Below, one piece after another: positions 1-64,000 of a DNA stretch of 64,000 nucleotides. The stretch covers positions 1,653,232 to 1,717,231 of the forward strand of contig NW_004797285.1 of the NCBI RefSeq assembly GCF_000002075.1. Direction: 5' to 3'. The notes under the pieces are model-generated. The model worked only from the letters and a program-made list of their open reading frames with translations. It ran no database searches and was not told the DNA's origin. This stretch comes from Aplysia californica (taxonomy: Eukaryota). Both the position numbers and the translations under genes were made by a program. How positions within the stretch are numbered: position 1 is the stretch's first letter; every line of letters starts with the position of its first letter.

Positions 1-43
<43 letters not shown>

Positions 44-102
44 GTTTTGTATGAATGAAAGTAGTGTGCTGATATAACATTAAATATGATAATGTTTTGC
101 AG

Positions 103-331
103 TGACAATGACAAAAACCCATGGCATCAAGTAGATTTCCAGACAGCACAGAACTTGTCAGGTATCTTGACTCAAGGAAGTCCATCTTCAGAGAAGTGGG
201 TGTACACCTTCACAGTGAGCACCAGCAATGATGGAATCAACTTTGAAACCATCAAGGATGATCAAGGGCAGGAGGTTACCTATTATGGCAACGCTGACAG
301 GAATACTGTGGCCAGAAACTACTTCCCCAGA
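103..331 (+). CDS. exon: discoidin domain 1, middle
   Basis: tgcag|...|gtaagt; [12 protein letters not shown]...LTQG...[17 protein letters not shown]; phase 2/0. Confidence 0.9.
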
Positions 332-3300
332 GTAAGTGTTGCTAAGTTGTGGAGAAAGTGAGAGGGTTGAGAATATTTTGTGTCCAGTAGTTTTTTATGT
401 TTGTATTTGTTTTCAGAAAGACTATTTAGTTATTGTCGATGCTGTGCTGGAACCTTGTTTACTTGCATTTCAAAATTTTACAGGTGAAACAAAAAAACTG
501 TTTAACGTTGTTAATGTTAACACTTAAAAATTTTGTCAATGTATTGTTATGGGTCTTAGACAAAATCTTGCAATGAAGTATGTGTTTTACCTGAGCACAT
601 TATTACACAATCTGATTTAGCAACAAAAATTTTTTGTGTAGGGAGCTTCTCTGTTTTAAGCCCTGCCCCTTTGAAGCTTGTAAGATGTTAATGAGGTTAG
701 AACAGATCAGACATAGCTTTTTCCCTGGACTAACCTGGCTACCTTTGGGTTGTCTTTAAATGCACACGTTTAACACGCTCTGGGTCATTTTATGATGTCC
801 TGATGGCCTGCTAGTGAGGTATTATTTGTTTAGCGTGAGTGAAAATTTCTTTGTCCCTCTACATATCAAGTGAAATCGATTTTAAAAAGTGACCTTGTCT
901 AAGAAAATAGGAAGTTTCACTGACCCGCCTCTGATGAAGCCTCACTATATTGGGTTAAAGAGGTTTAACGGAGCACTTGTTGCTTTGTGCAGGATGGCGA
1001 GGTTCATGCAAAACTTAAAAGTGCGTTTTTGAGCATTTGTATTTTGAATCTGAAATTAATATTTATACACATTGTGTATCAAGGTATCAGAAATATTTTG
1101 GTGAAAAAAACAAACAATTTTCGCCAAAAAGCTCCCAACATTTAGAAGGAAGTATATCCTGAGATTTCTCTTAAAGTGCTGCAGAATGTATGTGACCAAC
1201 TCCATTGACACTACGCTACAAGAAAAGCTTAATGGGCCAACAGAAGAACTAAGCAGAATGGCATCGTGTATGATAGATGCCATACTTCAAGGATGATAAG
1301 ATTAAGATGAAGATGTTGCAGAGGGAGGATTGACAATGTGGTATTTGACCATTGAATGAATGTGTCTGCAGGTGACTGTAGCCCGCTACGTGCGAGTGAA
1401 TCCAAAGACATGGGCTGCAGGCGGACCTGCCTTGAGGGTGAATTACATCGGTTGCTTTTTCTCGGACTTCTCCACACCGAGGCCGACAGTGCCATTTGTT
1501 CAACCACCAACTGGTCCCACAGGCATCCCAACAGTGTCACCAACCTGGCCGTCCTCCTGGTCATCGATACCCACCTCCCCTACAGTGGCTCCCCCTACAC
1601 CGTTTACACTGGTGCCTAGTAAGTGGAATGATTTCGTATTGTGATAGTGAAAATTATCTTATGTACAATGGGTTCAGTTATGCAACATCCGTGATACACT
1701 GCTGTAAGAAAATAGAGGGGCTCAGGGTATGTTGACCACAAGATAGCAAAAGCATTAAAGAAATTGCTGGTACTACATTTTGATAGGAGGGGCTCCTAGA
1801 CTGAAAGTATTGTTTTCTAATGTGTGTGTGGATTGGGCATTTGTTTCATGTCTGTTGCTGCATTCTGAGAAACATGAGCTGATATATAAACTGCAAAAGT
1901 AAGTGCTGTTTGTCAGTGTGAACGAAAGTGAGTGAAAATGGCTGAAGAGAATCTAAGAAATCACGGTGAAGTAACAGCATGTGTCCTTTTCCAGATGTTA
2001 TTTGCAACGTGCCCATGAACGTGGATGTGGTTAGCTTGATGCCAAATAGGCTGCTGACAGCATCTAGCGATCAAGGCACAGGAACTCTGCCCAGTGATGG
2101 ACGTATGCAAAATCCAGTCTACTCTTGGCAACCAGAGTGAGTCTCTTTTCTTCAGTACTAGTTGTTTCCATCTCATTAGTTGCCTTTGTATGAGAAAGAA
2201 GTAAGTAGAATAATGAAAAAGTATGCAGTCTTTAAGTTTAATTTGTAAATTTCTAAAGCTTTGTTTGAAGGCTACATTTCAGGAACAACCAGTCAATATG
2301 TTTGNNNNNNNNNNNNNNNNNNNNNNNNNNNNNNNNNNNNNNNNNNNNNNNNNNNNNNNNNNNNNNNNNNNNNNNNNNNNNNNNNNNNNNNNNNNNNNNN
2401 NNNNNNNNNNNNNNNNNNNNNNNNNNNNNNNNNTATAGGTGATCATTTTGTTGATTAAAGTTGGCAATACTGGATCATGCATCACAACGTTTATATAAAT
2501 AACAATGCAATTTATTCTTGCTCTCTACGAAAGTATAAAGTTATCGGAAAATTTGTAAAATCATGAATGAAAACGAAGTAAATCATAATAAAATCATATC
2601 AAAACAAAGCACAAAAAATCACAGTTTTAAATCAAATAATGATCACGATTACATCTGACTTTTAAATGCCTTTATGAATAGCTCTTATTGATTGGATTAA
2701 TATGAATGAATATGACTGTGGACAATAGGGCACGATAGAAAACAGTAAATAATATGACCAATTAGAAAAGCCATTAATCATTAATGAGATTCGAACAGAG
2801 TGGTTTACAGGCAGTGTAGTGATAGAATAAAAACAAATCATGGTAAATGAAAACAAATTTTTAACTTGTATGAAAAAGAAAAAATGAGGAGTGAAAACAA
2901 CTTTTGAACTTAAATGGAAAAAAAGAATGAATAATTAAAAACTGCTGTCAAGCAGTTGACCAGTATTAGGTTATGACTATGATAGGTGAAAACAAGTTTT
3001 GAAAATAAATGTTTTAAAGTATGTTATAAAAAAGACCTAAACAATCAGCATATGACTAGATCAGAATATTGAAAATATATTGGCACCCACAATATAGAAA
3101 AAGACTGGCTTACTGTTAGTTCCTTATGTTCAGACTCTGCTGAGGTTTGGTTATCATTGATGTGAGTGTGTTTGCCATGGCCATGGCAAAATGGAGACAA
3201 TGGTCAAGCTGAGCAGTGTCTGACTGAAGCTTTGATGAGATTTCAGACAAGTCTGACAGGGTGTTTTCATAGAAAATAAAAATCAATAATTCCCCCCATT

Positions 3301-6300
3301 CAGGAGTCCCATACTTCGCGGCATTCAGATTTTGAATGAACTTTGGTGACCCCTAAAACCAGTGCTCACACGTGCCGTATCTTGCGATTAAGTTGTGATG
3401 TGAACGCACAGGTTCACTGACCGGTCACGGTGGCGAACCCGACAAGATGGTTGTTTAACTTTCTTTTCTTTTTTTCCCCTCAAGTGACAGCACAGGATAT
3501 ATATTGATTTGTTTTCATGGTGTCAGATTTTTTTAAAACAAAAAAGGGCACTGCAAAAATTGCCGCAGTTGACCCTTTGATTTTAAGGGCATTACGGCAG
3601 ATTGCAAAGACACCAAGGCAAATTGCCGCCGTGCTGCGGTCTGTTTCAAGACCTGTGTGTGTGTGAGTGAGTGTGTGTGTGTGTGTATTTTGTATTGATG
3701 AAAGTGGTGTGCTAATACAGCAATGATTATGGAAATCTTTTGCAGTGACAACGACAAAGACCCATGGCATCAAGTAGATTTCCAGACAGCACAGAACTTG
3801 TCAGGTATCTTGACTCAAGGAAGCCCGTCTTCAGAGAAGTGGGTGTACACCTTCATAGTGAGCACCAGCAATGATGGAATCAACTTTGAAACCATCAAGG
3901 ATGATCAAGGGCAGGAGGTTACCTATTATGGCAACACTGACAGGAATACCGTGGCCAGAAACTACTTCCCCAGAGTGAGTGTTGCTAAGTTTTTGTAGAA
4001 ATTGAGAGTTTTGAGAATATTGTGGGTCTAGAGGTGTCTATGTTTGTATTTGTTACTGATGAAGTGGAGTCATGCTGAGTTTTTCAGGAGTTGTAAAAGT
4101 TTGATTAGATGTAAAAAGTAGGTGTGGAAATACAGATATGAAAGGTGAAGCTTTTGACTATCAGAAGGAAGTATGCGTTATGATTTTTTGTAGGTCATGC
4201 GGAAAATGCACTGAAAATGTGATATTTGACTATTGAATGAAAATGTCTGCAGGTGACTGTAGCCCGCTACGTGCGAGTGAATCCAAAGACGTGGGCTGCT
4301 GGCGGACCTGCCTTGAGGGTGAATTACATCGGTTGCTTTTTCTCGGACTTCTCCACACCGAGGCCGACAGTTCCATTTGTTCAACCACCAACTGGTCCCA
4401 CAGGCATCCCAACGGTGTCGTCAACCTGGCCGTCCTCTTGGTCATCAGTACCTTCAGTTGTGTGTGTGTCGAGGTGGTCCTCTTGGATAAATAACGTCTC
4501 CCCCATTGGCAGCTCTGGTGATTTTGAGAAGATGTCTAAAGATGAGTTGACGAGATTCTGCCCAGGTGGAAACATCACAGACATTCAGTGTGTTGATTCT
4601 GATACAAATGATGACTCTGTCTCTTTGGCAGAGGCGACTTGCACAGTGGAAAGGGGACTGCGTTGCATTAATAACCCCATTACTGGTGTTCCATGTAGAG
4701 ACTACAAGATCCGATATCTTTGCAACTGTTCAGGTACATCGTTTTTATATTTGTAAACAAGTAGTTTGTGTGGTGTCATGGGAAGACCTGCTTTTTTCTT
4801 TTCGAATTGAGATTTTAGTGAAACCAGAAAAATCACTTATTTTTATAAATTTTGATATGCGTTTTATTTCATAGAACATAATTTTTACATTGATATTTCA
4901 TCATTTTGTTATGGAACGTTGCAACTGAAAAATGATTTTACATTCTAGTGGCTGAATAAAAAAAATTTGCCTTTGTCTTCCATAATTGATGCTTTTTGTA
5001 ACCTAGTACACCAAGCAGTTGTCCACAGCAAACAGGGAAGTGTCGTACATCACTAGAAAGGCCATCTTATACCCTTGATTGATAACCAGCAGTCCTGGAA
5101 GATATTTTCACTAAAAAAATTACAGCGCAATAGTAGGCCTATTTATGATTATAGATGTGTCAAAGTCTTCAATAGCAACAGATAATTCAAAACGGTGCCA
5201 ATATTTTACCCAAAATAACATTTGTGTTGCGTTTTATCTGTTTGAAAAGCAAAATTTCTACGGTTACTTTATATTTTTTTGTTCTGAATGTAAACTAGTG
5301 GAATCAATTATAAAGTGTAAAGAAGTCATGTGGACTTTTTTGTCACTTTCACTTGCTCCCCACCAGGGCAGTGCTACTGATTGAAGTTGTCTTTAGGCCT
5401 TTCCCAAAGAGGGGATATTAGCATGTTCTCATGCACAATAGAATTGTAAATAGGCTGATTTACCAATATCATGCTCATACTGTGCCGGAACGACATGTGG
5501 AAACTGCTGCTTTTTCTTTTCTCATCTTTACTATCGTCATTTGCCTTTACTTCTTTTGTATGTTTGTCACTCTCCATTGAACTGCTGTTTCTGGGATACC
5601 TTGATAGTTGAAGCAGACTTTGTGCTTTTGAGGCTAGAGAGGTGAATAGAGTAAGCCTGGTTCCTCATTTGGACTTTTCTGTTTACGTCCACCCCTTGGC
5701 GCTCATAACAGTATGATGTAGCGAGCACTGTAAAATCTTGCTAAGACAAACATGTCCTGTTACTTTTTTCCCAGTTTAACACCCAGTTATATTGAAGATA
5801 TTGAAACAAAGTTAGTTGTTGCTTTGGACCAATCAAGATATTGACCACAAAAAGGTGCAAAATTCTTTTCCTCCAATTTCTTTTTTAGGAGGAGATGTGG
5901 CCACATGTTTGAATGAAATAAAAATTGTCTTATTTGGGAGAATTGCTGCTTGATAGCTGGCTCAGTTGAGAAAAGTTTTTGTCAGGCGCATTCTATTTTC
6001 ACTTCCTATTAATCTACTTTCTATCTTTCACTAGACTACAAAAAGTTTTCATTGTTATGTTTTTAAGTTCACATGATTCAAATCAGCGAGTCAAATTTTC
6101 CCCGTTGTATCCCTTGAATGCTTGCTGTGAGCAGATAATGGTTTATTGTCCGATTGCTTTGACACTGCAGTGTACTGTGCTACACTAAAAGGGAGCTAAT
6201 CGCTTTAATAAAACAAAACAAATTTCAATGACGACTTTTGCAACTTGCAAGGAAAAAGTTGTCGTTCATAATGACTTACAACCTTGGAGGATAGAGGTGC

Positions 6301-9300
6301 CATTTAGAATTACTCCTGTGACATTAGTCTCATCAGCTGGCTTACTTTTATAAATGAGTAATTTTCGTCTGTTCGAGGTAACAAAAATAAAGTTCACTAA
6401 TAATAATTTGCCAATGCACACATAATGTTGCATGGCACACCAGTAGGCCAGCAACTAAACAAAAATATTTTAAAAAGAAATCTTGATCCAGTATTTATAA
6501 AGCTTCTTTCTTTGGGCCCTGTATAAACACCACCCTTTGGGTGCATACAAAGGATCACTGCAATATATGATTTACTGTGACCTAACTTACCATTAATGCT
6601 CATTTGGGGTCAGCGACAGCCCCCACATTTCATAGATTTTTCCTCCAAAGACCGTTGTTCAGACATCTCGAAAGGTACACGCAGGTCTGTTGGACCATTT
6701 TTCATAGGTGTAGTATAGATGAAAATAGGTTAATTTTGTATTGTTTTGGATGCATGCTGTAAATCACCTATTTTTAAAAACTCACTTTAAGCTAACATTG
6801 AAGAAAGTGTGTTGGAATCATATTTTGCAATAGCCCTCTTTAGACAGGCTTTTTAGATGTACAAACAAAAAGAACTGAACAAGAGTTTTCTTAAAATCTT
6901 GTTCAATTGATTTGCCTTATACACAAACATCTGCTTAGGAGCATTTACCTCTATATTTCTGGACATAAATAAATGCCTTATATCACAATTAAAGTTGTAC
7001 TTTATTTATAATTCATTCAACTGTATACAATGATGTTTGTGACCTTAGATTTATATCAGTTAATATATTTTCAGATGCGTTCACACCAACACCCAGTGTT
7101 CAACAATTTGGATCTCCAACTCCCTCACCTAGTGCTGGACAGTTTGGGTCCCCAACTCCCTCACCTAGTGCTGGACAGTTTGGATCCCCAACTCCCTCAC
7201 CTAGTGCTGGACAGTTTGGATCCCCAACTCCCTCTCCTAGTGCTGGACAGTTTGGATCCCCAACTCCCTCTAGCGGTGAGTATTGTATTTTGCTAAGGAA
7301 GTATTGTATATTGGGTAATGCAGTTAGATACAGTATAATCCCCTTACATTGTATTATGGACAGCCGATGTATTGACATTTTGACATATCAACATATTTTC
7401 CAATTATGAAATTTTCCTTCTTTATCTTCACTATACAATTTCTCTTATGCCAACTTTTTTTTCGGCCCACTCTGCTTTATTGACATGCCTCCTGGGTATC
7501 TGACGAAGCCCACAAACATAATAAATGGGGAGATAAAGCCACGTCAACGCAATAGTTCTTTAGTAAGTCCGCATACCTGCCAAGTTTCCTATATCGACAC
7601 ACCAGACTTAAGTAGGTCATGTAGGGCCTACACAGTATGTGTAGTCTCCAACACAATGCAGTGCCTCACAGACGTGAGCGTCTCGCGCGCTGGGAATCAC
7701 ATCCCTACCCCCACTTCCGATCGCTCACTCCCTTCCCCATCCCATTCTAAATCTGTCGCTGGCAAGTGCCACGATCAGTGCATAGTTAGTTAGTGCCTCG
7801 CATTTCCATTTTCCCCAGCAAACGGCCATAAACAGGCCTTACAAGGATGCTACAACAAAGTTTGCGCTGGTGTGTAGTGTGCGCCTCGCATTGCTCGGTC
7901 TTCGGTACCATAACTCTAACCCCCCTCCCCTCTGCTTCTTGTTAGTTTCGCTGTGTAGTTGTGTGAATCAAGGGAAGCAGCCAGCTTATTAAAAAAAGTA
8001 GTGTTGTCTTTTTACCGCTGACCTTTCCTTGTTTTTTCCTCTTTGAATTTATATTTATCGACATTTTTATATATCTTTACTTCAAATCCACTTTTCAAAG
8101 CATATCGATATAAGCGGATTATACTGTAATTTATAGATTTTGAGGTGCCTTCTTTGTGGTACATTGATGATTGTTGATGCCCTCATTATTAAAACAGTTC
8201 CATTCCTTCTAGCTCTCCTTTATTTATTGTCATTGTGTTGGGACTTTTTTTTGCATCTTAAGTGCTTTTCACAAGGACTTAACATTGGGCCCTTGACGGG
8301 ATTCAAACCTCAACCTTATGGTTGATAGCCTGAGAACCTAACCTCTAGGTCACCTATGTCACATTTGATACTATGCTTGAAATGATGGATACTATACTTG
8401 AGAAGACGTGATTAGTTCATTTGACTTATTATGTATGCAGCTCTGGCAAATATTTGTTGCATGAAACCTTTTTGCCTATACAATCTTATCAGGTCAGTCT
8501 TTGACACATTTCAGGTCCTGCATGTCGGTACTGGTCTCCTTGGGTCAGCAATAGTGTTCCTGATCCTAGTGCTGGAGAGCTTGATATGTTTTTCCAGAAT
8601 CCAAACGTGCCAGGGGCTTGCTCTGAGAAAGAAGTTATTGGGTATGTTAGCTCTTGTGGTAAAAGAAAGCTGAAATTTGCTTGTACCATTTACAAATATG
8701 CTTTGTGATTCATTGTTTTGACTGTATTCCTGTTCATGGATACCACAAATTGCTGTTCCCTGTCATTTGTTTTTGTCTTCTTTTTTCTTCAACTCTTCTT
8801 TTTCAAGTGTTGTGTTTGTAAACTATGTAACAATAAAAAATCTGTAGCTAATGTCATTGCGTTTGTTTTTTATTTCTTTTTGTTTTTACATAAGGAACAG
8901 AAAATATTTTTTAACATCCCTGTATATTTTGTTTTGGGCTCTATCCAAATCTAAATCTTCACATACCAACTTTCAATGTGTCTACTGTTTTATGCCAAAA
9001 AGTATGTATATTGTATTTATCTGTCATTGATACATTGTCTTCTCTTTTTTTACTTGTAGAATTGAGTGCCGAGAAAGAGTAAGCCGAAGGAGCCATGATC
9101 CCAATGATGATTTGGTAGAGTGCTCCTTGCAAGGTGCATTTGTGATGTGCACAAACATTCCTGGACACATCTGTCCTGACTATGAAGTGAGAGTTTTGTG
9201 CGATGTTTGCTTGAGCCCCTCATCATCTACATCTCTTCCTCCACCCAGTGGTAGTCCTGGTTCCACAAAACCACCGCTTCCTTGCTCAGAGGGCTGGAGT

Positions 9301-12300
9301 GTGCCTATTAGCAGGTTTAGTTTGAATTTCTACTATGTTCGCTTCTTGTGCTGTTTGTGCAATTTATGTTCAAATTATGAAAGTTCTCTAAATGAAAGGA
9401 AGACAAGACAAGGGGGATATAATGTTGACATTGATATTTCTTTTTGTTTTTTGTTTAGGTAATATGAACAGCATTTTGCTAACATATATTGTGTGTTACC
9501 CATTTGTTAAGACCGTAACACTTTAGTGACCAGCTGTCCTGTGGCTTACACATACACCCATCCCTCATAATGGCATGATATTAGTTCTATTGTACAGGCA
9601 CCTCACAAATAACTCAAGAATGTGTTTATGTCTTTTAAGCAAAAGTTTGGAGAAGGTGGATTAGATACAGAAAAAGTCTGATAGTTTTTAAAAAATGCTT
9701 TCTTCATAGTCAGCATTCTCATTGTTGGTCCTGAAGGGAGTGCCACTGGGAAGTGAGAATCCTGATTGGCTGTTACTTAGGTGTTATTGGTAAATGTGTG
9801 GAAAATCTGACTGAGAAAATTAGAAAAATTAGCTGAATTTTGTTTTGTCATTTAGTTTTGCTTCTAAATTGAGCTAGGTTGATCCTAAGATCTTTGGTTT
9901 AAAATTTTAATGGTGCTCTTTTAAAAAGACGCCCCACTGAAATGCAGTGACCTTGAATCAAACCCTTTCAGTGACATTTCTGTAGCTAAATTGTAAAGAG
10001 GAGTCAAGAGTTCTGTCTCTTAGCACTTACCCTTTGAATATAATGGGCATCTATTTCCATTTCAAAATAGGCTTCACAGGAGGCTATTTTCCTCTTTCAA
10101 GTGCTATCTGAGCTAGACGTAGGAATATGCTGAGACATTATGCTGACAAACTGACAATGACACTTTTTTGCAATGAAAAGGAGCCATGTTTCGTTGAGTA
10201 AGACATAATGCACAACTCCGACAAACCAGTTTTGATTTAGTAACAATTATGACTTCTTCCTGAACTGAACTTCTATAATAAACCTTCTCAGCTGAAAGGA
10301 GTTTATGTTTCTTGTGACATGCACTCTACCTTTTAAAGTCAAAGATGTCTCTCTGTTTTCAGGGACCACGATCCCTCTGATGGAATCTTTGAGGTCATGA
10401 AACCAGAAGAATTGGGAAACTTCTGCATCAATGGGCATGTAGATGACATAGTTTGCGTGACTGCTGATGGAACAAATCGAGAATGGTATTCCCTTGACCT
10501 GATCACTACATGTGATGTTGCCTATGGTTTCATATGTGATGCAGACAGTAACATGGGCAAAGTCTGTGTGGAAATGCAAGTCAAGTATCATTGTGCCTGT
10601 AACGGTAAATATCTTTGTCACTATTTTAAATGAAATATCAGAGAGATACCTGTCCAGAAGAATAAAGTTAAAAGATACTGAATAGAATTGAAATTAAATT
10701 ACAATATTGATTAATCATGTTAAAGGCTTAAGAAGTTCTTGTCTGTTTGTTCTTTTCTTTTGTTTCTTCCTTTTTCTATTTTCTGTTTTGTTAAATACGA
10801 ACAGCGTTTTCAATTCTTGTGTTGGAGATCTTGAAGAGTGCAAGGAAGATTTCTCTTTTAATACCTTGATTGTCGTCTGTTGTCTTTGGATGCCTGCCAT
10901 GCTCATTTTTGTACCATTACGTTTTCTTTACAGAAAAAAGCAAAAAGTGACATATATTCTTCTTTGTAAAAATGAAACCGACTTCTTTAGAGAATGTCTT
11001 GTTTTACTCCTTATTTATCGCATGGGATGTGTCAAGACTAAGAATTTTTTTTTCACAAAATTTATGACAGCTGTGCCCAGTGTGTCAACCACTCCTGTGA
11101 CTGTTGAACCTGTCAGACCTTGTGTGAAAAGCGAATGGCTACAGTGGGTGAATAGAGACACTCCGGACTCTGGAGATGGGGATCGTGAACTGATGAGTCT
11201 TGATGAACTGAACAAAGCTTGCGTTGGTGGGCAGGTGAGTTTCCCTATCCCAGTGGTTACTAAAACTGACATAATCTGATTCAAACAAATAAACTGAGTG
11301 GATATCCATCTTTTATGATAACCTAATTTTAAAGCTGACATATAAAAATTGTTCTTTTATCTTTCATATAGAAATGATTCTGTCTTGTACAGAGTTATGG
11401 TGAACTGAAGACTAGATTATATAGGAACAGGTTTGACTATTCTTTATTCCAGGGTGCCACTCTGTCTTTTCTCTTTACCACTTATTTTACATAGCTCGCT
11501 GTGACAAATTTCTTCCTGTTTGCATGTTTTTTTGTTTAAATGGTTAACTGGACCAACTACATCCACTTTTTAAAAGGAAAATTATACATTTTTCAGTTAA
11601 CTTTTATTTGATCATTTAAAGACTGAATTGCTTGTTTCAGGTGGTAAGTATTTGAAATAAGACTAGCTGAGACTTGAAATGACATTTTTATCACTCTGTT
11701 TAACTCTTAGAAATCAGTTATGAAATCTAGCTTTGTGTCAACATCAGAAAAATGTTTTTCATGTAGCAGTTAAACAAAGTAATTCAGCCTAAAAAAGTAT
11801 ACGTTTCCCCAGAAAGTTTTTCTATTTAAAGGAAATAATTATATTTTTGGCAATTAATAAGGAACCTCTAAATGTAAAATGGGATTACTTTGAACATAGT
11901 TTTCTTCTTCTTTCATAAGAAATGACCAGTTCCTTTGTCTTTAGAGAATGTCTCCATGTTTCATGCAAATATGCTTATAATCCTCTCCCAAAAAAAATTT
12001 AGTGTGAGAACTTGGTTGTGATATTCATATATATTTTTAAAAAAAACAAGACTTTGTTTTGAATTGTTGCATAAGAACAATATAATCAAAGATAACATGG
12101 TCTAACTGATGTTTTCATATTTATTATTATTTTTTTTTAGATAACTGATATCCAGTGCTACACTACAAGTGGGACCCCCTATGACGTTACAGGAGAAGCA
12201 GTCACATGCACTCTCCAGGCTGGCCTGATATGTCGCAATTCCAATTTTAGAAATTGTCTAGATTACAGAGTGCGATATCGCTGTGAATGTAACAGTAAGT

Positions 12301-15300
12301 TATTTTCATATATTTTCTCTTGATTTTATGCTTTTTAGGGCATATGGAGGAAATAAAAAAAAACAAAAAACTTACTACATGATCATTTCAAGAACTATTC
12401 ACATGTAACACTACCACTAAGCCTGACCTTTTCTTCCTCCGCAATCTAAGTTTGTCGTACATAAATGCCCAATGATTTGCACTAGTGTTATGGGGTAACG
12501 CTGCTGTACGAATTAATGGAGAATACAGTGAATATAAGCAGGGTAGGTGAGGAGTGAGGCAGGGATGTGTTATGTCACCAAACCTCTTTAACATGTACAG
12601 TGAAACAATCCTTAGAAACATAGAAGAATGTCCAGGTCTCAAAATAAATGGAGAAAAGGTTAATAACATCAGGTATGCAGATGACACAGTTTTGATAGCA
12701 GGCTCAGAAAAGGACCTTCAATTGCTTCTAGATACTGTTGTAACAGAAAGCGAACGTAAAGGATTATTGTTGAATGTAAAGAAAACAGAATGCATGGTAA
12801 TATCCAAAAAAGCTGCAAAGCCTAGTTGTAATCTCATTAGCAAAGGTGAAAAGATCAAACAAGTCCAACAGTTTAAATTTCTAGGATATATGATAACATC
12901 TGATGCAAAATATTCCTCAGAAATAAGACGCAGAATTACAAAGGCTAAGGCTAGTTTCAATAAAATGAGCCCAATCCTGAAAAATAGAAACATTTCAATG
13001 AACACCTAAATGAAAGTTCTGAAATGCTATGTTTGGTCAACCCTTCAATATGGCTGTGAATGCTGGACAATCACTAAAGACAGTGAAAATAAAATAGAAG
13101 CAACAGAAAGGTGGTTTCTTAGGAGACTGCTAAGAGTATCGTGGAAGGAAAAGAAATCAAATGGGGTAGTGCTTGATGAAGCCCACGTGGGACGCTCAAT
13201 GTTAAAAACAATCAGGAAACGACAAATGCAGTTTTTGGGACACATAAATTGACATAAGGGTCTTGAACATCTAGCTCTCAATGGCAAAATTGAGGGCAAG
13301 GGAGGCAGGGGAAGGCTCAGAACGACATACTTAGGGAACCTAAACAAATGGGTAACAGGAAAAGATCAGGGAAACATAGCTTTTTTGAGAGCATCCGAGC
13401 GAAGGAATGAATGGAGAACCATGATCGCCGATGTCTGTCGCAGATCTGGCACTGGATGATGATGATGAATGAGATGAAAAGAAATGAAGATATAGCAAAC
13501 AAAGATGATGCAACAAAATGCTGAAATGGGTTTCTTCCCAACAGTGTTAATTAATAGCTGCAAAACAGGTGTAGAGGGAATTGTATGAACTTTGAATTTA
13601 TAATTGTTGCACTATTGCAACTCTTAGTCAATTGTTTGCAATGATCTACTGTTTTAAAAAATTTTTTTTTAGATGTTCCAAGTCCATCCCCAAGCATGGG
13701 ATCCTTTGGATCTCCAACACCCTCGCCTGGTGCTGGACAGTTTGGATCCCCAACTCCCTCACCTAGTGCTGGACANNNNNNNNNNNNNNNNNNNNNNNNN
13801 NNNNNNNNNNNNNNNNNNNNNNNNNNNNNNNNNNNNNNNNNNNNNNNNNNNNNNNNNNNNNNNNNNNNNNNNNNNCCCCGACACCATTTTCTCCAGAACC
13901 TTGTTTTAGTGGATGGTCTGGTTGGGTGAACAAACATTCACCAAACCCTTCCCTTGGTGAATATGAAAAACTGACTGATACTGAACTGAACAACTTCTGT
14001 CCGGGAGGCAAGATTTCTGATATTGAGTGCAAGACTAACAGCTCTCAAAATAATGTTGCTACTCTACCAATAGCAAATTGCACTGTGCAGAATGGCTTGG
14101 AATGTGATGGTAACCCCACTTTCGGATTCTACTGCCCAGACTATATGGTTCGATACAAGTGTGATTGTTCAGGTGAGATTTCTTTGCATGGACTTCTTAT
14201 ACTCTAATAACATGTAGTTTAACTGATATGCTCATGGTGACTGTAGTTTCTCTAGTTGTTAAGGAAGGAGTAGATAGGAAATTAGAATCAACAGTTAAAC
14301 AATTTTTCAAATTTTTATCAGGACAATAATTTATTTGATATCAGTTACCTATTTTAAGAAATCCAATCTACTGTCATGATGTGTCATGAAGCCCTTAAAT
14401 TCTCTCTATTTACCAAGCAAAAATAAAAAGAAAGCTGATGTGGGTGGGAAGGTATGTGTAAAATGTTCTTGTCAGCTGTCTGTCTGCTATATGTGCCCAA
14501 TAAAAAAAGTGCTGAAAGAAGCAATGTATAAAGAGATAAAAAAAAGCCAAGTGAGTTATTGTTGTAAAAGTATTGCTGTGTTCAAACTACAGTAAAATTG
14601 TTATATACTGAAATGGGTTTCTTTGCTCTTTAAAACAATTTTGCGAACCTGAAATGGGTAACCACAATAGTGTTATAATGTCAGCCTTTTAGCGGTCATA
14701 TTCTACTTTAAGTATAGCTATTTCTGCTGGGATAACTTTTGTTAACATGTCTTAGTGTCGAACAACCCATCTCAGAAACTGCCAGTAGTGACATTTATTT
14801 GATTCCCAAACTAATTTATATGAATATCCAGTTTTTAGATCTAACTTAAAGTCCTTTGCTGAAAACTAGAAAATTCTTATCTTTTCTGTAGGGCCACCCC
14901 TTGCAGCTACTTTGTATGTATGTATGTAGTATAGGGTTTTATGACTAAAGGCGTTCGTTTTGTTCAGTTTCTCTCATTAGTGCCCTTTGTTGTATTCATC
15001 CCTAACATCATGGTTTACAAGCTTTCAAAACTGAAACAGATCATGTCAGTAATATTAACCCCTTCCTTGCCCTTAAAAAGGTATGCCTTTTGTTAGGGTC
15101 ATCATCATCATCATTGCCTTTCTCACCCTGCACCAGGGTATAGGCCACGGACAAACACCCCCCACTTTTCTCTATCCTGGGCNNNNNNNNNNNNNNNNNN
15201 NNNNNNNNNNNNNNNNNNNNNNNNNNNNNNNNNNNNNNNNNNNNNNNNNNNNNNNNNNNNNNNNNNNNNNNNNNNNNNNNNNTAACTGTTTACATCCGAC

Positions 15301-18300
15301 AATATTTCCTTTGTATCTAGATGTTGTCCCCAAAATATACATTACTATGTTCCTTAACAGTCCTACCTTCAGCGTAGAGTGTTTAAATCAATGTTTGGGT
15401 CCACACTGCCATTATCAAGTATAAATTTAGTATAGTTTTGTCATTATATCTTTGTTCATTATCTAAGTGTTAACTATTGACATTGGAATTATTATATTTT
15501 GAATATCTCAGAACGTCATATAATGTTGAAGGATTTTTATTTGGCCCAGATTCACACTCAGATGAGTGTATAAAATCAACGTCTTTAATTTGTCCAGCTG
15601 CTCTTATTTTGGATCACCACAAATCCTTCCTTGGCCTTATACTTTTCTAATATTAAAAAAAAATTGTGTTTATTAAAATTGGTTATCTATTGATATTCCT
15701 TATTGTCTCTGTCGTTCCCAAGAGTCTTCAACTCATTAGTGTTAGCTTTATTTCCTTTTGATTGAAAACTCTCTCTTATAATATAATAATATATTGAGTT
15801 TAGTTTTCTGAACTGCTAGTCAGCACTACTGAGGAGTCCTTTGGGTCCATACTTTATGAAGACGTTGTGTGTTACATTCTTACTGTAGCCTCTTTCTTCG
15901 AGGTTTGTGGTGGGTATTGTTATAACTTACTCTTTGGTTATCTGCTTTCCTTTATTTTAAAAAGAAAGATAATTTGTTGTGTTTTTAAAATTCTTGTGTC
16001 CTTCTTTCGGAGTACTGTGTCCGTGTTTCTCGTAAGACTCAAAGCACACTTTATCAGTTCAAGTCATGAGGAATCTCATAGCATGAGGGATAATTCAGTT
16101 CAAACATTTCAGAAAATATGTGCATATAAGATACTTTATTTTTATTTTTTTCTGAAGCTAACCCAACACCTAGTGCTGGACAGTTTGGATCCCCAACTCC
16201 CTCACCTAGTGCCGGACAGTTTGAATCCCCAACTCCCTCACCCAGTGCTGGACAGTTTGGATCCCCAACTCCCTCACCTAGTGCTGGACAGTTTGGATCC
16301 CCAACTCCCTCACCTAGTGCCGGACAGTTTGGATCTCCAACTCCTGGTTCTAGTCAGCCATGTGTCTCTGGGTGGTCCTCGTGGATAAATGAACATGTGT
16401 CTCTGGGTGGTCCTCGTGGATAAATGAACATTCTCCAGTGGGCACTGATGGTGATAATGAGAAGATGAGTAAAGAAGAACTTGCCAAGTTTTGCCCCAAT
16501 GGAAAAATCACAGACATCCAGTGTATTGACGCACAAACTGGAGATGATTCAACCAGTCTGGCCGAAGCTTCCTGTACTGTGGAGGGAGGACTTTCATGTA
16601 CAAGCCTTCCTTTCCCTGGCATCCCTCCTTGTCATGACTACAAGATCAGATACATGTGCTCCTGTTCAGGTGAGTTTATGTAGTTTATTTTACATAACCT
16701 TTTCCTTGCTTTTCCGTATTGTCCAATATGTAAACAAGATTTTTATATTCTGTGATGCGCAATTTAATTTAAGAAATTTTATTTTGAATAAAATTTATCA
16801 GAAGAAAAATACTATTTTTTGCAATTGTTCAGGTGTTTAACTCCTTCAATGCCGCAGGTAAATAGGCCCCATTGCCGGGGGAAATACCATGAACCAAGGC
16901 TGCTCAAGGGTGATCCCACTCTACATCCCATAACTTTTTTATTTATGAAAATTTCCTCATGAATTTATGCATATACATTGTGCATTGGACCACATTTCTA
17001 TTGGGGAATTTCATTGAGAGATAGATGGAGAAAAGATGGAGTTAGTAATATGATGCCAAAAACAATCCCATCGAACAACACAAACAATACAAATTCGAGT
17101 AATGATAAACTGAGACCAAAAAAAGGGGACATGTTGTGTGAGTGTTTGCAGGTAAAGAAGAAATGACAAGAGGCTTTTCCTACCTTAAACAGCACTCATA
17201 CCATCCATATATATACATATAAGCGCATCTTTGTTTACTGCCAGTAAATCATTTTTGTGTGGTAAATGTGTTAGATCTAGATCTAGATCTAATCTTCTCT
17301 TCGAGCTAAAATCTAAATCTGACGCTTTCAATTTAATTATTGACTATGTGCTTTTTAATGTCTGTGCATGTGTGGAAAGATTGAGACAAGAATATTTGTA
17401 AAAGGGATTTCTGTAGGCCGTAAAGAATAAGGATGTTTATATATAAGTTAAGTGTCAAGATAAATGGGCTTAGTCAAACCACTTGTCCACCATTTATTTC
17501 TGAATGAGCACTGGTTTAGACATTTTCTTTGATGGCTTGTGTAGGCATGATCATGATAAATCATAAATTGTGACTGTTATGGTTCTATTATTAGATTCGC
17601 AGCTACAATTACATTTTATCTATGAACAATGAAGGGTAATTTTCATTTATTTTTTATCTTCTGAAATTAGAGATTTTAAAATGTATTATTATGTGATTAA
17701 AGATATTTTAAGCTGGTTAAATCTTCTACAAGTTGAGTATTTCTTTTCATTGAATATGTAAACCAATTTTCCTTTTCAGATGCTGTGACAGCCACCCCTG
17801 TACCCCCAGTGTCTGTTACTCCGAATCAGAAGATACAGGTGAATTGTGACTGGTCACCATGGCTTAATGCCGACAGTCCAGATGTTGGAAATGGTGATAT
17901 GGAAACACTGACAGAAATTAGACGCACTTTTGGAGTTTGTCCCACTATTGCTGACATTGAGTGTCGGGTGGCTGGCTCGCCAACATTGTTCTCACAGGCG
18001 GGTCAAGATAGGCTTATGTGTGATGTTTTGAATGGGTTCAGATGCTTCAACAATGAACAGAAAGATGGCCAGTGCTTGGATTATGAAGTGAGAGTTTTAT
18101 GCTGGGGCCAGCAATGTACAGGTAATTGATTCTTTTTTCTTTTTTTTTTGACTAGAAATGAAAGCCTGCTTAGTTTTGTGACATTACAGTGTGTAAGATC
18201 ATTTATATTGATAAGTAATGTTGCAATAAGGTCAAGAATGGAGTTGAAGAAAATATGTGTATGAAGCTCCTAATTAGTCTCTTTTGTAGAATTAAATTGC

Positions 18301-18991
18301 TTTTGTTTTAAAGAAGTATGGTTTATTGTTAAAGAAATAATCAAAATGTTCAAGACATGATGTAGCGTGAAGGGAGAGTCTTCCTGGGAAGTTCAAATCT
18401 TTAAAAAATAGATTTTCCTAGATTCATTGCCTATGTTAATTATTGGTTGTAGATTATCTAAAAAAATTGTGTGCATGATGCTGGTATATTTGTAACCTAC
18501 TTTTATCACTTGTAGTTGTAGTCCTGACATGTTTGCTTTCACTGACAGGTCCAACACCAACACCTCCTCTAGACCCAACTATGGGACCACAGACCACACT
18601 GCCAACAGATGAAGCAAAACGAACCACAGGTCTGTTTCATTTTTTTTGACAAGTATACTGATATAATTTTTAAAGCGAGGCAGTTTTACTTCTTTGTTAT
18701 AAATGTTATTCTCTGCCAGTGATCTTTCATTTCAAGGGAAATGTGGGGATTTCATGGGAAATGTTGGGCCAGTGATTTTAGTTAAACTGTCTTGTGGCTT
18801 ATATCACTATTTATATGCTATGTAATGATAAACTTAATGATAGTTCTCATAATAAGGATACTGAGAATAATAATTATGTTGATAATGATACTGCTAATAA
18901 AAATGATAATAACGATAGTGATAATATTAATCATAATGATGATAACAATAGCAATAACAATAATAATAATAATAATAATAATGATTATGAT

Positions 18992-19022
<31 letters not shown>

Positions 19023-21129
19023 TATCCCTATTGGAAAGTATGTTCAGTGATGCTTCACAAACTATTAATGCTTGTTTGGTAAGAGTTTTATGGTGCTTGC
19101 AACTGCATAAGGTCATATAAACCTGCAGGACTCTAGTGGCTGTTTCCTCGTTATGTCACAGCACGGCTTGGTTTTACTTTGTAAAGGAGGAATGATTGAA
19201 GTGTATAATTCCCAGTAGAAATTCAGTATTAAAAACAGCGTTAATATTTAAAATAACACTTTCTACATTTTAGAGTAAAGATCAATGGTCTTTATGAAAT
19301 TGAGAATTCTGTTAGGATCAATGGTGGAGAACAAATTCTTCAAATTAGTGCCTTTAGAATATTTCCTTCGAGTCTCTCCTAAAATTGGGCATTTTATTAG
19401 AATGGAACCCAACATAAAAGGTAATGCTATTATTACCATGACAGTCCTTTCAATATTTCAAAGTAGGCCTATGCTCAGCTTCCTGAGAAGCATTTAGTTT
19501 AAGATACATGTACCATTTTACAGTCGCTCTATCCTTAACTTCTGACTAGATATTTAACTGCCTTAGCCAGGTACCCATTCTATTCTGGGTAAAATGAAGC
19601 AAATATGTATTTATTTAAATGTCTTTCCTAAGAACACAGTATTAGGCATGAACCTGTATTTGAATCTGCAACCTTTTTTTTGTGAGTCCTGCAACCCAAC
19701 CACTAGACTACAGATTCCCTTGTATAATATAAGCTGTGAAATTTTTTAATTTGCGATTGATTTTGAAAAAGGAGAGCCAGGAACTGAATGCAGAATAATA
19801 GATGTTTGTGTACTTCAACTGTAGGTTCTTGTCCCCCGGGAGAGGAATGGCAGTCATGTGCCTTCAACTGTGAAGAAGTTTGCGACTTTATGGGCCGCTC
19901 CAGTGGTGCCTGCCAGGGCATTCTTACCCAAGAAGACAATTGCATTCCTGGATGCAGACCTCCACCTGAGCTACCTCGCACTCAATGTGGGCTTAATGAA
20001 AGGCTCATTGAACCTGGTGTTTGTGTGCCAAAAGAGATGTGTACTTGCTTGAAACCGGATGGAACTGTTGCAAAGGTTGTTATCATTCATAGACCCTACT
20101 GTTTTAGATTGTTAATTGCCTATAGATGTGTGCAGCATTTTCTTTTTTAGCATTTTCCTTCTAGATTTCATGGCTAGCGGACCCATGTCGGTTCTTCTAC
20201 TTATAGCACAAGTAATTTCTAGGTGAAAGGCCTATTTTAATTCATGTAGGAACATAATATTTTGTATTTTGAGGCTGGCTTGGAATCTGGTACTTGGTAA
20301 TGAGAGCAAAGTGTCTTTGATGAGATTCATGAGCCTTTCTGTCAATAATGTTATATATCCCTTGCGGACACCTGAAGCTGTCTAAATTGAATATCTTTCT
20401 AAAATTTACTGCCTTCGTATTAATAACTGTAACATGTGTATATCTCACATGTCTATCACATTTCTTTCACATTCTTTTGAAGAAATTTTAAAGAAATGAT
20501 TCTGTGAATGGAATTTGTGAAACACATTTACCTTCTTTGCTCCAGAATATGAATGGTTTTTGAAAGGTATGTAGTAGTTGTAGTTCCTTTTTGTCGGCAT
20601 ATTCAGCTGGATGTTGTTTCTGAACATATTTTGCTCTGCAGATATTGTATTCTGAACAATGTTTTGGATGTTTCTTCATTTTGGTGCTTTTTGTTTCTAT
20701 CTGTTCAGCCTTTTGAAATGTGGGACAACCCAGAGCGTGAGTGCTCTAGCTGCAGCTGTTTCAATGGAGAAGTCATCTGTGGCAGCATGGATGGATGTAG
20801 CACAACCCCTCCTCCTCCCGGACAGACAGTGGCACCATTGCCTCCAGTATGTGGCTGGAGTGAATGGATGAATGAAAACAAGCCAAGTTTAGGTAAGGAC
20901 AGCTTCCCCCCTCCTGCCCCTCAATGTTCATGGTCCATTGTTGTCAATATGTAAAAAGTTGTGTAATCAATTTGTCTGTGTTTACCTTATTTACCTTTTT
21001 CATTTTTAAAGACAAACGCTATGTGTTTCTTTTGTAGTTTTTTTACGCTGTTCTAAGGGGGCTTTAGTTCCGTTATTTTCTCCTTCAATCTTCCACCACC
21101 TGTTATCGCATCTCTCTAATTGTCCCCTC

Positions 21130-21188
<59 letters not shown>

Positions 21189-24100
21189 CTCTCACTCTCT
21201 CTCTCTCTCTCTCTCTCTGTGTCACTGTTGGCCAGTAATTATATATGTATCACAAGGCCGTGGAATCAGGCGCTTGTCATTATTTTGCATAAAATAATAT
21301 TATTGGTATAATCTGAAAACCTGTTCAATTATCTTTCTTTTGATGATAAAAATTTTCATCTATCTTGAATGCAAGTCATGATTGGAGGAGGTGGTGGTCA
21401 AGTGGTGTCAGAGGTAAAACCACAGAATTCTACACTAATAGAACGGGAACTGTACCACGTGACCTGTGAGGAATTGAAGACTGAAAACAATGGCGTCTTG
21501 AGGGCACGATTTATCGTTTTCGGAAGTAACCCTATAGCTTTTAAAGCAAGAGCGGATTTTACAAACGAGTGAAAAGTGGAACATTTACTGTCCAGTTTGT
21601 AATTTTGATTTACAGAATTCACTGTGCAACTAGAGATTGGAATTAAGGTTTTAAATTGTTGTGTTTTTGGGTGCAACAAGAGAAACAGCAGACATAGATC
21701 ATAGAGAGTTTATAAATATAAGATCTACAGAACTGTGAAAAAAATCGTAACACGGATGGGATTGTTCACAGCACCTCTAGCTTCCCACACACATTTTGCA
21801 TACGCATATGGCCTACGTAATTTTTTAGTAGCACAACTTGTTACAAGAAATTTGTTTTACACTGAACATATTTTTTCACTAGATCTAATTAATGTTCTCA
21901 AAACATGCGTTCAATAATTAGCTTTATGTCGCCAGCAGAAGTAGAAAAAAGGACGGACTTGCTTTTAAAAGAGATTTAGCTCCAGCTAAAAACCTTTTAA
22001 AAATCTGTAGAAACCATTGACTGGGGTTTTTTTGGTGAAATATTTGGCTAGTATTTATTAAAGAATTTTCTTTAAAGAAATTTCTAGAATAATATAGAAC
22101 CTATAGATGTGTACAAATGTTTGAAAAAAATACTCATCGGTTAAGACGAATTGATATAGATCTAAAAGTCATTGTGTAAAAGTAGGAGAATCTAGATCTA
22201 GGTGTTCGATAGTTCAGTAGCCTAGATATTTGATAATAAGTTGCGCATCAAATTTTTGACCGCATGCTACAGTATAATTATGATTATAATGTAAGATTCC
22301 AAATCTGACGAATATATTATTAAATAGCGTATAATGCTGAGTTAGCCAATGCATTGCAATGCGCGCTATTATCAATTATTGAATTGTAACTAGACTTCAA
22401 TTTGATCCGTAACAAGAGACCACTTATTTTTTTATACGTGTTCATGAATGTGTGTTTGTTTATTGTGTGCGGGGATTAAAAATTAAAGATTAAAGATTCC
22501 AGATCTGATGAATGTATTTATAAAATAACGTAATAGTGCTGGGTTAGCCGATGCCTTGCGATACACGCTTTTATCAATTAATTGAATTGTAACAGGACTT
22601 CGACTTTTCTGCATTTTTGTGTTTTTGGCAGCATGTACAATAGGCCTATGTATTTTATGTGCAACCGACACATTCTCTAATCTCTACTCTTGTATTTGTT
22701 AGACTCGCACGTGCTTTAAACAAAGCATGTTGTTGTACACACTACTGATGCAAACACAGATGAATTCTTAAAGTGAGAAATAATACATTTCCTCAATATA
22801 AGCTCAATTTATTTATCTCTTTCTAGTAAATTGGAGAAAAGGCTTATATTATTCTTTTTTGCTTGCTTTGGATGGCCTTAAGTTTAATGACAATATTATT
22901 GTAGTGAGCATGTTACTGTCAGCGTCGCCTTATCGTAGATCTAGTACTTATCAAGACTATATCTAAATATTTTGCCAACAGAATTAATGTTCATAATTAG
23001 TGTTATTATCAAGTGTATTGTGATTGTGAAGATCTTTAGTAGATCTAGATATCTTGAGATCTAGATCTATCTAGTTCTAGATCCCATCCCATCATTTAAA
23101 AAAACAACAAACCAACAATACAAATACAAAAACATTGTAACATTTCCAATTATGACATATTGTTGGCAATAAAAATGTACTAGACTATTTCACTATATTT
23201 CTTCTTCGAAGAAAGTTTTAAAATACTGATGTAGGGTGTCTTCCAAGCCCTACCACTAGCATCAGCGTGCATAGCAACGCAAAGCCTCGCTGTGCGGCGC
23301 AGCCAAAGGTGCCCTCAACCGGCCGCCATGTTTTAGTTTCAATTCCTCACAGCGAATCGGCGATCGCGAAGAGGGAGTTCCGCTTCTATTAGTGTAGAAT
23401 TCTGTGGGTAAAACTAACGAGAAAATTGCCGCCAAAGTTTGGAGACTTCCAAAGCTTCAATATCTTTGGAAATTGCAAATTTATATGTTTTGTGGCTTTT
23501 ATTCAATATCTTTCAGTAAAAGTGTTGAGCAGAAAAATGTCAGTTTCTTTGATTTTATTATATTGCAGAGCACCTTAGAACACCATGATGCAACACATTT
23601 GTATTTTACATTTTTTTCTATCAATTAAGGTTCTGGTGGTGATATGGAGCTGCTATCAGCTCTGAGGCCGAGGTATAATCTATGTGATCGCCCAGTGAGG
23701 ATAATGTGCCGAGATGTAGCTCTGAAAAAAGAGGCAGCAGATTCTGGGCAAGTGGTGACTTGTGACGTGAATGAAGGCCTCAAGTGCTTTGATTACAACA
23801 ACCCTGGGAGATGCGATGACTATGAGATCAGTGTTTACTGTGCATGTACTCGTAAGTCCATCATATATCCATAACTTTTGGAAACCTGTCTTTAGCCTGA
23901 ACTCGCTTTGAGGATTTTGTTTTGCCAAGGATCAAATTATATTTATTTCATTAGACTCTTCTGTCCTTCTGAATAGCTGCATCAACTGTAATCGTCTATT
24001 GGCTCAAGAAAAGGATATTGCTACATAGCATAACGACTTGCAAATAGTATGTGTGCATATTGTAGAGGCAAAAAAGCAAAAATTAATTTTTTCAATATCT

Positions 24101-27100
24101 GTAGTTAACCTGCAACCGTGCAGGTGAACTCTTTACTCATATAATTTACATGCTGTACATTGTCATTTAAAGGCTAACTGCTAGCTGTTTACACAATATA
24201 TTTTGGCCTTGCTGTTTTCATTCTTTTCAGCAACGCCAGCTCCGAATGAAAGCGGTCTTGGTTCTCCAACTCCCAAACCATCTCCCTCGTGCACGTCTGG
24301 GTGGTCAGCTTGGATCAACAGAAACTCACCAATAGGCTCCAATGGGGACCAGGAGAAGATGACCCCTGAGGAATTGTCCAAGTTTTGCCCAGGTGGAGCT
24401 ATCACAGATATCCAGTGTGTTGATTCAGATACGTTGGATGATTCCACCAGTCTGGCAGAAGCAACGTGTTCTGTGGAGGATGGACTTTCTTGTACAAACA
24501 TTGATTTCATTCCTCCTTGCAGAGATTACAAGATTCGATACATGTGTAACTGTTCAGGTGAGAGGGTCTGGGAATTTGATTAATATTGATATGTTGCCTT
24601 CTAGTATTGTCAGTGGACATTTTTTCAGTGAAGAGCCTATCACTTTTGTCAGTTCTTGTCCAGCCTTTTGGTGGTACCTTGTATGTATTTTAGAGTCACA
24701 ATTTTTTTTTTCTATATTGACTTTGGTTTAGTTTCAAGTATACTTTTCCCCCTTTTTTCATCTTCCTTATTTGTTTGTTGTTACTGTAGTATCCCGTTTA
24801 GATCATTTTTGCTCACTTATGTGGCTGCATTGACAATTTTTAAATTTGGAAAAATAATAGGTTGTAATATTATAGGCCTACTTTAAAAAAAGATATTTAA
24901 ACAGTTATATTACTCTCTCCCAGGGGTTTTACATGCTCAAACAATTCAGTCTTGCTCATTATCATATATAATTGTAAGGGATTCGTGTACATTGTATTTC
25001 ACATAGAGGTAGGTATTGTCAGGTCACATTTTTTATTTCCTCAGTCAGAAAATTGTTGTGTTCACGATGTTCACAAAGGAGTATTTCCTATTAACATCAC
25101 TTATTTGAAGGGAGCACAAACATTTTTCTTCAGCTCGGTCCGACGTTGTGTCCTTGGGAAAGGCACTTTACACGAACTTCCCACTTGGCTCGGTCCTATC
25201 GGAGACGGACGTTAAATTAGGAGGTCCCGCCTCTTAAATAACTTAATAGTGTTAATAGGGGCGTTAAACTCATACCATTTCATTTTTCACAAAACATTTT
25301 TCTGTTACATTGTAAATCTACATATGATAGACACACAGACTGTGTTGATGATATGAATAGAACTACATGTTGAAATCACAGGTCTTCCTTCACCTTTTCT
25401 TTAAAACTTTTTTCACATTCTATTGGGATTTGTAGGACATCTCCATTTTTATGTAATATATCTTTTCCAGGCGCTCAGCCTACTCCGTCCCCCCAGGGAA
25501 CTGTGCTCTCCACTTCAAAGCTGCTCTCATCAAGTAGTACAAGAGGACCCAGCACTCCTGCACCACAACCAGTATCTGTCATTACCACAACCCCTGGACC
25601 TGCTCAAGCTTGTACACCAGGCTGGTCTTCTTGGATCAACCAAAATTCTCCTGTTGGCACTGATGGTGATTATGAAAAGATGACCAAAGCTGAACTGTCC
25701 GCCTTCTGTCCAAATGGTCAAGTGACAGATATTGAGTGTGTAGATTCAGACACTGGTGATGACGCTACCAGCCTTGCTGAAGCTGAATGTAACTTGGAAG
25801 ATGGTCTGTCATGCACCAACATTCCGTTCGATGGAATCCCTCCATGCAGAGACTATCAGATCAGATACAAGTGCAACTGCTCTGGTAAGTTCTTTTTTCG
25901 TTTATCATATGTGAATCATCGTGGTGAACTCAGGAGCTTGTCTAAATGATGAAATTGAAGTTGTGGGCGTTTTTCTGATGGTTTTGGCAACTTTTATCGA
26001 ATTAAAAAAAAATGTTAGCTCAACATCTTTTATGTTCATCTAAAAACGCATTGCTGTGTGGATTTTACCAAAAAACATTGATTAAAAGCACAAGAACTAT
26101 ACATTTTCAGTTTTCAAGAGCTCTCAAGCCATCAAACTTTGGCGGCCATTTTCTCGCTAATTTTACTTCTGAAAGCAGGCAACCCTCACCTCCTTTAATT
26201 GCAAATATCTCGACATCTGTACGAGATAGAAGGGCATTTTTTCATCCAAAGCAAGGCAAATGAATAGGTTTTAAGTGTATACTCCATATGCCCCAAAATT
26301 GACAAGCGCCCGATTCCACTACGTCGTGACACATATTTTTATGTATCATGACGCATTGGAATAAGGCGCTCGTCAATTTTTGGACATGTGGAGTTATTGG
26401 TATAATTTTAAAGCTTGTTCATTTGTCTATCATTTGATAAAAAAATACTCAATTAACATAAATAAAAGTCAAGATATATATATGCAATTGAATGAGGTGG
26501 GGGTCACCTTGTTTCAGCCGTAAAATAAGCAAGAAAATGGACATCGAAGTGCAGTGACTTTCAAAGCTTGAGAGTCCTTGGAAACTGAAAATTGCATTTT
26601 TTGTGCATTTAATCAACGTTTTCAGAAATATTACACAGATATGTATTTTTAAATGGAGATACAAGATGCCGAGCCTAAAACCAAAATTTGATAAAAGTTG
26701 CCAAACTGTGGGGAAAATGCCGGAATCTTTGATTTCATTAATTTGACGAACGCCTGATTTCACCACAATGCCTCACATATTTGCTTTTGTGGTATTTACT
26801 TCTCTCACAAAGTTTCAATGCTGCATGACTTACCCTCCATACAGAGACTACCAGATGAGATACATGAGAAAATCTATCTCTTTGAGTTCATTATAATTTT
26901 AATGAGCGCCTAATTTCACCACGATGCCTCACATATATCTTTTCCAGGCGCTCAGCCTACTCCGTCACCCCAGGGAACTGTGCTCTCCACTTCAAAGCTG
27001 CTCTCATCAAGTAGTACAAGAGGACCCAGCACTCCTGCACCACAACCAGTATCTGTCATTACCACAACCCCTGGACCTGCTCAAGCTTGTACACCAGGCT

Positions 27101-30100
27101 GGTCTTCTTGGATCAACCAAAATTCTCCTGTTGGCACTAATGGTGATTATGAAAAGATGACCAAAGCTGAACTGTCCACCTTCTGTCCAAATGGTCAAGT
27201 GACGGATATTGAATGTGTAGATTCAGACACTGGTGATGACGCTACCAGCCTTGCTGAAGCTGAATGTAACTTGGAAGATGGTCTGTCATGCACCAACATT
27301 CCGTTCGATGGAATCCCTCCATGCAGAGACTATCAGATCAGATACAAGTGCAACTGCTCTGGTAAGCTCTTTTTTAGTTTATCTTATTTGTTTCTTTGGT
27401 ATTTACTTCTCTCACAAATTTCAATATTACATGACATACCTTCCCTGTAGAGACTACTAGATGAGCTACGAGTGAAACTGCTCTGGCATTCACCCTTTGA
27501 AACTTTTTTTTCATAAATTGCTCCTTCTCAAAGTAATAAAAAGGAATTTCAGAATCAGTAACAAGACATTCACTGCATTGCAGGAAATGCAATTGCTAAC
27601 TCCATCCAAAACTATTTAATGAACAGTTTTTACTTTTAAAAAACTGTAAATGGTATTCCTTCTGTGATGTTCCATATTGTATTATAAATAGAAGATTATT
27701 TTCCATTCTTATGGTTATTTTAAAAAAGAAATATGTTGTTCATATATCTTTTAAAGCTCTGTATTTTGATATAATAATCTGCATATGAAGTTAGTTGTGA
27801 TTATGGGATATCTTTTTTAGGCGTTACGTCTTCCCCATCAAGTGTCGGAACATATAACAATCCAAGCTCAACACCTTTGTCAAGTAAGTGGGATAAGAAA
27901 GAAAGTGTTTAGCTTTTTCCAGCTGATGTAGATGTTGCGATCTTTATCTGGTGATTACAATTGTTTGAAAGCCTGGATTAACTCATTCGCTACGCCAAGC
28001 CGTGGGGGGCGGCGCGGCTAAAGTGCCATCAGTAAGCTAAGCTGCCCCAGGCGGCTCGAGAACCGATCTTCAATTTTAGCTTAGATTCTATTCCAATCCA
28101 CATATCCATGTTAATATAAAGGTCATGATATAATGTTGACTTGCGGGTCAAGCATTTCCACTGAAAATCGGAAACTTAGATTCAGCTTTGAAACGCGATT
28201 TCGTAGTTTATTCGACTTTGTTTTATCGCGATGCCAAAATTATAGCCCGGACACCAGTCTTAGTTATTTTACACAACAAAATCTATCATTATTTTGCTCA
28301 CTAAAGAAATGTAGGACTCTTTTTTGTAATATTGATATGATTGGACTCATACTGCCAATGCACTGTTATTGAGAAATCAATATTTTTGAGTGCTAGATCT
28401 AGATCTAAATTGTCAAAATATTTTTTTCTACCCAAAATCACTTTTTTAAAATGAAACTACATAAAAAGTGCCACTCAAGACATGTATGGGTTTGTTCCAA
28501 ATGCAATTCTGAATAATTCCATTTAAGATCCGAGTGGGTTTTTTTCTGTTTGTGATCGTTTTTCAAGATTATAAATTTTTTAATTTTTTTTCAATATCGG
28601 ATGTTATGTTCAAAATGTACAAATATTATGGAATTTAGGTAAATAACTGCAAACTTTTCAATATTTTCCAGTTCTATATTCATTTATGGTTATTTTGATG
28701 TATCATTTGACAAGGTGCAAACATTTTTTGAGTTTCACCAAAGATTATTAATTTTTTATTTTCAAATTTTATCCGCATGCTATCAAAATTGTGTTGCATA
28801 ATCGTCGTTTACAGGAACCAAAGTTAAGAAATATATAAATAAACATTACATATGTATTCTACAAACCATACTGAAAATATTGGTATATAATACGTTGATA
28901 TTTATTTGAATTTGTGGCCCCAAAGACCTTTTAACTGCCCACTAGTCATCATCTCATTCGCCTTCCCGAAAAAAAATTTGTCCACAAGCCGAAAATAATA
29001 CGTAGCGAATGAGTTAACCTGTGCATGCTCAGGNNNNNNNNNNNNNNNNNNNNNNNNNNNNNNNNNNNNNNNNNNNNNNNNNNNNNNNNNNNNNNNNNNN
29101 NNNNNNNNNNNNNNNNNNNNNNNNNNNNNNNNNNNNNNNNNNNNNNNNNNNNNNNNNNNNNNNNNNNNNNNNNNNNNNNNNNNNNNNNNNNNNNNNNNNN
29201 NNNNNNNNNNNNNNNNNNNNNNNNNNNNNNNNNNNCTCACACATGGGCATACCGCAAATTTGTACAAGTTGAAATTTATTTGCCAGTGTTTCTTTCATGA
29301 AATTAGTGAATATTATCACAAGTTGATAAGCCAATATTAATGATTAATTAATGGTGAAGATACCACTAGGGGGCATTGATTTTGTGTTCAAAGTTATCGG
29401 TTCATTTTATGTATTTATGGTTTTTTGTTTTGTCCAAATTATGTTGACTATTTTTTTAATGGCCTGAATTGTTTATATTGATGAAATGGAAAGACAATTT
29501 AACATCCTACAAAAATTGATATGCACTGGGAATAACGTTCAGTTCTGAAGTATAATGAATACTTTCTATTACATCCGCAACTTCTTATCTTACTTTGATA
29601 AAACTAACCTTTAGCTTGAACTTTGACCGTGAAGCCATTCTGTAGAAGAACAATTTTACAATGTTAAGCAAGGAAGAAGTGTCCATGTTTTCCTCTTGAT
29701 CTTTTATTGATACACCATGATGCACATTTTTAAGAGGATATTCATATCCATTTTTCTGTGTTTTAGACTCCCCTGTGTGTGGCTGGACCATGTGGATGAA
29801 TGGGCACACCCCAAGTCCTGTGGGAGAGGAGGAGAGCTTCACCAGCTTGAGGCAGAAGTATGCTTTCTGTCAAACGTCTGACATTACTGCAATTGAGTGT
29901 AGGGATGCTGCTACAGGGAAATCTGCTCAAGAAATGGGCCAGGTATATTCGCCTTTGTCCAATTTTGTGCTAGTTGTCAGTTATTTTTCAGATAAATTCA
30001 TAGAGAATGGCCTGACGAAGCACTATTTTGGGGCAATCGGTGTTTTATGTTTGCTCAAAATTTGGAAAGCTCAGATAAAGTGAAAAGTGAGTGTACATTT

Positions 30101-33100
30101 GCTTTCTAAATTTGCTCAGGTGAGAATGTATGTGAGATGGAATGTTCTTGTCATTTTGTTAATCTTTTAGCCTTACTTTCCATGATGAAAAAGAAGAGCA
30201 TTCAACTTGTAAGTTTTTCTAACTTATGTTCCTCCCTGTCATTTTGCTAGGTGAACGTGGTGTGTGACAACAACTACAGTGGCCTGAAATGCTTGAACGC
30301 TGACCAGCCCAATGGACAGTGCTTGGACTATGAGGTCAGATTCCTCTGTGAACCGAAAGGTGCTAGCTGCAAGCCAAATGCATTTACAAATGGTCCGTTG
30401 CCTGGAAGTACAACCACAGGTGAGTGAAAGTTGTGATTTATGTCGTAGCCTACTTATGAATCAGGTGGCATAAGATTTTAACCTGATTATTTTATATATT
30501 CCTTTACTGTAGGTATAGTTCTTTTAATTACTTTTTTTTTTCTGTATTCCCCTGGGGTGTCTTTAAAATGATCAATTTGATATTGGTTCTATTGTAATGA
30601 GTGATTCTAGCTACTTGTAGTTCATAAGGTGGTATGGTGACTGAGAGGACCTTTTCATATATTAAAGTTCAAGGTATCACTCCAAACGTTGAAGTTTAAA
30701 AACTTTTAGTTCCTTAGAACTGATATATATGTGCTAGCAGACCAGATTATTTCTCACAGAAGCCAATTTCATCTTACATAAGCTGCCAAGGCAGCCTTCA
30801 GAAAGGTTTAGACAAGGAGAAGTTGGTGAAAAACTGGGAGTTCTTGAAGAGGGTTGTGCATAGATACAATTGGGAAATGTAACTGTGTACATGACTATTT
30901 GTCCATGAAAAATTAATTTGAAATGTGAATGTTTATGCAATTTTGATAAGTAGGGGCACTTTAGCAATATTTCTGTTCTGTTCCTATAATCTGAGGGATT
31001 GTCATATTGTTAAATGGGACTGGCTTTTTCAGTGAAATTTTTGGGGTGTTTTTTTAATAAGTTGTTTTCAGCCTCTGTGCCTCATATTGTTGTCCAAATT
31101 CTTCGTTCTTATGGAAGTAAATGTCTTGAAACTCAGATAATATAAAAATTCTCAATGTCAAAGAGGATATTTTTGAATTCTTGAAGAATATTGTTGTTTT
31201 ATTCTGACAGATTCACCTGTACTTGCTGGCAGTCCCACTTGTACATCTGGCTGGTCTAACTGGGTCAATGAGAATTCTCCTATAGGAAGTGATGGTGACA
31301 AAGAAAAAATGACAGCTGATGAACTGAGAAACTTTTGCCCTGGAGGAAGCATTACAGATATTAACTGCGTAGATTCTGATACTTTGGACGATTCTGCAAG
31401 TTTGGCTGAAGCCTCTTGCACAGTGGAAGATGGTCTGTCATGCAAAAATGACCCAATCATAGGCATTCCTTGTCGAGATTACAAAATCAGATACATGTGC
31501 AATTGTTCAAGTAAGTATACTGCCACAAGAGTATTCAGTATCCTAACTTTTGTATGTGTCACTCCTTTTATACTTTTGTCATGGTTTTGCCTAAGTAAAT
31601 AAATGGTGGCAAAAATTGCAAGCAGAGACAAGAGTGTAGAAGCTCCTATTGTAGTGGACCTATGGTTATATCTGGTCTCCCATCTTGCAGTACTTTGGAT
31701 TTTAAAATGTTATTTCTTGAATTAAAATGTATATAGATAAGAAAAATCCAAACTTGTCATATTGTAATTTTATTCCAGTATCTGAGTTAAAACATCCAAC
31801 TATCTCTCAGTGCAGTAAAAAAAAAGATGCTTAGTCTTTTATAAATAAGTGTACGAACATTTTAGTCTATTGCATGCTTATTAACAGCATTTCAAAATGT
31901 TTTTCTTGCATGTCAAGGTTCTACCAGTCATTCAGTGGGAAAACGTAGTGTGCATCATCTTGCGGATGCTCTGCCTTCTTCAAACATTCCAGGTAAGGTG
32001 TATTACACAGTGAATATGAATAAAAATTTGTCAAGAGCTTAACTGGTACGCCAAATTAGTGAAAAATATGAATTTCAGAAGGAATTTTTTCTTGAATAAA
32101 CTAGAAGTCTTGTGTTGGGAATCATAAATCGATCACATTTTTTAACCAACTTTAAGCAAAAATTGCTTTGATTTATATTTTAGGATTTTAAAACTATTTC
32201 AGGCTCATCTGCACTAATAGGAAGGAAAAATGTATGCATTTTATTTATTTTTCAAAATTTTAGTGGAATGCCTTTCGAACATGGGACTTAGGAGCGGCCT
32301 CGTGCGCAACAACATGATTACAGCTTCATCATTCAGGGACACTTACCACTCACCACAAATGGCTCGATTGGATTCACAAGGCAGCTGGTTGGCAGCCATT
32401 GATGACTTGAATCAGTATATTCAGGTAAATCTTTCATCAAGATATATAGAAGGCAATATAATATTTGTTTGGGGAAAGGGGGTGAAATTATATTATTTTG
32501 GACTTGCACATTCTTTTTGTCTTCGTGCTTTGCACTAGAGGTCTCTTTTAATATATAGGAATAGCTAATACACAATTTGCTTTATGCATGCCTTGATTAG
32601 ATTTTCCAAAAATTGTAATGTATTCTCAGAAATGTCAGCCCCTGATAATAGAATTTGAAACATCAGTCTTCAAGAACAAAACTTTCATATTATCATTTGA
32701 ATTCCGTGATCAAAATTAGATTCTTCTTTGGATGAGATGTACCATTTAATGTGTATGCTGTATACAAGAATAAAACATTTCCTGCTTCTTTTCAATCAGG
32801 TGGACTTTTTGACGCCAGTCTACCTGACAGGTCTAACAACACAAGGACGACCTGATGCTCCATCTTTCGTTAAATCATATAGAATTCTGCACAGTCTTGA
32901 TGGTATCAACTGGAACCCTTATCAGGAACAAAGAGGCATTGATATGGTATGATATTAGGTCACCTGTCACCTGTACATAATTTTTAGAGATGAGGAAGAC
33001 TTTTTTGAATTTTCAACAATTTTTGTTCTCATGTAAATTTGAAGAATTTTTAACTCTTCATCTCCGAGGGGGTAAACCCACGTTACTATGCCAGGGCGCT

Positions 33101-36100
33101 TTTTTGGTACTTAATCTAAAAAATGACAAAAACATCACTAAATCACTAAATTGGTCATTAAATCAAAACAGGTGAACCTACTTTGATGGTTCTTCATCTT
33201 ATGAATGAAATCCCAATAAAAGAGACCTGTTATCCGCAATTGCCCAAAAAATAATTGGATGTTGAAGTTGTTGTAAAGGAATGCGCCCGAGCCGCTCACC
33301 GGCACAGCAGTTCCGACTGCGAGCCCCTGGGAGCAGCTTGTTAGAGATAAAAAGTTAATAGAAGTTGACTATCTTCTATATCTTTTAAATTAGTAAATTA
33401 TGTAGTGAGGGAGGATATCTTGAGATCAAATGCTTGGTGATTCAGAAAGGGATAACTGATGATAATAATAATAATAATAAATTGCATTTATATAGCGCAT
33501 TTCCACAAAGAAGTGCTCAATGCGCTGTACAATAATACAAAGAACATATGCAGCGCATAGCCTCTATNNNNNNNNNNNNNNNNNNNNNNNNNNNNNNNNN
33601 NNNNNNNNNNNNNNNNNNNNNNNNNNNNNNNNNNNNNNNNNNNNNNNNNNNNNNNNNNNNNNNNNNNNNNNNNNNNNNNNNNNNNNNNNNNNNNNNNNNN
33701 NNNNNNNNNNNNNNNNNNNNNNNNNNNNNNNNNNNNNNNNNGAGTAAAGACAATCCCACAAAATTTACCCATACACCCACGTACACATTGATGACATCAC
33801 ACAGTCATAAATTGTTACAGAACAGAACAGCATGAATAAACGATACTGAGAGAACATAATAGATTCTGAGAGAACTTAATAATATTTGTATTGGGAATGT
33901 CGGGAATTACAAATTGAAGCTGCACTGAAACAAATGCGTTTTAAGTGCTGATTTGAATTTTGTTAAAGTGATAAGACTCCCGTAGATGAGCTGGCAAAGC
34001 GCTCCACTGGGAGGAAAAAGCTCCTCCTCCGAGTCTCTGACTTTTGGTTCGGACAGGTCTTAAAAGTCTTTTCTTCGCCGATCTTAAAGGCCAAGATGGT
34101 ATATATTCGATGACTATGTCACAAATATATGATGGTGCAATGTTGTTGAGGGACTTAAAACAGAGATTTACATTTTGCTCTGAATTCGTTTCTAACTCAG
34201 TAATGAAAGAACAAAAATGTTCAGTTTTTGAAAAAGATGCTCAGTGTTGGAGGAACTACAAATTTTTACCAAATCTGCATAGCTGCCCTCTTTCTTGTGA
34301 TATTATACTGTATTTAATTAGTTTGTATTCAGCTTCAGAATCTTTTGTACTTTGGTTTCTAACTCAATTGTATTTGTTGAGCTTTCAGTGTGTGTGTTGT
34401 GTACAATGTTGGGAAATATTCTCCACAGATTTTCGAAGGCAATACAGATATTTTTACACCTGTTAAAGTTCTGTTCAAGCATCCAGTTTTGACAAGACTG
34501 TTGCGCATTCAGCCAGTGTCTTGGCATGGAAGGATTGCCATGAGATTTGAAGTTCATGGTTGTTCCACGGAGTATCCTTGTAAGTGAAATGCTGGGATAA
34601 AATACTTAATGTAAAGAGACCAATTAACATTTTATTGAACCTTTAAGACAATAAGCTGAAAGCCTTAAAATAAAGGACAGAAGTTTCTTTTGAGATATCT
34701 GTTCAAGAGCAGCACTAGTGTCACAGAGAGACTGATGGGATCCATTTTTCTTTATTTATTTAAAGTCTGAATTCCCCTGGGTATGTTTGATCTGGGTGTC
34801 CTGCATAGAGAATACAGAGCTGAGAGGAATGCTTTATGTAATAAGATCATAACAGCATGTAAATGGGTATATGCGTGTAAGGACCTTTTCATTGTTAAAT
34901 TTCTCAAAACAGTGATGAATATTTTATTTGTCTTTAAAAAAATATTGTTGTTTTATGGTAGCATTTACTTAGATTAAATATTGTCAATGATAAAGGTAAT
35001 ACACTAGAAGTGCTTGGCGTTTCACCGGAAGTAACCTGCCCAAAATGCCCCGCGGCCATGGCGGATCAGTTGTAAACATGGGGGTTTGTTGGGGGGATGT
35101 CAGCTGAGACACCAGAGATGTATACACTTGCTCCTGAAAAATGACCATTTACGGCTCAACAAATGATAAAAGGCATAAAACCATATTTTTTCTTAACTCT
35201 TTTTATCCTAGCCGTACCCCCACGGACTCTGTACCCGTCCTGGGGCCGCCGCGCCGTATGAGTCGGAAGTCAGTGCGTATAGTTCAAAGTGCTATATTTC
35301 TTACTTTTACTCTAGGTTTTAAAGGAAATTTGGCAGTTATGTTAGAAATTGAATGTAGTTTTTGTAAATGTATGTGGTTAGGAAATACACCAATAGCACA
35401 ATGTAGATTTTGAGGTGTATTCCACCCTCGAACTTGACCCTGATTGCCGCGCCCACGACGTCCCACTGGATTTTATAGATCTAGATCTAGCTCTACCCAT
35501 CGAACACGAATTCCAGTACTGACCCCTTCACCATGATCTGAATCGCTATTAGATGAGTCTTAGTCATGTTTCTTATCATCCACAACGGAATTTACGGCAC
35601 TTATTTCAGAGTCACTATCATCAAATTAGTATCATTCCCCCTCACAACCCAGCGCAACTTCAAAAAGTACTTCGTCGGTCGTGAATGTACGTTTTCGAGA
35701 CATCTTTCAGGCTTCTACACCTATCAAAAACAAAGAAACCACTGTTCATTGGAAAATTAAAACATTCAGACAGAGCTAGCATCGCCGTATTTGCGTATTT
35801 TGGTAATTACAAGCAGAACTAGCTTCTTTGACGAGACCGTATCGCTGTTCCGAGAATACTCGTAGCCCGGACTGGTCCTAGTTACAAGTATACTCGTAGC
35901 CCGGATAAAAAGAGTTAAAGCTGATAGAATGAGCCATTCAAAAATGATATGCGATCAAATAAATACAAACAAAGTGCAAAATGCGGTAAACTCAACAATT
36001 AGTACATTAGCACAGCAGAACAAGTGATAACACAGCGTGTAGTCGATCTGCTGGAGCGCGTCACTTTATCGATTGATATCTTGGCCAAGAGACGCTCTAC

Positions 36101-39100
36101 GAGGTCAAGATAACTTGCAAAGTCATTGGTCACTATTTATAACTTTGACCTGTAATTTACTAAGTCATTCTCCATGTAAGGAATACTGAAATTTTCCATT
36201 GAAAAAAGTCAGGGTCCTGGTCGAAGTAGGTCAGCCCTATATGTAGGGCTTGCGCGCTTCCAGGGTTAAAAAGCAACAATGAAAATTTCCTGATCCTCTC
36301 TATTTCAGTGACAGCACCATTACAACTGGACTCACAGATGTCTCAGATGTCTGAGCCGACTGAGGATCTGGGTATGTTTTTCTCTTTTTTTCATCTGTTT
36401 CCTTGAAGCAAATGTAATTTCATGACTTTGACCCCTCTGATTACTTCAGAGAACGTCTTTGTCTTAAATTGATTTAATCTGCTTGCCTTCCAGCAGTTTT
36501 AAGATTAAAATAACATCTAGCATCTTTTTCATGAGGATTTCAAAAGATCTTTAGATTCCTTCATTGACGACTCATTGAGACCAGAATTGATATCCACAGT
36601 TTTGCGGTATTGATTTTTTTTTTTTTTTTACAACTGGACTACTTCCACAACATGTGTCATGAAGCAGTCGATATTGCATAAAATTTTGCAGTAAAGTATG
36701 CTGAAATAAAAACAATGTTAATCATATTGTAGTTTATTTTGAATACTCTTGCCTTGAGGCTTCTTTTTCTCTTCAGTTGTTATTAAGTGTGAAAATGGTT
36801 GTGTTTTAAAATGTACTGATACTACAGACTGTGCTGTAAGATATCTAGAATAGATCCATTTTGGAAAAATTGATTTTTAAAGATATGTTGAATGACATAC
36901 CATTAAAACAAACACTCATTTCGTTATCTGTTTTCTACTCTCTAATGGCAGAGCCCAGTGGACAGTACTTACCCATTCCTTTCTAAAGCTTATACAAGTA
37001 CTGATTTTTTCATCTTCTCTGTTAATGCAAAAGTGAATAAGTGAAACAAATTCTATAACATTTTTATAACTTAAAAAATCCATCTTCCCATCAGATAAAT
37101 GCATTGTGTGGGATGACTGGCAAGATTTATCTCAGCCTGGACTAACTAGCAAGAATGACATTGAGCCCATTGAAGATCTAGTGAGGATGTCTCCTTCATG
37201 CAAAGACCCTGTCCAGATTGAGTGCCGAACAGCTACCCCTGATCTCAAACCTGCCCAAAATAGTGGTCAGAATGTTGTCTGCAATCTCTGGGATGGTCTG
37301 CGTTGCACAGCCGATAAGGCTAATACTTCAATGTGCTATAACTATGAGGCCCGCCTTGGCTGCTGGAAGTCTACTGCAGAATGTTGTACGTATTTTTACT
37401 CTATTTCTGTTATGCTTTAGAAAAGTAAACTAGTGTTAGTTCAGTGTGAGAGTGCTACACACTTTCCTCAAAATAGAACAAGGTATATATATGTAAATAT
37501 GTATTGATTCTGTCTGGACTTTGTGGGCTTTCCTTTCTATACGACGCTACAAAAAGCCAGGTTTTATTATTCAAAAGTTTCATTCCAATGGTTTAATTTC
37601 TTTTCAAATTTCAATCAAATGCAGCATTTTGATTTATAAAGAACAAAGCACTTGGATCTTTGGTTTATTGAGTGGGAATGGGCTGTCGAACTTCTTTATG
37701 CATTAATGAACAATGAACCTTACCTTCTATGGAAACCATGAACATCAGCAACTGATAATGCAAGCCTTTTAATAACATTGTATTTTCATAGAGACAAAAC
37801 CCAAAGGAGAAGGGGCTAAATGTAGAAGCTGACCGAGCAGAACAGTTTGAGTAGGATAGAAATAAAAGGCAAAGATGATGTCAGAAGCCTTGGGCACTTA
37901 CATACAACATTAGTGATTGAAGGTGCTTGGCAGTGAATTAACACAGTGCTCTTCTTTTTGACTAGCTTCGAATTCTGCCATTTAATTTTCTATTCTTATT
38001 TTTCCAGTGTCCAAAAGGTCCACTGAACCGAAGAAAGTATCGTCAGCATTGAGAGAAGCAAGGATGTGCTTCTCTGGCATGGATTCTACTCACTGTCCCC
38101 ACATGGGCTGTGCAAATGGCTTGTATTGCAACGGTGTCAAATGTGTTCCAAGAAATGAGTGTCCATGCATGGTTGATGATACAGTTATCAGAGTGAGTGA
38201 AGAGTTTTGTTTTTAATTGTAAATTATAAGACTTACTACTACTTACGATGCATCTTCTTGGAAACTTCAAGAAAGATCCAAGTTCCTTTACTATCATTAC
38301 CACGGTGAAATACTGCTCTTTATGAATGCAGTTATTATCTGTAGCTTGATAAGAGAGGATGTTAGACACAGAATTATGACTTTCAGTATGTTCCAAATTT
38401 CAGTTCTGAAGTAGTAGCTTAATTTTGACAAAAAAGCATAAGTATACAAACATCTTTTTTAAAGCAAAGCTGACTACAATGCTCTTTGACTTTCCATCAT
38501 TTGTTTACCGTATCCTGTTCATGCAACTTTCTATTCATTGTTAAAAGAAGATGTAACTTGTACCTTTCGTTGAAACTATGTTTAATATAAGATGTTATCA
38601 TTATCCCTAACCCATGCATTCAAGTAGGTCAAATAGCTGTGATATTTGACCCAGTTTTCCGTATAATTTTGGGATCTTGTATTATTGTAAGCTAAGAAAA
38701 CATAAGTTTAAAGGATTGTGTTTTTGACCCTTTCAGCCGGGAGCTGTTGTTCGAAATAAAGACTGTGAAACATGTCAGTGTATTGGAGGAGAAGTTCTTT
38801 GCATGCCAAAAGTCTGCCCAGCCTGTCAGGTGGTGAGTATCAGAAGAACAGTGTCAAGTATGATTTTGAGAGACATTTGGGCTATGTGTAGGCCTTTGTA
38901 TGTATGCATATGTGTATGTGTGTGTGTGTGCATGTGTGTGTGTGCGTGCGTGCGTGCATGTATGTGTGTGAAAAGGGGGACAGGGGTTACTGCTTAATTT
39001 TATTCTTTAAGTTGAATGTTCTGCATGCTTTCCATTTCTTTGTGATTTGGGCTGGAAGCAGGCTTTAAAAAAAATTTACATCAACAGAAAGGATCTTTTA

Positions 39101-42100
39101 CAATTGTTAAGGATCATCCAACCTATAGCCTCAAGAATGACTATAAAAGAATGAATGAAACAGTATAATAGGCTTAATACTAAAAGAGATGGTAAGCAAA
39201 TTTCATTAAGGGAAGTTTGTATGACAACTCCTTCAAGCATATTTCCCTTTCCTAAACTCCACGTGTTCTCCATCCAGGGAGAGTCCCAGCTGAACAAAGA
39301 GACATGTAGCTGTCAGTGCAATACCTGCAGCTCCGGGGAGTTCCAGTGTGCCACTGGATTGTGCATTCCGGCAGAGAAGCGTTGTGACGGTGTCATTGAT
39401 TGTGCTGATGATGAGCACAATTGTGGTAAGCTGCCTTGATTTTAATTGACTGAACACCTGGTGTGATACGGGTTTGCAATGCTTAACATTTAGGGTCTTG
39501 GGGAAATGCTCCCTTTTTAATTCTCACATGCACAAGTGTGGATTCACTCAAATTTTCTGATGCACCAAATTGAATTTTAACGTTTTTTTCAACCTCAACA
39601 CCAAAGTTTGACTGAGATTCATAGTTATATTTGTTAGCTTCATATATGAGTTAATACAAAACAACTTTTTCACTTTGCTTCCTTTATCCTTTGTTGTATT
39701 ATTATAATGAAATAAATAGAACAGTGTAGCAGTGTAGAATTTCTGTTCCCCTTCTTTTCTTTCAGCACATACAGCTATTTTTGTTCGCAAAGTACAGCCT
39801 GAAAAAAGAAAAGGTAAGTCATACAATTTTATGCTTTTTCAGATGCTCTTTTTAAAAATTTCATTGCCAACATTTCTGAGCTCATAAAAGAATGATGTTG
39901 TATGAAAGAAATGATTTAAAGTGAATAATATTTTCGATAACACACACATCAGTTTCTCAAAGACTGAATTATCTACAAGAAATAAACATGAGTATCAGCG
40001 AATTGCTTTTATTTGTTTAGTTTTCTTTTATGGTCAGGTCTTTTAGACCCATCGTTGTCAGTAAAGAATCAACATGTATGTAAAATTGGATGAAACTATT
40101 CCGTAGAGTCGTCATGAAGAGTTTTTCCCTTGAATTGTTACAAAGAAAACTTTTTGTACCGGTACTGCAAATTCATCATTGGTCTTGTTTTTGCTTCTAG
40201 TGTTGATTATACACGTTTCAAATGATATTTTTTCAAAGTAATATTGACTCTAGTCCTCTACCATAAAATCTCAGGATAAGTTCACTTTTATCTCTTTGGA
40301 ATGCTTGTGAGCTGTACTCTTTGAGAGTTATGAAAAGTAGGAAAGTTGCTTTATGTTAATTTAAGTGCTTATTTTCCCCAGGAAATTCACATAAAAAAAA
40401 CCAACTGAACGTTTGTTGGTGAACTGTGTAGATTGGAAGAGAAATAAGAGACAGTGTATATAGGCTAGTCATTAAAAGTGACATGCATTGATAACTATGA
40501 AATCCTGTGGCTTATCCATAAGTTTATGTTTAGGCCTCTGATACTTTTTCTTTTTGAGTTTTTAACTTGATTTGAACTAATCCACAGGTCAAACAATGTG
40601 CCACTACACTATGGGTAATGGTCCTGTGAATTTCAAGGTAGGAATATACAAATACGTTTCATTTTTTATAACTTGGATTCATTATAAGTTAGCACAAAAT
40701 TATTCTATGTATCTGGGCATATTTAAAGTAACTTGATGTAGAAACATTTGTATGGGAGCGATACAACATAAGCAGATCACTTTGCTGTAAGTTTTATAGC
40801 TTTGGTCAATTAAGCATAAAAATTTTGTGCACTCTTTTGGCTTTTTAAAAGTTGAATGTTAATTATATTTGTAAAAACAAACTGCACTGTTTAGAAACAG
40901 TCTTCGGTACTAAACAATACCCTTTAAAAAGACCATCTTTATTTCATTAACAGTGGGAAATTTCATCTCGGCTTTGTCACATTTGCGAAAGGTGTCAAAG
41001 ATATTATCACAAAGAAAACACTGACTGGGAACAGTTCTCTTTAAAATTAGGCTCAAATACAGATAGCAAGTTATAGTAAGTCATTGCTAAGAGGTTGAAT
41101 GTTGTCCATGACATACTTTTCTTTGGGGACTCTTCTAAATCTTCTGTTTACCACTTCCTTGGATGTGACCCTTACAGAATGCTCACAGGGTCTGCAACAT
41201 CTATGAATGCAACACCATTAACACTTGCAGTACCGAAGGCTCATATTGTGAAAAACCCTTGGGTACCGCACCAGTTTAGAATGCTAAAGCTGAGGAAGAA
41301 TATTTTTTAATTAAAAAAACCTTGGCAGCTCAAGAAACACGCTTTAAAAATTCAGAGAGGTTCATCAACCATTCAGCTACAATATAGAGTGACTTCCTTT
41401 GGTATTTACTTCAGTGCAGTGCGTCCATTCGTTGTTTAATTATTTTTAGTGAACCTGGTTGTGTCGGTGACTAAATTTGCCAGTGGTAGTGAGCGCAAAC
41501 TACGGTCTGGAGACTAAAAGTACAGTAGAAAGTGTTAATTTGAGTTTGCTTTTGTACAGTGCATATATATATACAAATATATTCATTTGTGCTACTTCTA
41601 ATTCTTACTGTCCTTCTATTAGGTGGGTGACAGCTGGCAAGATGGATTGTGCAAATTGTGCACTTGCAAGCTGACTGCGAAAGGAACTGCTGAATCAGTA
41701 TGTGATGCTCCAGCCTGTCCAAAATGCCAGCATGTGAGTGAAAGGAAAGGCAACTACATAGACTGATTGCTGAAAATTAGCATTTAGACAAAACACTCTG
41801 GTCTAACTCTTTGCATGTAGCTGGCTTCTTAGGTGAATTTGTGTACGTGCAACTTGCTTTCTAACATGGTTCTTCATTTCAACTTCAAATAAAATTGACA
41901 TTTCTCATTTCAAGTGCACCATCCTTACTTGTTACTTTTAAATAAAGTAAATAAATACAGTGTTTATTTTGATTTGCACTTTTAATGGTTTTCTGTTACA
42001 AAGTGTCTGATGAAACCTCTACTAAGGTTATAAAATACCCTTCCATAGTGTTTTCACAGTTGATTTTTTATTTTACTTAATTCCAAATGCGTGATTATAT

Positions 42101-44833
42101 TAAATTACAAAATTGTCTTTCTATATTATTACCTCAGGGGGAGGTCCAGGTTCCTGTCTCTGGTCAGTGCTGTGGGCAGTGTGTAGCTGCTGGGTGTAAA
42201 GCCAATGGAAATGTATATAAGGTAAGAATACAGCAATGTGATGGATGCTGAAGTTTGTTAGCCCTACACTTCCAATCCATACATCTCTTTAAGACTTTTT
42301 ATTTCCGGATCTCAGTCCCAAGATTTTGATCACGATGCTATGATTTTTATTGTAGTATCTCTATGCAATGCAGCAAAAGTCAGTCCACCAAAATCAAACT
42401 CAAAGGAATAGAAAATAAATGCATTTATGTAACTATTGTAACCACAGCTGCACAGAATATAATGCATCCAAGCCTTCTAATTGGCTTGTTTGTCTGAACT
42501 TTATGGCCTTGTTGTATTGCCTCTTTATGTAGTATATACACCATTCATTAACTGAACAAGGCTGATAATTAGTAATACATAATGTAGCAATTATGATACC
42601 AGCTTAAAGATTTGTTAGTGATTAACTTGAAATGGATGATGTGTATCTCACTATTTGTCTTTAAACTTTCACAGGTTGGAGAAGTTATACCTGGTGCTCG
42701 AAAGTGCTTCACAAAGACATGCCAGCATGATTCAGTGGAAGGTCACTACTTTGTTCAAGAGTCACAAATTGAATGCCCAAAATTGGATACTCTAAAAACT
42801 TGCACAGATGTGAGTATGTTGTGTAATGTCAGTCTGTTTACTGTTACATTTTAATTCCACAATCTTGAAATTGTGCTTTATAAATTCATTCATAATGAAA
42901 TTCCTATATATGCATAGCTTTAAGAAAAGACTAAAAACAAAAGAAATGTGGGACCTGTGCCAAATTTTCTAATCCATTCTTAGACAGCAAAGTGTAATTT
43001 TTAAAAGATTTATCAACTCCTTGACTGTGCTGTCAACATATGTCATACAACTCAGTAATCCGCTGCCAGGTGCGCTGTTAACATATCTCATACGACAGCT
43101 AAAACCCTTATTTTGTTTTTGATGGTATCTCAGCTACTTCCATGTTTTGAATAAAGAGAGTGATATCGTTTTAACTATGAGATCATATTACAGACCATTA
43201 ATTGACAGGAAGCATGGGTACTATAACCAGTAAAACAAAGCAAGGTGTGTTGTCTTTCTTACACACACTCTGCAGGACAGTCAGAACCGACCTGTTGAAT
43301 CGGAATTCTTGTTTAGTTTCAGTGCTTTCAATGTGTTTACATTGTAATGGCTTTTTCTACGTGGGTCTTGTCAATAGCTAAAGTCATATATTTTTATTTA
43401 TCTATTATTGATATAATATAGAATGACAGGAAGCATGAGCTTTGTGACCAATAAAACAAAGCGAGGTGTGTTGTCTTTCCCCTGCACATCATGCGAGACA
43501 GAGCCAATGCATTGAGTTGGAGTGCTTATTCAGTCTTAGTACTTTCATCAAGTTATTTGCAGTATTTTGCCTTGTTCTACGCAGGTCTTATCATTATCAA
43601 TGAATGAATTCATCTTTTCATGAATCTCTCTCTATTGAATATATTATAGCTTTACCTATCTGTCTTTATATTAATAAGCAAACAGCTTATTAAAGAATGT
43701 GACCTGTGATGTCTTGCACATGGTAGAAATTTCCATTGGCATGGAGTGCATATGGTTTGTAGCCAAGGGGTTAAAGAATATTTCTCAAAGGGACTGCAGC
43801 TTAATTTTCTGCTCTGAAAAACTTGCATGGCTACTTAAAAATGTACAGTTTGCAGTAGCTTTATTTATTCATCAAATATTTGTTTGCCTTCCTGACATTA
43901 CAGGTAGCAGACATGTTGGACTCAGATGGCTGTTGCTTGAAGTGCATTCCACAAAGTAAGTTGACAGAGAAAGCCAGGGATTCCTAATCCTTTTAAAGTT
44001 ATATAATATCTTTGACCGCCTCAGAGAATCTACTTTTTATGTTGATGTCTTAATGCAGCTTGGTATGTTGTGACTTCTTTCTCTCCCCCCCCCCCTCCCC
44101 TTTCAACTTGGTCAGGAGCATAGGCCTTCAACCATTACAAAGTTTTCTACTTCCCTTGTGCTTCTTTCTTCAGCTGTATTCAAGTCTTGCTCAGTTTCTT
44201 GGCTTCTACCTCCACCTTTATCTACCAAGTTCTTCTATTCCTCTGACCTGTGGGGATTCTATCTCAGTTCCTTTTGGGTTGTATTTGTTGGGATTACATT
44301 AAAGTTTTTTTGGGAGACAATATTGAGCTGAAACTTTTAAAAATTTCACGTTAGATTTCTAAAGTGAATTAAAAATTTTTTGTTCAGCTTCCATTGTAAA
44401 ATAACACTGTATTCTCTGTTCTTGAAAAGTATCTATCCTTGAGTATCAGTTCTGTCATCTGTAGATACATTAGCAATTATGACAAGGTTTTTCATTCAAT
44501 TGTTTTTCAGGTATTACTCCAGCTGAAATTCCATGTGAATCTTGCAAGCCTCAGTTGATGTTTGAAGATCCAGAGAAGTCTGTTGGATTCATCAAATTGT
44601 CAAAGCCTAATGGTGTTCAATGTGAGAATACAAAGCCAATCAGAGACCTTCAAGAATGTTCTGGCTTCTGTGAGTCAAAGGATCGCTATACTGAAACTGG
44701 ATTCCAGCTAAGCAGACGATGTTGTCAAGCTCAAAACAAAAGCACCCAAGTTGTAAAGCTTCACTGTTCTGATGGAACATTCTTGAGCCACGAATTGGAC
44801 ATACCACAGACATGTAGCTGTAGTGCATGCTGA
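103..44833 (+). CDS. Large secreted hemocytin/mucin-like mosaic protein, 3' part (40 exons, ~2,800 aa in window): discoidin x3, CysD x14, PTS linkers, TIL, VWC-like, LDLa, CTCK
   Basis: Exons traced by hand with AG/GT boundaries and matching phases at every junction; domain motifs recognised in translation; stop TGA at 44831-44833 after TCSCSAC; AATAAA downstream. Exceptions to continuous frame are an N-gap (13776-13875) and a 35-bp duplication (16359-16428). Confidence 0.92.
1372..1618 (+). CDS. exon: discoidin 1 C-terminus + P/T/S linker
   Basis: [14 protein letters not shown]...LRVNYIGC then PTS; phase 0/1. Confidence 0.9.
1995..2136 (+). CDS. exon: discoidin domain 2 N-terminus
   Basis: ccag|...|gtgagt; CNVPMNV...LLTASS...[12 protein letters not shown]; phase 1/2. 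Confidence 0.88.
3746..3974 (+). CDS. exon: discoidin 2 middle (near-identical to 103-331)
   Basis: same length (229 nt), phases and almost identical translation. Confidence 0.9.
4253..4733 (+). CDS. exon: discoidin 2 C-terminus + linker + CysD 1
   Basis: [12 protein letters not shown]...[10 protein letters not shown]...FCPGG..TDIQC...[14 protein letters not shown]; phase 0/1. Confidence 0.9.
7075..7275 (+). CDS. exon: [12 protein letters not shown] repeats
   Basis: ttcag|...|gtgagt, 201 nt, phase 1/1, open frame. Confidence 0.85.
7101..7272 (+). repeat. 36-bp coding minisatellite (also at ~13700-13775+gap and ~16168-16345)
   Basis: unit CCTAGTGCTGGACAGTTTGGATCCCCAACTCCCTCA. Confidence 0.9.
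7331..8126. mobile_element. Non-autonomous pogo/Tigger-like element
   Basis: TA|CAGTATAATCC...GGATTATACTG|TA terminal inverted repeats with TA TSD. Confidence 0.75.
8515..8641 (+). CDS. exon: CysD 2 N-half
   Basis: [16 protein letters not shown]...ACSEKEVIG; phase 1/2. Confidence 0.85.
9060..9314 (+). CDS. exon: CysD 2 C-half, linker, start of CysD 3
   Basis: IECRER...[10 protein letters not shown]...[10 protein letters not shown]; phase 2/2. Confidence 0.87.
10363..10604 (+). CDS. exon: CysD 3 remainder
   Basis: [19 protein letters not shown]...[10 protein letters not shown]; phase 2/1. Confidence 0.87.
11071..11234 (+). CDS. exon: linker + CysD 4 N-half
   Basis: [23 protein letters not shown]; phase 1/0. 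Confidence 0.88.
12141..12294 (+). CDS. exon: CysD 4 C-half
   Basis: ITDIQCYT...[13 protein letters not shown]; phase 0/1. Confidence 0.88.
12490..13470 (+). mobile_element. 5'-truncated RTE-clade LINE
   Basis: [36 protein letters not shown]; internal stops; (GAT)n tail at about 13455-13470. Confidence 0.88.
13673..14172 (+). CDS. exon spanning N-gap: 12-aa repeats + CysD 5
   Basis: repeat before gap; [10 protein letters not shown]...[13 protein letters not shown] after gap; single-exon status across the gap is assumed. Confidence 0.8.
15099..15182 (-). mobile_element. 3' end of an RTE-like LINE running into an N-gap
   Basis: minus strand reads [16 protein letters not shown] followed by a (GAT)n tail. 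Confidence 0.6.
16158..16669 (+). CDS. exon: 12-aa repeats + CysD 6 (frameshifted by a 35-bp tandem duplication as assembled)
   Basis: 512 nt; removing one 35-bp copy gives a 477-nt open frame [14 protein letters not shown]...[14 protein letters not shown]. Confidence 0.8.
17780..18121 (+). CDS. exon: CysD 7
   Basis: [13 protein letters not shown]...DIECRV...[10 protein letters not shown]; 342 nt, phase 1/1. Confidence 0.9.
18549..18629 (+). CDS. exon: P/T linker
   Basis: [26 protein letters not shown]; 81 nt, phase 1/1. Confidence 0.75.
18830..19022. repeat. degenerate (AAT)n microsatellite
   Basis: direct inspection. Confidence 0.9.
19480..19711 (-). mobile_element. Decayed tRNA-derived SINE
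   Basis: CCAGGTACCCATT...AATGTCTTTCCTAAGAACACA...AACCACTAGACTAC resembles a reversed tRNA-head plus core SINE. Confidence 0.45.
19825..20075 (+). CDS. exon: TIL-like domain
   Basis: [18 protein letters not shown]...CIPGC...CVPKEMCTC; phase 1/0. Confidence 0.87.
20709..20892 (+). CDS. exon: short VWC/E-like module + start of CysD 8
   Basis: [20 protein letters not shown]...CGWSEWMNE; phase 0/1. Confidence 0.87.
21133..21217. repeat. (CT)n microsatellite
   Basis: direct inspection. Confidence 0.9.
21421..23406. mobile_element. Non-autonomous DNA transposon with 31-bp TIRs and 8-bp TSD (hAT- or P-like)
   Basis: CACAGAATTCTACACTAATAGAA... at both ends; TSD GGTAAAAC at 21413-21420 and 23407-23414. 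Confidence 0.85.
23630..23851 (+). CDS. exon: CysD 8 remainder
   Basis: GDMELL...CRDV...[13 protein letters not shown]; phase 1/1. Confidence 0.88.
24231..24557 (+). CDS. exon: CysD 9
   Basis: [14 protein letters not shown]...[14 protein letters not shown]; 327 nt, phase 1/1. Confidence 0.9.
25139..25285 (+). mobile_element. 5'-truncated SINE
   Basis: CGTTGTGTCCTTGGGAAAGGCACTTTA core and GGCGTTAAACTC end. Confidence 0.5.
25471..25884 (+). CDS. exon: linker + CysD 10
   Basis: 414 nt, phase 1/1; [14 protein letters not shown]...[14 protein letters not shown]. Confidence 0.9.
25911..26776. mobile_element. Inverted dimer of a ~430-bp MITE family
   Basis: two opposite-orientation copies flanked by ATAT; family motif ATCAGGCGCTCGTCAA. 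Confidence 0.75.
26948..27361 (+). CDS. exon: linker + CysD 11 (duplicate of 25471-25884)
   Basis: 414 nt, about 5 substitutions versus the previous exon, intact splice sites. Confidence 0.87.
27821..27883 (+). CDS. exon: S/T linker
   Basis: [20 protein letters not shown]; 63 nt, phase 1/1, gtaagt donor. Confidence 0.75.
27982..29013. mobile_element. Non-autonomous piggyBac-like element
   Basis: TTAA|CTCATTCGCTACG...CGTAGCGAATGAG|TTAA. Confidence 0.8.
29767..29942 (+). CDS. exon: CysD 12 N-half
   Basis: [12 protein letters not shown]...IECRDA..EMGQ; phase 1/0. Confidence 0.88.
30251..30419 (+). CDS. exon: CysD 12 C-half
   Basis: [31 protein letters not shown]; phase 0/1. Confidence 0.88.
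31211..31510 (+). CDS. exon: CysD 13
   Basis: 300 nt, phase 1/1; [14 protein letters not shown]...[14 protein letters not shown]. Confidence 0.9.
31918..31992 (+). CDS. exon: linker containing GKR
   Basis: [24 protein letters not shown]; 75 nt, phase 1/1, cag|gtaagg donor. Confidence 0.7.
32264..32424 (+). CDS. exon: discoidin 3 N-part
   Basis: [10 protein letters not shown]...ITASS...ARLDSQGSW...QYIQ; phase 1/0. Confidence 0.9.
32800..32946 (+). CDS. exon: discoidin 3 middle
   Basis: [17 protein letters not shown]...SLDGINW; phase 0/0. Confidence 0.9.
33463..34200 (-). mobile_element. L2/CR1-type LINE 3' fragment
   Basis: minus strand TGTACAGCGCATTGAG...GCGCTATATAAAT + (ATT)n tail; degenerate RPLRS...KTHLF C-terminus; contains an N-gap; 5' boundary approximate. 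Confidence 0.65.
34429..34579 (+). CDS. exon: discoidin 3 C-part
   Basis: IFEGNTD...[21 protein letters not shown]; phase 0/1. Confidence 0.9.
35197..35914. mobile_element. Non-autonomous piggyBac-like element
   Basis: TTAA|CTCTTTTTATCC...GGATAAAAAGAG|TTAA. Confidence 0.78.
36309..36371 (+). CDS. exon: short linker
   Basis: [20 protein letters not shown]; 63 nt, phase 1/1. Confidence 0.65.
37095..37385 (+). CDS. exon: CysD 14
   Basis: CIVWDDWQD...IECRT...[10 protein letters not shown]; 291 nt, phase 1/1. Confidence 0.88.
38008..38192 (+). CDS. exon: linker + TIL-like half module
   Basis: SKRSTEP...[20 protein letters not shown]; phase 1/0. Confidence 0.85.
38737..38832 (+). CDS. exon: VWC-like
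   Basis: [30 protein letters not shown]; phase 0/0. Confidence 0.85.
39278..39425 (+). CDS. exon: LDL-receptor class A module
   Basis: [34 protein letters not shown]; phase 0/1. Confidence 0.9.
40588..40637 (+). CDS. exon: VWC start
   Basis: [16 protein letters not shown]; phase 1/0 bridges the flanking exons. Confidence 0.75.
41623..41733 (+). CDS. exon: VWC
   Basis: [15 protein letters not shown]...CDAPACPKC; phase 0/0. Confidence 0.87.
42138..42221 (+). CDS. exon: VWC end / next VWC start
   Basis: [24 protein letters not shown]; phase 0/0. Confidence 0.87.
42675..42809 (+). CDS. exon: VWC-like
   Basis: [16 protein letters not shown]...IECP...TCTD; phase 0/0. Confidence 0.85.
43904..43955 (+). 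CDS. exon: VWC-like end
   Basis: [15 protein letters not shown]; phase 0/1. Confidence 0.82.
44511..44833 (+). CDS. terminal exon: C-terminal cystine knot (CTCK)
   Basis: C..C..ECSGFC..RRCC..LHCSDG..TCSCSAC-stop. Confidence 0.92.
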
Positions 44834-44934
44834 ATAACTCCTTCAACAATAGGAAAGGAACATTTTATTGAGTTTTTGTTAAATCATTGGAGACATGACT
44901 GATGAAAGGCATGCTGTGAACGATGACTTGTTGA

Positions 44935-44940
44935 AATAAA
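44935..44940 (+). terminator. candidate polyadenylation signal of the mucin-like gene
   Basis: AATAAA about 100 nt after the stop codon. Confidence 0.55.
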
Positions 44941-45274
44941 ATGTTGCATTGTTATCTTCAGAGTTGGTAGTGATGCATATATATTATATATATATATATA
45001 TATCATTATTATAGCTTGTTCACTTTCACTTTCATCTGTCAGCGGTTAAAATGGGATAAAAACAGATTGCTGTTTAATCTTCTCAGGTCTTGCATTCGGG
45101 TCTAAAAGGTGGATAAGCAACATAATGTGTAAAAGCCGATTAATGAAGGCTACTGCAAAATAAGATTTCGACATGTTTACTTTGATGTTAGCTGAAAGTA
45201 GGTTAAAAAAATAATAATAGAAAATTTACCGCATAGGCCATCCTACTAAGACATCGAAGAGTCGACATTTGTCG

Positions 45275-45717
45275 TGTGTCCGGACGTGGTGAAATCAGGC
45301 ACTCGTCAATTTTTGGGCATATATAGTTATTAGTACGGTATCATCTTAAAGCTCGTTCATTTGTCTTGCACTAGGCGAAAAAAAATACCCATTTACCTTG
45401 AATAGAAGTCAAAATATTTACGATTGAATGAGATGGTAGTCATCTGGTATCAGAGATAAAATCAGTGAGAAAATGGCCGCCAAAGTTTGGTGACTTTTAA
45501 AGCTTGAGTGTCAATGGCAACTGAAACTTTAAGTTTTTTGTGCCTTTGATCAAAGTTTTTCAGTAAAATCCACAGACAGATGTGTTTTAAATGGACATAA
45601 AAGGTGTTGTGCCCAAAAAAAGGAATTTAGAAAAATAATTGCCAACAGCCAAAAAAATGCCGGTTTCTTTGATATCTTTATTTTGACGAGCGCTCGATTT
45701 CACTACGCTGCCTCACA
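45275..45717. mobile_element. ~430-bp MITE family copy
   Basis: similar by eye to 26343-26776 and 50124-50545; imperfect TIRs. Confidence 0.7.
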
Positions 45718-46562
45718 CATTATTTTCATCAACACTACTTTAAAATTCATACCTATGAAACACGGTCCAATAGATGGGCGACTTCTTTTTGAGACGCACA
45801 TGGTGATTCCTAGACTGCTTTGAGGAGAAAAAAACTGCGTAATTACACTGAAATCTGGGTGCAAGATGGTGCTACTGTCTCAAAATGAACAATTTATTGA
45901 CTAGATCTAGGTTTTGTAAATCATATGTGAGGAGTGCTGACAAAATGAGTTACTTCTCGCCATCCACAAATGGAGATATTGGCCAAAAATCGACACAAGT
46001 GTCAAATTTGTAAATTTTCTATTAATGCCATATTCTTTAAGAACAACATTTCTTTTATTATTTCATACTTTTAAATTGTAAAAACTTCCCTTATACTTAT
46101 AAGCGTGAAGCATAAATTTCCATAAATAAGGCTTGAATCCGATAAGCAACTCATTTTGTCAGCTCGCATATATTTAAATTACTATAGTGATCCTGTGTAT
46201 GCACCCTAAGTATGGTGTTTAACATAGGGCCCAAATTAAGTGGATCAAGATTTTTTTTTTAAAGAAGTGCCATGCAAAGTTACAAGTGTATTGCCAAATT
46301 AATAAATGAGCGGACAGACCAAAATTAACAAGCGTTAGTATAAGTTATAAGCCTATCATCCATTGATATTTCAGTAGTTGTTACTGCTAGGAAAAATGAT
46401 TGACTAAAAGAATGCAATCCATGTGCAATGGTGGGGAAAAGCCAGAAAGCATATATAACAGAAGAGTAAGAAAGAAGTTGGGACTCTCCAGTGGCACCTC
46501 ACCCCTTAACTATCATCACAACTATTCAGTTACTTAATATTGTTTACAATTTCAACCCTTTT

Positions 46563-47318
46563 TACACAGAACAAGGTTTAGATCATAACCATAACGGCAC
46601 CCGCTGCAGCGGGACCATCCCTACAGTGGGACCTTACCAAAATCCCCCCCTTTTTTTTTGTATGTTAACTCAATTACCTGTGCTCGGGGTTCACAGGGCA
46701 AGGAAATGCCCGAACAAGGATACAGCGGGAGAGATCGAGCGAGCTCCAGCTGGGGGGAAGGGGGTTGTGGGGTCGGGTGGCTGTAAAAGGGGTCCAAACA
46801 GGCAGTCAGCGGTTTGGCGTTGTGATTGGCCAGTCCAGTGATGAGCGAGGTGTGGCAGGCGGCAGAGAGAGAGAGATGATGCAGAGAGACATGTGTCATA
46901 GCCCTACTAGGCCTAGGCTAAGCCAAAAAGTAAAAGAAGATGAGAGCGTGTAGTGTGCGATTCCTGATTGATTGAATTGCGATCGTTGATGCTCATAGGC
47001 ATACGCACGCATCCACTTCACCAATTCTACAGTAGGCTTACTGGTACGATAGACAGCCCAAGCAACAAGACCGAGGAAAAGATGGCTGCCAACAAAGACA
47101 AAAGGAAATACTTCTCACTCGAATTAAAGGCCGAGATAAGCAACGAATTTGACAAGAAAAGATCTAAAGCGCAAATTTTATTGATGTGGAAGGAATGTAA
47201 TCATGCAGATTTTAAATTTTTTTCCGGCAATTCCCCTTTGCATTGCTATAGCGGGAACTTGCCTACAGCAGGATTTTTCTTCTGGAACCAAAAGTCCCCC
47301 CATAGGTATGTTCTACTG
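46563..47318 (+). mobile_element. Internally deleted pogo/Tigger-like element
   Basis: MAANKDKRKYFSLELKAEI resembles the CENP-B/Tigger N-terminal HTH; right end GTTCTACTG|TA; left end degraded. Confidence 0.55.
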
Positions 47319-49007
47319 TAAAAGGTTGGCCTTAATTGAGAGGCAACTATTCTATATGTATTTGTGAGAATATTTTCCATAAATTATTAGAACATAAAAA
47401 ATCCTATAGTGTTGAACAGGATGTAAAATTGAAACTTAGAACTTTTACTACATTCTTTCCAGTCTGCTGGTGTGTCATGGCTAGGACTACAATACCGGCA
47501 GACAATAATTTGAAAAGCTTATTCACCAAGATTAACAGTATAATAAGTATAATAAAAAATGTCAGTTATCCAATTCCAGCAATCCAATGAATTGTAAACT
47601 GTGAAGTTGTCCTATCTGCCTACTTTGTCCCCAAGCCTTTCTGTGAAGCCAATTTCATGATGAATTTGCAATAGTTTTATTCCACTTTCAACACACCAAT
47701 TCATATTTTAGGATGATGGACTTAGAAATAAAACTTTATCTCAAGGGAAGGTAGGCCTTCATGATACCACCAGACCATAATATAGCTTCTTGAGCAAGCT
47801 TTTCTTTTTCTCAAACTTCACTGTAGTATTAACACCATTTTGATATAGCCTATGAATGGAAGCCCATTAGTCATATAGACCCAATCTGGTCATTCAGGTC
47901 CGATTGGGTTGGGTCGCGAAAAGGTGCTTGCCAGTGCACAGTATTTAAATAGACTTCTGCTTTGCTTCATCAAACTGGACTCGGAACACTATTAATCCAA
48001 TCTCATTCCATACAAAGAAAAGATTCCCCCCAATGTCAATACATGCATAGCAGCCTTCAAATTGGCTACTGGCTACGATTTACATCAAATGAACCCATTC
48101 CGGACTTAGAAAATCAAAACTGTTTGATTTTGGAGGATTAAATCAAATAGCGATAAAATGTAAGCTTTTGTCCCTTCATGAAAGAAAATCTGGCCACACT
48201 CAAACGTATCAATCCATATCAAATAAAGATTTGACGAAACTTTCTGCAGTCTGGGTATAAACATAAGGTAGGCTACTCAGATGTACTTTGGATTCAAAAC
48301 CTTGTAGCGATTCTGATGCTAGAGAACTGCATTCAAAGTAGTGAAACATAGTCTTGAACTAGAACCTGCACTATTCAGAATGAGGCATATCAGAAACAGT
48401 TGAATAATAGTGGTAGTATACAAAATACAACTCGTCTGCCAAGTAACAGCCACATTTTGTCAAAAACAATGGTTACGTTATGTGGAATAGAAGTAGAAGC
48501 AGGATCACATCATTCCTCCAGAAAAGTATCATGTTTGAATTAATGAATTCCAAAGCTCCTTGCCTGGTTCGACTTTAAAATGCCTCAAAAGGTAAACGAT
48601 TTGAAAGAGGCGAAGTGGCAATGCATAGGGGTTTCATCGAGCAGTTTAGGCACAGCTCATTTCTAGGAGCCTTACAGATTCAGAATAGGCTATTTCAAAG
48701 GAGGAATGCTCCACTGGGCTAAGCAAATTTCTACTGAAAAGAAAAGACTTTGGCTCAAACTGTGACATTGTACATGTCAATCAATTTCATTTATAATGTA
48801 ACATCCAGCTATGCTATTTTCATCACAATTCTGAGCTTATCTTCATAACAACAATAAAAGTACATTCAAATTCCTTTAGGATCTACTGTTCCAATACACT
48901 CATAGAGATACATATATGTAAACACACACTGACACATAAGTAACTCCACACCACAGCAATTTCTGAACAACAAATGAAATGCAATGATTGTAATGTAATG
49001 CATACTT

Positions 49008-49324
49008 TTATTTGCCTTCAATATGTGAATCAGAACTCTCTGAAGAGGAAACTTTGAGTTGTTCTTCAAGTACCAAGTCTGTAGCAGTTTTACCAGTAAC
49101 TTGTATTTGGGAAAATTTCTTGCTTGGAAATTCAGTGGCTGCCATCTCTGAATCCCTGAACATGAAAGGGTGCCAAATTCCTTGAGTACTTGGGGTTTCT
49201 GTGTGATTATTTTGGATCATATTGACAATTTGCACCCCTGACCTTGTACGCATGTGTTCCACCCACTTGCAGATCTCTGGAACTTCTTTGCCACTCAGAA
49301 GCATAACTTCTCTTCGGCCATTTA
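49008..49324 (-). CDS. MRPL43: MRPL43 coding exon 3
   Basis: acag|TAAATGGC...; stop TAA at 49010-49008. Confidence 0.93.
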
Positions 49325-52300
49325 CTGTATACATGGAAAGAAAAACAAGCAAAAAAAATTAAAAAGACAAAAATGTATTTTTAAATGGAAGGCTAATTGA
49401 ACAGTACCCTTGTCAAGAAATTCCCAAGAAAACAAGCGGATGTGCAGTCCCTTTTCCTCAGAGTTCACCTGTTTCTGAGAAGCGACTACCTCAGATGAAA
49501 ATCTACTGTGCTGGTCATCTTGCTTGAGAGTGAGCAAATACATAAATGATTGAAACAATAAAGGGAGAACTTCATACTACAAGAAATCTCAGCAATGCTT
49601 TGTGAGGATTTTAGATGACAAAAAGGAATAGATCAAGGATTATAAAAGAGTTCTTTAAAGAACAAAATAACCGAGAAAGTGACATGTATGCATATTATTT
49701 TATATATATGATCATGTACATACAGCAGTCTCCACCTAAGTACCCACCGCATACGATCCCGATTCGCTTGAGATCTCACTGTTTAAAGAAAGCAAAATTT
49801 TTATGACACAAAAGTCACCCCTAAGATCCCGCTCTGAAGATCTACATTACATTCACCTAAGATCCCCCATTTCAGATCATAATTTAATTCACAAAATTTT
49901 TCCCTTCGTGCATTGGGTAAGATTCTGTTCACTTAAAATCCTGCATTTTCCTTGCTCCCACCCGAGCACCAGGATCTTAGGCGGAGACACACACACACAC
50001 ACACATTACATTAGTACAGCAGACTCATTTAGCAAAGAAGATCTTTGTATGCACATGTAAATGTTGTTCCTTGTTGGTGGTGGTGCCATGAGGGTGAACA
50101 TAGCTATTTAAATAAAGCCTGTATGTCACGACGCTGTGGAATCAGGCGCTCATCAATTTTTGGACATGTGGAGTTATTGGTATAATTTTAAAGCATGTTC
50201 ATTTGTCTTGCTTTCGGTGGAAAAAAATACTCATCTGTCATGAACAGATGTCAAGATACTTATGATTGAAAGAGATGGTGGTCGCCTGGTTTCAGAGGTA
50301 AAACTAGCGAGAAAATGGTTGCCAAAGTTTGGTGACTTCCAAAGCTTGAGAGTCCTTAGAAACTGCAAATTTACCTTTTTATGCCTTAAATCAACATTTT
50401 TCAGTAAAATACACACAGAAATGCGTTTAAGGACTTTAAAGGTATTAAGTCAAAAAATTCGATAAAAATTGTCAAATAGATAGAAAAATGTCAGTTTCTT
50501 CGATTTCATTTTGACGAGCGTCTGATTTCACCACGATGCCTCACAAATAATATAAGTTAAGTTGTAAGAAGCAGTAGAATAACAGCCTGTTTCACATAAT
50601 ATATTTTAGAGTAGTTTGCCGAGGTGGTCAATTAACTAACAATCTATGCCTTCACCATACCTGCCTTGGCTAGAAAAGAAAAATGAACAGAAATAGAAAA
50701 TAGTACAAGTCCCATCATAAAGGCGCCTTTCAAGAACCGATAAATTAAAGCGATGTGATGTACTCAGGTCATCCAGTTTATTTTCATCCAATCTTCGGCA
50801 ACTAATGACAGTAGGGGCTGCATACTAGCATGGCCACTTCGATAATTTTTTTTCATGCTGCCATCCATAACCTTCCTTTGAATTCAGTCACTTAAAATTA
50901 AATCACAGGGAAGGAGATCAGTGTAATGAGTATTCGAAATAAACGTCGGGGTAACTTACAAAATTCAGCAACAACTGATGGGGGCCGGTGTCGTCTTGGC
51001 TGCAGGTAACATACCACGCCAGGGTTTTTCTGAGTAAACTCAAGAAGGTTGTTCTCAATAAAATCCCTGGGGAAATAAACTGAACACTGAGCATACCTTA
51101 TTGGACAAGAAACATTTTGATTCTAAAAATCACCTTGTATTAACCTACAACACATTACATATTGTCTTTGTCACAACCTGGAGAGTAAAACCGCCTAAGA
51201 ACCTTTTTTTACTAGACAGAGAAGTATCTTGAATAAAGTCTCATTTTTGTACTGGTCTTTATACCCACATTTTTATTTGATTTCACAAGACTGAGGTTTC
51301 GCTTGACTCTGGAGTCCTAAGTGAACCAAATCTTGTGATATTTTCCCAGATGTTCTTTTTGTAGTCCTGCATAAAGTGAGAAGATTCTTGAAAAGTATGA
51401 AAATCTAGGTTACATCCTTGCTTTGTGAAGTTTTCATACCCACTAATTTTTTTAATTTTCACCACAAACTAGGACTAATTATTTGTTTTAAAGGTCTAGA
51501 AAACAGGCTGCAGAACTAAACCAAAGCTGCTCTGTCAAAAAAGAGAAGACTAAACCAAGAACTCCTGAAAGTAGAACATATATAATGAAGAATTCTGTAA
51601 TGACCTACAGATAACTAAAATTGAACTTTTAGGAGTGTGCAGTAGAAACAAGGCTGTCATCTGAATTAGTATTTTTAATTGTTTACACACACACAACCAA
51701 CTCGGAAATGTTTTCCTCTCGACCGATTCGGATTGTCCATACAACTTTTTGAGCAGTCTTCCTGACAAACTTTATGACAGCATTTCTTTACACCATTACT
51801 TCAAATACTCTAAACAAAAGTGATAAACACAACACCGGGAAATTAAAAACTAGAAAGTAAAATCAACTATCTTTTTTTGTCTTAGTACAGGTTTTGTCGG
51901 CGTTCCCAACTGCATAAGGTTATATGAGCGCCAAGGGGTGGATGTCGACAGAGAAGTCCTTACAGGGAATCAGACTTACTCTGCTCACCTCTGTAGCTTC
52001 AACAGCACAAAGTCTGCTTCGACTTCGACTATCAAGTCACCCCAGAAGTAGCGGGTCACAAGAATGTGACAACATACAACAGAAGTAGAGGAAAACAATG
52101 ACGATAGTAAGGATTAGGAAAGAAAAAGCAGCAGTTCCCTGTTGCGGGCGCAAATTCCTCTGTGGACAGATTGGTGGTTACCCAAATTATGAATGAGTCA
52201 AACACTTTTATCAGATCAGTCTCTGAGATGTGTTTAACTGCTTGTTTAATGAGAGTAAGTAGTGTTGAACCGTGGTTATTGTAATGATATGGAAAACTGC

Positions 52301-55300
52301 CATTCATTTCTGGTTTGAAAGTCTTAATCGGCAAATGAATGGCTATTTCCAAGTTCCACTTGATGAGAAGTCGGCAAAACTGACTAAATTTATTACCCCT
52401 GAAGGAAGGTTCTTCTACAAACTGTAACAAACGCTTGTCGCAAGGGATCTGCTCGGTGAGCAAAATTTTTCAGAGGACGATAGAACAGATTTTCGGTGAT
52501 CAGGAGGGAGCAATTTGTTTCCAGAACAACATCCTTTTTCACAGCAGAAACACAGAGGAGAACAAGAGACACTTAAAAGAAATCTTTTCAAAGCTTGAAA
52601 ATGCCGCTGTGAAACTGAACCAAGAAAAATGCGAGCTGAGAAAGGATGAGGTGAAATTCTTGGGGTTCATCATCAGCAAGGATGGGACCAGACCGGATGA
52701 CGGCAAGACGTCAGCAATCATCCAAATGCCAGACCCCACAAACCTGACTGAGCTGCGCAGAATGCTGGGTTTGGTACAATTTGCCAGACGTCACTTCCAA
52801 ATCACTCCACAGTTGCCCGCCCCTTGACAGAGCTACTCAAGAAAGAAAGAGCGTGGACATGGGGTCCATCTCAGATTGAAGCAGTGAAAAAGGTCAAGGA
52901 ACTGTTAACAGAAGCACCGACGCTGGCATACTTTGACCCACAACTGCTAACGACAGTGAGTGCTGATGCCAGTGGCTATGGCCTGGAGGCTGTGCAGCTG
53001 CAAAAGCATGAAGAGGGCGATCGTCCAGTCGCTTTCTCATCCGGAACACTGTTAAAGCCAGAAAAGCAATACGCACAAATAGAAAAGGAGTGCTTAGCAT
53101 GGGCGTGCGAGAAATTTGAGAAATATCTCATCAGACTGCCAGCAGTAGAGATTGTGACACACAAACCCCTAGTGCCTTTGATTAATACGAACGATTTATC
53201 AGACACACCTCTTCGATGCCAGAGACTGTTACATAGACTGCAAAGATTTAATGTGACTGCCAGATACGTTGAGGGCAAGAAGATGCTGGTGGCTGACGCT
53301 CTCAGCAGACACCACTAGCAGATGAAGACAGAGTCACATCAAGACGTGCACACACATGTCAGAGGGGTAGAGGCGTTGTGGCCAGTCAGAGAAACAACAC
53401 TTGAAAAGCTGAAACAGGCGATGAAAGAAGACGTCAAACTGAGCTGTGCCATGAGCTACACACTGAATGGATGGCCTGCATAAAAAGAAAATGTTCAACT
53501 AGCAGCCAGAAACTTGTACGATATCAGAAGCGAGCCGAGCGTGCAAGATGGGCTACTGTTGAGGGGGAAAAGAATTGTCGTCCCATTAGAGATGAGAAAA
53601 GAGGTTCTTGAGAAGATTCACCATGGTCATATGGGAATAGCTAAATGCCGAGAGAGAGCAGCGCAGTCAGTGTGGTACCCACAGATTGGGAAAGACATAA
53701 TATAAAGGAAAGAGTGGCAAATTGTCGACAGTGCTTGGAAGAGAGAGCATCCCATCCCAAAGAGCCTCTGCTTCCAATGCCGCTTCCCAAAAGGCCATTT
53801 GAGAAGGCAGCACTTGACCTGTTTGAAATGAAAGGTCGGTCATTCGTTGTGGTCACCGATTGCTACTCATGTTATTCAGGAATTGGGTACTTGCCCAACC
53901 AGAAAGCCTCAAGTTTAGTCACGAAACTGAAAATCTTCTTTGCGAGATGTGGCATCCCAGAGACAGTAGTCAGTGACAATCAGATCAATCTTACGTCACA
54001 CAAATTTCAACAATTTGCCAAAGACATGGGTTTCCAGCATATTACCAGTTCCCCACACTTCCCCTGTGGGAACGGAGCAGCAGAGTGCAGAGTCAAACTG
54101 TCCAAGCGCCTGTTAAGGCAAGAAGACTGCGCTCTGGCACTGTTGATGTACAGAGCTACGCCAATACCAGGGCTGGGTGCTAGTCCGGCAGAGCTAGAGA
54201 TGGGGAGGAAAATGAAGATGACGGTCCCAAAGCTTCCCACAGTCATACAGCCTCGCACAGACGACACGCATCAGCTGCTCGAAAAGGACAGAGCCTACAA
54301 GCAGAAGCAAAAGTCCTATCATGACAGACACTTCAGAGCTCTGGTCTTGTCTGAGCTCAGACCAGGTGACGCGGTTTTCGTCAAACTGGACGGACAACAG
54401 GGCTGAAAGCAGCAAGCCAAGGTAGTAAAGCAGTGTGCACCCAGGTTGTACCTAGTGGAGACGACAGCAGGCGGCGTGCTGAGGCGGAATTGGCGCCATC
54501 TTCTGCACCGACCAGAGGGAGGCGACAGTCTGAGGTCGTCGTACATCCAGTTTCTAGCTTTGGAGTCCTCGGAGGTAAATCAATCTCTGATTTCTACGAA
54601 CGCTGATCCAGTCCAACCGCCAAAGCCTGGAGGTAACAGAGGAGGTCTTCCAGAGCAGCCTCCACCATCTCCATCATCGCACATGTCCATGGAGCCAGCG
54701 ACGTCAAAAGTGCAAAATCAACAAGCGACATGTACAACTGCAGTGCAGGCACCGCAATTCAGCAGAAGCGGCAGAGCCATCATTAAGCCAGCACGTTACC
54801 GAGATGAATGAATGATGAATGACAGTGTTCCATATCATTATGATTATATACAGTTATCAATCAATTTTATGGACCTCCTACTCCAAGGACTGCCCGGTAC
54901 TACTGAGCCTACTAAACAAATTTAATAGTTTAATTTTTAAAAGCCCAAGGCCAAGAGCAAGGGATACATACCTTTATGGGTAATGATTTAATTTCTCACT
55001 CAACTAACTATGTACATCTATTATTAACTTGAGCCTCACTGTTACTATGCCTCCGCCGAAAGTTGTCAGTTAGACAGGTTAGTTATTAAAAATTAGCATC
55101 ATCAGTATCACAATAAACTTACGACAAAATAACTGACTTCAGTTTCAGTCAGAATCAGTATCCAGTGTGTGTAGCCTATTCTTTTCAAATTTTCGATTAA
55201 ATTTTAGGTCACTAGATCTAGAATCTAGATTAGATCTAGACTAGATCTAGCTAGAATTCTAGATGTATATCCAGGCCCTCCTGTACAATTGCGGTACCGT

Positions 55301-58300
55301 TTGAGGATACTCGTTTTGACCTTACCAACGATTAGGCCTACTTCTGGTTCTAAACGATTACTTTTTGATGTGTGTGCTGATAGGCCTGGAGAGATAGCCA
55401 ATCAAACCTATTGCAATTTAACATCAAATTATGGTCCAAATTCCCCTTGCTTCCTTGTTAATTACAAGTGAAGTTTTACTGCTCATTTTGTAGGTAAGAT
55501 CAACTGATACACAGCGCACCGGCAGTGGAATTTTAGTTGCTGTGGGGGGTTCCCCGCCGGGCGCCTTATCATGTCGGGGTCACGGGGGTCAGCTCCCTGT
55601 CGCCACTCTGTCTGGGCCGACTTAATTTTTTGTACTTTTCAACATACAATTTAAGGTGTATCCTTGTATTTATGGTAATTCTCATTTAGTGCAGCCAAAG
55701 CATGCATTTCTGCTCTTGAGACTAAAAAAAGAACGGACGTTGTAACTAGTCTGGTTATTTCGTTAGACGCGCTGGAGTCGGCAATGCTAAACTGTAATTT
55801 TTTTTGGACTAGCGTGAATGAAAAAAAATCAATATAAAGAAAAGGCCTCGTCAAAATCTGTCGAACTTTTGGAACATGAACGACATAGCATTGGTGGAGA
55901 TACTCAGAAAAGATGGTATCTGCGCATTTAATAGAAAGCTGTAATTTTGCAACTTTATCCATCGGGCACACAATTCGCTATGAAATAATTCCTCCAAATA
56001 CAACTTTATGTGTCTAATATATATAATCGTGAATATTCGCATATTTTCTCGAAAGTTTATAAAAGTCACCATGTTATCTAACACACGAACAGCATCTGTT
56101 ACACTCCAGAAATTCCTTACTTTTCTTAAAACGGTAAGTCTAGGTTTTGTTGACTGAATAATAGAAGGGATGACTTGTAATTGGGTTATAAGAATAATTT
56201 CTAGCTTTCCAGGGACACTGAATCAGCACCAGACTTTTCCAGCTTTATTTTTCGTTTCTATGACCATTTGCAATAACTGACAATGTGACTGATTTCTTTA
56301 CATTCATAATTGTGTCCGCGCATATTTCCGACACAAAAACTAAGAATGAATGTGCTAGCTGTCATTATTTTTATTCCATACAAGAAGTTTATCTCTACCC
56401 ATGTATTTACACGGTTTTGTGGTTTTTTTAATCGCTTAGATTCTATATTATATCTTTTTAGTTGTACGCAGGCTGCCACAGATACAGCATGATTCATGAA
56501 CAAACGCAGAGTAACTTTCTCTTGTTTAATAGTAAAATAAGAGCTAACGCTGATCGTCTTTAATTAAAAAATGCGGATGTGCATCTTTCTTCTCTTATAA
56601 CTTGACTATTTCTACTCGCGCAGATTTAAGATTTCTCATGGTAAAAGACATGATATTCGTAGTCAGTTTAACACAGATTTTGGAGAGATCTGTCGTGCCT
56701 TTTTTAAATTAACAATCATTTATTCTCATAAGTTTGTAACTAAAATAGGACAAATTGGGTACTCTACAAACACTTGTCTAGAACACAAACTAAGGCACAG
56801 AAATGAACCATTCTAACGCAGAATAAATCTCAAGACATTGAGCTTTTAGTACATCTGTGTAATGGTTTGCTATGTGGGATGGGGTAGAAGTTATATCGTT
56901 TTAAACATAGAGTCAAAAATGCGAATTTCCTAACCGACACCGGCAAAGTCGCTTCAGGGCTCATTAACCCCGTGACCCCGAGCCCGGGAGCTCCGGTCTG
57001 CTGATGAGTCACGCGAACTAAAAGCAACAGAATCGGCCGAAAAGTGACGCTGTGGATAAAACATCGATACCGCATTTAAATCAGTATCGATATTCAGTAG
57101 TCTTTGCTTGTGTGATTTAGTGCTAGATCTAGATCTAGATTATCTAGATCTATCGGGACCGCAATTGTACAGGAGTGCCTAGTTCTGGACTCTTGTCGAG
57201 ATCTAGATCTAGAGTAAAATTACCGGTTCGGTCAATATTAGGACAAAAACAGGCACGTTGACTTTAAAGCTTTACATCTCCTATCTGCCTTGCCCTAGAG
57301 ACAAACCAAAACCAGCTACAGGAAGCCCTGTGATTGGATGACCCCAGGAATGACCTGTTTCAGCTTGTTCTCATATTTGAGGCCCTTACTGGGTGCAAAA
57401 GTGACGCCCGATTTATTTACATGTTCGGTCACATTTTTATGGTTTTCTCATGGATTCGGGTAGTATTTTGACATTCGGTCATTTTCAATCAATTATTATC
57501 ACATTTGTTTCTTTGCAAGCTTAAAAACATTATTTTTAATGCTTGTTATCAACACTTGGGCACAATGATAGTTTGTCTAAAGTGGTTTTCACCATTTATA
57601 GCTATTTTAATGAGAATGTATCTGACCCACTCTACTACGTGGTATCTGACTCTACTACACTGGCATCTGGCCCACTCAACTACACTGGTATCTGACTCTG
57701 CTACACTGATATCCGACTGTATTACACACTGGTATCTGACTCTACCACACTGGTGTCTGAAACCCCCCAATTCTGACATTCATCATTACTCTGGGTACAG
57801 CCCCAATTCAATTGCAGTTCGTTCACGCTTGCCCCCTTGCTCCGCTACTCCGGGTTTAGCCCCAATTCAAATTCAATCAATCACACTCCGCTGTTTGTAG
57901 ATCTTTCTAGGCCCCATGAAACTGAAAAATAGCAGACAGCGCCGCATTCACCTCTCTCTTCCACTTCCAGTTCCCCAGTCCGGGTTTGGCCCCACCTGCA
58001 GACAGCGCAGCGGCGCATTCGTTATTGATCGCCTAGCGACTAGCGATATTTGAGTACTCTTGGGGCCAAAACCGGATTATGTATTATCGATATTTGAGTA
58101 CTCTTGGGGCAAAAACCGGATTATGCACGCTGTTTTGCTAAGTTGATGAAGAAAAAGCTGTCTTAAGGACTATTTTTAGCAAAATATCGCCGTAACTGTT
58201 GTTTCAACGAAAGTAAGGGAGGTTGCTTTAGGTTTGTGTGCCACTCTTTTGGGGCTAGATTTAAAAACAAAGTTTTAAACGATTTTTTTGTACTTCAGTG

Positions 58301-59420
58301 CCCGACAGCTAAAAAAAAACGTGCTGCCCGACCCGGTACGATTACTCTAGATCTAGATAGATCTAGATCTAGATCTAGCTCTTAGATCTAGCGGGTCAGC
58401 AGAAAGATTCTCTAGATTCTAGATTAGATATCCAGTAGGGCTGTACCCCGGTAGCAAACCCGCTCGTGCTCACAAGCCCCTAGTTCAAGTCACAAGCCTC
58501 AAATCACTAGGTCAAATCATCAAATCAAATCACCAGCATGATAAGTTGAGTCTAGCGCAAACTGTAACCTCCTTGGTCTAGTCAACTTCAAGTCCAGAGC
58601 AACCAGCAATCCGCGAAGCCACTCGTGTCAGGCCCCCTCATCATCCCCACCCTGCTTGCAATCCGCGAAGCCACTTACGTCAGAAAAAGAAAGAGGAGGA
58701 GAGTGAGAGATCTCGCCCACAAAGTCACTGCGCGGCGTGGCGCTGTAGTTTACACGATTAATCGAAGGCCCGCGTAAGCCTCAAGTCCTGTCCGCAGCCA
58801 CAGGCCCCACAATTCACACAGTACTGATTTGCGCTAGGCCTAGAGATTTGCCCCGGGACAAGCTCGAAACCTGACCTGCTGACTTGTACTGTCTCGATAC
58901 ACCGAGCGAGCGGCATGGGCTCGATGGTGTAGGACCGTCTTGATGGCGACAAGACAGTCCGATGTGTTCAAACAGCAAGACAGTACTGCTCGCTGTGTGA
59001 ACTTTGAACCGTGGAGGAAGGGAGAGGCTGGGCTTGTTTTGGTGCAAGGCGTAGAGAGCTGAAGTTATTTTTAACTTCCCGCCGTTGATCAGCTAAGCGA
59101 ATGGATAAGTGAGAGGGAGCGTGGTATTGCAGTAACAGAGACCTAGGTTTCTGGTAGTAATAAGAATAAGTTGACTTAGATTACCCTAAAATGGAAAACT
59201 CCAGGGGTCGTTGTGACTGGCTTTTGTATCATATGTATGTAACCAGACCTGCCACTCTATGAAACCTCAAAATCAGGAACTCAGGGAGCAAAAATCAGGA
59301 TTTGGTGAAAAAAAATCGGGATCAACAGCAAATCACCAAGGTGACTGCCACAGCTGACTTAAAATTTTTCCAGGGGTGTCCATAAATTACTGGCCTATAT
59401 GCCCTCTGAGTGTGTTTGTT

Positions 59421-59490
<70 letters not shown>

Positions 59491-62374
59491 AGCGCGCACG
59501 TGCGTGCGAGTTATCATTTTTTTTGGTGTAAATCCTGAAGCATCACGTCAAGCACTCCTAGTCCAAGTGTCTATACCCCCCACCCCAACCAATAATTCCC
59601 GAAATACATGAACTTAAGTTGACCCCGTCAACGGACGGTCCCCGACACGCAGAACTCACACAGCGATGTCATGTCACGTGACGCAAATGCGCTGATTGAA
59701 ACAATTTTATTAACGGGTCCGACTAACTGCGCGTTCACACAAAACTCTCAGATGAGCGACAGTCGTTCTACTTCTAGTACTCTATGATAACAACGGCGGC
59801 CGACCGCCCAATTGTACCAACAAATCTCTTATCCCTCAAAATGCGTTCAGACTAAAGCAACGACAACGGCCGTATGTTAGTCTTGTCAGCGCAGTTACAT
59901 GTAGTTGTGTAAGGGTTAGAAAGACTGTTGTTCGTCTGAGTATTTGGTGTGAAAGCGCAGTTACCAGACCTCGGACAAGGCTTGTTTTGAAAGTAGCAGT
60001 GGAAGTACGAATATTATCGATTATTTGTATGTCCCAAATAAATTGTTATAGTTACCAGGCTATCATCGGAGAATTCTGAGTGCGGGCAAAGATCACACAC
60101 AACTTGGGGCGAGTCAATTACATCGATATTTCGAGAAACAGTGCTCCGAGTTCCTACTGACAAAAAGTTCAACGGGTGCTTCCCGCGATAAAGGAGAAGG
60201 CAGAGTAAGTTTTTAGAAAAATCCGGCACAACAGCGGACTGGGACAAAAATCGGGATACACGCGATCGAAATCGGGAAAATCAGGATGCTTGAGATTTGG
60301 GGCAAAAAATCGGGATATCCCGACTAAATTGGGATGAGTGGCAGGTCTGTGTAACCTATTTTGTAGATGTGTTACACTCACAGTGACATAATACAGAACA
60401 TTTAGGAGACGGGCTAGGCCTACTTCAACCCAATGTAGCAATGCCAATGAAAATTTAAATTTTCACTTTTATCCCCTTTTTTTGGTACCTAAGAAAGAAT
60501 TTTCAATTCTAAGAATTATGCTTCTTGAATTTTGAGAATCGGTTCAAAAATAAAAAAGTTATGGGGTTGTAAAGGTCGGCAAAATATGGATGACCCACAT
60601 AGGAAAATACTCCTAAAAAGTGGACCACGCAGTAGCAGATTCTGTAAGAAAATCAACGGTATCTCAGTAACTAATCGGAGTGTTCGAGAGAAACTTGGCT
60701 ACCCGATGTGTTTTTGAGTGTAGAAATCATTTCTGCAGTCAGATTTACTACCAATTTCGTAGTTATTTTGTTATAATTAAAATTGTGGTGTACATATTAC
60801 GTTTTTGTGAAAAAGGGGTGTCGGGATGAGTCCATTTTATTTATAGCATCGTATCACAACATGGGATCTTTAAGAATATGTCGGCAGCGTGACTAAATAA
60901 TTGCAAAGCTTTTTATGATGACTTTAGACCATGCCAACCTTAAAAGATAAGTTAATTCAATCTAGCATGCCGTACAATTAAAAATTCTTTTTCCCCGTTG
61001 AGACGCGAACACCCCGAGACGAGATTTATAACCTCACCTCGGAATACCCCCATAGCGATGTTACAGGGGAATAGAAAGAAAAACAACCGGATGCGCGCGC
61101 CCGCCATAGGCCTATTTCAAGTGACCAATGAACGGGCCCGGAATAGTCATGCGGGGATTTGTAGGTCACATACATTTGCCACGAGAGTGAGGGGAAAATG
61201 GCCGGTCTCCGTGCGAAGCCGCTTTGGATAGGGGGGTAGTCGTGCATTTATGATCGGGTCTAAACAACTACTTGACACAGAATGTACAAATTTGAGCACA
61301 CTATAGAGGATAGATAGACCTATTACCATCTCGGCGTTGAAATTCAAACTCCTTATAGTTTTCGGTGTACACGATACGAAAGTGTTCCCGACACCAAAAG
61401 TATAGGTTAATTTATGTGTACGAACTTCAAGGTCCACATATCATTAGTTTGCCCTATTTTCTGATTGGTTGCCGAGTTTCATTCGGATTGGTTTGGAAAT
61501 AGAGCAGACCGAGGTTGACAAAGTTAGTCACCTACGCTTTGGCCGGGTCCGCAAAATCGCCCGTAAACGGAGACCAAATTTTCACCTCGCGGGAAAGCCC
61601 GATTGGCATTGCTACCCAATGTCAGGGCCAACCTGGGCTGAGACTACGCCCCAGCAGAAAGACGGAGGTTCTCAGTAAAAATTTCTCCCCATACGGGAAT
61701 CGAACTGAAGTCTTTTGCGTGCGATGATGAAGCGCTTGGCTCGTGCACATTAAAAATAAACAGGCCTTAACATCATAAGAATAGCCGATCCAATATTAAT
61801 TTTTAAGTGCATTGAATAGAGCTTTTTGTTTTTTACAACCGAACTATGAAAAAAACCCCAACCGATCTTGCACTTTTGGTGCAAGCCTCTCAACGCAAAT
61901 AACCAGAGAATCTTCTGTAATATGTACTGAGCCCACTGCCACGAGAGTTCGCGACGTCACGACACAGTACAGTAGGACTGTCCGCGAGTCACAACTCACC
62001 AGAAGTTCCCTCCGGTAGCAAGCGGGAGGCAAATCAAACCACAAGCCTGCTCACAAGCCTCTAGCCTAGCGCAAGACGTCCACTGATTTGCAAGCCTTCG
62101 ATTAACCCTAATATCCAGTAACTTACAACCTTGTCCATTACTTAGTAACTTAGACTTCCTAAGTGAGTCTCAGTTAAATTAATCTAGATCTAGATCTAGA
62201 TATCTAGAATCTACTAGGCTGGATCTACAGTTCAGAGTCTCACCTCATGTGCCTGCTTCCTCCGTGGGATTTGCAGAATCTGAAGGTTATTCGTTTGAGT
62301 TGACACACGTAACGGCCGACACCATTTTGTAGCACATTTTTCACAAAGTCTCTGGGAATTGCATTGTTTGACAT
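49008..62374 (-). CDS. MRPL43: 39S mitochondrial ribosomal protein L43; exons 62374-62244, 51066-50960, 49324-49008; 184 aa
   Basis: [85 protein letters not shown]...[14 protein letters not shown] matches the family motifs NGxGRYV, NPGVV, VAExLNG and PSxQGxW; GT-AG sites; 555 nt in frame. Confidence 0.95.
50124..50545. mobile_element. ~430-bp MITE family copy (MRPL43 intron 2)
   Basis: same family; has the unoccupied GAGGTAAAACTAGCGAG site. Confidence 0.7.
50960..51066 (-). CDS. MRPL43: MRPL43 coding exon 2
   Basis: ccag|GGATTTT...T|gtaagt, 107 nt. Confidence 0.93.
52320..54811 (+). mobile_element. Decayed Ty3/Gypsy LTR-retrotransposon pol (RT-RNaseH-integrase), antisense in MRPL43 intron 1
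   Basis: [19 protein letters not shown] YxDD-type site read as [52 protein letters not shown]; many frameshifts and stops; no LTR pair found. Confidence 0.9.
55273..57180. mobile_element. Non-autonomous DNA transposon (superfamily unassigned)
   Basis: about 27-bp TIR AGGC(C/A)CTCCTGTACAATTGCGGT(A/C)CCG; TSD unclear. Confidence 0.7.
57617..57760. repeat. degenerate ~22-bp minisatellite
   Basis: unit CTGGTATCTGACTCTACTACA repeated about 6 times. Confidence 0.75.
59244..60349. mobile_element. Non-autonomous hAT-like element
   Basis: TIR CAGACCTGCCACTC / GAGTGGCAGGTCTG; subterminal AAAATC(A/G)GGA repeats; flanked by TGTAAC on both sides. Confidence 0.78.
59409..59486. repeat. (GT)n microsatellite (also at 1-40)
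   Basis: direct inspection. Confidence 0.9.
62244..62374 (-). CDS. MRPL43: MRPL43 coding exon 1
   Basis: ATG at 62374, donor AG|GTGAGA; not in the ORF track because it is short. Confidence 0.93.
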
Positions 62375-63860
62375 GACCAGTTTTGCTCACCGACTGTCCG
62401 TGATGGCAACAAATTAACTTAAATGACTACACAAACGTTCCCATTCATATAATGAGCACGAAGTGTAGGGATTGAGAACGAAAGGTCGATGATAACAGAA
62501 ACAGCGAGTTACCTTGACTGCTAAAACTGCATGATTTCTAAACGTCTGAAATTTAACGCGCGATCACTAAAAATCATGCACGCCAACTTCACCAAATGTC
62601 ACGAAACGATGACAGACAACCTAGATCTAGAATTCTATCTCAGGTAATTTTTTACCTCGACAGGGAGCACTGATAAATTTAAGATGTTAACAATCGTAAA
62701 AATTTTATCAGACTATTGAATAAGAATATTGCAAGGTGTCTGATCTAACTACATGTATATTTAGCTATTATTTGTCTACTTTCGTTTTTACACAACACTG
62801 ACTTCCGTCTGCGGCCTGCGGTTTTGTGTGAACTGTGAACGAACGAATGAATGGCAGTCAATCACAGTTGCGAACCGCGCGCTTCTTCTTCTAGCCAGGC
62901 TACGCTGGAAGTCTAAAATCTTTGCCTTGGGAAAGCCAGTCTCATGTTAATCCACAGTATTAGTCTGTTCTATATCTAGATATCTAGATTTAGTATAGAT
63001 CTACAAGGTGTTGCATATAGATCTAGATTTCTATAGTATAAATCTCTACTAGATCTAGATCTAGATTCTAGATCTAGATATCTAATTGAAATTGCATTAA
63101 AAGGCTTGAAGGTAATTTTAGCTTCCTACTCAACTACTCAACTGTTATTATTAACGGCCAGTGGCTACATTCACGGCGTAGGCCTAGTTGGAAGGCTTCG
63201 TTCACAGCGTCCTAAATGCGGTTTGCATACGCTGTTGAGCCTACGCTCACGGCACTTCACTAAAGACTAAAGTGGTCTAAAGTCTAAAGCTTCGTTTAGA
63301 CTTAGACACGGAGCGTCCACTGCCGGTTAAAGTCAGCCGGTTTTAGTCAGTGATGACTACATGCCGTTAAACGTAGAAGACACGTCTTTCTGATTGGCTG
63401 CTAATTTTAGTAATTTGATGTCATCTGGGATACCCACAGACTATTTTAAGAAGGCCGTGGAGGTACTGCATGCCGCATGTGATAAAATGACGTGTTCCCT
63501 TTATTTTAATAACATTTCGGAATATTCCAGTATTGACACCGTACGAATGTCAACAATTTCCTTCTTTGATACATTGAAGGGTTTGAGCTTCCTAATTTTC
63601 CGGTTCACTGCGTTTAGATCTATTGAATTCATTCTTTGAATGTTTCCTACTCTATTAGCTATTAGCCTCTAATCTAGATCTACCGTATAAAAGAGACTAT
63701 TCATCATCGGAGCACGCCATCATCATATTAAATGTACCCGTGTCCCTGGAAAAACATCGCACCGAAGCGTCGTGCCATCCCGTTGGCTATATTTACATAG
63801 TCACATGATCGGAGGGGTGGTCAGATCTGACGTCACACAAAATGGCCGCTGTACGTAAAA
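62375..63860. promoter_or_regulatory. CpG-rich MRPL43 promoter region, possibly bidirectional
   Basis: immediately 5' of the MRPL43 ATG; ACTTCCG at ~62801, TCACATGA 63801-63808, TGACGTCA 63828-63835, YY1-like AAAATGGCCGC 63839-63849. Confidence 0.45.
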
Positions 63861-64000
63861 ATAGTTTGCGTCCTTCTATGTTTAATCGCATGTGGTGTGA
63901 CGACTGTGACATGTGTATATTTAATATATATATATATATAATATTTAGGCCAGCTTCAATGAAGCGCCCTTGCCCTTACAGAATTAAAGTCGGGATAGAT

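What the first reader, a model, noticed from the sequence alone, without database searches (positions are those of the whole stretch)
103..44833. Giant CysD-expanded hemocytin/mucin hybrid: 14 CysD domains interleaved with discoidin domains and only short PTS linkers
Seen: 40 phase-compatible exons giving discoidin x2 - CysD x7 - TIL/VWC-like - CysD x6 - discoidin - CysD - TIL/VWC-like - LDLa - VWC-like - CTCK. Known: vertebrate gel-forming mucins place CysD within long PTS regions and lack discoidin domains; insect hemolectin/hemocytin has discoidin domains but not a large CysD array. Inference: a lineage-specific mucus, adhesive or clotting polymer that relies on many CysD cross-linking modules plus lectin- or lipid-binding discoidins and dimerises through its cystine knot.
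Basis: partly seen in the sequence, partly recalled or inferred. Interest (0 to 1): 0.78.

Follow-up and report, generated by a model that had tools for sequence, protein, structure and literature searches.

The report
Sea-hare giant discoidin-CysD mucin gene
This is the rear two thirds of a real, expressed sea-hare (Aplysia californica) gene for a giant secreted mucin/von Willebrand-type polymer; snails and clams all carry the same design and it was outlined in print in 2016, so it is well read but not new.

Summary
Scanned exon by exon, the + strand of 103-44833 encodes 2 discoidins, 7 CysD, a TIL-like module, 6 CysD, a discoidin, a CysD, TIL/VWC-like modules, LDLa, VWC-like modules and a cystine knot ending in a stop.

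RNA contigs from two studies confirm five consecutive GT..AG junctions across 16.6-20.9 kb.

The gene is larger than the finding. About 58 kb upstream on the same strand lie a signal-peptide-like exon, three VWD-C8-TIL assemblies and more discoidins. These are colinear with full-length abalone and zebra-mussel proteins.

Fourteen CysD is a lower bound. RNA joins the 16158-16669 exon to itself, and unplaced contigs hold four more such CysD exons and six more discoidin exons. A 35-bp frame-breaking duplication at 16359-16428 is absent from other data.

The "lineage-specific hybrid" reading fails. Gastropods and bivalves have colinear proteins with 8-19 CysD among discoidins, LDLa and a knot, and horseshoe crab has a related form. 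NCBI labels them mucin-5AC-like or hemocytin-like. Lang et al. 2016 already reported CysD inserted among F5/8 domains in Lophotrochozoa.

Verdict: new member of a known kind. Function is untested and is inferred to be a disulfide-linked gel polymer.

The parts
103..1618 (+). Discoidin A: middle exon 103-331 and last exon 1372-1618, which also carries a 53-residue PTS linker. Its first exon lies in the unread stretch upstream of the window.
   Evidence: Pfam F5_F8_type_C 54 bits. Acceptor at 103, consensus donor after 331, phase 0/0 join. Linker composition.
1995..4733 (+). Discoidin B in three exons (1995-2136, 3746-3974, 4253-4733). The third continues through a 43-residue linker into CysD1. 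The gap 2305-2433 sits in the first intron.
   Evidence: F5_F8_type_C 53.7 bits and Mucin2_WxxW 47.4 bits. Phases 2/1 and 0/0. The unit is 88-92% identical in DNA to discoidin A and to the upstream unit in L006.
7075..7275 (+). PTS exon made of 4.7 copies of a 36-bp (12-residue) Ser/Pro/Thr/Gly-rich unit.
   Evidence: Tandem repeat, 96% matches. Open frame and 59% S/T/P. Strong donor after 7275.
8515..10604 (+). CysD2 split over 8515-8641 and 9060-9458. The second exon runs through a short linker into the start of CysD3, which is completed by 10363-10604.
   Evidence: Mucin2_WxxW partial hits of 18.6 and 20.9 bits, below cut-off because the domains are split. Phase-compatible chain. Genome profile hit at window 10370.
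10828..12294 (+). CysD4 in two exons (about 10828-11234 and 12141-12294). The first acceptor is uncertain.
   Evidence: Mucin2_WxxW 40.1 bits for the second half. Donor 8.4 and acceptor 7.7 at the 11234|12141 join. The better acceptor at 10934 is out of phase.
13673..14172 (+). PTS repeat plus CysD5, one exon interrupted by the assembly gap 13776-13875. Frame continuity across the gap cannot be judged.
   Evidence: The same 36-bp repeat runs into the gap. An open CysD reading starts at 13878. Profile hit E 7e-35. Donor 6.9 after 14172.
16158..16669 (+). PTS repeat (4.9 units) plus CysD6. The reference carries an exact 35-bp tandem duplication (16359-16393 / 16394-16428) that would shift the frame.
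   Evidence: Searches show the duplication and the frame break. Contigs of a DNA-like run and of an RNA run skip exactly these 35 bases. Mucin2_WxxW 44.8 bits.
17780..18629 (+). CysD7 exon 17780-18121 and an 81-bp Thr/Pro linker exon 18549-18629.
   Evidence: Mucin2_WxxW 76 bits. Both exons and their GT..AG joins are seen in RNA contigs of runs X4 and X6. My model had missed the small exon.
19825..20075 (+). TIL-like cysteine-rich module.
   Evidence: Pfam TIL 21.5 bits, full profile length but under the 24.5 cut-off. Exon ends confirmed by RNA contigs. Colinear with the Haliotis, Sinanodonta and Pomacea proteins.
20709..23851 (+). Exon 20709-20892 (end of a VWC-like module, 17-residue linker, start of CysD8) and exon 23630-23851 (rest of CysD8).
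   Evidence: Mucin2_WxxW 57.4 bits for the second exon. The acceptor at 20709 is seen in RNA, and an RNA contig reads on from about 20894 into the 23630 exon.
24231..27361 (+). Three single-exon linker+CysD units: CysD9 (24231-24557), CysD10 (25471-25884), CysD11 (26948-27361). All are phase 1-1.
   Evidence: Mucin2_WxxW 44.8, 47.7 and 47.9 bits. Splice scores 5-7. CysD10 and CysD11 are a 458-bp duplicate at 98% identity.
29767..31510 (+). CysD12 split over 29767-29942 and 30251-30419, then single-exon CysD13 (31211-31510). The gap 29034-29235 lies in the intron before it.
   Evidence: Mucin2_WxxW 29.1 + 32.8 bits for the two halves and 41.9 bits for CysD13. The CysD12 halves are 61% identical to one Haliotis CysD.
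32264..34579 (+). Discoidin C in three exons (32264-32424, 32800-32946, 34429-34579). The gap 33568-33741 lies in its second intron.
   Evidence: F5_F8_type_C pieces cover profile positions 2-56, 38-82 and 84-127. Phases 0/0 on both joins. 46-61% identity to the matching discoidin of Haliotis and Sinanodonta.
37095..37385 (+). CysD14, a divergent copy.
   Evidence: Mucin2_WxxW 61.5 bits. 51% identical to Haliotis residues 4032-4126 and to Pomacea residues 1163-1266.
38008..38832 (+). Two cysteine-rich exons (38008-38192, 38737-38832). They are TIL/VWC-like by cysteine pattern only.
   Evidence: No Pfam hit. Conserved and colinear in Haliotis (4150-4233) and Sinanodonta (4105-4175).
39278..39425 (+). 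LDL-receptor class A module.
   Evidence: Ldl_recept_a 36.7 bits against a cut-off of 24.1. Present at the same place in the Haliotis, Sinanodonta, Pomacea, Elysia and Limulus proteins.
41623..43955 (+). VWC-like modules in four small exons (41623-41733, 42138-42221, 42675-42809, 43904-43955). The join from 39425 to 41623 is out of phase, so an exon is probably missing in between.
   Evidence: Pfam VWC 20.2 bits, partial. Phase-0 chain.
44511..44833 (+). C-terminal cystine knot (CTCK) and TGA stop. A polyadenylation-like signal follows at 44935.
   Evidence: Cys_knot 30 bits against a cut-off of 24. Matches the VWF CTCK structure 4NT5, E 1.3e-4. Acceptor at 44511. Stop and signal.

Best explanation
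Positions 103-44833 are the 3' two thirds (about 2,850 codons in about 36 exons) of one very large Aplysia californica gene. It is the sea-hare ortholog of a mollusc-wide family that NCBI labels 'mucin-5AC-like' or 'F5/8 type C domain-containing protein'.

The whole protein reads: signal peptide, three VWD-C8-TIL assemblies, a tandem run of discoidins, then CysD modules joined by short O-glycosylatable linkers and interrupted by TIL/VWC-like modules and one more discoidin, then LDLa, VWC-like modules and a cystine knot.

Inferred mechanism, by homology with VWF and MUC2/MUC5:
- Tail-to-tail disulfide dimers form through the knot.
- Head-to-head multimers form through the third D assembly in the secretory pathway, giving linear polymers.
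- The many calcium-binding CysD modules make non-covalent contacts between and within chains.
- The discoidins bind sugars or lipid surfaces.

The most likely product is an extracellular gel or mucus network that is rich in folded protein and poor in long glycan brushes.

Shown here: the domains, their order, splicing of the central part, expression, and orthology. Inferred: one transcript from the D assemblies to the knot, polymerisation, ligand binding, and tissue.
For: - Domains.
- Upstream signal-like exon, VWD, C8 and TIL exons. They are colinear at 45-77% identity with residues 238-1400 of a 7,888-residue Haliotis protein and a 7,613-residue Dreissena protein.
- The window's unique exons are colinear with Haliotis, Sinanodonta and Pomacea proteins from CysD7 to the knot.
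- Architecture strings of relatives. Pfam counts in relatives, for example 13 CysD + 5 discoidins + LDLa in Sinanodonta.
- Breadth in molluscs.
- RNA contigs with exon-only coverage and five GT..AG joins.
- The frame-breaking 35-bp duplication is absent from other data.
- Species: a 432-residue NCBI Aplysia californica protein is 98-99% identical to window exons.
- CysD and assembly biology: PMC3195396, PMC7599080.
- Prior description of the architecture: PMC4948705.
Against: - No read or contig links the upstream D assemblies to the window. 22.4 kb of N lies between them.
- Haliotis has both full-length models and models that start at the discoidins, so a separate promoter is possible.
- One exon join (39425 to 41623) is unresolved and one exon contains a gap.
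- The tissue of the RNA runs is unknown to me.
- No mollusc member has been studied biochemically in the papers I could search.
- Insect relatives act in haemolymph clotting, not in mucus.
Confidence: 0.75

Rival explanations
1. It is the mollusc counterpart of insect hemocytin/hemolectin in function as well as ancestry. On this reading it is a haemocyte-stored clotting and nodule-forming lectin released into haemolymph on wounding or infection, not an epithelial mucus component.
For: - It shares three D assemblies followed by discoidins with hemolectin (PMC4948705).
- The Limulus 'hemocytin-like' protein has the same CysD-discoidin-LDLa layout.
- A snail transcript annotated hemocytin rises more than 8-fold after schistosome exposure (PMC5685644).
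- The short PTS linkers are unlike classical mucins.
Against: - The two C-terminal VWD-C8-TIL units of insect hemolectin are absent from the window.
- The Biomphalaria transcript was not shown to be this ortholog.
- CysD arrays with PTS linkers are a mucin hallmark.
- Aplysia has a second such locus on contig 41, so mucus and haemolymph roles could be split between paralogs.
Confidence: 0.3
2. The window's exons are a separate gene or transcription unit that starts at the discoidins. It would give a polymer that lacks D assemblies and can only dimerise through the knot.
For: - Haliotis rufescens models of 4.5-4.7 thousand residues begin at the discoidins and end at the knot.
- No RNA evidence here bridges the 22.4-kb unread stretch.
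Against: - Same strand and order as in the 7-8 thousand-residue proteins of Haliotis, Dreissena and Mactra, which carry VWD, C8, TIL, F5/8, CysD and VWC.
- Near-identical discoidin units lie on both sides of the unread stretch.
- I found no signal-peptide exon inside the window. The first window exon starts in mid-domain at an acceptor site.
Confidence: 0.15
3. The locus is a decaying pseudogene, or an assembly artefact in which duplicated pieces inflate the domain count.
For: The reference has a frame-breaking 35-bp duplication, five gaps, a 98% identical exon pair and one out-of-phase join.
Against: - The 35 bases are missing from independent DNA-like and RNA contigs.
- All other exons are open and phase-compatible.
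- Spliced RNA exists in at least two studies.
- The evidence points to collapse rather than inflation: RNA joins the CysD6 exon to itself, and unplaced contigs hold further copies.
Confidence: 0.04

Closest known systems
Mollusc 'mucin-5AC-like' / 'F5/8 type C domain-containing' giant proteins (e.g. Haliotis rufescens XP_048245088.1 and XP_048245023.1, Sinanodonta woodiana KAL3831915.1, Pomacea canaliculata PVD30852.1, Dreissena polymorpha mucin-5AC-like)
   Same: Colinear from the D assemblies to the cystine knot. The shared order is discoidin run, CysD array with short linkers, TIL-like module in mid-array, late discoidin, CysD, LDLa, VWC-like modules and knot. Unique exons are 40-77% identical.
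   Different: - Copy numbers of discoidin and CysD units differ between species: 8-19 CysD in relatives, against at least 14 and probably 17 or more here.
- Haliotis has six CysD between D3 and the discoidins. I did not find these in the read part of the Aplysia locus.
- None of these proteins is functionally characterised as far as I could find.
Insect hemolectin / hemocytin (Drosophila Hml, Bombyx hemocytin)
   Same: [quoted passage not shown]
   Different: Insects have the '3 + 2' layout, with two further VWD-C8-TIL units after the discoidins, and no CysD. Here there is no VWD in the window and at least 14 CysD.
Vertebrate gel-forming mucins MUC2, MUC5AC, MUC5B
   Same: D1-D3 head, CysD modules of the same fold family (E down to 2e-15 against solved MUC5B, MUC2 and MUC5AC CysD), PTS between CysD modules, VWC modules and a CTCK tail.
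   Different: - Vertebrate PTS regions run to hundreds or thousands of residues. Here linkers are 13-66 residues, or about 90 in the unplaced copy.
- Vertebrate mucins have no discoidin or LDLa and keep a fourth D assembly, which is absent here.
Limulus polyphemus hemocytin-like protein XP_022255312.1
   Same: D assemblies, then CysD modules interleaved with discoidins, then LDLa. This shows the design predates molluscs, as Lang et al. 2016 proposed.
   Different: Fewer CysD (7) and a different tail in my scan (TIL modules, no knot detected). Sequence identity is only in the 40s per cent.

Membership tests
VWF / gel-forming-mucin superfamily (as defined by Lang et al. 2016) | Three N-terminal VWD-C8-TIL units | tested here: met
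   VWD, C8 and TIL Pfam hits above cut-off in exons 37-58 kb upstream on the same strand, colinear with Haliotis and Dreissena proteins. Their link to the window's exons is inferred, not shown by RNA.
VWF / gel-forming-mucin superfamily (as defined by Lang et al. 2016) | C-terminal cystine knot (CTCK) | tested here: met
   Cys_knot 30 bits against a cut-off of 24. VWF CTCK structure 4NT5, E 1.3e-4. A stop follows directly.
VWF / gel-forming-mucin superfamily (as defined by Lang et al. 2016) | PTS (Pro/Thr/Ser-rich) domain | tested here: met
   15 linkers of 13-66 residues with 35-65% S/T/P, three of them built from a 36-bp tandem unit. They are short by vertebrate standards. O-glycosylation was not tested.
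MUC2/MUC5-type mucins | CysD (Mucin2_WxxW) modules within the central region | tested here: met
   14 copies, with Pfam scores up to 76 bits. Profile hits to solved MUC5B, MUC2 and MUC5AC CysD.
MUC2/MUC5-type mucins | Fourth VWD-C8-TIL unit after the central region | tested here: not met
   No window open frame on either strand matches the VWD/C8 queries or the D4-bearing C-terminal parts of relatives. Only the VWC and knot exons matched.
Insect-type hemolectin/hemocytin ('3 + 2' VWD) | F5/8 type C domains after the third D assembly | tested here: met
   F5_F8_type_C in L006 and in the window.
Insect-type hemolectin/hemocytin ('3 + 2' VWD) | Two further VWD-C8-TIL units C-terminal to the discoidins | tested here: not met
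   None between the discoidins and the stop codon.
Lophotrochozoan F5/8-CysD mucin-like proteins (Lang et al. 2016; NCBI 'mucin-5AC-like' of molluscs) | [quoted passage not shown] | tested here: met
   Order in the window. The same order and colinear matches in gastropod and bivalve proteins.
Lophotrochozoan F5/8-CysD mucin-like proteins (Lang et al. 2016; NCBI 'mucin-5AC-like' of molluscs) | Disulfide-linked multimer formation and gel or clot function | not testable with these tools
   Needs protein biochemistry. I found no mollusc study.

The most novel reading that the evidence does not exclude
This mollusc family may be a distinct physical type of mucin. In it, gel properties would come mainly from dozens of folded, calcium-binding CysD modules and lectin-like discoidins spaced by very short glycosylated linkers, rather than from long glycan brushes. 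In Aplysia both module types would be undergoing recent tandem expansion: discoidin units are 88-92% identical, CysD exons 98% identical, and further copies sit on unplaced contigs. If so, it could be a tractable model for how CysD spacing sets mucus mechanics, and it would be close to the ancestral bilaterian state linking hemocytin and MUC2/5.
Probability: 0.3. Interest if true: 0.5.

Novelty: new member of a known kind. Interest (0 to 1): 0.3.

Why it matters
It gives a checked exon map for the Aplysia ortholog of a giant, conserved but biochemically unstudied mollusc mucin/hemocytin-like protein. I found no full-length Aplysia model of 2,600 residues or more in the word search. The only Aplysia hit is an unplaced fragment mislabelled as a nuclear pore protein.

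It also flags concrete assembly errors: a 35-bp false duplication and collapsed CysD and discoidin arrays.

For mucus biology, the family is a natural experiment in CysD number and spacing. For comparative immunology, it is the likely counterpart of insect hemocytin. It does not reveal a new kind of protein.

Tried and rejected
I rewrote it with coordinates only.
- My first splice scan set some cores too wide. It missed the consensus discoidin donor after 331 and 3974, and the acceptor at 34429. Both were corrected after reading the context.
- The model missed the 81-bp exon 18549-18629 until the RNA contigs showed it.
I used local phmmer/hmmsearch with window-derived queries instead.
- The supplement of Lang et al. 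2016 with per-species architectures is not held, so I could not check whether Aplysia was drawn there.
- Snail and limpet mucus proteomics papers mention VWD/mucin-like proteins but nothing identifiable as this family.
- The scan's own notes held nothing on this family.
Every search was exon by exon by reference, or used database proteins.
- I did not fetch the letters of contigs C2660 or C2294, or of the NCBI fragment's contig, because they probably represent the unread stretches. Only their hit coordinates are used.
- The pseudogene reading was rejected because of the spliced RNA and the absence of the 35-bp duplication in other data.

Full report
**Where and what.** The window is contig 15, 1,653,232-1,717,231, + strand, of a 927-Mb assembly in 4,332 contigs. 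The species is Aplysia californica. An NCBI protein from that species (XP_035829643.1) is 98-99% identical to window exons.

**Observation.** I listed stop-to-stop open frames and scanned them one by one, by reference, against Pfam.
- The + strand between 103 and 44833 holds pieces of three F5/8 type C (discoidin) domains.
- It holds fourteen Mucin2_WxxW (CysD) domains. Nine are in single exons and five are split over two.
- It holds one LDLa module and a cystine knot that ends at a TGA at 44831-44833.
- The TIL-like (21.5 bits) and VWC-like (20.2 bits) modules are below Pfam's cut-offs, and two cysteine-rich exons have no Pfam hit. These labels rest on cysteine pattern and on conservation in relatives.
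- A profile of nine window CysD copies hits the solved CysD structures of MUC5B, MUC2 and MUC5AC. The last exon hits the VWF CTCK dimer structure.

**Exon model and gaps.** A splice-site and phase search gave a chain of about 36 exons.
- Single-exon CysD units are phase 1-1, as expected for shuffled modules.
- Four gaps (2305-2433, 15183-15282, 29034-29235, 33568-33741) fall in introns whose flanking exons are phase-compatible.
- The fifth gap (13776-13875) lies inside a PTS+CysD5 exon. The frame differs on its two sides and the gap length is an estimate, so continuity there is unknown.
- Two places remain unresolved. The acceptor of the exon near 10828 is uncertain, and the join 39425 to 41623 is out of phase, so a small exon is probably missing there.
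- No gap was filled.

**RNA and independent DNA.** Of the public runs that hold words of 16000-21000, some hold about the exonic share only. I laid four runs on the stretch.
- One 1,644-nt contig of run X4 joins 16669|17780, 18121|18549, 18629|19825 and 20075|20709, all GT..AG. Contigs of run X6, from another study, show three of these joins and read on into the 23630 exon.
- This confirms my predicted ends and adds an 81-bp linker exon. It also ties the first CysD array, the TIL-like module and the second array into one mRNA.
- The exact 35-bp tandem duplication at 16359-16428 would break the frame between the PTS repeat and CysD6. Both a DNA-like run and an RNA run skip it, so it is an assembly error or a rare allele.
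- In two runs the end of exon 16158-16669 joins back to its own start. This means several near-identical PTS-CysD exons follow each other in the real gene.
- Three further observations agree with that. The NCBI fragment has three such CysD copies before the start of CysD7. Unplaced contig C2660 has four copies spaced about 1.4 kb apart. Word depth in the DNA-like run is several-fold higher over this exon, which is suggestive only.
- Fourteen CysD is therefore a lower bound.

**The gene is larger than the finding.** The first window exon starts in the middle of a discoidin, so I fetched 60 kb upstream.
- The 22.4 kb next to the window reads N.
- Beyond that, on the same strand, lie a signal-peptide-like exon and VWD, C8 and TIL exons forming three D assemblies. 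Two more discoidins follow.
- These exons are colinear, at 45-77% identity, with residues 238-1400 of a 7,888-residue Haliotis protein and of a 7,613-residue Dreissena protein.
- The discoidin units on both sides of the N stretch are 88-92% identical in DNA, introns included.
- Unplaced contig C2294 holds six more copies of the discoidin middle exon. The discoidin run is therefore probably much longer than the two seen in the window.
- No VWD or C8 is present in the window on either strand.

**Relatives.** The CysD profile finds 1,580 representative proteins, many of them giants with 10-32 CysD copies.
- Names and sources show mollusc proteins labelled mucin-5AC-like, mucin-5B or F5/8 type C domain-containing. 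They come from Haliotis, Gigantopelta, Pomacea, Nucella, Batillaria and Elysia, and from Sinanodonta, Potamilus, Pecten, Mizuhopecten, Mytilus, Mactra and Dreissena. There is also a hemocytin-like protein of Limulus.
- I scanned these locally with queries cut from the window and the upstream loci.
  - Haliotis: three D assemblies, 6 CysD, 3 discoidins, CysD, 2 discoidins, 10 CysD, discoidin, CysD, discoidin, CysD, LDLa, VWC.
  - Sinanodonta: 4 discoidins, 11 CysD, discoidin, CysD, LDLa, CysD, VWC, knot.
  - Pomacea (a partial model): CysD, TIL, 6 CysD, discoidin, CysD, LDLa, knot. This is exactly the second half of the window.
- Pfam confirms 13 CysD, 5 discoidins, LDLa, VWC and TIL in the Sinanodonta protein.
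- The window's non-repeated exons map in strictly increasing order onto these proteins.
- The word search listed no full-length Aplysia model of 2,600 residues or more.

**Literature.**
- Lang et al. 2016 (PMC4948705) describe insect hemolectin as three D units, F5/8 domains and two more D units. They state that the F5/8 domain characterises lophotrochozoan mucin-like proteins. [quoted passage not shown]
- CysD domains form non-covalent dimers (PMC3195396). They are calcium-binding beta-sandwiches that clasp D assemblies during MUC2 filament assembly, with linker length setting their reach (PMC7599080).
- A snail transcript annotated hemocytin is induced by schistosome infection (PMC5685644).
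- I found no biochemical study of a mollusc member.

**Mechanism.**
- Shown: the domains, their order, expression, central splicing and orthology.
- Inferred from VWF and mucin biology: knot-mediated tail dimers, D3-mediated head multimers, lateral calcium-dependent CysD contacts, and discoidin binding to glycans or membranes. Linkers are only 13-66 residues, so the polymer should be dominated by folded modules.
- I favour an extracellular mucus or gel role (about 0.55) over a haemocyte clotting role (about 0.3). A paralogous CysD-discoidin locus on contig 41 could allow both.

**Verdict.** The claims of lineage specificity and of a novel hybrid are not supported. This is a new (Aplysia) member of a known, widespread family. 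The reference is locally mis-assembled, and the domain counts are lower bounds.

No N stretch was filled or looked up.

Noticed in passing
window 16359-16428: An exact 35-bp tandem duplication in the reference shifts the frame inside the PTS+CysD6 exon. Contigs of an independent DNA-like run and of an RNA run lack it, so it is probably an assembly error.
   Followed up: yes
G000 contig C2660 (hits at 27-290, 1373-1636, 2768-3031, 4128-4391, minus strand): A small unplaced contig holds four near-identical CysD6-type exons about 1.4 kb apart. It probably belongs to the collapsed 13.7-16.7 kb part of this gene. NCBI's protein from it (XP_035829643.1) is misnamed 'nuclear pore complex protein DDB_G0274915, partial'. 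I did not fetch its letters.
   Followed up: partly
G000 contig C2294 (six hits between 2 and 10634, minus strand): An unplaced contig holds six copies (95-96% identical in protein) of the discoidin middle exon. It probably belongs in the 22.4-kb unread stretch just upstream of the window, which would make a long tandem discoidin array. I did not fetch its letters.
   Followed up: partly
G000 contig C41, about 1,248,300-1,284,200, plus strand: A second locus has at least seven CysD hits and two discoidin hits interleaved. It is a paralogous gene of the same family.
   Followed up: no
window 25456-25913 and 26933-27390: A 458-bp duplicate at 98% identity covers little more than the CysD10 and CysD11 exons (period 1,477 bp). 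It points to a very recent exon duplication or to gene conversion.
   Followed up: partly
window 12551-13006, plus strand: A 152-residue open frame that I take by eye for a reverse-transcriptase fragment (retroelement remnant; not scanned against any library) sits in the intron between CysD4 and the PTS+CysD5 exon.
   Followed up: no
window 52384-54403, plus strand: Open frames downstream of the gene look by eye like reverse transcriptase/RNase H and integrase, suggesting an LTR-type retroelement. I did not scan them. They are not part of the finding.
   Followed up: no
window 400-1300: The intron after the first discoidin exon holds an interspersed repeat with at least 45 copies at 68-80% identity across the genome.
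   Followed up: no
L009:1521-1760 (contig 15, about 1,594,750-1,594,990): The likely first coding exon of the gene ends in a hydrophobic signal-peptide-like stretch. There are N runs in the first D assembly region (L009, L008), so the head is also incompletely assembled.
   Followed up: partly
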